From Eubacteriales bacterium (GTDB lineage: Bacteria; Bacillota; Clostridia; Oscillospirales; CAG-272), in contig JAZOML010000016.1 of assembly GCA_045653945.1 (NCBI GenBank), positions 12,344 through 76,343 on the forward strand: a stretch of 64,000 bases of DNA, read 5' to 3'. Numbering within the stretch: position 1 is the first letter of the stretch; each line of letters opens with the position of its first letter. The position numbers and the translations under genes are program-made. Under the pieces are notes generated by a model. It searched no databases. It was not told the origin of the DNA and saw only the letters and a list, made by a program, of their open reading frames with translations. Shown here one piece after another: positions 1-64,000 of this stretch.

Positions 1-663
1 AGACTCCTCGACTACGTAGACGGTAAGCTTGCGGACCTCCAAGGGCACACACATAGTGATTTTTGCCACCAAAACCACTCTCACGACCATAATCAGCACG
101 ACCACACGCATAGCACTGACGACGGACATAATCACACAGCCGACGAGCATATCTGGACCTCTCCAAAAAACGCAATTAAATCAGCCGAAATAATTGCGAG
201 TATTTGCGCCGAAAAAGACGAAAATAACGCACACGTATACATCGAAAACGCAAAAAACTACACCGACGCCCTCGCCGTTTTAGATAGCGAATACACCTTG
301 GCATTTGAAAGCTCTCCTCATAAAACCCTCGTTTTTGCAGACCGTTTTCCCTTCGTTTACCTCACAAACGACTATGGTTCTTGCTACTTTGCGGCATTTA
401 GCGGCTGCACAAGTGAAATCAGCGCAAGCTTTGATACTGTGGTAAGACTCAGCGATGCGGTAACGCATAGCGGCGTAAAATATCTCATCGTAACCGAAGG
501 CTCCGACACTCAACTTGCAAAAAGCATTTCGGGTGCAAACAACTGCCAAATACTCACCCTTAACTCAATGCAGGCGGTATCCCTTACCGAAATCAGGGAC
601 GGAATAACCTATCTTGACACAATGAAGGCTAATCTGAACGTACTAAAAACCGCACTTGCATAA
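1..663 (+). CDS. znuA: Metal (probably Zn) ABC transporter substrate-binding protein, 5' end outside the window
   Basis: Frame 1 is open from base 1 to TAA 663. It encodes a His-rich loop (GHTHSDFCHQNHSHDHNQHDHTHSTDDGHNH), the DEHIWTSP motif and VFADRFPFVYL. Lies upstream of the ATPase and permease. Confidence 0.85.
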   Translation, partial: RLLDYVDGKLADLQGHTHSDFCHQNHSHDHNQHDHTHSTDDGHNHTADEHIWTSPKNAIKSAEIIASICAEKDENNAHVYIENAKNYTDALAVLDSEYTLAFESSPHKTLVFADRFPFVYLTNDYGSCYFAAFSGCTSEISASFDTVVRLSDAVTHSGVKYLIVTEGSDTQLAKSISGANNCQILTLNSMQAVSLTEIRDGITYLDTMKANLNVLKTALA

Positions 664-735
664 CCAATTCAAGGCACACGTAAACGCAAAAATTAAATTT
701 AAAGACTAAAATTCACATAAAAAAGGACACCGAAA

Positions 736-1644
736 ATGGCACTTTTAAAAACCGAAAACCTTGCCCTCGGCTATAACGGAAAAACAATTGTTGAAGATAT
801 AAATATTGAAGTTAACCGAGGTGATTTTCTTTGTATAGTCGGAGAAAACGGCTCAGGCAAATCAACACTGATGAAAACCCTGCTCGGCTTAAAGACCGCG
901 CATAGCGGCACTGTTTCCTACCTTGAAGGGCTGAAAAAAACCGAAATAGGCTACCTTCCCCAACAGACACTTGCGCAGAGAGATTTTCCCGCCTCAGTTT
1001 ATGAGGTGGTACTGTCAGGCTGCCTGAATAAGACGGGACGTCTGCCGTTTTTCAGAGGGGGACACAAAAACCTCGCAAGGCAAAATATGGAAAAATTAGG
1101 CATAAGCGACCTTGCACACCGTTGCTACCGTGAGCTTTCAGGCGGTCAGCAGCAACGAGCGCTTCTTGCTCGTGCGCTTTGCGCCTCAAGTGAGCTTCTT
1201 TTACTCGACGAGCCGGTATCGGGACTCGACCCGATAGTAACAAACGAGCTTTACGGCGTAATAGAAAAGCTCAATAAGGACGGACTTACCGTTATAATGA
1301 TTTCTCACGATATCTCGGCGGCGGTAAATTACGCAACACATATACTTCACCTTGCAAACACACCGCTTTTTTACGGCAAAACCGAGGACTACCTCACAAG
1401 CGACGTCGGACGGGCACTCCAAGCCCCGACCTGCTGTACCTGTATCCCACTGCTCAGTCCTCTTATGACGGTTGCAAGAGCCAGCACTCCTAAGCCCCCG
1501 CAACCACGCAAAAGAGCCTCAAAAACCAATTCAATCGCACCCACAGTTAACCAAATGGGACAAAATACCGTTCCAAGAGTCGCACGAAACAGTGCGGGAA
1601 TAATTCCGCCGAGCGACACCGATGCAGACGGGGAGGACAACTAA
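736..1644 (+). CDS. znuC: Metal ABC transporter ATP-binding protein with ~74-aa C-terminal extension
   Basis: Walker A GENGSGKS, signature LSGGQQQR, Walker B LLLLDEP, H-loop ISHD. Confidence 0.9.
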   Translation: MALLKTENLALGYNGKTIVEDINIEVNRGDFLCIVGENGSGKSTLMKTLLGLKTAHSGTVSYLEGLKKTEIGYLPQQTLAQRDFPASVYEVVLSGCLNKTGRLPFFRGGHKNLARQNMEKLGISDLAHRCYRELSGGQQQRALLARALCASSELLLLDEPVSGLDPIVTNELYGVIEKLNKDGLTVIMISHDISAAVNYATHILHLANTPLFYGKTEDYLTSDVGRALQAPTCCTCIPLLSPLMTVARASTPKPPQPRKRASKTNSIAPTVNQMGQNTVPRVARNSAGIIPPSDTDADGEDN

Positions 1645-1645
1645 A

Positions 1646-2485
1646 ATGCTTGAAAATCTCATAATTTACTATAAAACCTTCCCCGTAGTCCGATACGCTA
1701 CGGTGGTAATAATTCTCGTTTCGCTCTGCTCGGCGCTGCTCGGAGTGAGCTTGGTCCTCAAACGCTTTTCAATGATAGGCGACGGACTTTCTCACGCCGC
1801 CTTCGGCGCAACCGCAATAGCAACGGCAGTAGGACTCACACCGTTCTATATTGCGCTCCCCGTAACCGTTTTATCGGCGGTCTTATTGCTCCGAGTCAAA
1901 AGCAATAAAGTTGTAGGCGATGCCGCGATAGCTATGATTTCGGCAGGCGCACTCGCCGTCGGATACCTTGCCCTGAGCCTTTTCCCCGAAAACGCTTCAA
2001 GCATAGCAGGCGATGCTTGCACTACCCTTTTCGGCTCTCAAAGTATTATATCCACCAACCTTAGCGACGTTATAATTTGCTCCGTCCTTGCACTTGTAGT
2101 CATCTTATTTATGCTGTTTTTCTACCACAAGATATTTGCGGTAACCTTTGATGAGAGCTTTGCGCAGGCGACAGGCACAAAGACGGGACTTTACAATACC
2201 CTGCTTGCGGTAGTAACGGGAATTGTCATCGTTATTTCAATGAAAATGGTAGGCGCTCTGCTCATCTCCGCTCTCATCACCTTTCCCGCGCTTTCGGCTA
2301 TGCGTGTGTTCAAAACCTTCAAAAAGGTAATGATATGCGCCGCTATCATTTCGGTTGCGTGTGCTATAATCGGACTCCTATTTTCTATAACCGTGTCCAC
2401 CCCGATTGGCCCCACCGTTGCGGTAGCAAACATCATAGTTTTCGGCGTATTTTTTGCCGTTGGCAAAATAAAAGCCATCAACTGA
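1646..2485 (+). CDS. znuB: Metal ABC transporter permease (ABC-3 family)
   Basis: SMIGDGLSHAAFG and FAVTFDESFA motifs; hydrophobic helices. ATG 1646 has GGGAGG upstream, so preferred over 1622. Confidence 0.9.
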   Translation: MLENLIIYYKTFPVVRYATVVIILVSLCSALLGVSLVLKRFSMIGDGLSHAAFGATAIATAVGLTPFYIALPVTVLSAVLLLRVKSNKVVGDAAIAMISAGALAVGYLALSLFPENASSIAGDACTTLFGSQSIISTNLSDVIICSVLALVVILFMLFFYHKIFAVTFDESFAQATGTKTGLYNTLLAVVTGIVIVISMKMVGALLISALITFPALSAMRVFKTFKKVMICAAIISVACAIIGLLFSITVSTPIGPTVAVANIIVFGVFFAVGKIKAIN

Positions 2486-2494
2486 ATTTCCAAT

Positions 2495-2526
2495 AAAAAA
2501 GACCGAGCAATGCTCGGTCTTTTTTT
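2495..2526. terminator. Bidirectional intrinsic terminator
   Basis: A6-GACCGAGC-aat-GCTCGGTC-T7 between convergent genes. Confidence 0.85.
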
Positions 2527-3364
2527 ATATTTTGAGATACCCTTTTTTTCGATATTCACTTGGAGATATACCGCTCATTTTCTTAAAAAACAGCGACATA
2601 CCCGAAACAGAGGGAAAGCGTAGACGCTCCGCAATTTTATCAAATGCCATACCCGACGCAATAAAATCACAAAGCCGTTCATACCTTTTACCTTTGATAA
2701 ACAAAGCAGGAGTTTTACCTGTATTTTGTAAATAAACCCTTGATAAATGCTCACGTGTTACCCCAAGCTCCGATGCAACGCTTGAAACGGTGGGGTTTTC
2801 CTCCACGTGCAAGGTTACGTAACGTACAAAATCCTCCACAAGCGAAACGCTCTCCCTTTCATAGCTGCAAATAAGCGAAATAAGACGTGGAAAAGCGGAT
2901 ATTCTTCCCTGCTCGTTGCGGATAGCCTCCCGACAAAGGGTAGTCAAATCATAAGCATCAACCTCATAAATACTTCGATACTCACAAAGCTCTCCCACAA
3001 CCTCACGCACACCCGCACCGTCAAAGCATAAAACTATAAACTCCCACGGCTCATCGGCACACTCGGGATACCCGTAGCCACAATCAGCTGCATTGATTAT
3101 GTTAAAAAAGCCCTGACCGGCACTGACAGTATACCTCTGACCGTTATAAATTACCTCGCCCTTACCCGCTAAGGTAAAATGAAAAATACAATGCTCCTCA
3201 TCACGCCTGTCCTCGCCCCTTGAAGAGTAGGAAACGTCAGAGGCAGTCTGATGAAAAATCTCAAAAATCCTTTGAATACTGTGCGGAGTGCTTTCAACCT
3301 CAAAATAAGAATACGGTGGTATCTTGGCGGCGGAAAACATCACATTTTTGCTATCCATTATCAC
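2525..3364 (-). CDS. AraC-family transcriptional regulator
   Basis: N-terminal cupin-like ligand domain (IFHFTLAGKGEV) and C-terminal double HTH (VASELGVTREHLSR; FPSVSGMSLFFKKMSGISPSEYRK). Confidence 0.85.
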   Translation of the reverse strand: MIMDSKNVMFSAAKIPPYSYFEVESTPHSIQRIFEIFHQTASDVSYSSRGEDRRDEEHCIFHFTLAGKGEVIYNGQRYTVSAGQGFFNIINAADCGYGYPECADEPWEFIVLCFDGAGVREVVGELCEYRSIYEVDAYDLTTLCREAIRNEQGRISAFPRLISLICSYERESVSLVEDFVRYVTLHVEENPTVSSVASELGVTREHLSRVYLQNTGKTPALFIKGKRYERLCDFIASGMAFDKIAERLRFPSVSGMSLFFKKMSGISPSEYRKKGYLKI

Positions 3365-3420
3365 ATTTTGCTCCTTTCACCTTAGTAAAATCCAATGTAT
3401 AATTAAATTATGATAATTCA

Positions 3421-3450
3421 ATTATATCACAAAATAACACTGTATGTCAA
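3421..3450 (-). promoter_or_regulatory. Sigma-A-type promoter for the AraC gene
   Basis: Minus strand TTGACA-18 nt-TATAAT with TG extended -10. Confidence 0.6.
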
Positions 3451-3462
3451 GGACTTAATCTT

Positions 3463-3996
3463 ATGTACGAAATTATAGCACAGCTGATAGGATACCTCGG
3501 AGCGGCATTTTTAATAATGTCGTTTCAAATAAAAAACGAAAAGAAATTCTTCCTTTGCCAATGTGTAGGCAGCGGACTTTTCCTTATTAACTACCTTATG
3601 CTGACGGCTTGGACGGGTGTGCTTATCAGTATAATGAGCGTAACCCGCTCGGCACTCGCGCCCTACGTATCGGGCAAAAAACGGTACGTTTTAATACCTC
3701 TTGTCCTCTTTATTCCAATACTTGCAGGCTTTTTTATCTATCAGGGTATTCAAACAATCCTTATGATAGTGGCATACTGCGTCTTTACCGTTGCAATGTT
3801 TACAAAGAACAGTAAGCTTATCAGAGTAACTCAGCTTACCGTAGCCTCGCCGCTTCAACTTGCACATAATATCATCGTTTCCTCGCAGGGCGGTATTCTT
3901 TGCGAAAGCTTCAATATCATATCAATTATAGTATCATTTTTCAGAATCGGATTTAAAAATTTTCAAAAAGCAGGAGAAAGTAATAATGAAAAGTAA
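3463..3996 (+). CDS. YgjV-family inner membrane protein
   Basis: 177 aa multi-pass; AQLIGYLGAAFLIMSFQ.K start and xxTG helix pattern typical of Imp-YgjV. Confidence 0.7.
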   Translation: MYEIIAQLIGYLGAAFLIMSFQIKNEKKFFLCQCVGSGLFLINYLMLTAWTGVLISIMSVTRSALAPYVSGKKRYVLIPLVLFIPILAGFFIYQGIQTILMIVAYCVFTVAMFTKNSKLIRVTQLTVASPLQLAHNIIVSSQGGILCESFNIISIIVSFFRIGFKNFQKAGESNNEK

Positions 3997-5731
3997 CGTA
4001 AAAGAGGTTTTGATTGTTTTTAAAACGCACCTTGATATCGGCTTTGGCGATATGGGTGAAGCAGTCGTTAAAAATTACCTTGAACACTTTATACCGAACG
4101 CTATCAAAAGAGGCTATGAGCTTGAAAACACCGACACGCCGTTTATATGGACAGTCGGCTCGTGGCTTATAAATGAGGCACTCAAAAGAGATACGGACGG
4201 CTCGGTGGCAAAGGCAATCGAGAACGGCATAATAAAATGGCACGCACTTCCCTTTACCCCATTTTGCGAGGCTATGGGAAAAACACTATTTGAATACGGA
4301 CTTTCCGTTTCACAAGAGCTTGATAACCGCTTCGGCAAAAAAACACTTGCCGCAAAAACCTCGGACGTCCCCGGACACACCGTAGCTATCGTTCCCTTGC
4401 TCGCCAAGGCAGGTGTTGAGCTGATGCATATCGGTACAAACGGCGTTTACCTGCCACCAAAAGAGCTTCCCGAAATCTTCCGCTGGAAAAACGGAGATAG
4501 CGAAATCACAGTTATCTACCAAAGACACTATGGAAACACCCTTGAAATCGGCGACACAGTGGTAACTTGGGGCTTTACGGGTGATAACCTCGGACCGCAA
4601 AGCACAGAGGAAATAAAAGAGCTTTACAAAAGACTCCGAGCCGAATACCCTAACGCAACGGTTAAGGCGGCAACACTCGATGAGGTTGCAATAACCCTAC
4701 GAAAGTTCCAATCGGAGTTACCCGTATATGAAAACGAAATAGGCGACCTATGGATACAAAACGTCGGCACTGACCCCAAAAAAGTGGGAATTTATCGCGA
4801 TATGCTCCGTTACATCGACAAAAACGGAATAAATGCAGACTTAACCGACAGCCTGCTTATCGTTCCCGAGCACACTTGGGGCGGAGATACAAAGTCGTTT
4901 TACCCTGAATATTCAAGATACACAGTCGCCGAAATGCAAACAAACGAAAATGATCCGTACCGTAAACGCTTTGAGGCAAGCTGGCAGGAAAAAAGAGATT
5001 ACCTTACCAAAGTCGAGAAGGCACTTGGCGTCAAATTCCCATACAACGTTGAAATTCCAAGCCTTGAAGGCTTCACCGAAATTTCACCAAGCGAGCCCGA
5101 CTTTGAAATAAGCTGGCAGCTCTTTGACCAAAATGATTACCGTAGATTTTTTGATAGAGTTGTCGCACACGACCACGGTGCGGACTGGTGGTCTATGCTC
5201 GATAACTACAAATACGGTATGCCAAAATATAAGGGCGATATCTATACGGCGACAGTTAAAAAAGCATACAATAACGGCAAAACAACCATATATGAGCTTG
5301 CCTTTGCTCCTGATATTGCATCTCTTCACGGACTTCCCTATATTTACGCCATAGCTAATAGCGATGCTCTTGAAATACGCACCTTCGGACAAAAGGCAAA
5401 CCGCCTGCCAAACGCATTTTGGCTTAAATTCAAGGGACAAACCGAAAAGAATTGGCAAATTTATAAGCTTGGTCAGTGGATAAATGCCGAGGGTGTTATC
5501 GCCTCTCCCCTGCTCCACGCAACCGATTACGGTGTACAAAACGGTGAGGTTGAAATCCAGTGCCTTGACAGTATGCTCGTCGCTCCATACGGAAGACGCC
5601 TGCTTGATAACGAAGCAAATCCGCAGACGCAGGATATGTACTTCAACCTCTACAATAACGTCTGGGGCTGTAACCACCCTATGTGGTATAGCGATGACAG
5701 CCGCTTCCGCTTTAAAATAACTAAAATATAA
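3986..5731 (+). CDS. DUF5054-family protein (GH38-like N-terminal metal motif, putative glycoside hydrolase)
   Basis: VFKTHLDIGF, FIWTVGSWLI and EHTWG motifs; C-terminal FNLYNNVWGCNHPMWY. Overlaps the YgjV stop. Confidence 0.75.
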   Translation: MKSNVKEVLIVFKTHLDIGFGDMGEAVVKNYLEHFIPNAIKRGYELENTDTPFIWTVGSWLINEALKRDTDGSVAKAIENGIIKWHALPFTPFCEAMGKTLFEYGLSVSQELDNRFGKKTLAAKTSDVPGHTVAIVPLLAKAGVELMHIGTNGVYLPPKELPEIFRWKNGDSEITVIYQRHYGNTLEIGDTVVTWGFTGDNLGPQSTEEIKELYKRLRAEYPNATVKAATLDEVAITLRKFQSELPVYENEIGDLWIQNVGTDPKKVGIYRDMLRYIDKNGINADLTDSLLIVPEHTWGGDTKSFYPEYSRYTVAEMQTNENDPYRKRFEASWQEKRDYLTKVEKALGVKFPYNVEIPSLEGFTEISPSEPDFEISWQLFDQNDYRRFFDRVVAHDHGADWWSMLDNYKYGMPKYKGDIYTATVKKAYNNGKTTIYELAFAPDIASLHGLPYIYAIANSDALEIRTFGQKANRLPNAFWLKFKGQTEKNWQIYKLGQWINAEGVIASPLLHATDYGVQNGEVEIQCLDSMLVAPYGRRLLDNEANPQTQDMYFNLYNNVWGCNHPMWYSDDSRFRFKITKI

Positions 5732-5745
5732 ATTAAAATTATCAC

Positions 5746-5775
5746 AAAAAGTCGGGAATCATTCCCGACTTTTTT
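5746..5775 (+). terminator. Intrinsic terminator
   Basis: A5-GTCGGGAAT-c-ATTCCCGAC-T6. Confidence 0.8.
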
Positions 5776-5804
5776 CACACTTTAAAGCCTCACTGCATAT
5801 CATA
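5776..5804 (+). promoter_or_regulatory. Putative sigma-K (mother-cell) promoter
   Basis: CACA-16 nt-CATATCATA matches the B. subtilis sigma-K consensus (AC..., CATA---TA) and lies directly upstream of the sleC-like operon. Confidence 0.55.
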
Positions 5805-5836
5805 GGAAATAACGCCAAGCGAAAGGATTTTTGCCT

Positions 5837-6214
5837 ATGAACGAAAGTGGATACATCACATTAGCCGTCAGAACGGCTGGCGGAGCTTTGCCCGTTGAAA
5901 ACGCCGTTATCACAGTAAAGGACAGCGGCGGTAAAATTTTATACGTCGTTTTCACCGACAAAAGCGGACGCACTCCGTCCCTTATCGTCCCCGCACCCCC
6001 AAAAGCCAATTCTTCAAGCCCGAATACGGGCGAGCCACCCTTTTACACCTACAATATCGACACCGATAAGGAAGGGTACGTCAGTGTACGAAATCTATCT
6101 GTTCCCGTATATCCGGGCATAACCTCAATTCAACCCGTAGAGCTGCTGCCCATAGCCGAAGGTCAAGGTGGAAATCCCGTAACCTTTAACGAAAGCGGCT
6201 CACCAAATCTTTAA
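5837..6214 (+). CDS. Stand-alone SleC N-terminal (prealbumin/carboxypeptidase-regulatory-like) domain protein
   Basis: GYITLAVRTAGGALPVENAVITV, TDKSGRTPSLIVPAP and VYPGITSIQPVEL resemble the N-terminal region of clostridial cortex-lytic proteins. GAAAGGA upstream. Confidence 0.65.
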   Translation: MNESGYITLAVRTAGGALPVENAVITVKDSGGKILYVVFTDKSGRTPSLIVPAPPKANSSSPNTGEPPFYTYNIDTDKEGYVSVRNLSVPVYPGITSIQPVELLPIAEGQGGNPVTFNESGSPNL

Positions 6215-6229
6215 AAAGGGGGAAAAGCT

Positions 6230-7624
6230 ATGAATAATGCACCGCTTCCCGTAATCCCCGAAACGGTTACAGTGCACCTCGGACGCCCCGAGGCTGCCGC
6301 GCGGAACGTAACCGTACCCTTTATCGACTATATAAAAAACGTAGCGTCAAGCGAAATTTACCCCACTTGGCCCGAAAACGCTCTCCGAGCCAATATTTAT
6401 GCGCAAATCTCATTTGTTCTTAATCGAATTTACACGGAATACTACCCCTCTCGCGGATATGATTTTGACATAACGAACTCCACCGCCTTTGACCAATTTT
6501 TCGTACCCGAGCGTGATATTTTTGAAAATATCAGTCAGATAGTAGATGAAATTTTCAATAGCTACGTTGTGCGTCAGGGCACAGTAGAGCCACTATTCAC
6601 CCAATACTGCAACGGAACAACAAGTACGTGCGAAGGTCTTTCCCAATGGGGTACAGTCCCCCTTGCCGAGCAAGGACTAACACCCTACGAAATTTTGCAA
6701 CGCTTTTACGGTAACGATATTGATATACGTATGAACGTCCCCGTTATGGAAATAGAGGAAAGCCTACCTCCCCGACCGCTTACACTCGGAAGCACAGGAA
6801 ACGACGTCAAAAGCATTCAGGTGCGCCTCAACCGAATAAGCACCAATTATCCCGCAATTCCGAAAATCCCAAATCCAAACGGCGTTTTTGACGGTGCAAC
6901 CGAAAATGCGGTAAGAGAATTTCAAAGAATTTTCAATCTCACTCAGGACGGAATTGTCGGAAAATCAACGTGGTATAAAATTCAGCTTATATATAACGGC
7001 GTAAAGCGTATAAGCGAGCTTGACTCTGAAGGACTCACCATCGAGGAAATCTCACGCCAATACCCAACCGAGCTTGGTATAGGCGATACAGGTGATGGAG
7101 TGCGTGTGGTACAGTATCTGCTCCGCTACGTCGCCACCTTTGACAACCGTATTCCTGTAATCGAGGTTGACGGCATATACGGTCAGCGTACCGAAAACGC
7201 CACGAGAGCCTTCCAAGAGCTTTACGGACTGCAAGCTACGGGACAAATGAACGAGGAAACCTACTCCTTGCTATACGATACCTACCGAGGCTATATCAAT
7301 TCTTTACCGAACTCGCAATTTATCGGTACTGCACGTCCATATCCGGGATTTACAATCACCGAGGGGCAATCAAACGAATACGTTACCGCCCTGCAAACCT
7401 ACCTTAATTTAATCTCACGCACCTATCCCGAAATTCCCGAAATTTCGATAGACGGTGTATTTGGACCTGCTACACGAAACGCAGTTATTGCCTATCAAAG
7501 CCGCTTTGGCTTAACCCCCGACGGCATTGTGGGACTGAGAACTTGGGAGAGCATAGGCAACCTGTACAGCGACCTTTCGAAAGGAGAAACGGTAACCGAT
7601 ACCCAGCATATCGGCAACCGCTAA
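6230..7624 (+). CDS. sleC: Spore cortex-lytic enzyme SleC-like protein with three peptidoglycan-binding domains
   Basis: IPETVTVHLG, YIKNVASSEIYPTW and LSQWG catalytic-domain motifs; three PG_binding_1-like repeats (DGVF/IYG..T..AV..FQ..FGL..DG.VG..TW). Confidence 0.8.
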   Translation: MNNAPLPVIPETVTVHLGRPEAAARNVTVPFIDYIKNVASSEIYPTWPENALRANIYAQISFVLNRIYTEYYPSRGYDFDITNSTAFDQFFVPERDIFENISQIVDEIFNSYVVRQGTVEPLFTQYCNGTTSTCEGLSQWGTVPLAEQGLTPYEILQRFYGNDIDIRMNVPVMEIEESLPPRPLTLGSTGNDVKSIQVRLNRISTNYPAIPKIPNPNGVFDGATENAVREFQRIFNLTQDGIVGKSTWYKIQLIYNGVKRISELDSEGLTIEEISRQYPTELGIGDTGDGVRVVQYLLRYVATFDNRIPVIEVDGIYGQRTENATRAFQELYGLQATGQMNEETYSLLYDTYRGYINSLPNSQFIGTARPYPGFTITEGQSNEYVTALQTYLNLISRTYPEIPEISIDGVFGPATRNAVIAYQSRFGLTPDGIVGLRTWESIGNLYSDLSKGETVTDTQHIGNR

Positions 7625-7630
7625 AAGGCT

Positions 7631-8161
7631 ATGGAAAGAAATATTTTTCATATAAATAATACGCCCGAATATATAAGAGGTGTGCAATACCGACTTCGTG
7701 TAATAGGCAAAAACGATGACCGTATTCCTGAGGTATTTATCGACGGAATTTACGAAAGTGAAACCAAAAACGCAGTACGTGTGCTTCAAAATATCAACGG
7801 ACTGCCCGAAACAGGTGAGCTTGACAAAAAAACCTTCGAGCTGATAAACACCATCTACGAGGACATTTTAATAAGAGAAACAGTTAGCGGCTTTAAGCCG
7901 AACTTCGATAGCTACGAGGGCGGTGTTATGCGTGTGGGAGATGAATTTGACGGTATATACCTGCTGCAAATTTTGCTCCGTGAGTTATCCGTTAAAGACG
8001 AGCGTTTTTTCGTTGAAATAGACGGAAAATTCAATTCCGAAACCGAAATTGCCGTAAAACTACTTCAACGCATCCTGCTTTTTGAGGAAAACGGACTTGT
8101 GGATATTCCGCTTTGGAACGCCCTTGTACGCCTAACGGAAAATACCGAGGGGTATTTATAA
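7631..8161 (+). CDS. Peptidoglycan-binding domain protein
   Basis: Two PG_binding_1-like repeats (DGIYESETKNAVRVLQ; DGKFNSETEIAVKLLQ). Confidence 0.75.
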   Translation: MERNIFHINNTPEYIRGVQYRLRVIGKNDDRIPEVFIDGIYESETKNAVRVLQNINGLPETGELDKKTFELINTIYEDILIRETVSGFKPNFDSYEGGVMRVGDEFDGIYLLQILLRELSVKDERFFVEIDGKFNSETEIAVKLLQRILLFEENGLVDIPLWNALVRLTENTEGYL

Positions 8162-8179
8162 AGCTCTGTGCATTTACTC

Positions 8180-8208
8180 TTTACTTTTTTGAAAATCTGT
8201 GCTATAAT
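8180..8208 (+). promoter_or_regulatory. Sigma-A-type promoter of the DUF4279 gene
   Basis: TTTACT-17 nt-TATAAT with TG extended -10. Confidence 0.55.
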
Positions 8209-8242
8209 CTAAATACACAGATAAAGTAAAGAGGCACACGTT

Positions 8243-8647
8243 ATGAAAACAAAAAACACCTGCAAAACCTACTTTAAAATAGTAGGAAATTTTAAGGTAA
8301 GCGATATAGTTAAAATCCTTAAAATCCCGCCGCAGAAATCGTGGAATATAGGCGATACCCGACCAAACGGCACTAAATACGATTTTGCAAATTATCAAAT
8401 TTGCCGTTGCGAAGAATATGACCCTATTGTAGCAAATATGATGCAAAAAACTATTGCGCCGCTAATGAGCAAAACCGACAAGCTAAACGAAATTCGTGAA
8501 AAATTTGACGTGCAGTTTTCCCTTGTAGTAGTACCGTCGGTCTACGCCGAAGATATAACCCCCTGCCTTTCCCCCTCAATGGAAATTATCGACTTTTGCC
8601 ACGCAACACGCACCGAAATTGATATTGATATGTACGTTTATAACTAA
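8243..8647 (+). CDS. DUF4279-family protein
   Basis: YFKIVGNF..SDIVKILKIPPQKSWNIGD start and C-terminal EIDIDMYV resemble DUF4279. Confidence 0.65.
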   Translation: MKTKNTCKTYFKIVGNFKVSDIVKILKIPPQKSWNIGDTRPNGTKYDFANYQICRCEEYDPIVANMMQKTIAPLMSKTDKLNEIREKFDVQFSLVVVPSVYAEDITPCLSPSMEIIDFCHATRTEIDIDMYVYN

Positions 8648-8650
8648 ATC

Positions 8651-8678
8651 AAAAAAGCACCCCGTAGGGTGCTTTTTT
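8651..8678. terminator. Bidirectional terminator (near-copy at 8746-8771)
   Basis: A6-GCACCC-cgta-GGGTGC-T6. Confidence 0.8.
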
Positions 8679-8722
8679 ATTTTTGTCAAGTACCATAAGC
8701 GACTTAACGTACGCTAAATAAG

Positions 8723-8746
8723 TTTCGCTGTCGGGCGTTCCCGACC
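8723..8746 (+). repeat. Family C 24-mer hairpin repeat, copy 1
   Basis: TTTCGCTGTCGGGCGTTCCCGACC, identical to 60456-60479; stem GTCGGG/CCCGAC. Confidence 0.8.
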
Positions 8747-8764
8747 ACCCCGCAGGGTGCTTTT

Positions 8765-9001
8765 TTATTTTCCTTTATTGTCGCTCGGCGGTACAAATTC
8801 AATAAGCTCCTCAATTTTACAGTCTAGAACCGTACAAAGCCTTGCAAGTACGTCAGTGTCAAGTCTGGTAATAATACCCTTGCAATAATTATTGATTTGT
8901 GTACGCTGCATCTCAGCTCTATGGCTTAACTTATTTTTGCTTATTCCTCTTTGCTTTATGAGTTCATCAAGCTTAATTTTTATCGTTCCGTATTCGTTCA
9001 T
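8765..9001 (-). CDS. XRE/Cro-C1 family HTH regulator
   Basis: 78 aa; ISKNKLSHRAEMQRTQINNYC helix-turn-helix and LCTVLDCKIEELIEF tail. Confidence 0.85.
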   Translation of the reverse strand: MNEYGTIKIKLDELIKQRGISKNKLSHRAEMQRTQINNYCKGIITRLDTDVLARLCTVLDCKIEELIEFVPPSDNKGK

Positions 9002-9024
9002 AACAATTTACCTATCTTTTAGTA

Positions 9025-9054
9025 TTGACAAATATATTATAAATGAGTTATAAT
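9025..9054 (+). promoter_or_regulatory. Consensus sigma-A promoter for the AbrB-like gene
   Basis: TTGACA-18 nt-TATAAT. Confidence 0.65.
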
Positions 9055-9118
9055 AGAAATGTAAGATGTGAAATATCTTGTCAGACTTCTTACACATATA
9101 AAAAGAAAGGTATATGAT

Positions 9119-9295
9119 ATGAAAAAAAGTATTGGAGTTACAAAAGAAATAGATAAAAATGGAAGGCTTGTTATACCCAAAGAAATGCGTGAGCTTTTCA
9201 ATTTTGAAAATACAGTCGAGCTGATTGTAACAAAAGAGGGTGTCCTTGTAAGAAACCCCGAATATATTTTAATAGAAAAGTCCCGAGTAAATTAA
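9119..9295 (+). CDS. AbrB/MazE/SpoVT-family DNA-binding protein (58 aa)
   Basis: GVTKEIDKNGRLVIPKEMRE motif. ATG 9119 has AGAAAGG upstream. Confidence 0.8.
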   Translation: MKKSIGVTKEIDKNGRLVIPKEMRELFNFENTVELIVTKEGVLVRNPEYILIEKSRVN

Positions 9296-9307
9296 CTCGG
9301 GACTTTT
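9276..9307. terminator. Bidirectional terminator overlapping the AbrB-like stop
   Basis: AAAAGTCCCGAGT-aaatta-ACTCGGGACTTTT. Confidence 0.8.
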
Positions 9308-9328
9308 AATAACTTGCTTTTATTTAAA

Positions 9329-10384
9329 TTACTCAAAATCAAACGCAACAGGTGCTCCAAGCTCAGCCGACTTAAAGCAAGCAAGCATAACGGCAAGAAC
9401 TCTGCGGCTCTCAACGTGCTTTATAAGCTGCTCCTCTTTGCCGTCGATAGCGGCAGTAAAGTTGCGATAGAAATCGTGAACGTCAGAGGTAGGACGCTCC
9501 TCATCCCAAGTCCTTACGGTTATCTCGTCGCGAGGTGCCATAGTCTTGGTAATACCTGCGGCGGTCTGTACGGGAACAACGTCGCTCTCGTGCCAAGCGA
9601 GGCACTTAACGACCTGCGCCTGCTTGCGCCAGTCCTCTATCATAGCCGAGCCGCCCTTGCACTGCATATAAAAACGGGGGAGTGCGATAAAGTTATATGT
9701 ACCAACCTCAATGTAAGCGCTCTTTCCGCCCTCAAAGTAAAGGTTAAGACGCATACCGTCATCAACCTCATCGGTTGTTATATTGGTAACGTCGCAGGAA
9801 ACCTTGACTATCTTTTCGGGGATAAGCTGAAGCATCTGGTCAATAAGGTGAACACCCCAGTCGAGTATCATACCACCGCCATAGGGCTTGTGGCAACGCC
9901 AGTCGGAGGGAATACCGCGCGAGCCGTGAATTCTCGACTCAATACGGATAACCTCGCCAATTTGACCGTCCTCGATTATCTTCTTCATAGCAAGGAAATC
10001 AACGTCCCAACGTCTGTTTTGATGAACGGTAAAGAGCTTTCCGCTCTTTTTTGATGCCGCAAGCATATTGTCAAGCGACTCCATTGAAAGAGCAACGGGC
10101 TTTTCACAAACAACGTGCTTACCTGCAAGTAAAGCTCTTACAACGATATCCTCGTGAACGTCGTTAGGCGTTGCGCAAACGATAATATCGCACTTAGGGT
10201 CGGAAATAGCCGCCTCAAAGCTTTCGTATGCGTGGATACCTCTGCTTCTTGCAAGCTCCTGCTTTTTTTCATCTATATCGTAAACACCAAGTAGCGAAAC
10301 AACGTCGCTGTTAAGTGCGTGATTTGCGTGCCAGCCACCCTGTCCGCCGTATCCGATAACCGTTATATTCTTTTTCATTGCCAA
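9329..10384 (-). CDS. Gfo/Idh/MocA-family oxidoreductase
   Basis: IGYGGQG, HVVCEKP, HQNRRWD and GGGMILDWGVHLID motifs. Confidence 0.9.
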   Translation of the reverse strand: MAMKKNITVIGYGGQGGWHANHALNSDVVSLLGVYDIDEKKQELARSRGIHAYESFEAAISDPKCDIIVCATPNDVHEDIVVRALLAGKHVVCEKPVALSMESLDNMLAASKKSGKLFTVHQNRRWDVDFLAMKKIIEDGQIGEVIRIESRIHGSRGIPSDWRCHKPYGGGMILDWGVHLIDQMLQLIPEKIVKVSCDVTNITTDEVDDGMRLNLYFEGGKSAYIEVGTYNFIALPRFYMQCKGGSAMIEDWRKQAQVVKCLAWHESDVVPVQTAAGITKTMAPRDEITVRTWDEERPTSDVHDFYRNFTAAIDGKEEQLIKHVESRRVLAVMLACFKSAELGAPVAFDFE

Positions 10385-10538
10385 ATCTCCATTATATGAA
10401 TATTTTATCCTAGTTTAAATAATAATAGCACTTTTTTTCTTCAAATACTATAATCTTATTGCTACAAAATATAAAAAATTTGTCATAAACAATAGTACTT
10501 ATACTATATATAACACTTTATGTTGCTTTTGTCAACCT

Positions 10539-10580
10539 CTTTTCAAAAAAGCTTAACAAAAACTTTCGTCAGGGCTACCG
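10539..10580 (+). repeat. Family A palindromic element, copy 1 (degenerate hairpin; tail abuts the pcrA stop)
   Basis: CTTTTCAAAAAAGCTTAACAAAAACTTTCGTCAGGGCTACCG. Confidence 0.7.
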
Positions 10581-12956
10581 CTACACCCTTTTGATTTTCG
10601 CGTAGCTTCCCATCATCTTTTTCGTTCCGACGGTATCGAAGGCAATCTCGTAAAGCATATCCGTACCCATTTTAGTAACTCCCATTACGATACCGTTACC
10701 AAAAACAGGATGACTTACGCAGTCGCCCACCGCAAACGTTTCCCCTGTACCCTTATGAATGGCAGGCTTTACAGTCGGCTTGCGCCCAAACTCACTTGAT
10801 ATATAATCTCCCGTACCGGAAGACGTACCCTTAGGCACAAATCCCGTACCGCCAAAGCGTGGCTTTTCGGCAGGCTTTTCCACGTCAAGCATTGCAGGCG
10901 GAAGATTTGAAAAGAACGGCGATAGCTTATTATACGAGGTTCTACCGTAAATAAGACGCTCTCTTGTATGCGTTAAGAATAGCCTTTGCTTTGCTCTTGT
11001 TACCGCAACGTAGGCAAGACGTCGTTCCTCCTCCATTTCCACTTGGTCGTAAAGCGACTGCGAGGAAGGAAAAATGCTTTCCTCAAGCGCAGGCAGGAAT
11101 ACGACGGGGAATTCAAGCCCCTTTGCACTGTGAACCGTCATCATTACAACCGCCTCGGCATCGGGGTCGTAGTTGTCAATATCCGCAACAAGCGCCATTT
11201 CCTCAAGGAACGCCGAAAGCGAGGCGTCCTCTCTTTCCTTTGCAAACGCAACGGCGTTTGAGATAAGCTCCTCTGCGTTTTCAAGACGGCTCTTACCCTC
11301 AAGCTCGTCCTGAGCCCTTAGCATATCACGGTATCCGGTAAGAGTTAAAACCTTGTCGATAAGAACGTCAAGCGGCTCTGTTCTCGCAATCTCGCGAAGC
11401 CTTAAAATGAGATTTACAAACTCACCAAGCTTAGTTGAGACCTTTGAAAGCACCGGATACTCCTCGGCGTGTTTCATAACGTCAAACATCGACTTGCCCT
11501 CGGCGTTTGCGATATCGTAAACCGCCCCGACAGTGCTTTCGCCAATCTTACGCTTAGGCTCGTTTATGATACGCATAAGACGTACGTTGTCGGACGTGTT
11601 ATTTATAAGGCAAAGGTAAGCGACGATATCCTTAATTTCCTTACGCTCGTGGAATCGAAGACCGCCGAGCACTCTATAAGGTACGCCGCTCCTTGTAAAT
11701 GCGCTTTCAAGAGAGTTTGAAAGCGCGTTCATACGGTAAAGAATTGCAAAATCGTTAAGCGAACGTCCCTCGGTACGCTTGAACTCAAGAATTTTATCTA
11801 CTATGTATCTTGCCTCGTCATTTTGCGTATCAAGTCTGCGTAGCGAAACGGGTGTACCCACATCACCCGCAGTCCAAAGATTTTTGCCGTGTCGGTTGGT
11901 GTTTTGCTTGATTATCACGTTGGCAAGGTCAAGAATTGACTTGGTAGAGCGGTAATTTTGCTCTAATTTTACCACCTTGGCATCGCTTATTTCTCGGTCA
12001 AAATTAAGGATATTTTCAATATCCGCGCCTCTGAATCGGTAAATACTCTGGTCATCATCGCCAACAACCATAAGATTTCTATGCTTTGCGGAAATGAGCG
12101 ACGTGAGTACAAACTGTGCGTGGTTGGTGTCCTGATACTCATCAACGCAAACGTACCTGAACTTATTCTGACAGTATTCAAGTGCGTCGTTGTCCTCACG
12201 GAGCAGGCGTACCGTTTGCATAATTATATCGTCAAAGTCAACAGCGTTACTTGCCGTAAGTCTTTTTTGGTACTCACGGTAAAAATCCGCCATTTTCTTT
12301 TCTCGGAAGTCCTTTGCCTCAAAGGTTACGTCATAAGGCGTCAGCAGTCTGTCCTTTGCGTGGCTTATAAAGCCCTGCACCACCTTTGCGGGGAACATTT
12401 TTTCGTCGCCGCCCATATCCTTGATAACGGTGGTTATCAGCTTTTTGCTGTCATCGGCATCGTAAATGGTGAATTCCTTTCCGTATCCAATCCTATCACC
12501 ATATCTACGGAGTAGCTTTACACAAATCGAGTGAAACGTGCCTGCCCAAATAGCGACAGCCTCTTCCCCGACCTTCTTTTCGAGTCGGGTTTTCATCTCG
12601 TTTGCCGCCTTGTTGGTAAAGGTTATTGAAAGAATATTCCACGCTCTTACTCTATCCTCGGAGTATTTTTCAAGGAGTTTTTCAGCATCCTCTTTAGGTA
12701 AATTAATTGCGTTTTCAAGCTCCGCTATATCCGCCTCGCTCACCCACGCAGGCATACGCTCCGAAAAATATGCGTTGCCGTATCTTATCATATACCCTAT
12801 GCGGTTGACAAGCACTGTGGTTTTTCCGCTACCCGCACCCGCAAGAATAAGCAAAGGACCGTTTACAGTATAAACGGCTTCCCTTTGCTTTTCGTTTAAA
12901 TGGTCAAAAATTCTGTCAAATAAAGCCCTTTTGGCTTTTAAAAATCTTTCTTTCAC
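10581..12956 (-). CDS. pcrA: ATP-dependent DNA helicase PcrA (UvrD/Rep family)
   Basis: AGAGSGKT, ITFTNKAA, VDEYQDTN, VGDDDQSIY, LEQNYRST, MTVHSAKGLEF, EEERRLAYVAVTRA; Tudor-like C-terminus. Confidence 0.95.
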   Translation of the reverse strand: MKERFLKAKRALFDRIFDHLNEKQREAVYTVNGPLLILAGAGSGKTTVLVNRIGYMIRYGNAYFSERMPAWVSEADIAELENAINLPKEDAEKLLEKYSEDRVRAWNILSITFTNKAANEMKTRLEKKVGEEAVAIWAGTFHSICVKLLRRYGDRIGYGKEFTIYDADDSKKLITTVIKDMGGDEKMFPAKVVQGFISHAKDRLLTPYDVTFEAKDFREKKMADFYREYQKRLTASNAVDFDDIIMQTVRLLREDNDALEYCQNKFRYVCVDEYQDTNHAQFVLTSLISAKHRNLMVVGDDDQSIYRFRGADIENILNFDREISDAKVVKLEQNYRSTKSILDLANVIIKQNTNRHGKNLWTAGDVGTPVSLRRLDTQNDEARYIVDKILEFKRTEGRSLNDFAILYRMNALSNSLESAFTRSGVPYRVLGGLRFHERKEIKDIVAYLCLINNTSDNVRLMRIINEPKRKIGESTVGAVYDIANAEGKSMFDVMKHAEEYPVLSKVSTKLGEFVNLILRLREIARTEPLDVLIDKVLTLTGYRDMLRAQDELEGKSRLENAEELISNAVAFAKEREDASLSAFLEEMALVADIDNYDPDAEAVVMMTVHSAKGLEFPVVFLPALEESIFPSSQSLYDQVEMEEERRLAYVAVTRAKQRLFLTHTRERLIYGRTSYNKLSPFFSNLPPAMLDVEKPAEKPRFGGTGFVPKGTSSGTGDYISSEFGRKPTVKPAIHKGTGETFAVGDCVSHPVFGNGIVMGVTKMGTDMLYEIAFDTVGTKKMMGSYAKIKRV

Positions 12957-13002
12957 GCTTTTTGTAAAAAGCTTAGCAAAAACTTCCCTTACGGGCTACC
13001 GC
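12957..13002 (+). repeat. Family A copy 2 (hairpin abuts the pcrA GTG)
   Basis: GCTTTTT-gt-AAAAAGC-TTAGCAAAAACTT-CCCTTACGGGCTACCGC. Confidence 0.8.
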
Positions 13003-13123
13003 TCGTGCATCGTTCCGATTTTTGCGTAAGCTTGTGCTTTCCTTTTGCTTTTTATGATTTAAAATTCACTGTTGGCTTCAAATAGCGATGTCAACCCTGT
13101 TTGCAGAAAAGTCCGCATCGCCG

Positions 13124-13149
13124 TTTGCCTGCAGGCGCGCGCCTGCTTA
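13124..13149 (-). repeat. Family B stop-codon hairpin, copy 1 (recR)
   Basis: Minus strand TAA-GCAGGC-gcgc-GCCTGC-AGGCAAA. Confidence 0.8.
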
Positions 13150-13746
13150 GAAGTCCCGTCTACCCTCAATAGCACGAAGAAGTGTGAGCTTATCCGCATA
13201 TTCAATATCCGCGCCGACGGGTATACCGTAGGCAAGGCGGGTAATCTTTACGCCCGTAGGCTTGATAACTCGGCTGACGTACATAGCGGTAGTTTCCCCC
13301 TCAACGGTAGCGCCCGTAGCTATCATTACCTCCTCAGCGCCGATTTTCTTGATACGCTCGGGAAGTGTCATTATGTTGAGGTCCTGCACACCCTTACCGC
13401 CCTTTGGCGAGATAACTCCGCCAAGCACGTGGTATACTCCGCTATATTCCTTGATTTTTTCAAAGGAATTGACTGCGCGGCTGTCCTCAACCACACAAAT
13501 TATCTTTTTATCTCTGCTCTCGTCCGAGCAAATCGGACAAAGCGCTCCTGCGGTAATATTTCCGCACTCAGGGCAGGCGTGAATCGTTTTTTTAGCGTTA
13601 TCTATTGAAGATAGGAAGGCTGCAACCTCTGCTTCTCCCATATCAAGTACGCCAAATGCCATACGCTCCGCACTTTTTCTGCCTACACCGGGCAAACGGC
13701 GAAACGCCTCTATCATAACCTCAAGAGGTGCAATAAATTCACTCAT
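13147..13746 (-). CDS. recR: Recombination protein RecR
   Basis: LPGVGRKSAER HhH, C4 zinc finger (CPECGNIT..CPIC), YHVLGG, TOPRIM EGETTA, RLAYGIPVG. Confidence 0.95.
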   Translation of the reverse strand: MSEFIAPLEVMIEAFRRLPGVGRKSAERMAFGVLDMGEAEVAAFLSSIDNAKKTIHACPECGNITAGALCPICSDESRDKKIICVVEDSRAVNSFEKIKEYSGVYHVLGGVISPKGGKGVQDLNIMTLPERIKKIGAEEVMIATGATVEGETTAMYVSRVIKPTGVKITRLAYGIPVGADIEYADKLTLLRAIEGRRDF

Positions 13747-13751
13747 AGTTA

Positions 13752-14120
13752 TTAAAACATACCGGGCATTCCGGGAATACCAAGACCGCCCATCATACCG
13801 CCAAGACCACCGGTAACCTTACCCATTTGCTCAGCCGCATCGTCCTCAACCGTCTTAATTGCCTCGTTTACCGCCGCAACGATGATATCGGAAAGTGTTT
13901 CGATATCATCGGGGTCAACTATTTCAGGAGCTATGTCGATAGATACAACCTGCTTTTTGCCGTTCATTTTTACGGTTACAACACCGCCGCCTGCCTTGAC
14001 CTCGTATTCCTTAGCCTCAAGCTCAGCCTGTACGCGAGCCATATCCTCCTGCATTTTCTTAATCATTCCCTGCATATTTGCAGGGCCGCCTCTGTATTCG
14101 TTTGGAATTCTTGCTTTCAT
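13752..14120 (-). CDS. ybaB: YbaB/EbfC nucleoid-associated protein
   Basis: GGGVVTVKMNG, DIETLSDIIVAAVNEA; conserved dnaX-ybaB-recR order. Confidence 0.92.
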   Translation of the reverse strand: MKARIPNEYRGGPANMQGMIKKMQEDMARVQAELEAKEYEVKAGGGVVTVKMNGKKQVVSIDIAPEIVDPDDIETLSDIIVAAVNEAIKTVEDDAAEQMGKVTGGLGGMMGGLGIPGMPGMF

Positions 14121-14160
14121 TTCGGTCCTATCCTTTCAGTATAGTTTTATAGGTAAATTA

Positions 14161-15750
14161 TTAATTATCGTCAATGTCATCAAGGTCATCAAGAGGACTT
14201 CTTTCCTCTTTGTTTTTGCTTCCGTTTTCTACGAAATCAATCTTGTCCGCAGCTATCGGTGCTGCCGCAAAGGTTACGGAAAGATTAGCAATCAACGCCT
14301 TGGTTTGCGGAGTGTCAAGCATATCCTTTGCCATAGCCCCGTCAACTCTTATAACGAGCCGTCCGTTCATTTCATAAGCTCTTGAAACCTTCATAAACGG
14401 TGCGAGCGCAGGATTGGTGTCCCCCACTTTTTTTACCGCCTCTGCCCACCAAGGCGCTTGCTTGGGCGCACTCCTTACCGATATGTCGCTGCTCGGCTTA
14501 ATCGGCTCAACGGGTGGAGGCGTTACCGCTTTTTTATAGGATACGGTAGTCGACACACTCGGCGTTGCAGCTGCGCTTAAAGGCGGCGTAACAGACACTG
14601 TGCCGCCCACTATTCGCTCTTCAAGAGCCGTTATTCTCGCCGCAAGTCCCTGTACCCCGGTATCAAGCTTATCATCGCACATTTTGAGCAGCGCCATCTC
14701 AGCGCAAAGCCTCTTACTTGCGCCGACTCTGAGCATATTCGTATGAGCCTCCTCAAGTATGGCGCAGTGTCGCATAAGCGTTGCGCCGTTAAAGGACGAG
14801 GTAAGCGTCTTTATCATTTCATATTCCTCGCCCGTAAGGTCGAGATAGCTTTCAGGAGTCTTTGCAGTCCTGAAAACAAGCATATCACGGTAAAAATCGG
14901 TAAGCTCCTGCCAGAATACTGTCATTTCGGTAGCTGATGAAACGATTTTAGCAACGATATCAAACAACTTGTCCGTATCCTTATCCTTAATCGCCTGCAC
15001 AACCTCAGCCGACTTTTCACGCCCGATTGCACCCGTTATAGCCTTGACCGTGTCAAGAGTTACGGTGCTTCCGTCGCCTGCACAAAGCTCAAGAAGACTG
15101 ATAGCATCACGCATACCGCCCTGAGCCATTCGTGCAATAACTTTTGCCGCCGCAGGCTCGGTTTTTATCCCCTCTTGCTCGGAAATATAAAGAAGCCTGT
15201 TTGCAATAACCTCTGCGGAAATACGGCGGAATTCAAATTTTTGGCAACGGGAAAGTATGGTCGATGGTATCTTTTGCTGCTCGGTTGTCGCCAGAATAAA
15301 TACTACTCTTGCCGGCGGCTCTTCAAGCGTTTTAAGTAGCGCATTGAAGGCACTTTGCGTAAGCATATGAACCTCGTCTATTATGTAAACTCGGTTTTTG
15401 AGCATCGAGGGGGCGTACATTACCTCCTCACGTATATCTCTAATGTAGTCAACACCCGTATTAGATGCGGCGTCCATTTCAATAACGTCGGTAGTACGCT
15501 CCTCATCTATTGCACGACAAGCATCACACTTGCCGCAGGGACTTCCGTCTACCGGTGCAAGGCAGTTTACCGCCTTAGCGAGCAGCTTTGCGCAGGTGGT
15601 CTTACCCGTACCGCGTGAGCCGCAAAACAAGTATGCGTGAGAGCATCTATCGTTCTTTACCTCATACTTAAGCACAGAGGTTATATGCTCCTGACCGCAG
15701 ACAGAATCAAAATCCTTCGGTCTCCATTTACGATATAGTGCTTGATACAT
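14161..15750 (-). CDS. dnaX: DNA polymerase III subunit gamma/tau
   Basis: ALYRKWRPKDF, GSRGTGKT, EMDAASN, IIDEVHML, NALLKTLEEP, SRCQ. Confidence 0.95.
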   Translation of the reverse strand: MYQALYRKWRPKDFDSVCGQEHITSVLKYEVKNDRCSHAYLFCGSRGTGKTTCAKLLAKAVNCLAPVDGSPCGKCDACRAIDEERTTDVIEMDAASNTGVDYIRDIREEVMYAPSMLKNRVYIIDEVHMLTQSAFNALLKTLEEPPARVVFILATTEQQKIPSTILSRCQKFEFRRISAEVIANRLLYISEQEGIKTEPAAAKVIARMAQGGMRDAISLLELCAGDGSTVTLDTVKAITGAIGREKSAEVVQAIKDKDTDKLFDIVAKIVSSATEMTVFWQELTDFYRDMLVFRTAKTPESYLDLTGEEYEMIKTLTSSFNGATLMRHCAILEEAHTNMLRVGASKRLCAEMALLKMCDDKLDTGVQGLAARITALEERIVGGTVSVTPPLSAAATPSVSTTVSYKKAVTPPPVEPIKPSSDISVRSAPKQAPWWAEAVKKVGDTNPALAPFMKVSRAYEMNGRLVIRVDGAMAKDMLDTPQTKALIANLSVTFAAAPIAADKIDFVENGSKNKEERSPLDDLDDIDDN

Positions 15751-15796
15751 AGTTTATCCCCCTATATAGTTTCCTGATTTGAACAGGGATATGGTC

Positions 15797-15896
15797 GCTT
15801 TTTGAAAAAAGCTTAGCAAAAACTTCTTTTACACCGTTGCCATAGACTTTTTTGTAGATTTTACACCTGTTTTTTATCTATGGCAACGGTGTAAAA
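15797..15896 (+). repeat. Family A copy 3 with a perfect 20-bp inverted repeat as its tail
   Basis: GCTTTTT-ga-AAAAAGC-TTAGCAAAAACTTC, then TTTTACACCGTTGCCATAGA (15827-15846) / TCTATGGCAACGGTGTAAAA (15877-15896). Confidence 0.85.
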
Positions 15897-15974
15897 TATC
15901 TTTCTTTAAAGCCTTCAAAGAGCCCCCGTCAAAGCAGCAAACATCTTGAAAGCTGAAATACAGTAAATTAAATA

Positions 15975-16303
15975 GCGACGAAGTGAGCAAAGCGATGCTT
16001 TATTTGACATAAAGCGAGCCGCTCACAAGGATGAAACGAAGTATTACACGTTTTTGCAAAGATATAATCTGCCGAAGAAAAATTGCGTAAGACTAGGCGC
16101 GACGAAGCGAGCAAAGCGAAGCTTTATTTGACATAAAGCGAGCTGCTCACAAGGATAAAACGACGTATTACACATTTTGCAAAGACATAGTCTGCCGAAG
16201 AAAAATTGTGTAAGACTAGGCGCGACGACGCGAGCAAAGTGAAGCTTTATTTGACATAAAGCGAGCTGCTCGCAAGGATGAAACGACGTATTACACGATT
16301 TTT
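15975..16303. repeat. Tandem array of ~123-124 bp units, about 2.7 copies
   Basis: Units start at 15975, 16099 and 16222 (GCGACGAAGYGAGCAAAGCGAAGCTTTATTTGACATAAAGCGAGC...); internal hairpin GCTTTAT-ttgac-ATAAAGC. Confidence 0.9.
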
Positions 16304-16339
16304 CAAAAGCAGAAGGCAAGATACGGGATACGGCCATAC

Positions 16340-16594
16340 ACCTCACTCCGAACACGATTATATACACGGTAACCACGGTTCACGCTCGGAACAGGCACTC
16401 TCGTGGCACATCAAACATACCCCTTAATGCTGCTCGGTGCGCCCGCCTGACATGGTTCGAGGCCATTGATTGCACAAGACCCATTCGTCAACACGATTCC
16501 ACATAGTGCAGACTGCACATAATCGGCCCTCGGATCGGAAACCACCCCTACTGTAGCGGATTGTAGGTTACAGGGCACCGCTAGTTCCCCGGCC
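16340..16594 (-). ncRNA. ffs: Large (Bacillus/Clostridium-type) SRP RNA; ends approximate
   Basis: Alu domain GGGGAACTAGCGGTGCCCTGTAACCTACAATCCGCTACAGTAGGG and helix 8 GAACCATGTCAGG...AGCAGCATTAAG. Sits upstream of dnaX, like scr in B. subtilis. Confidence 0.88.
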
Positions 16595-16630
16595 GGTATG
16601 ACCTTATTCCGTATCTTGCCTTGCTTATAT

Positions 16631-16659
16631 ATTATAACCTAATATAAATTATTTTGCAA
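16631..16659 (-). promoter_or_regulatory. Sigma-A promoter of the SRP RNA
   Basis: TTGCAA-17 nt-TATAAT, predicting a start near 16624. Confidence 0.75.
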
Positions 16660-16825
16660 TACTTTTTTACAATGTTTTCAATTTTTTAACCTTTTTGTGC
16701 TTCCAAGATGCCAAAATTTCAAAAAAACACCTCACGTCCCCCTTGTATCATCTGAAAACACCTATATTTTCGCACAAATCAAGGCTTGAATATTGTAACA
16801 TTTTTTGAAATAATACAAATTCCTC

Positions 16826-16854
16826 TTGAAAGTCAGACGTATATGTTATATAAT
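16826..16854 (+). promoter_or_regulatory. Sigma-A promoter of the deaminase-tsaD operon
   Basis: TTGAAA-17 nt-TATAAT. Confidence 0.6.
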
Positions 16855-16894
16855 ATATTTAACTTTTTCAAAGTATTACATAGGAGTTTAAAAT

Positions 16895-17383
16895 ATGGAA
16901 AGAGTGTCTAAGGAAAACTACTATCTTGATATAGCGCAAACCGTTGCAACGAGAAGCACCTGCTTGCGCAAGTCATTTGGCGCAATAATCGTCAAAAATG
17001 ACACCATAATTTCAACGGGTTACAACGGCGCTCCCAGAGGACGCCTCAACTGCTCGGATATTGGCAAATGTATCAGAGATGAGCTCAATATTCCGCGCGG
17101 CGAAAGATACGAGCTCTGCCGCTCAGTACACGCAGAGGCTAACGCAATTATAGCCGCATCGAGAGAAAATATGCTCGGTTCAACCCTATATATGGCTTGT
17201 CTTGATTCTAAAACGGGTGAGCTTGTACCAAACACCTGCTCCTGCGCTATGTGTAAAAAGCTAATCCTCAACGCAGGAATTGAAAAGGTTGTTATCCGCA
17301 ATACAAATACGGACTATTTAACTGTTCGCGTTCGCGATTGGCTCGAGGACGACGATAGCCTTGAGGGCAGACGCGGTTATTAA
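16895..17383 (+). CDS. dCMP deaminase-family protein (ComEB-like)
   Basis: RSTCLR, TGYNGAPRG, HAEANA and PxxxC-like TCSCAMC zinc ligands. Confidence 0.85.
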   Translation: MERVSKENYYLDIAQTVATRSTCLRKSFGAIIVKNDTIISTGYNGAPRGRLNCSDIGKCIRDELNIPRGERYELCRSVHAEANAIIAASRENMLGSTLYMACLDSKTGELVPNTCSCAMCKKLILNAGIEKVVIRNTNTDYLTVRVRDWLEDDDSLEGRRGY

Positions 17384-17402
17384 ATTTTGAACGGAGCTGA
17401 AA

Positions 17403-18134
17403 ATGGCAAAAAATAAAGTCAACACTATATTTTCCAATGATAAGCCCCCAAAAAGCAGGACGGGACTTCTAAAATTCTTAGCATTTGTCCTTGCGGTAAC
17501 GATAATCGTGCTATCTGCGGTACTAATCTCGGAGATATTCGGCACTGAGCACCTCGTTTCAAAGAACGGCGGCGCAACAATGATAGATTCTCGCAACGAG
17601 GTTACCTATAATCTACTGCTTCCCTGTCCTTATTGGGTAAACCTTGATATAAGCAAGCCATACGCAGAATGCGGAGATACGTTATTTTACAAGATTATTT
17701 ACGTCGATACCGACGGTGAAAACAAACACGTTGATCCGCTTAAAATGATTGCTACGGTAGATGACCTTGGCATAGTAGACGTTTATCTTGCTCAAGGCTT
17801 TACACTTCCTACTTTAAGAGAAATGAACCCCGACGCGGGCTTTATTTACTACGTCGGAGCTAAGGAAGTACCTGCGGGAGTTTTAACCAAGGAGCACTCA
17901 AAAACGGTAACCGACCTTATTTTAGACAAAGAAGGCTCGGTTTACCCTTCAAATATCAATCCATCTTCAAGACGAAATATCTACCTGTCCAGCGTAAACT
18001 ACATTTACATTAGATACACCGTTGAATTTTTCGTTACCGAGGACGGCGAAATGTATCTACAAGACCCCATAACGAGAAAATGCGTTAAAGCCACCGCCGA
18101 GCTGACCGAAATTTTTGGAAGCTCAAAGCAATAA
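17403..18134 (+). CDS. Hypothetical membrane-anchored protein
   Basis: 243-aa ORF, RBS GGAG, one N-terminal TM helix (FLAFVLAVTIIVLSAVLI); no recognisable domain. Confidence 0.7.
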   Translation: MAKNKVNTIFSNDKPPKSRTGLLKFLAFVLAVTIIVLSAVLISEIFGTEHLVSKNGGATMIDSRNEVTYNLLLPCPYWVNLDISKPYAECGDTLFYKIIYVDTDGENKHVDPLKMIATVDDLGIVDVYLAQGFTLPTLREMNPDAGFIYYVGAKEVPAGVLTKEHSKTVTDLILDKEGSVYPSNINPSSRRNIYLSSVNYIYIRYTVEFFVTEDGEMYLQDPITRKCVKATAELTEIFGSSKQ

Positions 18135-18143
18135 AAGGGAGCT

Positions 18144-18629
18144 TTGGTTATGATAAACGAATTGCCGGTTCTCCAAAAAAACGATACGCAGACCGACACA
18201 AAAACGAGAGTTTGCTTTGTATGTACGGGAAACACTTGCCGTTCCCCTATGGCGGCGGCAACGCTTAACCACCTCGGCAAGGGCGCATATTTTGCCGCAT
18301 CCGCAGGGCTTTCGGCGGTTACGGGAGACCGTATATCAGAAAACGCCGTAAAGGCACTTGAAAACGCAGGGATTAAAAGCACCCCCGAAAACAATTATAA
18401 GGAGCATAGAGCAATCGAAACGAGCGAGGAATTTCTTGAACGCTTTGATAAAATCGTTGCAATAAGCAAAAGCCACGCCTTCAATTTGATATGCTCCTAT
18501 CCCACCCTCGCAGGCAAAATAACGGTTATGCCAACCGATATCCCCGACCCATTTATGTACGGAGAACAGGTGTATAACAAATGCCTTGACACAATAATCA
18601 AATGCATAAAGGAGCTTTTTGCATTATGA
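18144..18629 (+). CDS. Low-molecular-weight phosphatase (YwlE-like protein arginine/tyrosine phosphatase)
   Basis: VCTGNTCRSPMA P-loop and DIPDPF. Confidence 0.88.
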   Translation: MVMINELPVLQKNDTQTDTKTRVCFVCTGNTCRSPMAAATLNHLGKGAYFAASAGLSAVTGDRISENAVKALENAGIKSTPENNYKEHRAIETSEEFLERFDKIVAISKSHAFNLICSYPTLAGKITVMPTDIPDPFMYGEQVYNKCLDTIIKCIKELFAL

Positions 18630-19078
18630 TAAGATATGCGTGCGGGGACGACCTTGCATTGATAATTGAAGCGGAAAAACAGTGTTTTTTGGGCGACCCT
18701 TGGGGTGATAATACCGTTGCTTCAATGATAACTGACGAAAACGTAGGCTTTGCCCTATACTTTTCCGATGATGACCAAAAAAACCTTGCAGCCTACCTCG
18801 TATACTCCAAAACCGACCCTATTGAGCTTTATAAAATCGCTGTCCTTCCTGCCCACCGTAAAGGGGGACTCGGCGCTTTTCTTATGAACGTACTCCTTTC
18901 CGTTGCTGCCGAAAGTGAGGAAAGACGCATCGTTTTAGAGGTACGCGAGGGGAATACCGCCGCCATTTCACTCTATAAGAAATTCGGATTTAAGATGGAC
19001 TGTGTGCGCAAAAACTACTACAAAAACCCAACCGAAAATGCGATACTTATGTCGCTCGATTTAAACGAAAGGCAATAA
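18626..19078 (+). CDS. rimI: Ribosomal protein S18 alanine N-acetyltransferase-like GNAT
   Basis: IAVLPAHRKGGLG, LEVREGNTAAISLYKKFGF, RKNYY..P.ENAILM. ATGA overlap with the phosphatase. Confidence 0.85.
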   Translation: MIRYACGDDLALIIEAEKQCFLGDPWGDNTVASMITDENVGFALYFSDDDQKNLAAYLVYSKTDPIELYKIAVLPAHRKGGLGAFLMNVLLSVAAESEERRIVLEVREGNTAAISLYKKFGFKMDCVRKNYYKNPTENAILMSLDLNERQ

Positions 19079-19080
19079 AA

Positions 19081-20094
19081 ATGCTGATACTTGGAATTGA
19101 AAGTTCTTGTGATGAAACCGCAGCCTCTGTTTGCGAATTTACAAGCGACGGACAAAAGAAAATTCTTTCAAACGCAGTTGCATCGCAAATAGCAATACAT
19201 AGACTCTACGGTGGCGTCGTTCCCGAAATCGCCAGCCGAGCACATAGCGAGGCTATCTGCCCGATAGTTACCGAGGCGCTTGAAACATCGGGAAAAACGC
19301 TTGACGATATCGACGCAATAGCAGTAACCTCTACCCCCGGTCTTATCGGAGCGCTGCTCGTCGGCGTAAGCTTTGCAAAATCCCTTGCATACGCAACAGG
19401 AAAGCCGCTTATAGCCGTAAACCACATAAAAGGACACGTAGCGGCAAACTATTTCGTATTCCCCGACTTAAAGCCACCATTCCTTGCAGCAGTTGTTTCA
19501 GGCGGACACACCTCTATAATTAAGGTAAACTCATATACCGACTTTGAGCGTATCGGAAGAACACGCGACGATGCGGCAGGCGAGGCTTTTGACAAGGTAG
19601 GACGCGTTATGGGACTTTACTACCCCTGCGGAGCGGAAATGGATAAGCTCGCAAGCGAGGGCGACAGTACCGCGTTCAAATTTCCTCTCGCCGCTATCCA
19701 CGACGAAACACTTGACTTTTCCTTCAGCGGACTTAAAACCGCAGTGCTTAACACCTTAAATGGCTTTGCACAAAAGGGTACAGAGTACAAAAAAGAGGAT
19801 ATTGCGGCATCATTTACCGCCTCGTTTACCGAATCGGTTGCAAAAAAGCTTGAACAAGCCCTGCACCGTACCGAAATGAATACGCTTGTTCTTGCAGGCG
19901 GTGTTTCCGCAAACTCTCACCTTCGCAAAGCCCTTGCCGATATGTGCGAGAAAAATGGCGTACGCTTCTGCTGTCCCCCTCTCTCCCTATGCGGAGATAA
20001 CGGTGCTATGATAGCCGCACAAGGCTATTACGAATACCTCGACGGCAATATTGCCGACATCGACTTAAACCCCGAGGCATCGGGAACATTTTAG
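19081..20094 (+). CDS. tsaD: tRNA N6-adenosine threonylcarbamoyltransferase TsaD
   Basis: LGIESSCDETAA, GGVVPEIASRAH, VNHIKGH, VSGGHT, DDAAGEAFDK, DNGAMIA. Confidence 0.95.
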   Translation: MLILGIESSCDETAASVCEFTSDGQKKILSNAVASQIAIHRLYGGVVPEIASRAHSEAICPIVTEALETSGKTLDDIDAIAVTSTPGLIGALLVGVSFAKSLAYATGKPLIAVNHIKGHVAANYFVFPDLKPPFLAAVVSGGHTSIIKVNSYTDFERIGRTRDDAAGEAFDKVGRVMGLYYPCGAEMDKLASEGDSTAFKFPLAAIHDETLDFSFSGLKTAVLNTLNGFAQKGTEYKKEDIAASFTASFTESVAKKLEQALHRTEMNTLVLAGGVSANSHLRKALADMCEKNGVRFCCPPLSLCGDNGAMIAAQGYYEYLDGNIADIDLNPEASGTF

Positions 20095-20160
20095 TAATAA
20101 TTCTTTTACCCCAAAGCAACATACTGAATTTTTATCAAGATTAAATTCCACAGAGTAACC

Positions 20161-20208
20161 CGGTGGCGTTTATATAAAAGTTTTTGCGAGGCTTTTTTTC
20201 AAAAAGCC
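20161..20208 (-). repeat. Family A copy 4 (reverse orientation; hairpin faces the icd start)
   Basis: AAGTTTTTGCGA-GGCTTTTT-ttc-AAAAAGCC on the plus strand. Confidence 0.75.
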
Positions 20209-20233
20209 GAAAAATAAAAAGGAGAACCCAAAA

Positions 20234-21400
20234 ATGAGAAACTACGAAAACGAAATTGCTATTGCAAAAGAAAAATTTGAAGCAGTGCTTCGCTCCCAGC
20301 TTGAAAGAAACGAGCGCATTATGGCTAACCGCGAGGACGTCGATTTTGAGCACCTCGACAAAATAGTCATCGGTATCTGCGGAGGCGACGGAATCGGCCC
20401 GATTATCACCAACGCTGCTCAAAGAGTTCTTGAATATATGCTTGCCGACGACGTAAAGAGCGGCAAGATTGAATTTAAGGTTATCGACGGACTCACCATT
20501 GAAAACCGTGTCGCTCATATGCAGGCTATCCCCGATGACGTTATGGCAGAGCTTAAAGCTTGCCACGTTATCCTCAAAGGCCCCACCACCACCCCCAAGA
20601 AGGGCGATCCGTGGCCGAACATCGAGAGCGCAAACGTTGCTATGAGAAAGGCTCTTGACCTCTTTGCAAACGTTCGTCCCGTAAGAGTTCCCGAGCAGGG
20701 AATTGACTGGACCTTCTTCCGCGAGAACACCGAGGGCAGCTATGCTGTCGGTTCTCAGGGCGTTGCGGTTACCGACGAGCTATCCGTTGACTTTTGCGTT
20801 GCAACCACCGAGGGTACCGAGCGTATCGCAAAGGCAGCCTTTGACTACGCAAGAAAAAACAAGAAGGGCAAGGTTTCCATTATCACCAAGGCTAACATTA
20901 TCAAGGCAACCGACGGTAAATTCCTTGACCTGTGCTACAAGGTAGCAAAGAACTACCCCGAAATTGAAACCGACGACTGGTTTGTTGACATCACCACCGC
21001 AAAGCTTGTTGACCCCAAGCGCCGTACCTCCTTTAAGGTATTCGTTCTTCCTAACCTCTACGGCGATATCATCACCGACGAGGCAGCTGAATTCCAGGGC
21101 GGAGTAGGTACCGCAGGCTCCGCTAACATCGGACACCGCTACGCTATGTTCGAGGCAATTCACGGCTCCGCTCCCCGTATGATCAGCGAGGGCAGAGGAC
21201 AGTACGCAGACCCCTGCTCTATGCTCAGAGCAACCGTAATGCTTCTCTCTCACATCGGCTATCAGGACAAAGCTGACGCTCTTGAGGCGGCTCTTGACAA
21301 GTGTATGTTCACCGAAAAGAAGTACGTAATCACGGGTCGCGACACAGGTGCAACCTGCGAGCAGTTCTCCGACTACGTAATGGAAACCATACTTTCTTGA
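20234..21400 (+). CDS. icd: Isocitrate dehydrogenase (isocitrate/isopropylmalate family, probably NAD-type)
   Basis: GDGIGP, SANVAMRK (Ser/Asn isocitrate signature, not IPMDH), FRENTEG, TKAN, NLYGDIITD, EAIHGSAP. Confidence 0.75.
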   Translation: MRNYENEIAIAKEKFEAVLRSQLERNERIMANREDVDFEHLDKIVIGICGGDGIGPIITNAAQRVLEYMLADDVKSGKIEFKVIDGLTIENRVAHMQAIPDDVMAELKACHVILKGPTTTPKKGDPWPNIESANVAMRKALDLFANVRPVRVPEQGIDWTFFRENTEGSYAVGSQGVAVTDELSVDFCVATTEGTERIAKAAFDYARKNKKGKVSIITKANIIKATDGKFLDLCYKVAKNYPEIETDDWFVDITTAKLVDPKRRTSFKVFVLPNLYGDIITDEAAEFQGGVGTAGSANIGHRYAMFEAIHGSAPRMISEGRGQYADPCSMLRATVMLLSHIGYQDKADALEAALDKCMFTEKKYVITGRDTGATCEQFSDYVMETILS

Positions 21401-21440
21401 AAGAAAGTAGGCAAAGAACTTCCCTCACGGGCTACCGCCC
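21390..21440 (+). repeat. Family A copy 5 (icd TGA lies at the hairpin loop)
   Basis: TACTTTCTT-ga-AAGAAAGTA-GGCAAAGAACTT-CCCTCACGGGCTACCGCCC. Confidence 0.85.
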
Positions 21441-21498
21441 ACAGCACAACTTTAAGTTTATGCTAAATCTCCACTTCACATCACGGCGGCGTAAAGAT

Positions 21499-21543
21499 CC
21501 TTCCCCTTTAGGGGAAGGGGAACCGCAATAGCGGTGGATGAGG
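21499..21543. repeat. Different REP-like double hairpin
   Basis: CCTTCCCC-ttta-GGGGAAGG, ACCGC-aata-GCGGT, then GGATGAGG. Confidence 0.6.
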
Positions 21544-21572
21544 CTTTGAAAGAAAGTAGGCAAAGAACTTCC
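21544..21572 (+). repeat. Family A copy 6 (27-bp exact duplicate of 21397-21423)
   Basis: TTGAAAGAAAGTAGGCAAAGAACTTCC. Confidence 0.85.
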
Positions 21573-21662
21573 TTGTAAAACTCATTCGAGAAAACAGGAG
21601 CATCGTTTCACAAAAGGAACTCACGGCATACCAAACAAACACTAATAGAAAGGTAAGCGTAA

Positions 21663-22301
21663 ATGACAGAGCTTTCACCCGCACTTGTGCGCAGACTCCC
21701 AAGATATTTCCGCGCCCTGATAAAGTTTTACGCCAAGGGCAAGGAGCGTATAAGCTCCGATGAGCTTGCGGGCGAAATGGAGCTAGTCCCCTCGCAGGTG
21801 AGAACCGATTTAAAGGCGCTGGGTTGTATAGGTCAACGCAGCTACGGCTACGGAATACCCAATCTTTACAAAAAAATAGCGGACATTCTTCAGCTTTCCG
21901 ATAAGTTCACCGCAGTAATAGTCGGCTCGGGCGACATCATACGCGCGATTTCTAAAACCGAGGTGTTTACAAAACGCGGAATTAAGCTCGGTGCGGTCTT
22001 TACCGACGAGTGCGAGAGGGACTGCTACGACGCCCCTCTATGTATGCAATATTCGCTTAAAGAGTTTATCCGTTATTTTGAAATTACACCCCCCGATATA
22101 GTAATGCTCGGCGGTGAGCATACTCAAGTTGGCTTACTTGAGTATCTTGAGGGCAAGGCGCAGAATAGCGATAAAATGCTTGAAATTTGGAATTTTACAA
22201 GCGATGACCTTGCTTCCGACACTGTAACCGTAAAAAATATCCACCTATCCGACTACATTATGCTCCTTTGCTACGACGCAGGAAAAACGAAAAAAGACTA
22301 A
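21663..22301 (+). CDS. Divergent Rex-like transcriptional regulator
   Basis: Rex N-terminal wHTH (RRLPRY, ISSDELA, QVRTDL, GQRSYGY) with a degenerate Rossmann domain (VIVGSGDII). Confidence 0.7.
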   Translation: MTELSPALVRRLPRYFRALIKFYAKGKERISSDELAGEMELVPSQVRTDLKALGCIGQRSYGYGIPNLYKKIADILQLSDKFTAVIVGSGDIIRAISKTEVFTKRGIKLGAVFTDECERDCYDAPLCMQYSLKEFIRYFEITPPDIVMLGGEHTQVGLLEYLEGKAQNSDKMLEIWNFTSDDLASDTVTVKNIHLSDYIMLLCYDAGKTKKD

Positions 22302-22318
22302 ATTATAGGACTTAAATT

Positions 22319-23368
22319 ATGCAAAAAAAGACATATACCGTAAATTTTGGGAGCGCAGTTGTCGTTTTTCCGAAAAAAGCGGCAAAAAAGATAATAAGCG
22401 GTGAGGCTACCGCAATTGATACCCGAGTACTTTGCGCACTGCTTTCCTTAGGGGACAGTAAGATAACCGAAGCCAAGCTTTGCACCCTTACGGGCTTTGA
22501 CGAAGGCGAGGTTACATCTTCACTTTCCTATTGGCGAGGAGCAGGCGTTATAAGCTGCTCCGACGAAGTAGCTACTGTATCGGAAGAACCTAAAAAAGAG
22601 CTTGACGTACCCGTCGTAACAGAACAACCCAAGGAAAAGAGTGTGGACGAGGACTCAAAGAGAAAGATACTGCACTCTACCGCTATGCCAAAATATTCGG
22701 GTTTGGAAATTTCCGAAATGCTTGATAAGGACGGCGGACGACTTCGTGAAATGATAGACGAATGTCAGCAAATAATCGGACATATATTCAGACCAAACGA
22801 GGTTAACACCGTACTTGGACTTTGCGATTGGTTGGGACTTGAGCCCGACTATGTTATAACGATATTTGCATACTTTGTCGAAAAGAAGCCTGGCTGTAAC
22901 GTCCGTTACATTGAAAAAGCGGCTATCGACCTTGTAAACAATGATATAATAACCCTTGATGACCTTGATAACTACATAAAAGAAAGAGAGCTTTACGAGG
23001 GAATTGCAGGAAATCTTCGTGCCCTTCTCGGCATTGGCGGCAGAGCTTATACTAAAAAGGAAAACGATATGATTAACCGCTGGGCATCTACCTACGGCTA
23101 CTCCTTTGAAATTATACAGCTCGCTTACGAGATTTGCTGCGACGCAAACGGGAAATTCACCTTTGCCTATGCAGGCAAGATACTTGAAACGTGGTATAAC
23201 GCAGGTGTACGTACGCTTGAGGACGCCCAAAAGGAGCATAACGCCTTCAGAGAGCAAAAAGAAAAGGGCTCCGACCTTGCAAAAAGCTTCGACACCTCGG
23301 AGTTTTTCTCAAGTGCGCTAAGTAGAAGCTACAAAAATATGGGTACAAAGCCCGACGATAAAAAATAA
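22319..23368 (+). CDS. DnaD/DnaB-domain replication protein
   Basis: Two DnaD-like repeats (RYIEKAAIDL; FAYAGKILETWYNAGVRTLED). Confidence 0.8.
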   Translation: MQKKTYTVNFGSAVVVFPKKAAKKIISGEATAIDTRVLCALLSLGDSKITEAKLCTLTGFDEGEVTSSLSYWRGAGVISCSDEVATVSEEPKKELDVPVVTEQPKEKSVDEDSKRKILHSTAMPKYSGLEISEMLDKDGGRLREMIDECQQIIGHIFRPNEVNTVLGLCDWLGLEPDYVITIFAYFVEKKPGCNVRYIEKAAIDLVNNDIITLDDLDNYIKERELYEGIAGNLRALLGIGGRAYTKKENDMINRWASTYGYSFEIIQLAYEICCDANGKFTFAYAGKILETWYNAGVRTLEDAQKEHNAFREQKEKGSDLAKSFDTSEFFSSALSRSYKNMGTKPDDKK

Positions 23369-23386
23369 TTTTTAGGAGATAGACTT

Positions 23387-24361
23387 ATGCCCTACTCAAT
23401 TGAAAGCATAAACGAGGCAAAAGGAATAATTGACAGACGCCGTGCGGAGGCTGAGGCTCAGGCGCAGACAAGACTTTTTAAAATCTATGCGCTTTGCCCC
23501 GAAATCAAGGAGCTTGATGCGGAATTTCCGAAAATCGGCGCTAAGATAATCGGACTTTTTGCGGAGAGCTCGTCAGCCGAGGAAAAACAGAAAAAAATAG
23601 ATGAACTGCATAAAAAGAGCGATGAGCTTAACGAAAAAAGAGCCGTTCTGCTCACATCACTCGGTTATCCTGTAAATTATACCGCTCCCGACTATAAGTG
23701 CAAGAAATGTAACGACACGGGATACCTTGAATACAAGATTTGCGACTGTATGAAAAAGGAGCTAACGCTGCTCGGCTTTAAAAATTCGGGACTCGGAGCT
23801 CTTCTCGGAAAGCAAAGCTTTGAAAACTTTTCTCTTGAGTATTATAGCGGTCAAGACCGTGAAACTATGCGCGCAAATCTCGATATTTGCAAGGGTTACG
23901 CCGACACGTTCAGCGATAAATCGGGTTCAATACTGATGATAGGCGGAACGGGACTCGGCAAAACTCACCTATCCACCTCAATCGCCTCGAAAGTAATCGA
24001 AAAAGGCTTTGACGTGCAGTACGTAACTGCGCAAAACCTTATTGATGACTTCATTTTTGAACGCTACCACCGTTCCTTTACCGATGACAGTCCAAACCGC
24101 ACCGATAAATATTTTAAGTGTGAGCTTCTCATAATCGACGACTTCGGTACTGAGGAAAACAATCAGTTCTCGGTATCGGCATTTTATAACCTGATAAATT
24201 CAAGATATAACGAATCAAAAGCGACAATAATCAATACCAACGTCCGACAAAATGCCATAGTTGAACGCTACACCGAGCGCATAGCATCAAGACTGTTCGG
24301 CGAATATACCGTCCTTGCCTTTCCCGGAAAGGACGTAAGAATGCAAAAGCTTATGAAATAA
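23387..24361 (+). CDS. DnaC/DnaI-like AAA+ helicase loader
   Basis: Zn motif CKKCNDTGY..CDC, Walker A GGTGLGKT, Walker B LLIIDDFG, TIINTN, RIASRL. Confidence 0.85.
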   Translation: MPYSIESINEAKGIIDRRRAEAEAQAQTRLFKIYALCPEIKELDAEFPKIGAKIIGLFAESSSAEEKQKKIDELHKKSDELNEKRAVLLTSLGYPVNYTAPDYKCKKCNDTGYLEYKICDCMKKELTLLGFKNSGLGALLGKQSFENFSLEYYSGQDRETMRANLDICKGYADTFSDKSGSILMIGGTGLGKTHLSTSIASKVIEKGFDVQYVTAQNLIDDFIFERYHRSFTDDSPNRTDKYFKCELLIIDDFGTEENNQFSVSAFYNLINSRYNESKATIINTNVRQNAIVERYTERIASRLFGEYTVLAFPGKDVRMQKLMK

Positions 24362-24416
24362 ACGCAGAAAATGCGCACAAAATAAAAAAGACCAATATAA
24401 AAGGAGCAAAAAAACT

Positions 24417-25364
24417 ATGTATACAATAGGAATTGACCTTGGCGGAACAAACATCGCCGCAGGACTTGTTAACGAAAGCTATGAGATAATAAGAAAGGCG
24501 TCCGTCGAAACCAGAGCTCAGCGCCCTGCCGACGAAATCGTTAAGGATATGGCTGCAATTTGTATGCAGCTCTGCAAGGACGAGGGTATCAGCATTGACG
24601 ATATCGAAAACGTAGGTATCGCAACCCCCGGCACTGCCGCGCGTGATACAGGCGTTGTAAAATACGCAAACAACCTTCCCTTCCGTAACTACCCAATAGC
24701 TGCAAAGCTTAAGGAATTTTTACCTGTAAAGAGCGTTACCATTGCAAACGATGCTGACGCAGCCGCATACGGCGAGGTAGTAGCAGGCGCAGGTAAGGGA
24801 CACAAGGACTTCATTATGATTACACTCGGTACTGGTGTTGGCGGCGGTATCGTCGCAAACGGTCAGCTTTACAGTGGCTTTAACTTTGCGGGCGGTGAGC
24901 TTGGACATATGGTTATCGTTCACAACGGTCAGCAGTGCTCCTGCGGAAGAAAGGGCTGCTGGGAGGCATATAGCTCCGCAACCGCACTTATCCGTATGAC
25001 TAAAGAAAAAATGGAGGAGTGCAAGGACAGCTATATGTGGGAGTACTCCAAGGGTGATATCAATAACGTAAGCGGAAGAACCGCATTTGACTGTATGAGA
25101 GCAGGCGATGCGGCGGCCAAAGAGGTTGTTGACACCTACCTTTCTTACCTTGCAACCGGTACTGCAAACATCATCAATATTTTCCAGCCATCCGTTATGG
25201 CATTTGGCGGCGGAGTAGCAAACGAAAAGGATAACCTCATCGTTCCGCTCACCAAAATCGTTCAGGGCGATACCTACGGCACTGACGCCTCTGACCGCAC
25301 AGTTCTTAAGAGCGCAGTTCTCGGCAACGACGCAGGTATTATCGGCGCGGCGGCACTTCGTTAA
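24417..25364 (+). CDS. ROK-family sugar kinase (glucokinase)
   Basis: GIDLGGT, NDADAAA, TLGTGVGGG, GELGH, CSCGRKGCWE, LGNDAGIIGAA. Confidence 0.92.
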   Translation: MYTIGIDLGGTNIAAGLVNESYEIIRKASVETRAQRPADEIVKDMAAICMQLCKDEGISIDDIENVGIATPGTAARDTGVVKYANNLPFRNYPIAAKLKEFLPVKSVTIANDADAAAYGEVVAGAGKGHKDFIMITLGTGVGGGIVANGQLYSGFNFAGGELGHMVIVHNGQQCSCGRKGCWEAYSSATALIRMTKEKMEECKDSYMWEYSKGDINNVSGRTAFDCMRAGDAAAKEVVDTYLSYLATGTANIINIFQPSVMAFGGGVANEKDNLIVPLTKIVQGDTYGTDASDRTVLKSAVLGNDAGIIGAAALR

Positions 25365-25404
25365 GCGTTACCGCAAAAAAATTAAAGAACGCTGCATTTA
25401 TATC

Positions 25405-25438
25405 AAAAAACGGCTACCGTTTTCGGTAGCCGTTTTTT
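25405..25438. terminator. Bidirectional terminator
   Basis: A6-CGGCTACCG-tttt-CGGTAGCCG-T6. Confidence 0.85.
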
Positions 25439-25439
25439 A

Positions 25440-26501
25440 TTATATTTCCTCTTGTGAAAGCAGCATTTCAAAGGTTACGTCATTATTAAAATACCTTGTA
25501 TACTCAATTTCAAGACTCTTGCTTTCTGTGGCAATATACTCAAGATACCTACGCGCAAAGGACTGGTCGGCAATAGTGTACTCATCGGTTACGGGAGTGT
25601 AAATATTTTGCTCCACGTATTCTCTAACCAGCGGCAAACGAATAAATATATGCCAGCCGTTTCCCGACCATACAGGCTCACTGTACTCACCATCATCGAG
25701 CTTCAGAACCGCATCCTCAAGAATAGCTTCCTTCTGCCCCTTCGCAACGTAAACACCCTCTCCTGCATCGGCAGTCCACTCCGACTTTTGCTTTGCCCTC
25801 TCGTCTTTATCGGCAATCCATATTGCGTTTGCAACGTCAACAAACGGCATACCGCTATCAAGCTTTTCTTTTGCTAAAGTTATCTTGGCATAAGCAGCTC
25901 TATCCGAAACGCCCGCAGGCACTTCAAAATAAATTTGAGCATATCGGTAAAAATTTCCGCCCATAACGTCATCTATAATAGCCTCGGGAGTCATATCTAC
26001 ACGATTGTCGATACCCGACTGAAGCAGCTCGCGAAGATGGGGGTCATAACCAAAAGTCAGTTCTGCCTGTTTACGGAACACATTACCCGTAATACGGTTT
26101 TCTATAAGGTGTTTTTTATATCCGTCAAATCCGCCCCGTAAATCTATTTCCTGCGAAACAAATGCGTCTACAACTTCAGCATCACCGTCGTCCAGCTCTA
26201 TGTCATAATAGTCGCAAAGCTGATAAATAAGCTCACGTCTGCGGAGCGTGTCCTCGGTAATCGCCTTTACCGTATTAAATTTTTCATCATCTAATTCCGA
26301 AAATTTTGTGCCGTATATGGAAACGTAATTTCTAAAAAAGAAATATTTGTATTCGTCATAGGTGATATCCTCGCCGTCTACCTCACATACCGTTTTTTCA
26401 TTTATAGAAAATTCTCCAATCTCATCAGCGCACGAAGTAAGCGTTGAAATAAGCGTAAAAATCGCAATAATGCACAGCAGTATTTTTTTCATTTTTTTCA
26501 T
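25440..26501 (-). CDS. PrsA/SurA-like peptidyl-prolyl isomerase lipoprotein
   Basis: Lipobox LTS-C, SurA_N-like region, rotamase end GEYSEPVWSGNGWHIF. Confidence 0.7.
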   Translation of the reverse strand: MKKMKKILLCIIAIFTLISTLTSCADEIGEFSINEKTVCEVDGEDITYDEYKYFFFRNYVSIYGTKFSELDDEKFNTVKAITEDTLRRRELIYQLCDYYDIELDDGDAEVVDAFVSQEIDLRGGFDGYKKHLIENRITGNVFRKQAELTFGYDPHLRELLQSGIDNRVDMTPEAIIDDVMGGNFYRYAQIYFEVPAGVSDRAAYAKITLAKEKLDSGMPFVDVANAIWIADKDERAKQKSEWTADAGEGVYVAKGQKEAILEDAVLKLDDGEYSEPVWSGNGWHIFIRLPLVREYVEQNIYTPVTDEYTIADQSFARRYLEYIATESKSLEIEYTRYFNNDVTFEMLLSQEEI

Positions 26502-26502
26502 A

Positions 26503-28326
26503 TCAGTTATTTCCTATAAATTTATCCGGAAGAGTCGGATACTCCTTATTTACGTCAACAGGCTCATTGTAGGCAACCCTTACCATATTGACAAGAAGTC
26601 TGTTTACAGCTCCCGCGCTGACGTAGAAATCGCCATAGCCGTCTATCGTATAATAGCAACTTCCCGAGAAAAGATAAAATACAAAAGTTTGTTTTCTGCC
26701 GTCAGTATATTCGACGGTAAATCTTGCATACTCGTGCTCCTTAATATCGTTGAAATTAAAGCCGGGCACGTCGCTTATGTAGCCTTCTATGCGCATAGTC
26801 AGCGCAATTTGATAAAACGCAAGTGCGGGGTTTTGTACCTCGTTTTCTCCGTTCAAATCAAACTTAACCTTGCCGTTATCAAACTCAATAGGACAGGTAA
26901 GATTGTCCTGCTCGTCATATATGTAGGTTATTTTACCGTCAACAGCATAATCTTTTTGATAGTAGTTTACCTTACCGGAAACGGAAAGCGACTTGACGTC
27001 GTCGATATACTCATAGAACAAGCGGTCATTTACGTATTCAAGCAAATCCCAATCAAGGAATGTAACAGACGTCTTTTCAACAAGAACAATCATATCATAA
27101 ATGAGTGAATACGCATAGTAGTAACCGTCATTTCCCGAATGGGTGAACATAATATGAGAGGCGTTATCGCCGAACTCATAGTATACCTCAAAGGGCGGGT
27201 TATCGACATCGTAAAAGCCGTACTCCGACATCAGCTTAGTATTCTTATAAAGAGCCCCCTCAGCAGTGCCGTCGCCTGCGCAAACAACCATATAACCCGT
27301 AAGAGAGCCAAGCTTTGCCAGAACGTTTGTACCGTAGTTATCGTCGTTTACGGTATATTTTGCCATAGGCCACTCAAATTCATAGGAGCTCTTGATTACG
27401 TCGTTTGTGTTATTTTCAACGTAACGAATTCTTACAAAGCGCTGACCGTTCTTTTTAAGCTCGAAGCAGTTTGCGGTAAGAGCGCTTTGACCGTCCGCTT
27501 GAAATCCGAGTATCGGATTAAGCAGATTTTCCGAGGAACGAGTTAAAATTGAAATATTGTCAAGCGGAATAATATATACTGCGTTTCTGCCGTCCTCACG
27601 ACAGTAATAGCCACCCTCGGCAGGTATTAAATTGCCTATATAATAGGTGTATTTTTCCCCGCTCCTTGTCTCGATAGTTACACTTACAGGGTTATTCTCG
27701 GTAGCAAGACCGTACTGCGAGAGATTGGTAGCATTTTCCTCTATACGCTGATTTATAACGGTATTACCTGCAGCCGAAATGACCGAAAGCACCGTTTCAC
27801 CCTTAATCGGAGCAAGTCTGCCGTGTTCCTTTACGTAGAAGGAGGAATCCTCATCAGTCGCTCTTAATACGGTAAATCCACCATTTTCACCCAGCCTTGG
27901 ATTGAAAACGGTTACACTTTTTGTGTTTGCTCTGTCAATATAAGGATATAAAAGCACGTCTATACCGTTAGTGGAACGTACCTCTCCCTCAATTAATGTG
28001 ATAGGCTCAGGCGCCTGTTCGTCAGCATTTTCCTGAGCCTGCTCCTCCATTTTAGGAGCAAGAACAAGCAAATACACCAAAAGCAGCGTAACGAACAAAA
28101 CCGCAAAGACAGCTATCGCTATCAGCTGCTTTTTTGTCATACCCTTTTTCTTCTTTTTCCCGTCGGACGTCTCGTCCCCCGAGATAAAGGTTTCAAGCTT
28201 CCGCTCATCGTCAAGGTCGCCGCCGTCGTACTCGGAATTTTGGATACGCTCCTCTTCCCTTGCACCGTCAAGCTCTTGACTCAGCTTAGATGCCTTTATA
28301 TCCTTTTTCTTACTGTTTTTACTCAT
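26503..28326 (-). CDS. DUF4340-domain membrane-anchored protein
   Basis: Charged cytoplasmic N-terminus, one TM, repeated YGL/YGF..P motifs, YTYYIGNLIPAEGGYY; typical partner of Gld-like ABC systems. Confidence 0.7.
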   Translation of the reverse strand: MSKNSKKKDIKASKLSQELDGAREEERIQNSEYDGGDLDDERKLETFISGDETSDGKKKKKGMTKKQLIAIAVFAVLFVTLLLVYLLVLAPKMEEQAQENADEQAPEPITLIEGEVRSTNGIDVLLYPYIDRANTKSVTVFNPRLGENGGFTVLRATDEDSSFYVKEHGRLAPIKGETVLSVISAAGNTVINQRIEENATNLSQYGLATENNPVSVTIETRSGEKYTYYIGNLIPAEGGYYCREDGRNAVYIIPLDNISILTRSSENLLNPILGFQADGQSALTANCFELKKNGQRFVRIRYVENNTNDVIKSSYEFEWPMAKYTVNDDNYGTNVLAKLGSLTGYMVVCAGDGTAEGALYKNTKLMSEYGFYDVDNPPFEVYYEFGDNASHIMFTHSGNDGYYYAYSLIYDMIVLVEKTSVTFLDWDLLEYVNDRLFYEYIDDVKSLSVSGKVNYYQKDYAVDGKITYIYDEQDNLTCPIEFDNGKVKFDLNGENEVQNPALAFYQIALTMRIEGYISDVPGFNFNDIKEHEYARFTVEYTDGRKQTFVFYLFSGSCYYTIDGYGDFYVSAGAVNRLLVNMVRVAYNEPVDVNKEYPTLPDKFIGNN

Positions 28327-28348
28327 TTTAATAAAACCTATTTAAAAT

Positions 28349-29875
28349 TTAAGATCTCTTTCTACGGTAGCAAATCACCGTACCCGTAACGATAACGCAC
28401 GTTGGCAGCACTGCGGTAAACAGTATAGTCCAAAAATACGCCATACCAGTTGAAATAGTGAGCGCTTCACTGTCAAACGGTTTTATATCAATACCGACAG
28501 GGATAAGCTTTTTGCTCATCTGGTCGGCAAGCATATAAATAATATCGCGGTTGGCAAACTCACTCGACGCAAGATAATTTGAAGCAACGTACCCCTCAGA
28601 TGTAACGAACATATAGTTCTTTACAGGCTGCTCGGCAATATACTTGGTGCTCTTAACAAGCACTGCTATTGCGTGTTGACCTGACTTGTCGTTAAGGGTT
28701 GCGCCGTTGTGCGAATACAGCACAGGGTCATAGCTTCTTCCAAGTGCGGTATTTTCGTCGCCCTTGTCCGCCCAAGTACAGGTGAAGGCAAGCGCATTGT
28801 CTATAACTGTGGGAGGAGGATTGTCGCTCTGTCGAATATAATCGTGGAGCGAGGCGGCAAAATCACCCTCGTTTCTCATAGGATAGTCAGCCATTATCGA
28901 GGTATCCCCACTGCCTACCATAGAGTTATTGCCGTCAATAACTATCCCCTTTTCTACCGCAACACCCCACTCCGCAAGGAAGCTCTTGAAGTTTACTAGC
29001 TCCTTTTTGCTGTCGGTAGTAGTCATAATCTCAGGAGATAGGAAAACAAGCGCATTACCCATCTGGTCAGCCATAAATCTGCGAATCTTCTGCAGCTCCG
29101 TATTTCTCTCAAAATCGTAGGTAGGTGAGTTGATGACTATTATCTTTGCATCGTCAAGCGTTGCTTCAGTCTGTCTTAAATCAATACTTCTTACGTCAAA
29201 GCCGACGTCCTCAAGCATCTCCCAAATAGCAGGCTTATTTCCTGCGCCGTCCGTAATCTTTTCACCGTGTCCCTCGGTAAAATAACAAATCGGAGCCTCC
29301 TCGCAAAGCGAAATAATGTACGAGGTAAAGCAAAGCTCACCCTTAAACGCATATATTTGCTGCGACTCAGAATCATAGGTAAAGAAGTTGTCGTAGTCAA
29401 GGACTCTGGGAATTGACGACTTGTTGCTCTCCATAATTATATTGTAGCTGCGAAGCGAAATATCGTGCTGTGTGGTGTACTCGCTTACAAGCTCGGGGTG
29501 CTTATTTATATCAAGAAAGGTTACCTTTATGTTGTCGGGAAATCTTCTCTGATACGTTTCAATGCACTTGTAGATAAAAAAGCCTTGCGCATTGTCAAGA
29601 ATTCTATCCTTTTCCTGACAGAAGATAATCTGAACTTGTACGTCAGAGGTAAGAACACCGTCAAGCAGCTGATAGGAATAATCGGTAATTCCGTATTCCC
29701 TCTCGCCTGTCAAATCAATATACCAACCAAATGAATATGTAATAGCATAAATTGCGGCGTTGAATATAATAATAAGTGCAACGAGAAGAACAGTAAGCGT
29801 TACCGCAAGCGAGCCGTACTTTAAATTCCTGTTGTTTTTCATTTTACTGAATAAAGAGGTCTTGTTTTTTTCCAT
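28349..29875 (-). CDS. GldG-like ABC transporter auxiliary component
   Basis: IDLTG..EYGIT, YFTEGHGE, IIVINSPTYDF, N- and C-terminal TM helices. Confidence 0.8.
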   Translation of the reverse strand: MEKNKTSLFSKMKNNRNLKYGSLAVTLTVLLVALIIIFNAAIYAITYSFGWYIDLTGEREYGITDYSYQLLDGVLTSDVQVQIIFCQEKDRILDNAQGFFIYKCIETYQRRFPDNIKVTFLDINKHPELVSEYTTQHDISLRSYNIIMESNKSSIPRVLDYDNFFTYDSESQQIYAFKGELCFTSYIISLCEEAPICYFTEGHGEKITDGAGNKPAIWEMLEDVGFDVRSIDLRQTEATLDDAKIIVINSPTYDFERNTELQKIRRFMADQMGNALVFLSPEIMTTTDSKKELVNFKSFLAEWGVAVEKGIVIDGNNSMVGSGDTSIMADYPMRNEGDFAASLHDYIRQSDNPPPTVIDNALAFTCTWADKGDENTALGRSYDPVLYSHNGATLNDKSGQHAIAVLVKSTKYIAEQPVKNYMFVTSEGYVASNYLASSEFANRDIIYMLADQMSKKLIPVGIDIKPFDSEALTISTGMAYFWTILFTAVLPTCVIVTGTVICYRRKRS

Positions 29876-29891
29876 TTTTTCTTACCTCCTA

Positions 29892-30620
29892 TTAAGCCCA
29901 GCGACGCTTTTCGTAAATTCTTACTGTTACGAAAAGACAGGTAAAAGCAAAGGTTACGTAGTAAATAAGCGAGGCAATATCAAAATATCCCTTTGTGAAA
30001 TTTGAAAATCTCGCATAAATACTGAGCCAGTTGAATATTACACGAATAGGCGCAAAGCTTATATATGTATTAAGCAGCGATACGCCAAGTAAAATAATAG
30101 ATACCGCAAGAGTGCCAACCGCCGCTATCATCTGATTTTCGGTTAAAGCGGAAATCAGCATACCGATAGCAATAAACGTAGCGCCGACAAGAAGCAGGGC
30201 TATACAGCCGCCAAGCGCCTGAGGAGCATTGTAGGTGTAATAGTTTGTTTGGTCCGAAATGTAGAAAAACATAACGGGCAGATTGATGCAGCTGACAAGG
30301 AATGTCAGAACAAACATCGTGTACGATGCAAAAAACTTTGCCGCAACAAAGCCCGATAGCGAAACGGGGCTTGTAAGAAGAAGCTGCTCTGTACGAAGCT
30401 TTTTCTCTTCTGAAAACGCCTTCATCGTTAGCAGCGGACTCATAAGAGCAATAACTATAAGCTCAACCGTAAAATAAGTTGAAACACTTGCCTCAGGACC
30501 TGCAAGGAAGGTAAACATTGAGAAAACGAAGCTGGATATTGCCCAAAACATCGCTATATAAATATATCCCATAGGGGTTACGAAGAACGAGTGTAGCTCT
30601 CGCTTGTAAATAGCCGTCAT
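29892..30620 (-). CDS. ABC-2 permease (GldF-like)
   Basis: AIYKRELHSFF, PLLTMKAFSEEKK.RTEQLLLTSP, ISALTENQMIAA. Confidence 0.88.
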   Translation of the reverse strand: MTAIYKRELHSFFVTPMGYIYIAMFWAISSFVFSMFTFLAGPEASVSTYFTVELIVIALMSPLLTMKAFSEEKKLRTEQLLLTSPVSLSGFVAAKFFASYTMFVLTFLVSCINLPVMFFYISDQTNYYTYNAPQALGGCIALLLVGATFIAIGMLISALTENQMIAAVGTLAVSIILLGVSLLNTYISFAPIRVIFNWLSIYARFSNFTKGYFDIASLIYYVTFAFTCLFVTVRIYEKRRWA

Positions 30621-31576
30621 TTTCTTCCCGCCTTTCTTACGTTTGCTTCTCTTGTAATGCTCATAAATACGTCCTCAAGTGATGAGGTAGCCGTTTCCAT
30701 ACCGAGTATCGGTGTACCCATTTCGGCGCAAAGAGTAAATACATCTCGTCTTACGTCGCATCCGTCCTTGCTTTCTATCTTGAAAACAATTCCGTCGCCC
30801 GAATTTATATCCCTTCCTGCCTCAACGTGAGCAACTCCGTCAATAGCCGAAAGCCTTTCGATAAGCTCCTTTCGAGGGCCTGCTATACGTACCGAAAGAC
30901 GCCTTGCGCCGTTCATAAGCTCGGTGAGCCTGTCGGTTTTCTCGTCAGCCGCTATCTTTCCCTTGTTCATAATAATTATACGGTCGCAAACCGCCTGAAC
31001 CTCAGAAAGCACGTGAGTACTTAAAATAACCGTGTGGTCGCGTCCAAGACTGCGTATAAGATTTCTTATCTCTATTATTTGCTTTGGGTCAAGACCAACG
31101 GTAGGCTCGTCAAGAATAATAATTCTCGGATTTCCTATAAGAGCCTGCGCAATACCAACTCTTTGACAGTAGCCCTTTGATAGATTTTTTATCAAGCGGT
31201 CTCTCATATCAACTATTTTAGTAACCTCGCAAACCTCCATTATGTGCTTGTCGCGGTTGAGAGTGCAGCCCATAAGCTCGTAAACGAAGTTAAGATACTC
31301 CTTAACCTTCATTTCGGGATAAAGGGGCGGCAGGTCGGGAAGATAGCCTATAAGCTTCTTTGCCTCGGTAGGATTTTCAAGTATTTCGAACATATCAACG
31401 GTAACAGATCCGGAGGTGTATGAAAGATACCCCGTAATAATGTTCATTATCGTAGTCTTACCTGCGCCGTTAGGTCCTAGAAATCCTACGACCTCTCCCT
31501 TGCCAATCTCAAAGGATACGTCGCTTACCGCATACTTCTTTCCGTATTTTTTTACTAAATTTTCGACTTTAAGCAT
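30617..31576 (-). CDS. ABC transporter ATP-binding protein (GldA-like)
   Basis: GPNGAGKT, LSKGYCQRVG, ILDEPTVGLDP, LSTH. Confidence 0.92.
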   Translation of the reverse strand: MLKVENLVKKYGKKYAVSDVSFEIGKGEVVGFLGPNGAGKTTIMNIITGYLSYTSGSVTVDMFEILENPTEAKKLIGYLPDLPPLYPEMKVKEYLNFVYELMGCTLNRDKHIMEVCEVTKIVDMRDRLIKNLSKGYCQRVGIAQALIGNPRIIILDEPTVGLDPKQIIEIRNLIRSLGRDHTVILSTHVLSEVQAVCDRIIIMNKGKIAADEKTDRLTELMNGARRLSVRIAGPRKELIERLSAIDGVAHVEAGRDINSGDGIVFKIESKDGCDVRRDVFTLCAEMGTPILGMETATSSLEDVFMSITREANVRKAGRK

Positions 31577-31716
31577 AACTTACTGTCCTTTATATAAAAT
31601 TAAATAGTATTCTATAACATTATATCATATAAAAATAAATAAATCTTGTACGCATTTTAACGCTTTTTACAAAATTCAGCCATATTTTACCTTTTAGAGC
31701 AGAAAGGCGGTCATTT

Positions 31717-33132
31717 ATGAGCAAAGAAAACACTCCAAATAAAGACTTAAAATATTTCGGTACAGACGGCTTTCGGGGTGAGGCAGGCAAGGACTTAACC
31801 TCTCTCCACGCATATAAAATAGGACGGTTTCTCGGGTGGTACTACGGACACGTGGAACGAAAAATGCCCGACATCCGCCCCAAAATCGTCATCGGCAAGG
31901 ACACCAGGCTTTCAAGCTACACTCTTGAATATGCAATTGCCACAGGAATAACCGCCTCAGGCGCTGACGCCTATATCCTGCACGTAACAACCACACCAAG
32001 CGTATCCTTCGTAACAAGACAGGACGATTTTGACTGCGGTATAATGATAACCGCCTCTCACAATCCCTTTTATGACAACGGTGTCAAGGTTCTTAACCGC
32101 TACGGAGAAAAGCTGGATGATAAAACCACGTCGCTTATTGAAAGCTACCTTGATAACGACCTTGCCGCGCTTGGCATTGCGGAGAGCGACCTTCCACTCG
32201 CAACCAAAGAAAAAATCGGACGCATAATCGACTACGTTTCGGGAAGAAATCGCTATACGGGGTACCTTATTTCACTCGCCTCACACTCATACAAGCACCT
32301 GCGCATCGGTCTTGACTGCGCAAACGGCGCATCGTGGATGATAGCCGATGCGGTATTCAGCGCACTCGGTGCGCAGACCTTTGTAGTAGGCACAGAGCCA
32401 AGTGGAATAAATATAAACGAGGACTGCGGCTCCACGAATATAAAAAAGCTGCAAAGACTCGTAAAGGAAAAACACCTTGACGTCGGCTTTGCCTTTGACG
32501 GCGATGCAGATAGATGTATTGCGGTAGATGAAAACGGAAAAACGGTTGACGGCGACGGTATTATGTATATCCTTGCCAAAAGACTAAGGGAACGCGGTAT
32601 GCTCAAAGGCGACACAGTGGTTGCTACCGTTATGTCAAATAGCGGACTCACCCTTGCACTTGAAAAAATCGGTATTTCCTGCCTTCAAACGGCAGTAGGC
32701 GATAGATTTGTCTACGAAAAAATGCAGGAAAACGACTATACTCTCGGCGGTGAGCAATCGGGCCACGTTATAATAAAAAAATACGCCACTACGGGCGACG
32801 GAATTTTGACCGCTATAATGGTTGTCGAGCAAATGTGCGACACAAAAATTCCTCTCTCAAAATTGACCGAGCCGCTAAAGCTCTACCCACAGCACTTAAA
32901 AAGCATAAGAGTTGCCGACCAAAACGCCGCAATAAGCGACACGTATGTACAAAAATCACTTGACGAGGTTCAAGCCTCACTCAAAGGCAGAGGCAGAGCC
33001 CTGCTCCGAAAAAGCGGCACTGAACCCGTCATACGCATAATGGTCGAGTGCGAGAGAGAAGACGATGCCGTTTCTTATATCAACAAAATCGAAAAAACTC
33101 TGCTTGACGGGGGACATATATGCAAAAATTAA
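31717..33132 (+). CDS. glmM: Phosphoglucosamine mutase
   Basis: YFGTDGFRG, IGKDTRLS, ITASHNP, FDGDADR, GGEQSGH, RKSGTEPVIRIMVE. Confidence 0.9.
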   Translation: MSKENTPNKDLKYFGTDGFRGEAGKDLTSLHAYKIGRFLGWYYGHVERKMPDIRPKIVIGKDTRLSSYTLEYAIATGITASGADAYILHVTTTPSVSFVTRQDDFDCGIMITASHNPFYDNGVKVLNRYGEKLDDKTTSLIESYLDNDLAALGIAESDLPLATKEKIGRIIDYVSGRNRYTGYLISLASHSYKHLRIGLDCANGASWMIADAVFSALGAQTFVVGTEPSGININEDCGSTNIKKLQRLVKEKHLDVGFAFDGDADRCIAVDENGKTVDGDGIMYILAKRLRERGMLKGDTVVATVMSNSGLTLALEKIGISCLQTAVGDRFVYEKMQENDYTLGGEQSGHVIIKKYATTGDGILTAIMVVEQMCDTKIPLSKLTEPLKLYPQHLKSIRVADQNAAISDTYVQKSLDEVQASLKGRGRALLRKSGTEPVIRIMVECEREDDAVSYINKIEKTLLDGGHICKN

Positions 33133-33788
33133 TAAAAATTACCGACCTTTACAGTGAAATTCCCCAATTCCTCTCTCCACTTTTTTCGCCGCACACCTAC
33201 CCTTGGGAAATACTGCCGAAAATAAAAGCTTTTATAGAAAATTTTATTAAAAATTCGCCTGACGGGTACGCCGAAATAGAAAAAGGAGTGCTTGTCGGTG
33301 AAAACGTCAGCATATCCAAAACCGCCACTATTTTGCCGCCCTGCATAATCGGAAATGATACCGAAATCCGCCCCGGCGCATATATTCGCGGCTCAGTCAT
33401 AATCGGGCAAGGATGCGTAGTCGGTAACTCCACCGAATTAAAAAACTGTATTCTACTTGATAAAACACAAGCTCCGCATTATAATTATATAGGTGATTCA
33501 ATACTCGGAAAAGGCTCACACCTCGGCGCAGGCTCTATTTGCTCTAACCTCAAATCCGACGGAAAATGCGTTGTTATTCACGCCGAATCCGAAATCGAAA
33601 CGGGACTTCGTAAGGTTGGCGCATTTCTCGGTGATAACGCCGACGTCGGCTCGTCCTGTGTCTTAAATCCGGGTACGGTCATCGGCAAAAACACCTCGGT
33701 TTACCCGCTGAACGCCCTGCGAGGCGTTTACCCCGAAAGCTGTATAATAAAATCCCCACAAACGGTTATAAAAAGGAGAACGCTATGA
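33120..33788 (+). CDS. Stand-alone hexapeptide acetyltransferase (GlmU C-terminal-like)
   Basis: Left-handed beta-helix repeats; EIRPGAYIRG, PHYNYIGDSILG, NLKSD. No nucleotidyltransferase domain. Confidence 0.75.
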   Translation: MQKLIKITDLYSEIPQFLSPLFSPHTYPWEILPKIKAFIENFIKNSPDGYAEIEKGVLVGENVSISKTATILPPCIIGNDTEIRPGAYIRGSVIIGQGCVVGNSTELKNCILLDKTQAPHYNYIGDSILGKGSHLGAGSICSNLKSDGKCVVIHAESEIETGLRKVGAFLGDNADVGSSCVLNPGTVIGKNTSVYPLNALRGVYPESCIIKSPQTVIKRRTL

Positions 33789-34495
33789 AATTCATTAAAG
33801 TAGACACATACGCAGAGCTCAGCAAAATCGCAGCCGACCTCATCGCAGAGCAGGTAAAAAATAAGCCTAATTGCGTGCTCGGACTTGCAACGGGAAGCTC
33901 TCCCGTCGGCACCTATGCCAACCTTATCAAAATGTATGAGAACGGCGAGCTTGACTTCTCTGCCGTTACCTCGGTAAACCTCGACGAATACGTCGGACTT
34001 GACGGTGATAACGACCAAAGCTACCGCTACTTTATGGACCATAACCTCTTTTCTCATATTAATATTAATAAGGAAAACACCCACGTCCCCAGCGGCAAGG
34101 CAGAGGACCTGAAAGCCGAAGGACTCCGCTATGACGCTTTTATAAAGAGCCTCGGCGGTATCGACCTTCAACTTCTCGGAATCGGTCTTGACGGACACAT
34201 CGGCTTTAACGAGCCCGACGAATTCTTTACCGCTGAAACACACGAGGTCGTGCTCGATGAGTCCACAATAGAGGCAAACGCACGCTTCTTTGCATCAAAG
34301 GACGACGTTCCCACTAAGGCGATTACAATGGGTATGCTCTCCATTATGCAGGCGAAAAAGATTCTTCTCATCGCAAACGGCGAGAAGAAATGGGACATTC
34401 TGCAAAAGTCCTTCTACGGCCCGATAACCCCCTTTGTTCCTGCCTCTATTCTTCAGCTCCACCCCGACGTAACTGTTATTTATTCGGCTTTTTAA
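33785..34495 (+). CDS. nagB: Glucosamine-6-phosphate deaminase
   Basis: LGLATGSSP, NLDEYVG, LLGIG.DGHIGFNEP, PASILQLH. Confidence 0.95.
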   Translation: MKFIKVDTYAELSKIAADLIAEQVKNKPNCVLGLATGSSPVGTYANLIKMYENGELDFSAVTSVNLDEYVGLDGDNDQSYRYFMDHNLFSHININKENTHVPSGKAEDLKAEGLRYDAFIKSLGGIDLQLLGIGLDGHIGFNEPDEFFTAETHEVVLDESTIEANARFFASKDDVPTKAITMGMLSIMQAKKILLIANGEKKWDILQKSFYGPITPFVPASILQLHPDVTVIYSAF

Positions 34496-34531
34496 AAAAA
34501 GCCTACCAAAAATTTTTGTACGGCTACGCCC
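34486..34531 (+). repeat. Family A copy 7 (nagB TAA lies in the hairpin)
   Basis: GGCTTTTT-aa-AAAAAGCC-TACCAAAAATTTTT-GTACGGCTACGCCC. Confidence 0.75.
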
Positions 34532-34586
34532 AAAACTTATTTGTTTTAGCAGTACTCATTTTTTATTCAATAATATAGCATAAAAT

Positions 34587-34618
34587 AAGCACCAAGCCTG
34601 CTCGACTTGGTGCTTTTT
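34587..34618 (+). terminator. Intrinsic terminator
   Basis: AAGCACCAAG-9 nt-CTTGGTGCTT-TTT. Confidence 0.7.
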
Positions 34619-34760
34619 GTTACCTTATTAAATTTAATCTGTCAGTACGTTATATTCCTATAAACATACTACATTATTAAAGAAAAAATCGGTGTGAAAT
34701 TTAAGATATAAATCCTTTGCGAATAATATTCCCTGTTTTGAAAGAGCCTTGCAGGAGCTA

Positions 34761-34832
34761 TCGCTTACACCGTTACCTTATCGGTGGCGGTGTAAGCGAA
34801 GTTCTTTGCCGAGGCTTTCTTTCAAGAAAGCC
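34761..34832 (-). repeat. Family A copy 8 (reverse) with a 17-bp hairpin tail, next to the nifJ stop
   Basis: TCGCTTACACCGTTACC-ttatc-GGTGGCGGTGTAAGCGA-AGTTCTTTGCCGA-GGCTTTCTT-tc-AAGAAAGCC. Confidence 0.85.
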
Positions 34833-34839
34833 GGAAAAA

Positions 34840-37800
34840 TCACTCGTAAAGCTTGCCCATCTTAACAAGACGCTCGTACTTAGCCTTAGCAGCAGCCTCA
34901 GCCTTGTCGAACAGAGCAGCAGCTCTCTCGGGGAAGGACTGTGCAAGTCTTGCGTAACGAACCTCAGAGGTAATGAACTCCTTGTAGTCAGCAGTAGGCT
35001 CCTTGGAGTCTATTGTGAGTTTGCCCGCCTCAAGGGTGGGGTTGTAGCGGAACATATTCCAGTAGCCTGCGTCAACGGCACGCTTCATTTCGATCTGGCA
35101 GTTCTGCATAGAGCCCTTAACACCGTGCATTTCGCAAGGAGCATAGCCGATGATAAGAGAGGGACCCGGATAAGCCTCAGCCTCGTTAAGAGCCTTGAGG
35201 AACTGGTTCATATCAGCGCCCATAGCAACCTGAGCAACGTAAACGTAGCCGTAGGACATAGCGATTTCAGCGAGGTTCTTCTTGCCGATAGCCTTACCAG
35301 CAGCTGCGAACTGAGCAACCTGACCGATGTTGGAAGCCTTTGAAGCCTGTCCACCGGTGTTGGAGTAAACCTCGGTATCGAATACCATAATGTTTACGTC
35401 CTCGCCGGAAGCAAGTACGTGGTCAAGACCGCCAAATCCGATATCGTAAGCCCAACCGTCTCCACCGAATATCCAAACGGACTTCTTGGAGAGGAATTCC
35501 TTCTCAGCGAGAATTGCGGGAGCTACGGGGCAACCTGCTGCTGCAGCCTTTTCAAGCTCAACAACGAGTGCTGCGGTAGCAGCTTCGTTAGCCTTGCCGT
35601 TATCCTTGGTGTCAAGGTAAGCCTGTGCGGCAGCCTTGAACTCGTCGGAAGCCTTGTCGGAAGCCATCATATCGGTTACCTGTGCGATAAGTCTCTCACG
35701 GATAGCCTTCTGACCGAGATACATACCAAGACCGTGCTCAGCATTGTCCTCGAAGAGGGAGTTACCCCAAGCAGGACCGCGTCCGCTCTCCTTGTTTACG
35801 GTGTAAGGAGTTGCAGGTGCGGAGCCACCCCAAATGGAGGAGCATCCGGTTGCGTTGGAGATGTACATTCTCTCACCGAAGAGCTGGGTAATTACGCGAG
35901 CATAAGATGTTTCAGCACAACCTGCGCAAGAGCCGGAGAACTCAAGGAGGGGCTGCTTGAACTGGCTACCCTTAATGGTGTTGGTGTTGATGATATCCTG
36001 CTTTTCGGAAACGTTTGCTACGCAGTAGTCGAATACTTCCTGCTGTGCGGATTCCTTAACCTGAGGAACCATAGCAAGTGCGTACTCAGCCTGAGCCTTC
36101 TTTGCAACTTCCTTAATAGCAGCCTTATCCTTAGCTGCAACAGCTGCTGCCATTTCGTCAGCATACTTCTTGTCAGCCTTCTGGTTGATAGGACAAGCCT
36201 TTACACAAAGCGTACATCCCATACAGTCAAGGGGAGATACAGCCATTGTGAACTTGTAAGTGGTCTTGATAACGGGCTTTGCGTGGAACTTAGTCTGTGC
36301 AGGAGCCTTTGCAGCCTCTTCCTCGGTAAGAGCGAAGGGACGGATAGTAGCGTGAGGACAAACAAATGCACAGCTGTTACACTGAATACACTTGTCTTCA
36401 ATCCAAGTGGGAACCATAACTGCAACGCCGCGCTTCTCGTATGCAGCAGAGCCCTGCGGGAACTGACCGTCTACGTAGTCAACGAAAGCGGAAACGGGGA
36501 GGCTGTCGCCGTTCATTGCATTGGTGGGGTTAACAACGTTGTTTACGAAGTTAACAAGGTCTACTCTATCGCCCTTAACAACTGCCTTAACAGCATCGTC
36601 GGAGCAATTCTTCCAATCAGCAGGAACGTCTACTGCAACAACTGCGCCTGCACCTGCATCGATAGCGGCATAGTTGAGGTCAACGATAGCCTGTCCCTTC
36701 TTGATGTAGGACTTGTATGCAGCCTTCTTCATATATTCGATAGCGTCAGCTGCGGGAAGAATCTTTGCAAGAGCAAAGAAAGCGGACTGAAGAATAGTGT
36801 TCTTAACCTTTGCGTTACCGATGTTCATAGCGAGCTGGGTAGCGTCGATGGTGTAGAACTTAACGTCGTTTTCAGCGATATACTTCTTAACCTTGCCGGG
36901 GAGGTTTGCGCTGAGCTCCTCAACGGTGCTCCAAGGACAGTCAAGAAGGAAGGTGCCGCCGGGCTTTACATCGTTAACCATATCGTACTTAGTAAGATAT
37001 GCGCGGTTATGACAAGCAACGAAGTCAGCCTTGTTGATATAGTAGGGGCTCTTAATCGGCTTGTCTCCGAAACGAAGGTGAGAAATGGTAATACCGTTTG
37101 TCTTCTTGGAGTCGTACTGATAGTAAGCCTGAATATACTTGTCGGTGTGGTCGCCGATAATCTTAATGGAGTTCTTGTTAGCGCCAACGGTTCCGTCTCC
37201 GCCGAGACCCCAGAACTTGCAGGAAATGGTGCCTGCTGCTGCGGTGTCGGGAGCGGGCTTTTCTTCAAGAGAAAGTCCGGTTACGTCGTCAACGATACCG
37301 ATAGTGAAGCCTGCCTTAGGCTCGTCCTTAGCAAGATTCTCGTATACAGCGAATACGGAGGAAGGAGGAGTATCCTTAGAACCGAGTCCGTAACGTCCGC
37401 CAACAATCTTCTTGTCGTTAATTCCCATAGTAGCAAAGGAGGTAACAACATCAAGGTAGAGAGGCTCACCAAGAGAGCCGGGCTCCTTGGTTCTGTCAAG
37501 AACTGCAATCTTCTTTGCAGTTGCGGGAATTGCCTCAACAAGCTTTGCAGCAACGAAAGGTCTGTAAAGACGAACCTTAACAAGACCAACCTTTTCGCCT
37601 GCAGCGTTCATATAGTCGATAACCTCTTCGATAACGTCGCAGATAGAGCCCATTGCAACGATTACACGGTCAGCATCGGGTGCGCCGTAGTAGTTAAAGA
37701 GCTTGTAGTCGGTGCCAATCTTAGCATTAACCTTGTCCATATACTCCTCAACGATAGCGGGGAAAGCATCATAGAACTTGTTGCAAGCCTCTCTATGCTG

Positions 37801-38499
37801 GAAGAAGATATCGCCGTTTTCAGCAGAGCCGCGAAGAGCGGGATGCTCAGGGTTAAGGGAGTGTGCACGGAAAGCAGCAACTGCGTCCATATCAACCATA
37901 TCCTTAAGCTCATCGAAGTCCCAAACCTCAATCTTCTGAACCTCGTGAGAGGTACGGAAGCCGTCGAAGAAGTTGAGAACCGGAACCTTACCCTTGATGG
38001 TAGCAAGGTGTGCAACAGCACCGAGGTCCATAACCTCCTGAGGGTTGGTTTCAGCGAGCATTGCAAAACCGGTTTGACGACAAGCGTAAACGTCGGAGTG
38101 GTCGCCGAAAATGTTAAGAGCGTGGGATGCTACGCAACGTGCAGATACGTGGAATACACAGGGGAGAAGCTCACCTGCGATCTTGTACATATTGGGGATC
38201 ATAAGAAGAAGTCCCTGCGAAGCGGTGTAGGTGGTGGTAAGAGCACCTGCAGCAAGTGAACCGTGAACAGTACCAGCGGCACCTGCCTCAGACTGCATTT
38301 CGGTAACCTTTACGGGAGTACCGAATACGTTAAGAGCCGGCTTGCCGAGAAGGTTTTTGCCGGTTGCAGCCCACTGGTCAACGTTGTCAGCCATAGGGCT
38401 AGAGGGTGTTATGGGGTAAATACCTGCAACCTCGGTAAACGCGTAAGACACGTGAGCGGCAGCGGTATTTCCGTCCATAGAAAGCTTAGTTCTTGCCAT
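34840..38499 (-). CDS. nifJ: Pyruvate:ferredoxin (flavodoxin) oxidoreductase
   Basis: DGNTAAAHV, YPITPSSPM, MQSEAGAAG, two CxxCxxCxxxCP motifs, FSGSCAGC, GGDGWAYDIG, DTEVYSNTGGQ. Confidence 0.97.
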   Translation of the reverse strand: MARTKLSMDGNTAAAHVSYAFTEVAGIYPITPSSPMADNVDQWAATGKNLLGKPALNVFGTPVKVTEMQSEAGAAGTVHGSLAAGALTTTYTASQGLLLMIPNMYKIAGELLPCVFHVSARCVASHALNIFGDHSDVYACRQTGFAMLAETNPQEVMDLGAVAHLATIKGKVPVLNFFDGFRTSHEVQKIEVWDFDELKDMVDMDAVAAFRAHSLNPEHPALRGSAENGDIFFQHREACNKFYDAFPAIVEEYMDKVNAKIGTDYKLFNYYGAPDADRVIVAMGSICDVIEEVIDYMNAAGEKVGLVKVRLYRPFVAAKLVEAIPATAKKIAVLDRTKEPGSLGEPLYLDVVTSFATMGINDKKIVGGRYGLGSKDTPPSSVFAVYENLAKDEPKAGFTIGIVDDVTGLSLEEKPAPDTAAAGTISCKFWGLGGDGTVGANKNSIKIIGDHTDKYIQAYYQYDSKKTNGITISHLRFGDKPIKSPYYINKADFVACHNRAYLTKYDMVNDVKPGGTFLLDCPWSTVEELSANLPGKVKKYIAENDVKFYTIDATQLAMNIGNAKVKNTILQSAFFALAKILPAADAIEYMKKAAYKSYIKKGQAIVDLNYAAIDAGAGAVVAVDVPADWKNCSDDAVKAVVKGDRVDLVNFVNNVVNPTNAMNGDSLPVSAFVDYVDGQFPQGSAAYEKRGVAVMVPTWIEDKCIQCNSCAFVCPHATIRPFALTEEEAAKAPAQTKFHAKPVIKTTYKFTMAVSPLDCMGCTLCVKACPINQKADKKYADEMAAAVAAKDKAAIKEVAKKAQAEYALAMVPQVKESAQQEVFDYCVANVSEKQDIINTNTIKGSQFKQPLLEFSGSCAGCAETSYARVITQLFGERMYISNATGCSSIWGGSAPATPYTVNKESGRGPAWGNSLFEDNAEHGLGMYLGQKAIRERLIAQVTDMMASDKASDEFKAAAQAYLDTKDNGKANEAATAALVVELEKAAAAGCPVAPAILAEKEFLSKKSVWIFGGDGWAYDIGFGGLDHVLASGEDVNIMVFDTEVYSNTGGQASKASNIGQVAQFAAAGKAIGKKNLAEIAMSYGYVYVAQVAMGADMNQFLKALNEAEAYPGPSLIIGYAPCEMHGVKGSMQNCQIEMKRAVDAGYWNMFRYNPTLEAGKLTIDSKEPTADYKEFITSEVRYARLAQSFPERAAALFDKAEAAAKAKYERLVKMGKLYE

Positions 38500-38541
38500 T
38501 TTTTATTGCCTCCTTAATAGGTATAATTTTTTAACTATTAT

Positions 38542-38570
38542 ATTATATCATAAAGATATTATTTTGTAAA
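38542..38570 (-). promoter_or_regulatory. Sigma-A promoter of nifJ
   Basis: TTTACA-17 nt-TATAAT with TG extension. Confidence 0.6.
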
Positions 38571-38658
38571 GACATTTTGTGAATTTTTTTAATATACGAA
38601 TATTTTCCGTGAAATTGTGGAAATTTAAATGTACTGTCTAAGGATTGGTGGTGCTTGT

Positions 38659-39294
38659 TTGCTAAATATTTTACTTCGAACCGTTATAGTTTACACCTTG
38701 CTTATTATAGCGATGCGAATAGGCGGTAAAAGACAAATAGGCGAGCTGCAGCTTTCCGAGCTTGTTTCCGCCTTACTTCTTTCCGAGCTTGCCGCAATGC
38801 CGATAGGACACGAGGAAATTCCTCTGACCTTTGCGCTCATACCTATAATAACCGTTATTTGTGTTGAAATCATCACAGCCTTTGCCGTTACCAAAAGCAA
38901 GACCTTGCGTAAAATTTTCGACGGAAAACCGAGTGTGATAATAGGAAACGGCGTTTTGAATTTTAAGGAAATGGAACGCCTGCGCCTGAGCATAGAGGAG
39001 CTTATCGTCGAGGCACGTCTAAAAGGGATTGCCGATATTTCCGAGCTTAGCTATGCTATCTTAGAGGATAACGGTGAGCTTTCGGTGTTCAAAAAAAGCG
39101 AAACTCAGGGCGGTATCGCTCACGTAATTATTGTCGACGGTGAAATAAATACCAAAGGGCTCGACACCGTAAAAATGTCAAAAAACGCCCTGCGTACCCG
39201 CCTAAAAGCGAAAAACATCGCGCTTTGCGACGTCTTTTTGTATACTGTTGATGATAGCGGAAAGGAATTTTTAATCAAAAAAGAGGGTAAATAA
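38659..39294 (+). CDS. DUF421 (YetF-like) membrane protein
   Basis: MRIGGKRQIGELQLSELV, GKPSVIIGNG, AILEDNGELSVF. TTG start at 38659 inferred from the RBS. Confidence 0.85.
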   Translation: MLNILLRTVIVYTLLIIAMRIGGKRQIGELQLSELVSALLLSELAAMPIGHEEIPLTFALIPIITVICVEIITAFAVTKSKTLRKIFDGKPSVIIGNGVLNFKEMERLRLSIEELIVEARLKGIADISELSYAILEDNGELSVFKKSETQGGIAHVIIVDGEINTKGLDTVKMSKNALRTRLKAKNIALCDVFLYTVDDSGKEFLIKKEGK

Positions 39295-39296
39295 TA

Positions 39297-39626
39297 ATGA
39301 AAGCTTTCGTGATTGCTATAATAACCCTTACATTGCTTGTTTCAGGCTGCATAGCAAACGACGCATACTGTCATAGCGTTTGCAAGGATATCACCTATGC
39401 AGTACAAAACGAGGGGGACGTAGGTGCAAAAAAGGCACTTGACACCTTCAGGAAAAACGAATTTTTATTCAAATGCTCCGTCGATAACGGCTACGTAAAC
39501 GAGGCACGCGTGAGCCTCGAAAGCCTTACAGTTGCCTATGACTTGCAGGACACTTACGAAATTCAAAGATACGCAGCCGATAGCATCATACGTGTAAACC
39601 GAATTAAAACCTCACTGTTTATTTAG
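39297..39626 (+). CDS. DUF4363-like small secreted/membrane protein
   Basis: 109 aa with N-terminal TM; conserved partner of DUF421 in Clostridia. Confidence 0.55.
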   Translation: MKAFVIAIITLTLLVSGCIANDAYCHSVCKDITYAVQNEGDVGAKKALDTFRKNEFLFKCSVDNGYVNEARVSLESLTVAYDLQDTYEIQRYAADSIIRVNRIKTSLFI

Positions 39627-39627
39627 C

Positions 39628-39660
39628 AAAAAAGAGGCTTCAAACTGAAGCCTCTTTTTT
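39628..39660. terminator. Bidirectional terminator
   Basis: A6-GAGGCTTCA-aac-TGAAGCCTC-T6. Confidence 0.85.
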
Positions 39661-40295
39661 TATTTGAATTCCGTTCTGTCAGCTCTTTCCCAGCCGACTC
39701 TTTTAATGGAGTAATCAACGTCCCCAAGTGAAAGCTTACTTGCCAGACCTTTGCAAAACAGGTCGGGATTAAGATAACACTCTCCCATTGCGTAAAGCGT
39801 ACATTTTATCACACCGTCCTCTAAAATTGCGTCTGCAACCATCGGAAGAATATCAATAACCCTTTCTGCGCCCGATTTGGTGCGTTTTGTTATCTCCATT
39901 TCACCGCACATAGCCCTGTCGAGCATTTCGTTTGTTATTTCAAAGCCGCTTATCTCGTAATTTGCAAAGAAAATCTCGGTAAATTTTTCACTTGGCGTAT
40001 ACACGTCAAGGACTGCAAGCTCAGGCGCAAGCGCACGGTTAAGCCTTTCCTTTATTTCATCAAAGGACATAAGCTCGGTTATCTTTATATCAAGATACTC
40101 GCAGGTGCTCTCGGCAAAAAGCGGAAGCGGCTGAGTAAACACCATTTTGGGGTGAGGGTTAAAGGCCTCGGTGTACCAAATCGGTATCCCCGCCCGAATC
40201 ATAGCAGGCGTCATAGCTCTGCAAAGGTCAAGATGCGAAACGTAACGCAGTCTGCCTATCTTTTGAAACTTTATTCTGATATTTTCGGGCACCAC
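39660..40295 (-). CDS. TIGR03936/DUF2344 radical-SAM-associated protein
   Basis: RIKFQKIGRLRYVSHLDL, YTEAFNPHPKM, EYLDI. Confidence 0.85.
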   Translation of the reverse strand: MVPENIRIKFQKIGRLRYVSHLDLCRAMTPAMIRAGIPIWYTEAFNPHPKMVFTQPLPLFAESTCEYLDIKITELMSFDEIKERLNRALAPELAVLDVYTPSEKFTEIFFANYEISGFEITNEMLDRAMCGEMEITKRTKSGAERVIDILPMVADAILEDGVIKCTLYAMGECYLNPDLFCKGLASKLSLGDVDYSIKRVGWERADRTEFK

Positions 40296-42118
40296 GCCGT
40301 AACACCTCCCAGCTTATTTGCTCCGCAGCCTGCACACTTTTCACGGCAGCTTGGTGTTGCTACCGCATTTCTTGATTTTTCATACTCTCTTTTAAGGAAT
40401 TCCTTCGTTACTCCGATATCGATTATATCCCACGGAAGCACCTCGTCAAGCGACATTTTTCTATTGGCGTAGAAGCCCATATCAATTCCCGCATCGGCAA
40501 AGCACTTCTCCCACTTTGTATAGCTGAAATGCTCATCCCAAGCGTCAAAATGCATACCGCTTTCAAACGCCTTTAAAAGAACCGCCGAGAGCCTTCTGTC
40601 GCCTCTTGCAAGAGCCGCCTCGATACGGGAGCCCTTTGCATCGTGATAGTTGTACTTTACGCACTTGTCGGTAATTTTAGAGCGCAAATACTGTTGCTTT
40701 TTATCAAGCTCCTCAAGTGTGTCCTGCGCATCCCACTGAAACGCCGTAAACGGCTTTGGAATAAAGCAGGCGCAGGAAAGAGTTACCGTAGGACGTCCTT
40801 TGGGACGGTTGGGCGTTTGATAAAACTGCTTAACCACCGTTTGACCAAGACCTGCAATTCCGTCTATATCCTCATACGTTTCGGTAGGAAGTCCCATTAT
40901 AAAATAGAGCTTAACACCCGTTTTTCCGCCGCCAAACGCAAGTGAGCAGGCACGGAGAATTTCCTCCTCGGTAACGTTTTTGTTTATCGCATCGCGAAGA
41001 CGCGGCGTACCCGCCTCAGGCGCAAAGGTAAGACCGCTTTGACGAACAGAGGAAATTCTGTCCATCAGCTCCTTTGAAAAGGTGTCGGCTCTGAGCGAGG
41101 GAAGTGAAAGGCTGACGCTTTTATCATCAGTCCACTCAAGCAGCATTTCGGTAAGAGAGGAAATATGACGGTAATCGCTTATTGAAAGCGAAAGCAGTGA
41201 AACCTCGTCATATCCCGTATTTTCAAACAGACACTTAACCTGCTCGTTTACCTTTTCGGGCGACTTCTCTCTTATAGGACGGTAAATCATACCCGCCTGA
41301 CAAAAACGGCACCCACGTATGCAGCCTCGGTAAACCTCCTCGGTAATTCTATCGTGCACCGTTTCTATGTACGGCATTATGAATTTGTCGGGATATGGGG
41401 CTTTATCCATATCCTTTATGATGCGTTTCTTAACCTTTGACGGCACGTCGGGATATTTTGGGGTGTACGCCTTTATCGTGCCGTCGTCATTGTAGCTAAC
41501 CTCATATAGCGAAGGAACGTAAAATCCCTCAATATGCGAAAGCTCACGCAAAAAAGCCTCTTTTGTATAAACGCCGCTTTTCTTCATATCAATATAAAGC
41601 GACACCATTTCGGGCAGAGCCTCCTCGCCCTCGCCTATCGAAAAGACGTCGAAAAAGTCCGCAAGCGGCTCGGCGTTATAGGTACAAGGGCCACCGCCGA
41701 CAATTATCGGGAAGCTCTCATCTCTATCCCTTGCAAGAAGTGGAATTTCGGCAAGATGCAGCGCCTCAAGAACGTTTGTGTAGCAAAGCTCATACTGAAG
41801 TGTAATGCCCATAAAGTCAAAGTCCTTAACAGGCTCAAGACTTTCAAGTGCATAAAGCGGAATACCGTTTGCTTTCATCTCCTCTGCCATATCGGGCATA
41901 GGTGAGAAAACCCTCTCGCACCATACGTTTTCCATTGAATTTAATGCGTGATAAAGCAAACGCATACCAAGATTTGACATACCAATCTCATAAGCGTCGG
42001 GGAATAAAAACGCAAAACGTGCGTCGATTTTTTCCTTATTCTTTACCACCTGACCGTACTCGCCGCCGGTGTATCTTCCGGGCTTAAGTACCTTTTTTAA
42101 AATCTTTGAAAGCTCCAT
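40271..42118 (-). CDS. TIGR03960-family B12-binding radical SAM protein
   Basis: KPGRYTGGE, PDAYEIGMSNLG, LQYELCYTN, CIRGCRFC, TFAPEAG, PKPFTAFQW. Confidence 0.9.
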   Translation of the reverse strand: MELSKILKKVLKPGRYTGGEYGQVVKNKEKIDARFAFLFPDAYEIGMSNLGMRLLYHALNSMENVWCERVFSPMPDMAEEMKANGIPLYALESLEPVKDFDFMGITLQYELCYTNVLEALHLAEIPLLARDRDESFPIIVGGGPCTYNAEPLADFFDVFSIGEGEEALPEMVSLYIDMKKSGVYTKEAFLRELSHIEGFYVPSLYEVSYNDDGTIKAYTPKYPDVPSKVKKRIIKDMDKAPYPDKFIMPYIETVHDRITEEVYRGCIRGCRFCQAGMIYRPIREKSPEKVNEQVKCLFENTGYDEVSLLSLSISDYRHISSLTEMLLEWTDDKSVSLSLPSLRADTFSKELMDRISSVRQSGLTFAPEAGTPRLRDAINKNVTEEEILRACSLAFGGGKTGVKLYFIMGLPTETYEDIDGIAGLGQTVVKQFYQTPNRPKGRPTVTLSCACFIPKPFTAFQWDAQDTLEELDKKQQYLRSKITDKCVKYNYHDAKGSRIEAALARGDRRLSAVLLKAFESGMHFDAWDEHFSYTKWEKCFADAGIDMGFYANRKMSLDEVLPWDIIDIGVTKEFLKREYEKSRNAVATPSCREKCAGCGANKLGGVTAWCPKISE

Positions 42119-42142
42119 TTTTACCCTTTAATAGTGTAACTT

Positions 42143-42175
42143 CCGTATAAAGCCAAGACCTTATACGGAAGTTTT
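42143..42175. other. Intercistronic hairpin
   Basis: Arms AACTTCCGTATAA / TTATACGGAAGTT with a 10-nt loop between two co-oriented genes; coordinates approximate. Confidence 0.55.
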
Positions 42176-42180
42176 ATCCT

Positions 42181-45100
42181 TTATTTTTTCTTGATTTTTG
42201 TTTTAGTATCTATTGCGCTTCTTCTTGAAAACAGGAAGGCTATAAGCGAAAGTCCTCCGTGAAGTCCAAGCGCAAGTAAGGACGAAAATCCAAAGTTAAC
42301 CCCGATAGCCGAGGTAAGCAGAGATGCGAATACTCCTATGGCACACGCAATACAAGCAAAGAAAGATGCCACACGTACAAGCTTTTTCTGACGCTTGTAT
42401 TCAAGAAGTGCGGTAAGAAGTCCCTTTGCACCGCTGACCGAGGCAAGTCTGCCCTCGCGGTCCGTTTGTGCAGGACTTATATCGTCGCCCGCCTTATATT
42501 TTACTACGCGTAAAAGGTCAGGCTCAAGCCCTGTTGTATAGAAAACAAGCTCTTTGTCGATACAAGGATTGCAGGTTTTCAGTGAAAACACTGTATTAGT
42601 ATTACGGAGCTCCGCTATCCTTTGAACAAGCACCGCGTCTGGTTTAAAGATAAGGATAAGACGTGCAAAGAATACGCCGTCATCGGCTATATACATAACC
42701 CTGCCGTTTTTAGGAAGAAGCTTATCGTATCTTGAAATTCTGATTCCAAGTCGTTGCATAAAGCTCTCATTTCCTGCGCAAATCGGCCTACCGTCAATTT
42801 TTGCCTGAATACCGTGCTCACTTATCTCAGTTATACGGATGCTCTCGAAATTATCCACCGTTCCCTCGACGTTATTAAATACCGCCGCAATAGGTCCGCC
42901 TATCTTTTTTACAAGCGCCAGTGTTCTGGCAAGATGCGCCTCAACTCTGTCGGAATATATTTCAAGATTAGAGGAGCTGAGCAGATTTGCAGGGAAAAGC
43001 TCTCCGTCCTCAATCATAAAGACGTTGTCCTCCGCTTCGTCCTCGCCGTCATCATACTTTATGATAGCGCCGCCCTGCTCTGCCGACACAACGGAGGCGC
43101 GGAGTCTGGGAAGCGATACGGCAAGAAACGCGCTTACGGGAGATGCAAACGACACAAGACTGATAGCCGAAATCACGCCGTAAATAACGTCATTGCGTAA
43201 AAATCCGAATACCACTCCAGCTATAACCGAAGCAAACACCGTTAAAAGAACTAGTCTGCGTAAAAGTCCAAAGCAATCGTCTCGAACAACCGTATCCGAG
43301 TAACAACCGTCGATTCTTGAGGTTCTGTTCATCTTATAAAGAGATGCATTTTCGTCAACGTACTCACCAAACGCCTTACCCTCGGCTGTGTTTCTGAAAT
43401 CAGCCATTTCAACGTCCGTAAGATAGTCGCCATATGACGAGGCAACGGTAAACGTTGCGTAATCACGCTTTACCGTATTGTATCTGTAAAGCGCCGTAAG
43501 GACAATGGAAGCGGCGGCGGCAGTACCAAATAGCATAGTATATACAGAGCTATTTACTGCAAATGAGATAACTATATGATAAATAATGCTCGGAATAACC
43601 ACACAAGCGGTAAGCGACTCTAATATAAACTCACCCGAAATCATACGCTTGATTCCATCGCGCAATGCGTCAAATATCATTATTGCGCCAACGGTAAGCA
43701 GGAGCGCCTCAATTATACCAAATAAGGTCGGCCCGACTTTCATAAGCAGTGCATCGGGATTATCCGCAAAGAATATTCCAATATTTTCAATAATAACAAT
43801 AGCAAGTAAAATCAGCGATGAGAACATAAGACGCTTACCCGAAACACGAAGTCTTTCAAGCATCTGCGCGCTTCTCTTTTCCTCGCGCTCGTTACAATGC
43901 TGTATTTCGCGGTTTTTGTACCCTTCGGTATTCTTACCGCCGTTTCTTCCGTCCTCGAAAAGTGGTAAACGCTCACTTTCCGCAAACTTATACCCGGAGC
44001 TTGACGTTTTTTCTGCCGCAGACGGACGCAAAACGTTTTCCTTTGCTATACGCATAGGCGGTATAACAAGACCGTCGCAGAAATCCATATACTTCTTTTT
44101 AGCATTATAAAGCTCTCTGTCCGAATCGTCCCACACGTCAGTTCGCACGTCAATTTCATCAGTGCCGCTATCTGCCTGTGCATCGTTTTCGACTTGCATA
44201 GCCTCAAGCTCAAGCGCATTTTTTTCAAGCTCAGTTAACTGCTCAGGCGGTATTTCCTCAACGGGCGGCTGTTCAAGCTCATCACTGTCAGTCGTATCAG
44301 ATACGTTTTCAGACTCAAAGACGGGCATTTCTTCCTCGTTCTCCTCGTCATCATCTGCTTCATCATCGGAATCTTCAGCCGAAAAACTGTCGCCAAAGAA
44401 AATCTGCTCCGGTTCTTCGTCATAATAATCATCATCTGCATCGAGGAAGGTAATCTGCACACCCGATGAGGTAAGCTCGTCGCTTCTGGTGTGCTCAGAC
44501 TTCCCGTTCTCCTCAGGCAAATCTATTCCGCCGAATACCACCTGCTCAGGCTCATCACACTCACTTGGTATAACTTTAATTTCCTCGGCTACCTCGGGCA
44601 CAAATTCGACCTCTGCAACCTCTTCAACCTCAGCTGCCTCGGGTACAAATTCAACCTCTTCAACCTCTTCGACCTCAGCTGCCTCGGATACAAATTCAAC
44701 CTCTTCAACCTCTTCGACCTCAGTTGCCTCGGATACAAATTCAACCTCTTCAACCTCTTCGACCTCAGCTGCCTCGGGTACAACTTTTTCAGCCACCTCA
44801 AGCGTTTCAGCCTTTGGTTCTCTTGCCTCAGCATCAATAAATGCTATTCCAACGTTTCCAGAAACGCCAAACTTTTCGCGAAGCTCACCCGCCAGCTCCT
44901 CCTCCTCAGGGGTAAGCGGCTCGGGTTCGGGAACAAGCACGTCGTCAAACGCTATCTCGTCAAACTCAAAAAGCGCCTCATCATCGGGCAAGGCTCTGTT
45001 TTTTTCCTTTTTAGGTTGTACGGGGGTATGCGCAATATCGTTTTTGGGTTCAACAAAAGACGGTGCAAGCTTATTTGCATCCGCTTTGTTGTCGGAAACA

Positions 45101-45189
45101 CCCTGCTCCGTTTTATCGGTAGTAGGAGTGCTGCGAATATATTTTTTCATCTTACTTAGCATTTCGGATGCTTTATTCTTTTCTTCCAC
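42181..45189 (-). CDS. 1002-aa membrane protein: acidic repeat N-terminus plus degenerate P1B-type ATPase-like C-terminus
   Basis: ASPVSAFLAVSLP (~CPCALGLATP), GGAIIK, EHGIQAKIDGRPICAGN, MYIADDG. No DKTGT. Confidence 0.7.
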   Translation of the reverse strand: MEEKNKASEMLSKMKKYIRSTPTTDKTEQGVSDNKADANKLAPSFVEPKNDIAHTPVQPKKEKNRALPDDEALFEFDEIAFDDVLVPEPEPLTPEEEELAGELREKFGVSGNVGIAFIDAEAREPKAETLEVAEKVVPEAAEVEEVEEVEFVSEATEVEEVEEVEFVSEAAEVEEVEEVEFVPEAAEVEEVAEVEFVPEVAEEIKVIPSECDEPEQVVFGGIDLPEENGKSEHTRSDELTSSGVQITFLDADDDYYDEEPEQIFFGDSFSAEDSDDEADDDEENEEEMPVFESENVSDTTDSDELEQPPVEEIPPEQLTELEKNALELEAMQVENDAQADSGTDEIDVRTDVWDDSDRELYNAKKKYMDFCDGLVIPPMRIAKENVLRPSAAEKTSSSGYKFAESERLPLFEDGRNGGKNTEGYKNREIQHCNEREEKRSAQMLERLRVSGKRLMFSSLILLAIVIIENIGIFFADNPDALLMKVGPTLFGIIEALLLTVGAIMIFDALRDGIKRMISGEFILESLTACVVIPSIIYHIVISFAVNSSVYTMLFGTAAAASIVLTALYRYNTVKRDYATFTVASSYGDYLTDVEMADFRNTAEGKAFGEYVDENASLYKMNRTSRIDGCYSDTVVRDDCFGLLRRLVLLTVFASVIAGVVFGFLRNDVIYGVISAISLVSFASPVSAFLAVSLPRLRASVVSAEQGGAIIKYDDGEDEAEDNVFMIEDGELFPANLLSSSNLEIYSDRVEAHLARTLALVKKIGGPIAAVFNNVEGTVDNFESIRITEISEHGIQAKIDGRPICAGNESFMQRLGIRISRYDKLLPKNGRVMYIADDGVFFARLILIFKPDAVLVQRIAELRNTNTVFSLKTCNPCIDKELVFYTTGLEPDLLRVVKYKAGDDISPAQTDREGRLASVSGAKGLLTALLEYKRQKKLVRVASFFACIACAIGVFASLLTSAIGVNFGFSSLLALGLHGGLSLIAFLFSRRSAIDTKTKIKKK
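44593..44782 (-). repeat. Coding tandem repeat, 45 bp x ~4 (EAAEVEEVEEVEFVS/P)
   Basis: ACAAATTC recurs at 44600, 44645, 44690 and 44735, with a degenerate copy at 44780. Confidence 0.9.
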
Positions 45190-45233
45190 TCTCTTGCCAT
45201 CCTTTCGTACGAATTTTTAAATATGCTATCCAC

Positions 45234-45983
45234 TCAGTTAAAAAAGCGCCTTGCGTGAAACAGTATTACCGCCCCCGCAGAGGATACGTTGAGGGAATTA
45301 ACCCTTCCCTTCATCGGTATTGATAGCACGAAATCGCTCTTTTCTCTAATCAGTCTTGATACACCCTGTCCCTCAGAACCAAGAACAAACGCAGCGGGGG
45401 TTACTATATCTACCGTATCAATATCCTGACCGTCAGCCTCCGCAGCATATATCCAGATGCCCTTTTTCTTTAGGTCATCAACCGTAGTACCAAGATTTGT
45501 TACCTTGGCTACAAGCATATGCTCAATAGCTCCTGCCGATGCCTTTGCGACTGTGGCATTAAGCGTAACGCTTCTTCTTTTCGGAATAATTATTCCGTGG
45601 CAGCCTGCCGCCTCAGCGCATCTGATAAGCGCCCCTAGGTTGTGAGGGTCATTAATGCCGTCCGCAATAAGTATAAACGGTTCCTCGTTTTTGCTTTTTG
45701 CGTATGCAATTATATCATCGACTGAGCAATATTCCTTTTCGGCGGCAAAGGCGATTATTCCCTGATGCGCCATACCGCACGCCATTTTATCAAGCTTTGC
45801 CTTTGCGCAGGTTACGATTGGTATACCCTTTTCCTTAGCTAATGCTACGATTTCCTTGATTGAGCCTTCCCAAACGCCGTCCTTTACAAATATTTTATCA
45901 ACGGCGCGTCCGCTTTTTATAAGCTCGCTGACGGCGTTTCTGCCTACAACGGCATTTTCTGATATTTCATTTTTCTCACTCAT
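45234..45983 (-). CDS. rlmB: 23S rRNA G2251 2'-O-methyltransferase (TrmH/SpoU family)
   Basis: HQGIIA, DGINDPHNLGALIRCAE, VLGSEGQG, IPMKGRVNSLNVS. Confidence 0.93.
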   Translation of the reverse strand: MSEKNEISENAVVGRNAVSELIKSGRAVDKIFVKDGVWEGSIKEIVALAKEKGIPIVTCAKAKLDKMACGMAHQGIIAFAAEKEYCSVDDIIAYAKSKNEEPFILIADGINDPHNLGALIRCAEAAGCHGIIIPKRRSVTLNATVAKASAGAIEHMLVAKVTNLGTTVDDLKKKGIWIYAAEADGQDIDTVDIVTPAAFVLGSEGQGVSRLIREKSDFVLSIPMKGRVNSLNVSSAGAVILFHARRFFN

Positions 45984-46089
45984 AAAAGCTTATACCGCCC
46001 CCATAATATACTATTATTTTAATTATAGCATATATTTTCAAATTTGTATAGTACTTTTTTCATAGTTTTTTAAATTTTTTATAAACGAG

Positions 46090-46120
46090 AAAAAGCGCGA
46101 GTCGTTTCAGACTCGCGCTT
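46090..46120 (-). terminator. Intrinsic terminator after the zinc-ribbon gene
   Basis: GCGCGAGTC-6 nt-GACTCGCGC with a T5 tract on the minus strand. Confidence 0.75.
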
Positions 46121-46209
46121 AGACCTTGTACAGACCGAAAATAATATAGAAGTGTCCCGCCTCATTTATAATTGTATGTACAAATTAAGACCGCTGTGCG
46201 TACCTTGAA

Positions 46210-46485
46210 TTAGCCGTTTTTAGCCGCTGCAAAGCATGCGCTGCAAAGAACAGGCTTATCACCGGTAGGCTGGAAGGGAACTCTAGCCTCTCCGCCGCAC
46301 TGTGTGCAGGTAGTGGTGAAATATTCTCTCTGGGGCTTGGCCGCATTCTTTCTCTTATCGCGACATGCCTTGCATCTCTGGGGCTCGTTCTGGAAGCCCT
46401 TCTCCGCATAAAATTCCTGCTCGCCTGCAGTGAAAACGAACTCCTCGCCGCAATCCTTGCAAACTAATGTCTTGTCCTCGTACAT
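46210..46485 (-). CDS. Zinc-ribbon / CxxC-x17-CxxC domain protein
   Basis: DKTLVCKDCGEEFVFTAGEQEFYAEKGF.NEPQRCKAC and CTQCG...PVLCSAC. Confidence 0.88.
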   Translation of the reverse strand: MYEDKTLVCKDCGEEFVFTAGEQEFYAEKGFQNEPQRCKACRDKRKNAAKPQREYFTTTCTQCGGEARVPFQPTGDKPVLCSACFAAAKNG

Positions 46486-46601
46486 TATTGTTACCTCGCT
46501 TTGAAATATTATATGTTCCCCCTTGACGGACTTAAACCGCCATCCTCGTGCGCTTGGACGGGCGCACGCCGTTTTTATTAAACCATCGGGGTATTTAAAA
46601 C

Positions 46602-47156
46602 TTATTTTTTCGCCTTAAAATGAGCCTTTATCTTTGCTTTGGCTCTTGCTATTGCATTAGCAACGCTTTTAACGCTTTTGCCGAGTGTTGTCGCTATATC
46701 GCCATAGCTCATATTGTCAAGATACATCAAGAAAGCCTTCTTTTCATACGGGCTTGTAAGCTTATCAAAAAGCTTTTGCAGACTATCGGTATCATCAGAG
46801 TAAAAAACGCCTCTCATACCTTGCTCTCGCCCTGTGTTAGCTTGGGGACGTGAAGCAATTTTCGCCTGTCTTTTTCTCGCCGTACGCAGCTTTCTAAGAT
46901 AGGAAATCAATCTATTGTGTATGCAAATTTTAGCATATAGTCCAAACGTTACCTCTCCCTCTTTATACGACATCGCCGCATCGTAAAGAGCGAGTCTGCT
47001 TTCCTGCTTTATTTCCTCAGCCTCGCCCGAAAAATCGGGAAATTTTGAAAGGACAGAAACACATTCAGACTCAATAAGCGGAGCATAGCTTTCAAGCAGC
47101 TGCTCAAAGGCAAGCCTGTCGCCGTTTTTAACTGCCAAAATCAAGCTAGCTGACAT
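46602..47156 (-). CDS. Sigma-70-family (SigH-like) sigma factor
   Basis: GDRLAFEQLL, EEIKQESRLALYDAA..Y, TFGLYAKICIHNRLISYLR, region 4 SYGDIA..LGKSVKSVANAIARAKAKI. Confidence 0.8.
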   Translation of the reverse strand: MSASLILAVKNGDRLAFEQLLESYAPLIESECVSVLSKFPDFSGEAEEIKQESRLALYDAAMSYKEGEVTFGLYAKICIHNRLISYLRKLRTARKRQAKIASRPQANTGREQGMRGVFYSDDTDSLQKLFDKLTSPYEKKAFLMYLDNMSYGDIATTLGKSVKSVANAIARAKAKIKAHFKAKK

Positions 47157-47481
47157 TTACTTCCCTTTCATTAAAAAAATACCCCGTCCTAAAACTTACC
47201 CAAATACCCGAAGCTTTAAAAACAGAGGCTATAAACAGTCGTTTTATATGCATACAATTATATTAGTTTACACCATTATACATCAAATTTACAAATATGT
47301 CAATAGATATTTTAAAAAAATTAAAAAACAATAAAGAGCGTTCGTCATTTTCAACAAAAAACGCCCCTTATTCATTATTTATTTTTATCAAAGTTTTTTA
47401 CATATTTTTATTAAATTCGCTTTTTAAATGTGAATATTCACTAACAAATTTTAAAAAATTTTATTTATATTTACTACAATA

Positions 47482-48021
47482 TTAAAGCAGGTAATTAATC
47501 TCACCTGTCAGTACCGCCATAAGTCCCTTGAAAACGGTTTCCGGTCTGTTTTCAAAGTTATGAAGCATTTTTTCAAGCGTATGTCTGCTATCGATAGTAA
47601 CAGTGATGCGCATTATCTCGACCTTGCGTTCAAGAATAAAGCAGATAAACTCATACTTTCCATTCGATAGCGGAGTATAATCGCAGCCCGTTTTCCAGCC
47701 TTTCTTTTGAAAATCAAGGAATCTCACCGCACTTTTCAAGCTTCGTTCTCTGATATACGGACGAATATCGGTTTGCAGACTATCCGCAACCATTTTTCCC
47801 TGCTCTGTTATCTGGTAAAGCATCTTTTCTCCGTCGTTTATCTTCTCGATGTTACCCGCATCTATAAGCTCGGGAAAGCACTCTGCAAAATCAAAGTATC
47901 CGACTACCTCGTCCTGAAGCACAACGTCGCTGACGTTATCTAGTTCAAGAGGATAACCGATGTTGCGGAGCAGATACAAAATAAATACCTTAATATCGTT
48001 TTTTTCTGTTAGCTGTTGCAT
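47482..48021 (-). CDS. DUF4364-family protein
   Basis: DIKVFILYLL, YFDFAECFPELID, YQITEQG, winged-helix pattern. Confidence 0.75.
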   Translation of the reverse strand: MQQLTEKNDIKVFILYLLRNIGYPLELDNVSDVVLQDEVVGYFDFAECFPELIDAGNIEKINDGEKMLYQITEQGKMVADSLQTDIRPYIRERSLKSAVRFLDFQKKGWKTGCDYTPLSNGKYEFICFILERKVEIMRITVTIDSRHTLEKMLHNFENRPETVFKGLMAVLTGEINYLL

Positions 48022-48047
48022 TTTTTCACCATTTATTATTAAGAATA

Positions 48048-48083
48048 CAAAAGAGGTCTATGTGTTTTCATAAACCTCTTTTG
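48048..48083 (-). terminator. Intrinsic terminator after the OppA-like gene
   Basis: CAAAAGAGGTCTATG / CATAAACCTCTTTTG imperfect stem. Confidence 0.65.
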
Positions 48084-48112
48084 ATTTTGAAATTTAAACC
48101 TGACTAAGATTA

Positions 48113-50014
48113 TTATTCCTCAGAGGGCAGATAATCTTCCCAGTTCTTGAGGTCAACATCGTTGAATATCGGATATCCGTAGAAGGTAAACTCTATATCG
48201 GACAGGTCGTTGTGGATAAGAATTGACTCCTGATATACGAATATCGGTACAACGGGCATTTCGTCAAGCAGCATTGCTTCGGCAGCGTGGAGCTTTTCCG
48301 AAAGAAGCTGGTTGTTTCCTTGAATCTTCGCCGCATACGCCTCATCAATAAGAGTATTGTAAGCAGCAGAGTTAAATCCGCTTATATGTCCTACGGGATT
48401 AAAGTTCTCATCACAGATAGAGCCGGAGAAATTAGTTGCATATCTTGAAAGTGCATAGAAAGGATCGTCAAGCGAAAGAACGTTATCAACTGCCATAACG
48501 TGAAAATCCATTCTTTCCTTAACCTCTATTTTGCTTACAACGTTCAGACCTGCATCATCGTAAACGTCAATAGGCTTTCTTGTGCCGTAAAGCATTTCGT
48601 GTTGTTTGTCGCGGTACTGGAGCAGACCGTAGTTTCCTTTGTATGCTTCTGCGCTTATCGGAACAACCTCAAAATTGAAGCCAAGCTCGTTCCAAGTCTG
48701 GGCAACCATAGTAGCAACGACATAGTCAACTACGTCGGTATCAAACGAGGTTTTTGAAAGAACAAGTTCACCCTCGTCGTTAACCTCAGAAACGGAGTTA
48801 ACCTTAACCGCAATGGTAAGCTTTCCGTAAGATTTGGGATTAATTCCCGCCGCACTAAGCTCAGAAAGAGCATCAGCAATGGAATAAGAGCTTGAAATTT
48901 TAGCCGAATTGTTATCTGCAAAGCTGCCGCCGTTCGGGTCGCCTATTCCCTTGGGAACAAATCCGGTTGATGCGTAAGCAAACACAACCTCCTCAGCGAT
49001 AGCATTACGGTCAATAACCTTGCCCAGAACCTGACGTACTACCTTGTTGTTGAAAGGCTCTTTATTAAGATTGAATATATAAGAGTGGCTTGAAAGTGTA
49101 TCAAGAACCTCCGCCTTATTCTTATACTGCTGTCTGATTTCCTTATCCATAGGAAGCTCGCTGATATAGAACAGTTTGCCGTCCTCAAAATTTCTGAGCA
49201 TTTCCTCGCTGTTAAGCTGGAAATCAACCTTTATGCAGTAGGGTGCAACGTACTTATCGGGAGCAGGCTCGCTATCCTCGTCCATAACGTCGCGGCGGTA
49301 GAACGCATTTCTTGTGAGTGTCATACCTACGCCAGGATAATAATCACGGAGAGTGAACGGACCGTTGGTTTCAAAGGTGGTACCGGTAGATGCCCAGTCA
49401 TAGTATGTCTTATCAAAGTTACGGAGCGGTACAAACGCAACGTTTGCTATCTTACGAAGGAAAACCTCGGGGTCGATAGGATGCTCAAACTCAAGAATAA
49501 GTCTGTCGTTATCCGCCGAAATACCGACGTCGCTTGGGCTGATACCTGTAGTCTTATAAGCCTTTGCGTTCTTGATATCAAAAAGGAGCGCAGCAGCATC
49601 GCTATCGAATTCGTGGTCAAGTATGCGAAGCCAAGCATAAGCAAAGTCATCAGCCGATACAGGACGCTTATCCGACCAAGCAGACGGCTTGATTTTAATA
49701 ACCATTTGATAAGTATCGTCGCTTGGATCGTCAGCAAGAACGCCGTAATCCTCCGTATAATCGTAATCATCAAGAAGCTGTTCTTCAAGGTCGCCCTCAT
49801 CATCAAGTGTAACAAGTCCTTCAAAGAGTAAGCTTACAACCTTACTTGCGCTTCTGTCGTTGTAAACGAGCGCAGGATCAAAGCAGTATACCTCGTCCGC
49901 GAGATACATGTTTATCTGTGCGCCGTACGAGCTATCCTTTGAGCAGGCTGCCATCATAGGCACAAGCATCACAAGAGCAAGCGCAAGACAAACTATTCTC
50001 GTAATTTTTTTCAT
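48113..50014 (-). CDS. Orphan peptide/nickel ABC substrate-binding lipoprotein (family 5, OppA-like)
   Basis: Lipobox MAA-C, FDPA, LFEGLV, WSD..PVSADDFAYAW.RILD, TNGPF.L, EAMLLDEMPVVPIF. ATG 50014 has GGAGG upstream. Confidence 0.85.
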   Translation of the reverse strand: MKKITRIVCLALALVMLVPMMAACSKDSSYGAQINMYLADEVYCFDPALVYNDRSASKVVSLLFEGLVTLDDEGDLEEQLLDDYDYTEDYGVLADDPSDDTYQMVIKIKPSAWSDKRPVSADDFAYAWLRILDHEFDSDAAALLFDIKNAKAYKTTGISPSDVGISADNDRLILEFEHPIDPEVFLRKIANVAFVPLRNFDKTYYDWASTGTTFETNGPFTLRDYYPGVGMTLTRNAFYRRDVMDEDSEPAPDKYVAPYCIKVDFQLNSEEMLRNFEDGKLFYISELPMDKEIRQQYKNKAEVLDTLSSHSYIFNLNKEPFNNKVVRQVLGKVIDRNAIAEEVVFAYASTGFVPKGIGDPNGGSFADNNSAKISSSYSIADALSELSAAGINPKSYGKLTIAVKVNSVSEVNDEGELVLSKTSFDTDVVDYVVATMVAQTWNELGFNFEVVPISAEAYKGNYGLLQYRDKQHEMLYGTRKPIDVYDDAGLNVVSKIEVKERMDFHVMAVDNVLSLDDPFYALSRYATNFSGSICDENFNPVGHISGFNSAAYNTLIDEAYAAKIQGNNQLLSEKLHAAEAMLLDEMPVVPIFVYQESILIHNDLSDIEFTFYGYPIFNDVDLKNWEDYLPSEE

Positions 50015-50385
50015 CTTAATTCCTCCTGAACATTTTAAGGAAATATATTCGTACAAAGTATTATACCATTATTTTTTTTATTTTTCAATAATAATTTTAT
50101 TTTCCGCGTAAAACCAACCAAACTTTGGACAATTGCACAATTTACCTCTCCATTTTTTGGTTACAATAACAATAATTAATTATACACAAAAAAAGAATGA
50201 TTTTCTTTATTAGCGCATAAAAAAACTCCCGTCGCAGATAATAAATCGGCAATGCAGTATCAATAACAAACAGGGGAGCATTGAAACGGCACAAAAAATA
50301 ACGTAAAAATACTATTTCAGGCATTTCAATCGCACCCGTAACCCGTAATAACGCAAATAATCCAACAAAAAGCGAGTCCAAATTT

Positions 50386-50559
50386 ATGAAAAAAATTACA
50401 CGTTTTTTACTTACCGTCTGCTTTGTTTTAGGCATCGCCGCCCCCGTTTTAAGCCCACACGTGGCACTAATTTATGCGCAAATTGAGGAATTCGCTCTTT
50501 ATCTGATTCCCGACGAAATCGAGGAGCTCATCTCCGCATTGAACGAAAAGCTAGCCTAA
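50386..50559 (+). CDS. Small 57-aa protein with a signal-peptide-like N-terminus (below the ORF-track cutoff)
   Basis: MKKITRFLLTVCFVLGIAAPVLSPHVALIYAQIEEFALYLIPDEIEELISALNEKLA*, followed by a terminator; RBS weak. Confidence 0.5.
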   Translation: MKKITRFLLTVCFVLGIAAPVLSPHVALIYAQIEEFALYLIPDEIEELISALNEKLA

Positions 50560-50582
50560 ACACTTTAAAATGTCTTAAAACA

Positions 50583-50614
50583 CAAAAAATCGCCATACGT
50601 ATGGCGATTTTTTG
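50583..50614. terminator. Bidirectional terminator
   Basis: CAAAAAATCGCCAT-acgt-ATGGCGATTTTTTG. Confidence 0.85.
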
Positions 50615-51856
50615 TTATTTATCGTCCGAATTCTTTGGTAGCGACTGCATATATTTGTGCATAGTTTCAGCGACAACCTTGCTATGCGCAACCGCTTCAA
50701 CAACCGTCCTTGCTCCAAGAACAACGTCTCCACTTGCAAAAACTCCGGGACGGGTAGTGTTACCGAATTCATCGGCTTTAAGCAGTCCGCTATCGCCCGT
50801 AACAAGTCCCGTAGTGGACTTAACAATAACGTTTTGTGGGCCTTGACTTATCGAAACGATAACGCTGTCCGCCTCATAAAGCTTTTCTGTACCCTCAATA
50901 TCGGTAAACGTGCCGTCCTCATTTTCAATAACGTCGCAAAAAATTACACCCTCGTCAACTATCTCAACAGGACGCTTGTTGTACTCAAACTGCACACCCT
51001 CAAGCTTTGCGTAGCTATACTCGTAATTACTTGCCGCCACCTTTTGGGTTATAGAAAAGCAGGTAAGGTACTCCGTTCCGTGTCTTATTGCCGTCCTTGC
51101 GACGTCCATAGCCGCATTGCCCGCGCCAATAACTATAACCCTTTGTCCGAGCTTAAAGGCACTGGGCTTGTTAAGATAATTTATACCGAAATGCACGTGT
51201 CCAAGAGTTTCGCCCTTGATGTGCAGAGCCTTTGGCTTCCACACACCCGTACCTATAAATATTGCATTGTAGCCGTCGCGGAAAAGGTCGTCAATTCCGA
51301 TAGCACCGCCAATGTGAGTGTTAGGTCTTATCTTGATACCCTTCATTTCAATATGGCGGTACTGAATATCGTCAAGCACTGCCTTTGGCAGGCGGAAATC
51401 GGGGATACCGTAACGAAGAACTCCGCCAATCTCACCCTTGTTTTCAAAAATGGTTACCTTGTAGCCGTATCGAGCCAAAATTATAGCAATCGTGATACCC
51501 GCAGGGCCTGAGCCGACAATAGCCACACGCATACCGTTCCAAGGCTTTGGGCCCTTTGTCATCTTCGGTGCATATGTGCGTGAAATGTACTGCTCTATCG
51601 TCGAAAAATGAACGGGGACTCCCTTTTTACCAAGCACGCAGTGCCCCTCGCACTGATTTTCGTGGTTGCAAATCAGCGAGCAAACGGTGGTAAGCGGATT
51701 GTTGTGAAACAGTATGCTACCCGCCTCATCAAGCTTGTTTTCCTTTAACAGAGCGATAACCTGCGGTATGGGAGTCGCAATAGGACAGCCCTTTACACAC
51801 TGCGGATTTTTACATTGAAGGCAGCGAACTGCCTCGTCCATAACGTGAAGTGCCAT
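50615..51856 (-). CDS. GltD/SudA/NfnB-like NAD(P)-dependent Fe-S flavoprotein oxidoreductase
   Basis: EAVRCLQCKNPQCVKGCP, CSLICNHENQCEGHC, VGSGPAG, GGVLRYGIPDFRLPK, IGAGNAAMD, GDVV.GARTVV. ATG 51856 has AAGGAAG upstream. Confidence 0.85.
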   Translation of the reverse strand: MALHVMDEAVRCLQCKNPQCVKGCPIATPIPQVIALLKENKLDEAGSILFHNNPLTTVCSLICNHENQCEGHCVLGKKGVPVHFSTIEQYISRTYAPKMTKGPKPWNGMRVAIVGSGPAGITIAIILARYGYKVTIFENKGEIGGVLRYGIPDFRLPKAVLDDIQYRHIEMKGIKIRPNTHIGGAIGIDDLFRDGYNAIFIGTGVWKPKALHIKGETLGHVHFGINYLNKPSAFKLGQRVIVIGAGNAAMDVARTAIRHGTEYLTCFSITQKVAASNYEYSYAKLEGVQFEYNKRPVEIVDEGVIFCDVIENEDGTFTDIEGTEKLYEADSVIVSISQGPQNVIVKSTTGLVTGDSGLLKADEFGNTTRPGVFASGDVVLGARTVVEAVAHSKVVAETMHKYMQSLPKNSDDK

Positions 51857-51942
51857 ATTTTCTTCCTTTTTTACTTTATTTTCAATAATTATTATAACAA
51901 ATCTATAATTATAAATCAATATAAAAATTTATCCAAATAATT

Positions 51943-51971
51943 AAAAAAACACACCACACGGTGTGTTTTTT
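51943..51971. terminator. Terminator at the end of the ilv operon
   Basis: A7-CACACC-acac-GGTGTG-T6. Confidence 0.8.
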
Positions 51972-52021
51972 AATTTCAGCTTTCAATTAAAGTAAGCTTC
52001 ACCGTTCTTTGATGCTTGGCA

Positions 52022-53089
52022 TCAAAGAACAACGCTCCAACCAAACGGATCGGCTACCTTTCCGGTCTGAATACCGGTTACGGTGTCGTAAATTCTTTGG
52101 CTGATTGCACCGATACCGCCGTCAGCGATAGTCATAACGTCGTCCTTGTAGCGAAGCTTACCGACAGGCGAGATAACCGCCGCTGTACCCGTACCGAAGC
52201 ACTCGGTCATAGCGCCTGACTTTTGTGCCGCAATAAGCTCGTCAACGGAAATCTTGCGTTCCTCAACCTCAAGTCCCCAGCTCTTGCAAAGGGTGATAAC
52301 CGAATCGCGAGTGATACCGGGCAGGATACTTCCGTTAAGCATAGGAGTTACAACCTTGTTATCAATTACAAAGAAAATGTTCATCGCACCGACCTCTTCG
52401 ATGTACTTGCGCTCAACACCGTCGAGCCAAAGCACCTGAGAGTAGCCGTCATCGTGAGCCTTTACCTGACCTGCAAGAGATGCGGCGTAGTTACCGCCGG
52501 TCTTTGCAAAGCCCATACCGCCCTTAACGGCTCTTACGTAATCGTCCTCTATCCAGATACCAACGGGAGCAAGTCCACTTGCATAGTAAGCGCCCGAGGG
52601 AGAAAGAATTACCATAAAGAGGTATGTCTTTGAGGGAGCAACACCGAGAAATTCGTCGGTTGCTATAACAAACGGTCTGATGTAAAGCGATGTGCCTGCC
52701 TCGGTGGGTATCCAATCCTTTTCGACCTTAACCAGCTCCTTTACCGCCTGAACAAAATCCTCCTCTGGAATTTCGGGAATACAAAGACGCTTGTTTGATA
52801 CGTTTGCTCTCCTTGCGTTCATTTCGGGGCGGAAAAGTCTTACCTCTCCATCCTCGTTTCTATATGCCTTTAAGCCCTCAAACATAGTCTGACCGTAGTG
52901 GAAAACCATAGCAGTAGGAGCAAGAGAAATGTTCTGATAGGGAACAATTCTTGCATCGTGCCAGCCCTTACCCTCGGTATAATTCATAATAAACATATGG
53001 TCGGTGGTAATTCTACCAAAGCCGAGCGGAGCGCCCTTTTCGGGCTTTGCTTTAAGCTCCTTTGAAAGCTCATATTTAATGTTAAGCAT
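52022..53089 (-). CDS. ilvE: Branched-chain amino acid aminotransferase
   Basis: FGRITTDHMF, HYGQTMFEGLKAY, YIRPF, KTGGNYAA, EEVGAMN, ILPGITR, GTAAVISP. Confidence 0.95.
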   Translation of the reverse strand: MLNIKYELSKELKAKPEKGAPLGFGRITTDHMFIMNYTEGKGWHDARIVPYQNISLAPTAMVFHYGQTMFEGLKAYRNEDGEVRLFRPEMNARRANVSNKRLCIPEIPEEDFVQAVKELVKVEKDWIPTEAGTSLYIRPFVIATDEFLGVAPSKTYLFMVILSPSGAYYASGLAPVGIWIEDDYVRAVKGGMGFAKTGGNYAASLAGQVKAHDDGYSQVLWLDGVERKYIEEVGAMNIFFVIDNKVVTPMLNGSILPGITRDSVITLCKSWGLEVEERKISVDELIAAQKSGAMTECFGTGTAAVISPVGKLRYKDDVMTIADGGIGAISQRIYDTVTGIQTGKVADPFGWSVVL

Positions 53090-53172
53090 AGCTATATCCT
53101 TCTTTCGTAATGAAATTTACGTTTTTGAAAAGTTGCGCCGTTTGATATGCTCACACACGCTTTGCGACGCCT

Positions 53173-53198
53173 TTTGCCTGCAGGCGTTTACCTGCTTA
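53173..53198 (-). repeat. Family B stop-codon hairpin, copy 2 (ilvD)
   Basis: TAA-GCAGGT-aaac-GCCTGC-AGGCAAA. Confidence 0.8.
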
Positions 53199-54863
53199 AT
53201 CAACGGTAAGCACCGCACCCTTGTCGGCAGATGTAACCATTTTTGCATACTTTTTGAGATATCCCTTGATGCCGTCCTTAACCTTTATTGGCATTTCAGC
53301 CTTACGCTTAGCCATTTCCTCATCGGAAACAAGAAGATTTATGGTGTAATTGGGAATATCAATTTCAATCATATCGCCTTCCTTGACATAAGCGATAGGT
53401 CCGCCGTTAGCCGCTTCGGGAGAAACGTGTCCGATTGATGCGCCGCGCGTAGCACCGGAGAAACGTCCGTCGGTGATAAGAGCAACCTCTTTATCAAGTC
53501 CCATACCGGCAATAGCCGAGGTAGGCGAAAGCATTTCTCTCATACCCGGGCCGCCCGCAGGGCCTTCGTAGCGTATAACAACAACGTCGCCGCTCTTTAT
53601 CTTTGCATTATAAATAGCATCGATAGCCTCTTCCTCCCTGTCAAACACACGGGCAGGGCCTGTATGAACGAGCATTTCGGGAGCAACTGCACTTCTCTTA
53701 ACCGCTGCGCCGTTAGGTGCAAGCGAGCCGAAAAGCACTGCAAGTCCGCCGGTCTTGGAATACGGAGCGTCAATATCCTTGATAACCTCGTGATTTAAGG
53801 GAAGAATACCATCAATATTCTCGCCAACCGTCTTTCCGCTAACGGTCATACAGCTACGGTCAAGCATATTCTTTTTGTTAAGCTCACCCATTACCGCATA
53901 AACGCCGCCAACGGCAGTAAGGTCCTGCATATGATGATGTCCTGCGGGAGCAAGATGGCAAAGGTTAGGTGTAGCCTCGCTGATTTCGTTTACCTTGTGC
54001 AAATCAAAGGTAACGCCAGCCTCGTGAGCGATAGCAACGAGGTGAAGGAGCGAGTTTGACGAGCAGCCAAGAGCCATATCTACCTTAAATGCGTTTTCAA
54101 AAGCTGCCTCGGTCATAATGTCGAGCGGCTTTATATCACGCTGCACAAGCTCAAGTATCTTTTCGCCCGCCGACTTAGCAAGACGCTGACGTGCGGCGTA
54201 AACCGCAGGAACAGTACCGTTACCTCTGAGAGCCATTCCCAGAGCCTCACAAAGACAATTCATTGAGTTTGCGGTGAACATACCCGAGCAGGAGCCGCAT
54301 CCGGGACAGGCATTTTCTTCAAAATAGTTAAGACGGTTCTCGTCGATTGTGCCGTTTTTGATAGCGCCGACTGCCTCGAAAACGGAATTAAGGTCCATAG
54401 CCTTGCCCTCGTCCGAGCAAAGCGAAAGCATAGGTCCGCCCGAGCAGAATATCGACGGTATGTTAAGTCTTGCGGCAGCAAGAAGCATACCGGGGACAAT
54501 CTTATCGCAGTTGGGGATAAATACAAGTCCGTCAAAGCAGTGAGCCTTAGCCATACACTCAACGCTATCCGCAATAATCTCACGGGTAACGAGTGAATAC
54601 TTCATACCCTCGTGTCCCATAGCAAGACCGTCGCAAACACCGATAACGTTGAATTCCATAGGAGTTCCGCCTGCGGCAAGAACGCCGTCCTTTACAGCTC
54701 TTGCAATAGTTTGAAGATGAATATGACCGGGTATAACCTCGTTAAACGAGTTAACGATACCGATAAGAGGCTTTCTTATCTGGTTATCCGTCATACCCAT
54801 AGCCTTAAGCAGTGATCTTTGGGGCGCTCTTTCAACGCCTGTTTTCATTTTATCGCTAATCAT
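53196..54863 (-). CDS. ilvD: Dihydroxy-acid dehydratase
   Basis: [50 protein letters not shown]. Confidence 0.95.
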
Positions 54864-55041
54864 TTGTTTATCTCCAATGGTAAAATATTAAGTCCGAAAG
54901 CGCAGCAAAAAAACTAAATTTTATTCACCGTCTTTCGGACTAATATGATATTACATTATGATTTCGGGAGCAGATTTCTCCACTCTGTTAATCCGAAAAA
55001 CTTACTTTATATTTCAAATAGAGCACCGTGCGGTAGCACTA

Positions 55042-55064
55042 TTTGCCTGCAGGTGCGTACCTGC

Positions 55065-55067
<3 letters not shown>
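55042..55067 (-). repeat. Family B stop-codon hairpin, copy 3 (ilvC)
   Basis: TAA-GCAGGT-acgc-ACCTGC-AGGCAAA. Confidence 0.8.
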
Positions 55068-56120
<1,053 letters not shown>

Positions 56121-56152
56121 TTAATTTCATAATTTTTGGCTTTGTGTAAATT

Positions 56153-56668
56153 TTAATGCTCCGGTATATAACCCGAGGATTTCAAGGTCGTTGTTCCTCT
56201 GTCAACCGAAATAAGTCCAGTACGGCAAATTTCAAGTATTCCGTAATCCGCCATAAGGTCGATAAATGCGCCGAGCTTATTGCCGTCGCCCGTAACCTCA
56301 ATTGAAAGAGCGTCCTTGTGATAGTCGATTATGCTGTTTCTGAATACCGTAACCGCATCGATTATCTCGCTTCTCGTTTCGCTTGTGGTTTTTACCTTAA
56401 TGATTATAAGCTCACGGTTGACCGAGCTTTCGGGAGCCATTTCCTTGATTTCTCTTACGTCGTGTATCTTGGAAAGCTGTCTTATAATTTGGTCGCGAGC
56501 CGCATCGTCGCCCATCATAACGATAGTCATTCTTGAAATGCCGGGGGTTTCGGTTACGCCAACGGTAAGGCTTTCAATGTTGAAGCTTCTGCGTGAGAAC
56601 ATACCCGAAATTCTTGTAAGAGCACCCGACTTGTCGGAAACAAGAAGTCCGATTATAAATCTTTTCAT
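56153..56668 (-). CDS. ilvN: Acetolactate synthase small (regulatory) subunit
   Basis: ACT domain GALTRISGMFSRRSFNIESL, RELIIIKV, EICRTG. Confidence 0.92.
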   Translation of the reverse strand: MKRFIIGLLVSDKSGALTRISGMFSRRSFNIESLTVGVTETPGISRMTIVMMGDDAARDQIIRQLSKIHDVREIKEMAPESSVNRELIIIKVKTTSETRSEIIDAVTVFRNSIIDYHKDALSIEVTGDGNKLGAFIDLMADYGILEICRTGLISVDRGTTTLKSSGYIPEH

Positions 56669-56830
56669 GCTCCTCTCCTTTCTGCTGCCGAAAGGCAGCT
56701 ACACAAATATTAAACGAATTTTCTGTGTTTTGCGGTGCAAAACAAAAGGCGGTGCCTTTTAAGGAAATTCGAGGCGTGAAAAATCTTAATTTTGAATTTA
56801 CACAAATAAAACTTTCACGCATTTCCTCCT

Positions 56831-58495
56831 TTAATCAAGCTTAAGCTGCTCAAAGCTCTGTCCGGGCGGTATCATCGGAAGAACACGCTCGTCCTTCTCG
56901 ATAAGACAGTCAACGATAACAGGGCCGTTGGTTGCAAACGCCTCGTCAAGCGCCGCCGCAAGACTCTCATCGTCGTAAGCGCGAAGTCCCTTTGCGCCAA
57001 ACGCCTCGGCAAGCTTTACAAAGTCAACCGCTCTGCCAAGAGTTGTTGACGAATAGCGCTTTCCGTAGAACATTGTTTGCCACTGACGGACGTTACCAAG
57101 AACAGTATTATTCATTATAACGACGGTAACGGGAAGTCCCTGAGATACCATAGTCATAGTTTCATTTAAGTTCATACCGAAGCTGCCGTCGCCAGTAACA
57201 AGTACGGTGTGCTGACCTGTTGCAACCGCCGCGCCGATAGCTGCGCCCATACCAAAGCCCATAGTACCAAGACCGCCGCTCGTTAAGAAGCGTCTTGTCT
57301 TTCTTACCCTGTATCTTTGCGAGGTCCAAAGCTGATGCTGACCAACGTCGGTGGCAAGTGGCATATCGGGGGTGGTTCTCTCGCTTATTGCATCGAGAAT
57401 TTTGTAGGGTGTAAGCTTCTCGCTTATAAACGGTGGCTTATGCTCGTTTTCGTATGCCTTGTAGCGCTTGATTTCCTCGCCCCACTCCTCGTGCTTTGCC
57501 TCGGAAACGAGGGGAAGCAGCTTTTCAAGAGCATACTTTAAATCACTCTGAACACCAAGGTCAACCTTTATGTTCTTGTTTATTTCAGCTATATCAACGT
57601 CGATGTGAAGTATCTTCTTACCCTTTGAGAACTTTGACTTATCTCCCGTAGCTCTGTCGGAAAAACGTGCGCCGAGAGTTATCATAAGGTCGCACTCCTT
57701 TAGCGCCCTGCTTGAGGCGTATCTGCCGTGCATACCAATCATACCGAGATTTCTATACTCATCAGCACTGACTGCGGAAAGTCCCATCATAGAGCAACCA
57801 ACGTATGCGTCAACCTTGTTTGCAAGGTCAAGAACCTCTTTTTCTGCTCCCGAAATGACTGCGCCGCCGCCGCAAATAATAAACGGACGTTTGCTCTCGT
57901 TTATCATCTTTGCCGCCTTTGCTATCTCATCGTCAGTAGCCTTTACGCTCTCGTAAGGCTCAACTACCGCCACAGGCTCGTATTCGCACTCCGCAATTTG
58001 TACGTCCTTGGGAATATCCACAAGTACAGGGCCGGGTCTGCCCGATTTTGCAATCTTGAACGCTTCGCGTATAGTGTCCGCAAGCTCGGTTACGTCTGAA
58101 ACAACGTAGTTGTGCTTGGTAATAGGGAGCGTTACTCCCATTATGTCAACCTCTTGGAACGAATCACGTCCGAACATACTGTGCGGAACGTTACCCGTTA
58201 TAGCAACCATAGGGACGCTATCAAGATAAGCATTCGCTATACCTGTTACAAGGTTGGTAGCGCCGGGGCCCGAGGTTGCAAGAACAACGCCAACTTTTCC
58301 GCTCGCTCTTGCGTAGCCGTCAGCTGCGTGAGATGCGCCCTGCTCGTGAGCCGTGATTATATGCTTTATTCTGTCGGAGTTTAAATACAGCTCGTCATAT
58401 ATATTCAGAACTGCTCCGCCGGGGTATCCGAAAATAACCTCGGTACCCTGCTCGATGAGAGTTTCGATTAATATTCTTGCTCCCGATAATTTCAT
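56831..58495 (-). CDS. ilvB: Acetolactate synthase large subunit
   Basis: FGYPGGAVL, HEQGASHAADGYAR, TSGPGATN, GMHG, DVGQHQ, SGGLGTMGFG, GDGSFGMN. Confidence 0.95.
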   Translation of the reverse strand: MKLSGARILIETLIEQGTEVIFGYPGGAVLNIYDELYLNSDRIKHIITAHEQGASHAADGYARASGKVGVVLATSGPGATNLVTGIANAYLDSVPMVAITGNVPHSMFGRDSFQEVDIMGVTLPITKHNYVVSDVTELADTIREAFKIAKSGRPGPVLVDIPKDVQIAECEYEPVAVVEPYESVKATDDEIAKAAKMINESKRPFIICGGGAVISGAEKEVLDLANKVDAYVGCSMMGLSAVSADEYRNLGMIGMHGRYASSRALKECDLMITLGARFSDRATGDKSKFSKGKKILHIDVDIAEINKNIKVDLGVQSDLKYALEKLLPLVSEAKHEEWGEEIKRYKAYENEHKPPFISEKLTPYKILDAISERTTPDMPLATDVGQHQLWTSQRYRVRKTRRFLTSGGLGTMGFGMGAAIGAAVATGQHTVLVTGDGSFGMNLNETMTMVSQGLPVTVVIMNNTVLGNVRQWQTMFYGKRYSSTTLGRAVDFVKLAEAFGAKGLRAYDDESLAAALDEAFATNGPVIVDCLIEKDERVLPMIPPGQSFEQLKLD

Positions 58496-58504
58496 ATTCT
58501 TCTC

Positions 58505-58549
58505 GCTTTCTTGCAGAAAGTCCGGCAAAAGCTTTTATACAGCTTCGCC
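58505..58549 (+). repeat. Family A copy 9 (10 nt before the ilvB ATG)
   Basis: GCTTTCT-tgc-AGAAAGT-CCGGCAAAAGCTTTT-ATACAGCTTCGCC. Confidence 0.75.
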
Positions 58550-58786
58550 AAAAGCCTTCTTATGCTGTTTTTTTCTACGATGTGTGTGAATTTCACACTG
58601 AATAATTTATATACACCTGCGGTTGCCACTCGGCTTCCGCAAAACGGATTTTATTTTATCACAAATAAATACAAATTTCAACACCTATTTATATAAATTA
58701 ATAATCGCGAATCATAAATGTTCTTTTTTTGCATCAAGTTGTTAATTTATTTGGATACAAAAACGAATATTCTCATTTTTTATTCA

Positions 58787-59473
58787 TTATTTTTTCTTCT
58801 TGTTGCCGAATTTTGAGGTAAGCGCAATCTTATCCTCTTCATTTACTCTTATACCCGCAACCGTTGCGTTTTTGAAAATAATTCCCGGCACAACGCAATC
58901 AATTCTGATACTGCAAAAGCGCTTGTTGATTCGGCGGTTGAATTCATCCACCATAAAATCGGTATAGAAAATCGGCTGATCCGCCTCCTCGAACATCTGC
59001 ACAAGTACCTGTGATGCGCACTTACGAAAGCCTGCGGTTATAGCCGATGCGCACTCGGTAAGATTGACAGTACCCTGCGCCTTATCGAAATACTGATAAA
59101 ATGCATAAGGGTCATCAAGCCCCGCAACAAGGGTACCGTTTGCGCCTACGTTGATTTTTGCGCCGTCAAGAAACTTGTAAGTAATGGCAAGTGAGCCGAT
59201 GCCCCACGACATAGCGGTAAACGGGCGGTTGCTGACGTAAAGCACTCTCATTTTTTTACCCAGATGCTCGTTTGGAATAACCCTTGCTAACTTCTTTTTT
59301 ATACAAACACGCAAGCTTTTTACTACCTCGTCCTCAACGATTATAAGGGCGTGATAGTTAAGCGGAACGGAAATCTGCATACCCTCGTCAAAGATAAACG
59401 GTGCGGTCATTTCCATTACACGTCCGCTGTTGACGTCGCGCTCGTCTATGGTTATCAGCTTTTCGTCTGCCAT
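58787..59473 (-). CDS. SPFH/Band-7-like domain protein
   Basis: QISVPLNYHALII, MSWGIG, INVGANG, LDDPYAF resemble the SPFH (Band_7_1) type; similarity judged by eye. Confidence 0.55.
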   Translation of the reverse strand: MADEKLITIDERDVNSGRVMEMTAPFIFDEGMQISVPLNYHALIIVEDEVVKSLRVCIKKKLARVIPNEHLGKKMRVLYVSNRPFTAMSWGIGSLAITYKFLDGAKINVGANGTLVAGLDDPYAFYQYFDKAQGTVNLTECASAITAGFRKCASQVLVQMFEEADQPIFYTDFMVDEFNRRINKRFCSIRIDCVVPGIIFKNATVAGIRVNEEDKIALTSKFGNKKKK

Positions 59474-59588
59474 AAAGCTCCCCCCTAAAAACATATTTTC
59501 TCACATTTTATATTTTATAATAAATATAAGCAAATGTCAAGTGAATTTATATAAAAATACCTTCTTTACCTTCAAAAGCGAGCAAATC

Positions 59589-59612
59589 AAAAACGCACCC
59601 GAAGGTGCGTTT
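59589..59612 (-). terminator. Intrinsic terminator after the HAD gene
   Basis: CGCACC-cgaa-GGTGCG with a T5 tract on the minus strand. Confidence 0.7.
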
Positions 59613-59614
59613 CG

Positions 59615-60355
59615 TTATATTTTAAATATTTCAAGGGGGACGTCAGTTAAAATTCCACCCGTTTCCCTTGCAAGCTCGGGCGAAAACGCATAGCGTACCC
59701 CCGCCTTGCCCAGCATATCGGCATCGTCGCTTACAACGTCGCCCGCCGCCACTGTTTCTCCCGAAAGCACACCCGCACGCATCATAAGGTCGGATAGCGC
59801 CGCCCCCTTAGAGGCAAATCGGTTTATGTACTCCTCAAGACCGTTGCGTGAATACCAAAGCTTCAGTCCGTTTGGTGCACGTCCGAAAATCGGTTCGTTT
59901 CCAACGCCAAGAAAGGAAATTTTGTAAATAGGGCGCTTAACCTGAGTCATACAGGTAATTTTCGTTACCCCTCCGTGCTCACGGCAAAGCTCATCATACC
60001 GTCCGTTTTGGTCGCCGTATATGTAGACCTCAGCATCGCCCGAAAGCATAACGGCAACGCCTCTATCCCTTGCGGCTTTGAGCGCCAAAATTACGTTTTC
60101 TGCGCTGACGGGCTTACTGTAATGCGTTTTTCCGCCTTTAATTCCAACCGCACCGCCGCAGCAGTAATAGTAAATTTCCTCACTGTCAATCGGAAAAGGC
60201 ACACGCAAGGACGGGTAGCTTCTTCCGGTTATGATAGCAACCTTAACACCCTTGTTAAGTGCCGTTTTTATAGCGTTTTCAACCTCGGTGGATATTCGCT
60301 TTTCGCCTCTGGGCAAAAGTGTTCCGTCAAGGTCGCTTGCAATTAATTTTATCAT
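59615..60355 (-). CDS. Cof-like HAD-superfamily hydrolase
   Basis: IASDLDGTLL, IITGRS, SKGAAL, AAGDVVSDDADML. Confidence 0.85.
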   Translation of the reverse strand: MIKLIASDLDGTLLPRGEKRISTEVENAIKTALNKGVKVAIITGRSYPSLRVPFPIDSEEIYYYCCGGAVGIKGGKTHYSKPVSAENVILALKAARDRGVAVMLSGDAEVYIYGDQNGRYDELCREHGGVTKITCMTQVKRPIYKISFLGVGNEPIFGRAPNGLKLWYSRNGLEEYINRFASKGAALSDLMMRAGVLSGETVAAGDVVSDDADMLGKAGVRYAFSPELARETGGILTDVPLEIFKI

Positions 60356-60357
60356 CC

Positions 60358-60408
60358 GCTTTTCGAGAAAAGCTTGGCAAAAGCTTCTCTCACAACGCCT
60401 CCGTCGTG
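60358..60408 (+). repeat. Family A copy 10 (2 nt before the HAD ATG)
   Basis: GCTTTTC-ga-GAAAAGC-TTGGCAAAAGCTT-CTCTCACAACGCCTCCGTCGTG. Confidence 0.85.
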
Positions 60409-60455
60409 TTTAGTTTAAATTTATCGTTTTAATTTGTGAAAGAATTTAATTAATA

Positions 60456-60479
60456 TTTCGCTGTCGGGCGTTCCCGACC
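60456..60479 (+). repeat. Family C 24-mer, copy 2
   Basis: Identical to 8723-8746. Confidence 0.8.
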
Positions 60480-60509
60480 GCCGTCATTTGCCTATCGGTG
60501 CTTACCAAC

Positions 60510-60947
60510 TTATTTGCTACCCGTCGAACCAAATCCGCCCGCACCGCGTACGGTATCGGAAAGCTCGTCTACCTCGGCGTACTCAACGGGAATATAAGGC
60601 GCAACAACCATCTGTGCAATTCTTTCACCGCACTCAAAGGTTTGCGGCTCAGTTCCGTGATTGTGGAGCGCAACTTTTATCTCGCCACGATAGTCGCAGT
60701 CGATAACTCCGACCTTGTTTGCAGGCGCAAGTCCCTTTTTACAAGCCATACCGCTTCTTGCATAAACAAGACCAACCGTACCCTCGGGAAGCTCAACCGC
60801 TATACCCGTACCTATAAATTTTGTTTCGTTTGGTGCGATAGTAACCTCTCCGTCAGTAACTGCGTAAAGGTCAGCACCGGCAGCATAAGGGCTGCCGTAG
60901 GTGGGCATTTTTGCCCTTTCATCAAGCTTTTTAAAGTTAACTTTCAT
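60510..60947 (-). CDS. dut: dUTP diphosphatase
   Basis: AAGADL, ARSG, GVIDCDYRGE, RIAQ, RGAGGFGSTG. Confidence 0.97.
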   Translation of the reverse strand: MKVNFKKLDERAKMPTYGSPYAAGADLYAVTDGEVTIAPNETKFIGTGIAVELPEGTVGLVYARSGMACKKGLAPANKVGVIDCDYRGEIKVALHNHGTEPQTFECGERIAQMVVAPYIPVEYAEVDELSDTVRGAGGFGSTGSK

Positions 60948-60952
60948 TTTTT

Positions 60953-61000
60953 CACACTTTCTGAAGAAAGTGTGGCAAAGACTTCTCTTACTACGCTTCC
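60953..61000 (+). repeat. Family A copy 11 (5 nt before the dut ATG)
   Basis: CACACTTTCT-ga-AGAAAGTGTG-GCAAAGACTT-CTCTTACTACGCTTCC. Confidence 0.85.
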
Positions 61001-61020
61001 TTCAACGTTTTATTTAAATT

Positions 61021-61560
61021 TTATAGCTTTTCGTCCTTAAGCCCTTCCCAGAAGCAGATTTCACCCGCTTTTTCGGTTTTGCGAAGGTCGATAATTCTTT
61101 GATTCATTGAGCCTCTAAAACGAAGCCGCAGGTTTTTCTTTTCCGCCACAAAGCGTCCGTCAACAAGAAAATCAATCATTGACAGCATCTCGTCCGTAAC
61201 CTCGCAACGAGCCCTGCTCTCGCTTTTTAATTCCTTATCGTAAAGATAACCCGTATAGCACCAAACGTCCTTTTCGGGACACTCCTTTTTAAAACGGCGG
61301 AGCAGCTTAACAAGCTCCCTTTGGTTGCAGGGCTCAAACGGTTCGCCGCCAAGAAGCGACAGTCCGTCTATTCTGGGATTAGACACAAGCTCAATAACCG
61401 TATCCTCGATTTCCTTTGTGTACGGCTGACCGTATTCAAAATCCCAAGCCTCAGCGTTAAAGCACTCGGGACAGTGGTGCGTACAACCCGAAACAAACAG
61501 TGAAACTCTTATTCCCTCGCCGTTTGCAACGTCATAATTTTTTATATTAGCGTAATTCAT
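61021..61560 (-). CDS. nrdG: Anaerobic ribonucleotide reductase activating enzyme
   Basis: DVANGEGIRVSLFVSGCTHHCPECFN, LGGEP, LVDGRF, FRGSMNQR. Confidence 0.96.
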   Translation of the reverse strand: MNYANIKNYDVANGEGIRVSLFVSGCTHHCPECFNAEAWDFEYGQPYTKEIEDTVIELVSNPRIDGLSLLGGEPFEPCNQRELVKLLRRFKKECPEKDVWCYTGYLYDKELKSESRARCEVTDEMLSMIDFLVDGRFVAEKKNLRLRFRGSMNQRIIDLRKTEKAGEICFWEGLKDEKL

Positions 61561-61573
61561 AACTTTTCCTTAA

Positions 61574-61601
61574 ATAAAGGCGAACAAATGTCCGCCTTTA
61601 T
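61574..61601. other. Intercistronic hairpin between nrdD and nrdG
   Basis: ATAAAGGCG / CGCCTTTAT arms. Confidence 0.5.
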
Positions 61602-61614
61602 ATTTTGCTATTTA

Positions 61615-63741
61615 TTAGATGTGAAGCACACGTGCTCCGATTTCCTTTGTCTTACCTACGTTCCAGAAGTTTTCACCGAGGTATCCGCAGGTACGACGTG
61701 TAACGTTCATCTTTGCGTGGTCCTTGTTTCCACAAGCGGGACACTCCCACTCGCCGTCCTTGTTGATAATGATTTCGCCGTCAAAGCCGCACTCGTGGCA
61801 GTAGTCGCTCTTAGTGTTGAACTCAGCGTACTGAATATTATCGTAGATAAACTTAACGATTTCAGCCAGAGCCTTGAGATTGTGGCGCATATTCGGGATT
61901 TCAACGTAAGAAATAGCTCCGCCGGACGAAATGGTCTGGAACTGGCTCTCAAAGTCGAACTTGGAGAACGCATCAATTTCCTCACGGACGTCAACGTGGT
62001 AGGAGTTGGTGTAGTATCCCTTATCGGTAATATCCTTGATAGTACCGTAAAGTTTCTTGTCAATTCTTGCAAAGCGGTAGCAAAGCGACTCAGCAGGAGT
62101 ACCGTAAAGTGCAAAGCCAAGTCCCGTATCAGCCTTCCACTTGTCAGTAGCGGCTCTCAGACGCTTCATAACGCGAAGCGCAAATTCCTTACCCTTTTCG
62201 GTGGTGTGGCTCTCTCCGGTCATCGCAACGGTAACCTCGTAAAGACCGATGTAACCAAGCGAAAGCGTGGAATATCCGCCGTAGAGGAACTTGTCAATGG
62301 TTTCGCCCTTCTTAAGACGTGCGATAGCGCCGTACTGCCAGTGAACAGGGGAAACGTCGCTCGTTACACCCTGAAGCGAACGGTGTCTGCACATAAGAGC
62401 CTCGTAGCAGAGGTTAAGTCTTTCGTCCATAAGCTCCCAGAAAATCTTTTCGTCGCCCTTAGCGAGAATACCGATTTGAGGAAGGTTAATGGAAACAACG
62501 CCCTGATTGAAGCGTCCCTCGAACTTAAAGTTGCCGTTTTCGTCCTTCCAGGGAGAGAGGAAGGAGCGGCAGCCCATAGGACTGAATACGTTTTCGTCGT
62601 AGTTTTCACGCATCTTCTTTGCGGAGATGTAGTCGGGATACATTCTCTTTGCGGAGCACTTGACCGCAAGCTCGGTGATGTAGTCGTACTTGCCGCCCTT
62701 TAAGCAGTTGTGCTCGTCAAGAACGTAAACAAGCTTGGGGAACGCAGGAGTAATGTAAACTCCCTGCTCATTCTTGATGCCGACAAGACGCTGATTGAGA
62801 ATTTCCTCGATAATCTGAGCATTTTCCTCAATATACGGATCGTCCTTGTCAAGATTTAAGAACAGAGTTACAAAGGGGGACTGACCGTTGGTGGTCATAA
62901 GGGTATTGATTTGGTACTGAATAGTTTGAACACCCGAGCGAAGCTCGTCCTTGGTTCTTTCCTTTGCAAGCTTGTCGATTATCTCGTCGGGAATACCCTC
63001 TCCAACGCTCTCTTTTATGCTGCACTTAAATTTCTCGTAGCTCTTGCGCAAATACTTACCAAGGTGGTGAATATCAACACTTTGTCCGCCGTACTGCGAG
63101 CTTGCAACCGAAGCGATTATCTGAGTTACAATGGTACAAGCAACTTGGAAGCTCTTGGGGCTCTCAATGAGCTTTCCGTTCATAACGGTTCCGTTGTCGA
63201 GCATATTTCCAACGTCGATAAGACAGCAGTTAAAAATAGGCTGCAGGAAATAGTCTGCATCGTGGAAGTGAAGCACACCGTCGTCGTGCGCCTTGGAAAT
63301 CTTCTCAGGAAGAAGTACACGGCGGGTAAGGTCCTTGGAAACCTCGCCTGCGATAAGGTCGCGCTGTGTTGCCGCAGCGATTGCGTTCTTGTTGGAGTTT
63401 TCCTCCATTACGTCCTTATTTGTGTTACGGATAAGACTTAAAATAGAATCGTCCGTTGTGTTAGCCTTACGAACAAGTGCTCTTGAATAACGGTAAATGA
63501 TATAAATTCTCGCAAGCTGATAGTGGCCATACTCCATAAGCTTGTCCTCTATCATATCCTGAATGTCCTCAACGAGCATTCTCTTGCGTTTCTTTCCTTC
63601 TATATATTTAAGTATAGACTCAATCTCCGCCTCACTTGCTCTTTCGTGCTCGTCTACCTCGTTGTTTGCCTTTTGAATAGCAATGATGATTTTGCTTCTA
63701 TCATAGTCAATGATAGTGCCGTCTCTTTTTACTACCTGCAT
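61615..63741 (-). CDS. nrdD: Anaerobic (class III) ribonucleoside-triphosphate reductase with ATP cone
   Basis: VVKRDG ATP cone, NCCL, MGCRS, GRFNQGVVSINL, YGTPAESL, RRTCGYLG glycyl-radical motif. ATG 63741 has AGAGGAG upstream. Confidence 0.96.
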   Translation of the reverse strand: MQVVKRDGTIIDYDRSKIIIAIQKANNEVDEHERASEAEIESILKYIEGKKRKRMLVEDIQDMIEDKLMEYGHYQLARIYIIYRYSRALVRKANTTDDSILSLIRNTNKDVMEENSNKNAIAAATQRDLIAGEVSKDLTRRVLLPEKISKAHDDGVLHFHDADYFLQPIFNCCLIDVGNMLDNGTVMNGKLIESPKSFQVACTIVTQIIASVASSQYGGQSVDIHHLGKYLRKSYEKFKCSIKESVGEGIPDEIIDKLAKERTKDELRSGVQTIQYQINTLMTTNGQSPFVTLFLNLDKDDPYIEENAQIIEEILNQRLVGIKNEQGVYITPAFPKLVYVLDEHNCLKGGKYDYITELAVKCSAKRMYPDYISAKKMRENYDENVFSPMGCRSFLSPWKDENGNFKFEGRFNQGVVSINLPQIGILAKGDEKIFWELMDERLNLCYEALMCRHRSLQGVTSDVSPVHWQYGAIARLKKGETIDKFLYGGYSTLSLGYIGLYEVTVAMTGESHTTEKGKEFALRVMKRLRAATDKWKADTGLGFALYGTPAESLCYRFARIDKKLYGTIKDITDKGYYTNSYHVDVREEIDAFSKFDFESQFQTISSGGAISYVEIPNMRHNLKALAEIVKFIYDNIQYAEFNTKSDYCHECGFDGEIIINKDGEWECPACGNKDHAKMNVTRRTCGYLGENFWNVGKTKEIGARVLHI

Positions 63742-63790
63742 TTCAGTATCTCCTCTCTTTTTTGTATATATGTTATGGGGCAAATTATCA

Positions 63791-63819
63791 AGTATATCTA
63801 TTATATCCTACCTTGTCAA
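63791..63819 (-). promoter_or_regulatory. Sigma-A promoter of nrdDG
   Basis: TTGACA-17 nt-TATACT. Confidence 0.6.
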
Positions 63820-63844
63820 TATTTAATGTTGCATTTGCAACACT

Positions 63845-63892
63845 TCGCTATATCTTGTGTTTTTTCTTGCATTTTCAACATATATCTTGTAT
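63845..63892. promoter_or_regulatory. Tandem NrdR boxes
   Basis: TCGCTATATCTTGTGT (63845-63860) and AACATATATCTTGTAT (63877-63892) fit acaCwAtATaTwGtgt, 32 bp apart, upstream of nrdD. Confidence 0.75.
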
Positions 63893-63956
63893 GCAAACCG
63901 TCATTTTAACTATTTTCAAAATGTTGAATTTTTCCACAAAAACAGTTGTTTGCCCT

Positions 63957-63979
63957 AAAAAAGCTCCGCAAAAACTTTT
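63957..63979 (+). repeat. Family A copy 12 (left hairpin arm lost)
   Basis: AAAAAAGCTCCGCAAAAACTTTT. Confidence 0.55.
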
Positions 63980-64000
63980 GTATAATCTCGGCTCAGCACA

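Follow-up and report, generated by a model that had tools for sequence, protein, structure and literature searches.

In the window analysed here, a stretch of 64,000 nucleotides from a Eubacteriales bacterium, short palindromic elements abut the start and stop codons of housekeeping genes, and the question is whether they serve the expression of these genes or have been inserted next to them. We lean towards the second answer: The elements (Family A) seem to form a non-coding, structure-defined selfish mosaic repeat that spreads horizontally and bursts in isolated lineages, and they are best read as related to the BoxC/PIT/TMECO triplex repeats, but A/T-rich.

The core and its mirrored third tract

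A sequence-only reading of the window had described twelve copies with arms that change in concert, and both observations hold: The motif is present at 12/12 positions, in eight complete and four degenerate copies, and 40 distinct perfect hairpins, with two to four pair types at six stem positions, occur among the 93 perfect copies of the genome (G000). We call a copy complete if a perfect hairpin with a loop of 2-3 nt is followed by GC, a purine tract and CTT. The core has the form CTTTTT GA AAAAAG N0-6 GC AAAAA CTT; it is A/T-rich with tracts of 4-7 nt, measures 28-35 nt and consists of a weak pyrimidine/purine hairpin (loop GA) and a mirrored purine tract, which read on the opposite strand as a pyrimidine tract, a short linker and a hairpin. 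The commonest hairpin by itself reaches only -4.3 kcal/mol (z = -0.19), i. e. its stability is no better than that of shuffles. Tandem arrays (35-nt, 65-nt and 121-nt) were also found. The family is far more frequent than chance allows: The search pattern has 39 matches in the window's genome, the pattern read backwards is absent from 41 relatives and from 401 Clostridia genomes, and the reversed genome contains no mirror copies.

The decisive feature, missing from the sequence-only reading, is the third tract: The purine tract 3' of the hairpin co-varies with the arms and mirrors the purine arm. In G000, the comparison of the two gave 59 mirror-only, one direct-only and 34 symmetric cases in six tract types, and the 93 mirror matches compare with a mean of 24.5 and a maximum of 39 in shuffles. 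The second species, G011, has 40 mirror and 0 direct cases and two additional tract types. Overall, 93/94 family copies in G000 and 65/65 in G011 fit the mirror rule, with linkers of 0-6 nt. Across phyla and viral contigs, the position combinations T/A/A (197) and C/G/G (15) were observed, and C/G/A and T/A/G were absent. Such a mirror relation is predicted by triple-helix pairing only. Judged from the sequence, an intramolecular triple helix could arise from either core strand, in single-stranded form or after extrusion from supercoiled DNA, with T.A-T and C+.G-C triads on the pyrimidine-tract strand and A.A-T and G.G-C triads on the purine-tract strand. We infer that the triplex forms in vivo and that it would be the structure recognised by a host or element factor during copying. 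The selected form is probably DNA rather than RNA: The occurrence of both orientations relative to genes and of some copies upstream of promoters argues against a role in RNA only. It has long been asked if living cells ever select for intramolecular triple helices, and here three segments change together in at least eight sequence types and two species, following the mirror rule. Triplex formation is thereby directly testable on short, defined stretches of 35 nt, for which nature provides compensatory mutants. The predicted triplex is short, with 5-7 triads.

Within the window, a complete core adjoins the pcrA start codon (12957..12982, plus strand; GCTTTTT GT AAAAAGC TTA GCAAAAAC), and its class 3 tail (12983..13146, plus strand), a CTTACG...CGTAAG hairpin 2 that encloses the GGGCTACCGC tetraloop hairpin, occupies the recR-pcrA spacer. 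The complete core at 15797..15822 (plus strand) lies 46 nt 5' of dnaX; its hairpin 2 (15823..15900, plus strand), with a 21-pair stem (TTTTACACCGTTGCCATAGA / TCTATGGCAACGGTGTAAAA), includes a promoter-like TTGCCA-17-TAAAAT directed towards dnaX. Copies flank icd on both sides: The minus-strand copy at 20161..20208, a complete core (GGCTTTTT GAA AAAAAGCC TC GCAAAAAC) with the beginning of its tail, lies 28 nt 5' of icd and is separated from the start by an ordinary AAGGAG, and the icd stop codon is made by the arm and loop of the complete core at 21390..21418 (plus strand; TACTTTCTT GA AAGAAAGTA G GCAAAGAAC). The latter continues (21419..21570, plus strand) into a class 3 tail, GGGCTACCGCCC, and a second core that is truncated 5' and lacks the left arm (21544-21570). 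The nagB stop codon lies in a degenerate core (34486..34515, plus strand; GGCTTTTT AA AAAAAGCC TA CCAAAAATTT) with an eroded third tract that passes into T's. Position 34761, previously given for the next copy, is the distal end of a tail: This minus-strand copy (34761..34832) comprises a complete core at 34802-34832, 7 nt past the PFOR stop, and a hairpin 2 at 34761-34801. Read on the plus strand, this hairpin 2 followed by AAGTTCTTTG resembles an intrinsic terminator for nagB (-25.1 kcal/mol as DNA, z = -6.7, for hairpin and tract at 34761-34810).

Towards the right end of the window, the core 5' of ilvB (58506..58534, plus strand; CTTTCT TGC AGAAAG TCCG GCAAAAGC) is counted with the complete copies though slightly degenerate; it is the sole window copy with a third tract that breaks the mirror rule, by one base. 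The complete core 5' of the HAD gene (60358..60383, plus strand; GCTTTTC GA GAAAAGC TTG GCAAAAGC) has a class 1-type tail (60384..60509, plus strand) that occupies the dut-HAD spacer and contains a promoter-like TTCACA-17-TAAACT directed towards HAD. At dut, the entire 73-nt spacer is element: The complete core (60953..60981, plus strand; CACACTTTCT GA AGAAAGTGTG GCAAAGAC; hairpin -7.7 kcal/mol as DNA) is joined to a tail (60982..61020, plus strand) that extends to the nrdG stop codon. The two remaining degenerate copies are both on the plus strand. One (10539..10568; CTTTT CA AAAAG, then ACAAAAAC) lies between the pcrA stop and the mocA promoter, about 155 nt 5' of the mocA start and with the conserved TTGACA...TATTAT promoter downstream of it; the other, with an eroded hairpin (63957..63980), lies about 170 nt 5' of nrdD, upstream of the nrdD promoter (TTGACA-17-TATACT) and the NrdR boxes. 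The close contacts with codons reported earlier are accurate: The hairpin ends 0 nt from the pcrA GTG, 2 nt from the HAD ATG, 5 nt from the dut ATG and 9 nt from the ilvB ATG, GGAGG is absent from these four intervals, and the icd TGA and nagB TAA are located in hairpin loops.

Distribution across genomes and clustering around the origin

The description of the family as a dispersed, REP/MITE-like and non-coding one that keeps structure has been borne out, and the matching spacers of sister species lack the element: There, nrdG-dut measures 20-47 nt and dut-HAD 3-19 nt, compared with 73 and 154 nt here. G011 and another congener, G009, carry copies in matching spacers but at the opposite end and in opposite orientation. 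In three other strains of the species the insertions are identical, including that in the dut spacer, and no movement was detected at this time scale. The copy number is uneven, with 0-45 pattern matches per congener genome and presence in 4/401 genomes of a Clostridia sample, one of them with 80 copies. The 28-nt core is nearly unchanged in Alphaproteobacteria, Desulfobacterota, Omnitrophota and Aminicenantes, with 185 copies in one alphaproteobacterial genome, and was found in 65 viral contigs; Alphaproteobacteria with 64% G+C and gut Clostridia share this A/T-rich core almost without change. The full alphaproteobacterial unit is palindromic (GGAAG...CTTCC), and its centre consists of an A-tract (the third tract), a GC hairpin and a T-tract.

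Within the genus, the copies cluster around the replication origin. In G000, 77/93 copies (83%) lie on ten contigs that share synteny with the pair of G011 contigs that flank dnaA, the contig order being derived from synteny only; these ten contigs comprise 334 kb or 19.6% of the assembly, and 18 copies would be expected on them (p about 4e-39). Two copies are located on six large contigs from elsewhere in the assembly (561 kb). In G011, the density per 20 kb increases from 0-1 copies to 5-11 on approaching dnaA, and on the other contig, taken as the far side of oriC, it is 0 beyond 80 kb; 7/16 matches in G009 are on contigs syntenic with the window. All six tract types are present and well mixed in the origin-proximal domain, and the confinement of six mixed types is not predicted by simple selfish spread. 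These findings would fit sites that define the origin-proximal chromosome by their structure or by bound protein, similar to parS with ParB or the RacA ram sites of Bacillus, with the position at gene ends being secondary. Nevertheless, we regard such a marker or organiser as very unlikely: In Proteobacteria and Desulfobacterota the core is scattered across many contigs, some congeners have no or very few copies, a sequence-specific protein would not tolerate the variation of the arms, and there is no polarity of orientation relative to the GC skew (40 to 53).

The selfish repeat that we prefer has findings against it as well, among them that no mobilising enzyme was found and that the tail classes sort by context (see below). 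RAYT genes are typically flanked by REPs, and the sequence-only reading had proposed to look for a RAYT/TnpA(Y1) gene among the copies; 13 genomes from the genus contain no Y1 transposase (PF01797), and the control search was positive in 6/14 known genomes. The least probable of the explanations considered here is a classical MITE or REP that is moved in trans by a Y1/RAYT, IS630-like or other transposase encoded outside the incomplete assemblies or on a plasmid or phage, even though the patchy, burst-like distribution, the structure-conserving hairpins, the inverted pairs that bracket genes and the copies in viral contigs all resemble such repeats. The clostridial composite has no match among 72,556 plasmids or 50,697 phages, the neighbours are housekeeping genes of the RF3, BipA and MocA type with no recurrent gene and no IS partner, and neither terminal inverted repeats nor a target duplication were seen in comparisons of filled and empty sites, in which the flanks are too diverged to define the ends.

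It is tempting to speculate that the hairpin with its mirror tract is the recognition structure of a pan-bacterial class of mobile DNA that lacks an enzyme of its own and is copied by a universal host process acting on the folded single strand, with the intramolecular triplex being selected and, in this Clostridia genus, the process or its tolerance being restricted to the origin-proximal domain. We consider this quite improbable, but it would explain why the 28-nt core is near-identical at 30% to 72% G+C in at least five phyla. The survival of the core across phyla and its confinement near oriC could point to a machinery that copies such repeats.

Gene ends and tail modules

The docking at gene boundaries that had been proposed earlier is real, and it can largely be attributed to insertion into spacers that measure 3-30 nt in element-free relatives. 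What remains after the shortness of the spacers has been considered is a real bias in which end faces the gene: The hairpin end is closer to the gene than the tail end in 46/54 cases. We suggest that the copies would insert into the very short spacers of a compact genome, and that because of this shortness they abut and sometimes replace Shine-Dalgarno sequences and start and stop codons; selection may then decide which module combinations survive at gene starts and at gene ends. The putative modules that are coupled to the core are interchangeable, i. e. hairpin 2, a promoter-like box and small GC tetraloop hairpins. Hairpin 2 is long and variable with the base TTCTCTTAC/GTAAGAGAA, and together with a T-rich tract, a layout present in 42/93 copies, it would resemble a terminator; the consensus scan does not flag the copies.

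The element supplies the pcrA start codon (a GTG directly after the hairpin; the orthologues have an ATG with a preceding Shine-Dalgarno sequence) and the icd and nagB stop codons, and the native Shine-Dalgarno sequences of pcrA, HAD and dut are gone. Several genes now depend on the element for their start, their stop or their ribosome-binding region, which suggests a function at the RNA level. The annotation of these genomes should allow for the element as the source of start and stop codons, and probably of promoters, in housekeeping genes (pcrA, dut, HAD, icd, nagB).

Such a function might go as far as an RNA-level cassette. Before genes, this cassette would contribute the class 1 box as a promoter, a structured leader made of hairpin 2, the U-rich tract and hairpin 1, and an A-rich site for ribosomes to land on; after genes, it would form a 3'-UTR structure. 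Hairpin 2 and the U-rich tract would terminate opposing transcription, and RNA ends would be protected by the U-rich tract lying against hairpin 1 in a U.A-U triple helix. The tail classes indeed sort by gene context, with class 1 found 14 times at 5' and three times at 3' ends and class 3 once and eight times, respectively: Promoter-like boxes are present before genes, and long hairpins and GC tetraloop hairpins after them. Class 1 tails carry a conserved CTGGCA-16-TAAAAT box directed towards the gene, and sites of this kind are picked up by the consensus scan in the copies at dnaX and HAD, but the -35-like hexamer matches the consensus at only 4/6 positions. GGAGG-like runs and an ATG come immediately after many of the hairpins, and canonical terminators lie downstream of several 3' copies, which are therefore transcribed. 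The losses of Shine-Dalgarno sequences and the bidirectional-terminator layout of the alphaproteobacterial centre are in line with the same idea. Still, we think that the cassette is unlikely: Between co-directional genes both orientations occur (38 to 23), the terminator-like side faces against transcription after such genes, hairpins and gene starts are between 0 and about 170 nt apart, the copies at nrdD and mocA are upstream of the promoters of these genes, and sister species express the same genes from element-free spacers of 3-47 nt with ordinary Shine-Dalgarno sequences. The variable spacing, the two orientations, the copies upstream of promoters and the element-free orthologues likewise leave the earlier proposal of a domesticated translation-initiation or mRNA-processing module unsupported.

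Relation to known repeats

In Rfam searches, only the SRP RNA of the window scored above the gathering threshold, and nine repeat-rich loci gave only chance miRNA matches below it. Moreover, we found no published description that matches the family, which is a real, uncatalogued non-coding repeat. The closest parallel is BoxC, also called PIT (potential intrastrand triplex) or TMECO, of E. coli and about 260 proteobacterial genomes, with the G/C-rich consensus CCCTCNCCC N3-6 GGGNGAGGG N3 GGGNGAGGG in 9-nt blocks; A/T-rich motifs were regarded as mostly due to chance (Holder et al. 2015, PMC4666352). Both families have a pyrimidine arm, a purine arm and a second purine block on one strand with short loops, many intergenic copies with very different numbers in close relatives, an association with variable loci, and no known function or mobilising enzyme. 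Family A shows the three-block layout of the triplex class (in the 93/94 and 65/65 copies mentioned above), but it does not match the TMECO consensus: There is no sequence similarity, and the short A/T-rich tracts differ from the 9-nt G/C-rich blocks. The mirror rule, which the third block of Family A obeys through at least eight tract types, has not been shown for TMECO. Unlike TMECO, Family A crosses phyla, carries promoter- and terminator-like modules and clusters at oriC in the Clostridia genus; the presence of the core across phyla, the origin clustering and the context-sorted flanking modules are new here.

Family A resembles REP/BIME sequences in being short, palindromic, intergenic, mosaic, often arranged in inverted pairs, located at gene ends and conserved in structure over sequence. 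It differs from them by the lack of a RAYT/Y1 gene in the genus and of a conserved GTAG-type 5' tetranucleotide, by its third mirror tract and by not being species-wide. Pneumococcal BOX and RUP, bcr1 of B. cereus and the Correia elements are mosaic, module-shuffling intergenic repeats near gene starts and ends as well; some of them come with promoters or terminators, how they are mobilised is often unknown, and terminal inverted repeats and TA duplications are features of Correia and RUP. To our knowledge, none of these four is related in sequence to Family A or has a triplex-type mirror tract, and each is limited to one genus or species group. Finally, bidirectional intrinsic terminators share the order of A-tract, stem-loop and U-tract with the alphaproteobacterial unit, and hairpin 2 with its T-rich tract is similar here; unlike such terminators, Family A has a hairpin 1 that is mirrored by the adjacent tract, and many of its copies oppose transcription.

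A mirrored purine tract beside a small hairpin

The genome under study (1.70 Mb in 66 contigs, 45% G+C) carries 93 copies of the repeat that have a perfect hairpin followed by a boxed purine tract, and all genome-wide counts refer to such perfect hairpins only. In the window (contig C16, positions 12344-76343), the motif was recovered at each of the 12 sites of the sequence-only reading: Eight copies are complete, and the other four (at 10539, 21544, 34486 and 63957) are eroded or truncated and still contain it. The concerted change of the two arms described there extends to the whole genome, as the 93 perfect copies have 40 distinct hairpin sequences, with two to four base-pair types at each of six stem positions, and the loop is GA in 81 of them. 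Our search pattern has 39 matches in this genome; the same pattern read backwards as a control matched neither any of 41 relatives nor any of 401 Clostridia genomes. No Rfam family was found for the window or the repeat-rich loci at the gathering or E-value level, and a literature search with the core sequence returned only chance primer matches and no paper containing the sequence.

What the sequence-only reading overlooked is that the purine tract behind the hairpin (the third tract) also varies: It mirrors the purine arm and thereby forms a complement to the pyrimidine arm in parallel orientation. A purine arm AAAAA is followed by AAAAA (31 copies), AGAAA by AAAGA (16), AAGAAAA by AAAAGAA (16), AAGAAA by AAAGAA (19), GAAAA by AAAAG (8) and AAAA by AAAA (3). 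Among the hairpins of this kind in the genome, 59 are mirror-only, one is direct-repeat-only and 34 are symmetric. When the third tracts were shuffled among the copies, a mean of 24.5 and a maximum of 39 matches were obtained as compared to the 93 observed, and the reversed genome, used as a control, contained no mirror copy. The 358 kb analysed of a second species of the genus (G011) contain 40 mirror, no direct and 25 symmetric copies, with two additional tract types, AAAAG/GAAAA and AAAG/GAAA. Viral contigs and unrelated genomes show T/A/A at these positions in 197 and C/G/G in 15 cases, and the combinations C/G/A and T/A/G do not occur among them.

A mirror repeat is the requirement of triple-helix pairing, whereas alternative hairpins would result in a direct repeat and ordinary pairing in an inverted one. 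The mirrored placement of G is not explained by Watson-Crick pairing of the third tract with the first arm or with an upstream T-run, and the T-run does not covary. The commonest hairpin alone has a folding energy of -4.3 kcal/mol (z = -0.19) and is thus no more stable than shuffled sequence. As judged from covariation, the mirror rule shows that a fold of three segments is under selection, and an intramolecular triplex would be its simplest form. On the strand with the order pyrimidine tract, linker, pyrimidine arm, loop and purine arm, the first tract would lie parallel to the purine arm and form T.A-T and C+.G-C triads; on the opposite strand, the purine tract would lie antiparallel, with A.A-T and G.G-C triads. 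The linkers are 0-6 nt long, and lengths and strand connectivity are compatible with both modes. Since the orientation of the copies is mixed and some of them are located upstream of promoters, our data favour DNA, either single-stranded or supercoiled, over RNA as the probable selected form. In G011, the closest relative, two spacers that are filled by the element in the studied genome (L001:1156-1510, 355 nt, and L001:1940-2157, 218 nt) contain other repeats. One of these, AACTTTTTCTTTGG-AAGAAAGAAGACA-CCAAAGAAAAAGTT, has a purine tract within the loop of a pyrimidine/purine hairpin and may represent a different layout of the same three-strand idea.

Tail modules and neighbouring genes

From the hairpin end, the parts of a copy follow each other as a T-run with one or two C, then hairpin 1, then the third tract with CTT(C/T)T(C/G)T behind it, and finally one of several tails. 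The core of 35 nt is represented by GAGAAGTTTTTGCCAAGCTTTTTTCAAAAAGCGGG; other arm types are TCTTT/AGAAA, TTCTTT/AAGAAA and CTTTT/GAAAA. In about 42 copies the tail opens with a long variable hairpin (hairpin 2) with the base TTCTCTTAC/GTAAGAGAA, and on the other strand a T-rich tract directly 3' of it gives the appearance of an intrinsic terminator; the example at 34761-34810 has a folding energy of -25.1 kcal/mol (z = -6.7). In class 1 tails, the 5' arm of hairpin 2 is missing and a conserved block, GCGGGTAGCACCCGC-TGGCAAATAATTGATTTAGTG-TAAAAT-TTAAAC, is present instead; it reads as a putative promoter directed at hairpin 1, in which 16 nt separate a weak -35 region from a good -10 region. 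A consensus scan flagged promoter-like sites in the copies at dnaX and at the HAD hydrolase gene. Class 3 tails contain a GGGC-TNCC-GCCC hairpin. The smallest unit observed, also of 35 nt, is made up of GAGAAG, tract, GCCAA, hairpin and GGG, and three such units are arranged in tandem in the genome G002. In two other genera, whole units form satellites of 65 nt and 121 nt; evenly spaced matches in two genomes (G023 and G020) that could be taken for CRISPR arrays are such whole-unit satellites with 96-98% identity. Two further readings failed in detail: As a sigma-54 site, TGGCAAATAATTGAT is one base short in its spacing and has GA in place of GC, and as an ops/RfaH element, GGCGGTAGCCC lacks a conserved loop T (GGTA, GGGA, GGCA).

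The gene names of the sequence-only reading agree with Pfam for pcrA, dnaX, icd, rex, nagB, PFOR, ilvB, the HAD hydrolase, dut, nrdG and nrdD. The docking sites it described were confirmed in the sequence. The GTG start codon of pcrA (12954-12956) is supplied by the element and has no Shine-Dalgarno sequence; the orthologues start with ATG preceded by a Shine-Dalgarno sequence, and each of the seven begins with ATG-(A/C)A(A/G) and exceeds pcrA by one codon. The same hairpin-GTG string is found again at dut and on the contigs C3, C9 and C22. The HAD gene starts 2 nt and dut 5 nt from the hairpin, neither with a Shine-Dalgarno sequence, and the stop codons of icd and nagB are formed by arm and loop of the element. 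AGAAAG is complementary to the 3' tail of 16S rRNA. A general role of the purine arm as a substitute for the Shine-Dalgarno sequence is contradicted by a spacing that ranges from 0 to 170 nt and by the commonest arm being A5. The copies at nrdD and mocA are located upstream of canonical promoters, which excludes a role for these two copies in the leaders of the genes.

With gene positions taken from crude ORF calls, about 56 copies have their hairpin end toward a gene start and about 37 toward a gene end, and between co-directional genes both orientations occur (38 vs 23). Of 54 cases compared, 46 have the hairpin end, and not the tail end, as the one nearer to a gene, or 33 of 54 if 90 nt are allowed for the tail. 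The median distance is 20 nt past stops and 65 nt ahead of starts. Inverted copies often bracket genes with their hairpins pointing inward. The type of tail depends on the gene context: Class 1 is found 14 times at 5' and three times at 3' ends, class 2 five times and once, and class 3 once and eight times, respectively, and the long perfect forms of hairpin 2 are mostly located after genes. That copies dock at start and stop codons is real and largely a consequence of insertion into very short spacers. What goes beyond this is the polarity, with the hairpin end by the gene, and the sorting of the modules by the tolerance or need of the neighbouring gene.

Two other features lie close to copies of the element. 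Between the element upstream of dnaX and the SRP RNA gene, a 123-nt tandem repeat (15975-16307; 2.7 copies, 92% identical) has in each unit, on the minus strand, a short hairpin, G(C/T)GAGC(A/G)GCTCGC, with TTTATGTCAA behind it; an ORF of 110 aa at 16044-16376 is probably spurious. The dut-HAD spacer (60384-60509) contains an additional, separate GC hairpin, GGCGGTCGGGAACGCCCGACAGCG, with one compensable strain difference (TCGGG here, TTGGG in three other strains).

Insertion history and clustering near the origin

The sister species share the gene order nrdG-dut-HAD, and the spacers there are short and contain ordinary ribosome-binding sites: nrdG-dut measures 20-47 nt in G012, G004 and G009, the species in which it is resolved, and dut-HAD 3-19 nt in G012, G004 and G010 and 65 nt in G009. 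In the studied genome, the two spacers have 73 and 154 nt, respectively, and are wholly element. Three other strains of the species (about 98% identity) have the same insertions. The recR-pcrA, tsaD-icd and icd-rex spacers also hold copies in G011 and G009; these are separate insertions since they differ in spacer end, orientation or tract type. Among 12 congeners, the number of pattern matches ranges from 0 to 45.

Within the genome, the copies accumulate around the origin as inferred from synteny. Contig C3, which holds dnaA, dnaN, gyrB, gyrA, recA, mnmE, mnmG and the GC-skew switch, has 28 perfect copies within 80 kb. Ten contigs (334 kb, 19.6% of the assembly) that are syntenic with two G011 contigs taken to flank dnaA contain 77 of the 93 copies as compared to 18 expected (p about 4e-39), with a contig order that rests on the synteny of fragmented assemblies. 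If any contig aligning to the two G011 contigs is included, 80 of 93 copies lie on 33% of the assembly, and six large contigs elsewhere (561 kb) have two. In G011, the copies per 20 kb toward dnaA at the contig end are 0, 1, 1, 1, 5, 0, 0, 5, 9, 11, 7 and 5, and on the other contig, with the opposite GC skew, they are 3, 5, 7, 5, 0 and 0; the window aligns to 22-78 kb of this second contig. In G009, 7 of 16 matches are on contigs syntenic with the window. Local duplication of one copy is not the source of the cluster, since tract types are well mixed along the contigs and neighbours share their type no more often than by chance (17 of 74 vs 15.8 expected). Relative to GC skew, the orientations are 40 to 53, with no fixed polarity toward replication. 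Outside the window, on C3, C50, C15 and C22, stacked repeat modules make up nearly the whole of some intergenic regions, as in recF-gyrB and gyrB-gyrA on C3; these regions measure 0.8-1.0 kb, an unusual length in a genome of 1.7 Mb.

Spread across phyla and relation to known repeats

Of the 401 Clostridia genomes in the sample (217 genera), only four have the pattern, one of them with 80 copies. In its exact form, the 28-nt core, CTTT(Y)TGAA(R)AAAGC NNN GCAAA(R)ACTT, is also present in other groups: in Acidocella, Rhodovastum and look-alike uncultured proteobacterial MAGs (62-64% G+C, 185 copies in one genome), in Desulfolunaceae (55 copies) and Desulfatibacillaceae, in Omnitrophota, Aminicenantes and several other Firmicutes, and in 65 IMG/VR viral contigs (30-72% G+C). 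The outer stem covaries as well (GCCG/CGGC, CCCG/CGGG, CCAG/CTGG, CACG/CGTG). The alphaproteobacterial unit is palindromic and about 135 nt long, composed of GGAAG, hairpin, A-tract, GC hairpin, T-tract, hairpin and CTTCC, with about 90% identity between copies and 80-100 BLAST matches per genome. The centre of this unit resembles a bidirectional terminator, and the genes next to the copies have housekeeping functions. Both filled and empty orthologous spacers are seen there, with flanks too diverged for exact insertion ends. The copies in Proteobacteria and Desulfobacterota look scattered. Flanked by copies of the 135-nt repeat, a segment of about 1.15 kb (G045 L178:8543-9698) is probably an insertion sequence; four alphaproteobacterial genomes (G043, G046, G048 and G050) have it at several places, with 91-94% identity.

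The sequence-only reading had left the choice between a mobile element and a module domesticated for translation initiation or mRNA processing. The patchy and burst-like distribution, the empty orthologous sites, the independent hits in the same spacers, the tandem amplification and the use of both orientations suggest a selfish repeat that is coded by structure and spreads horizontally, and not a conserved regulator. The proposed link to a RAYT/Y1 transposase did not hold, as none of 13 genomes of the genus encodes a Y1 transposase. At 143 cross-phylum copies, the only recurrent neighbours are housekeeping genes and spurious ORFs over the repeat, and a BLAST search with the Clostridial composite against 72,556 plasmid and 50,697 phage records gave no match. 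The closest described kind are the BoxC/PIT/TMECO intrastrand-triplex repeats (PMC4666352), which are alike in layout and behaviour. The family studied here differs from them in sequence, composition and block length; in addition, it is confined to the origin region in this genus, as far as contig order by synteny indicates, and has a core shared across phyla as well as a clean mirror covariation.
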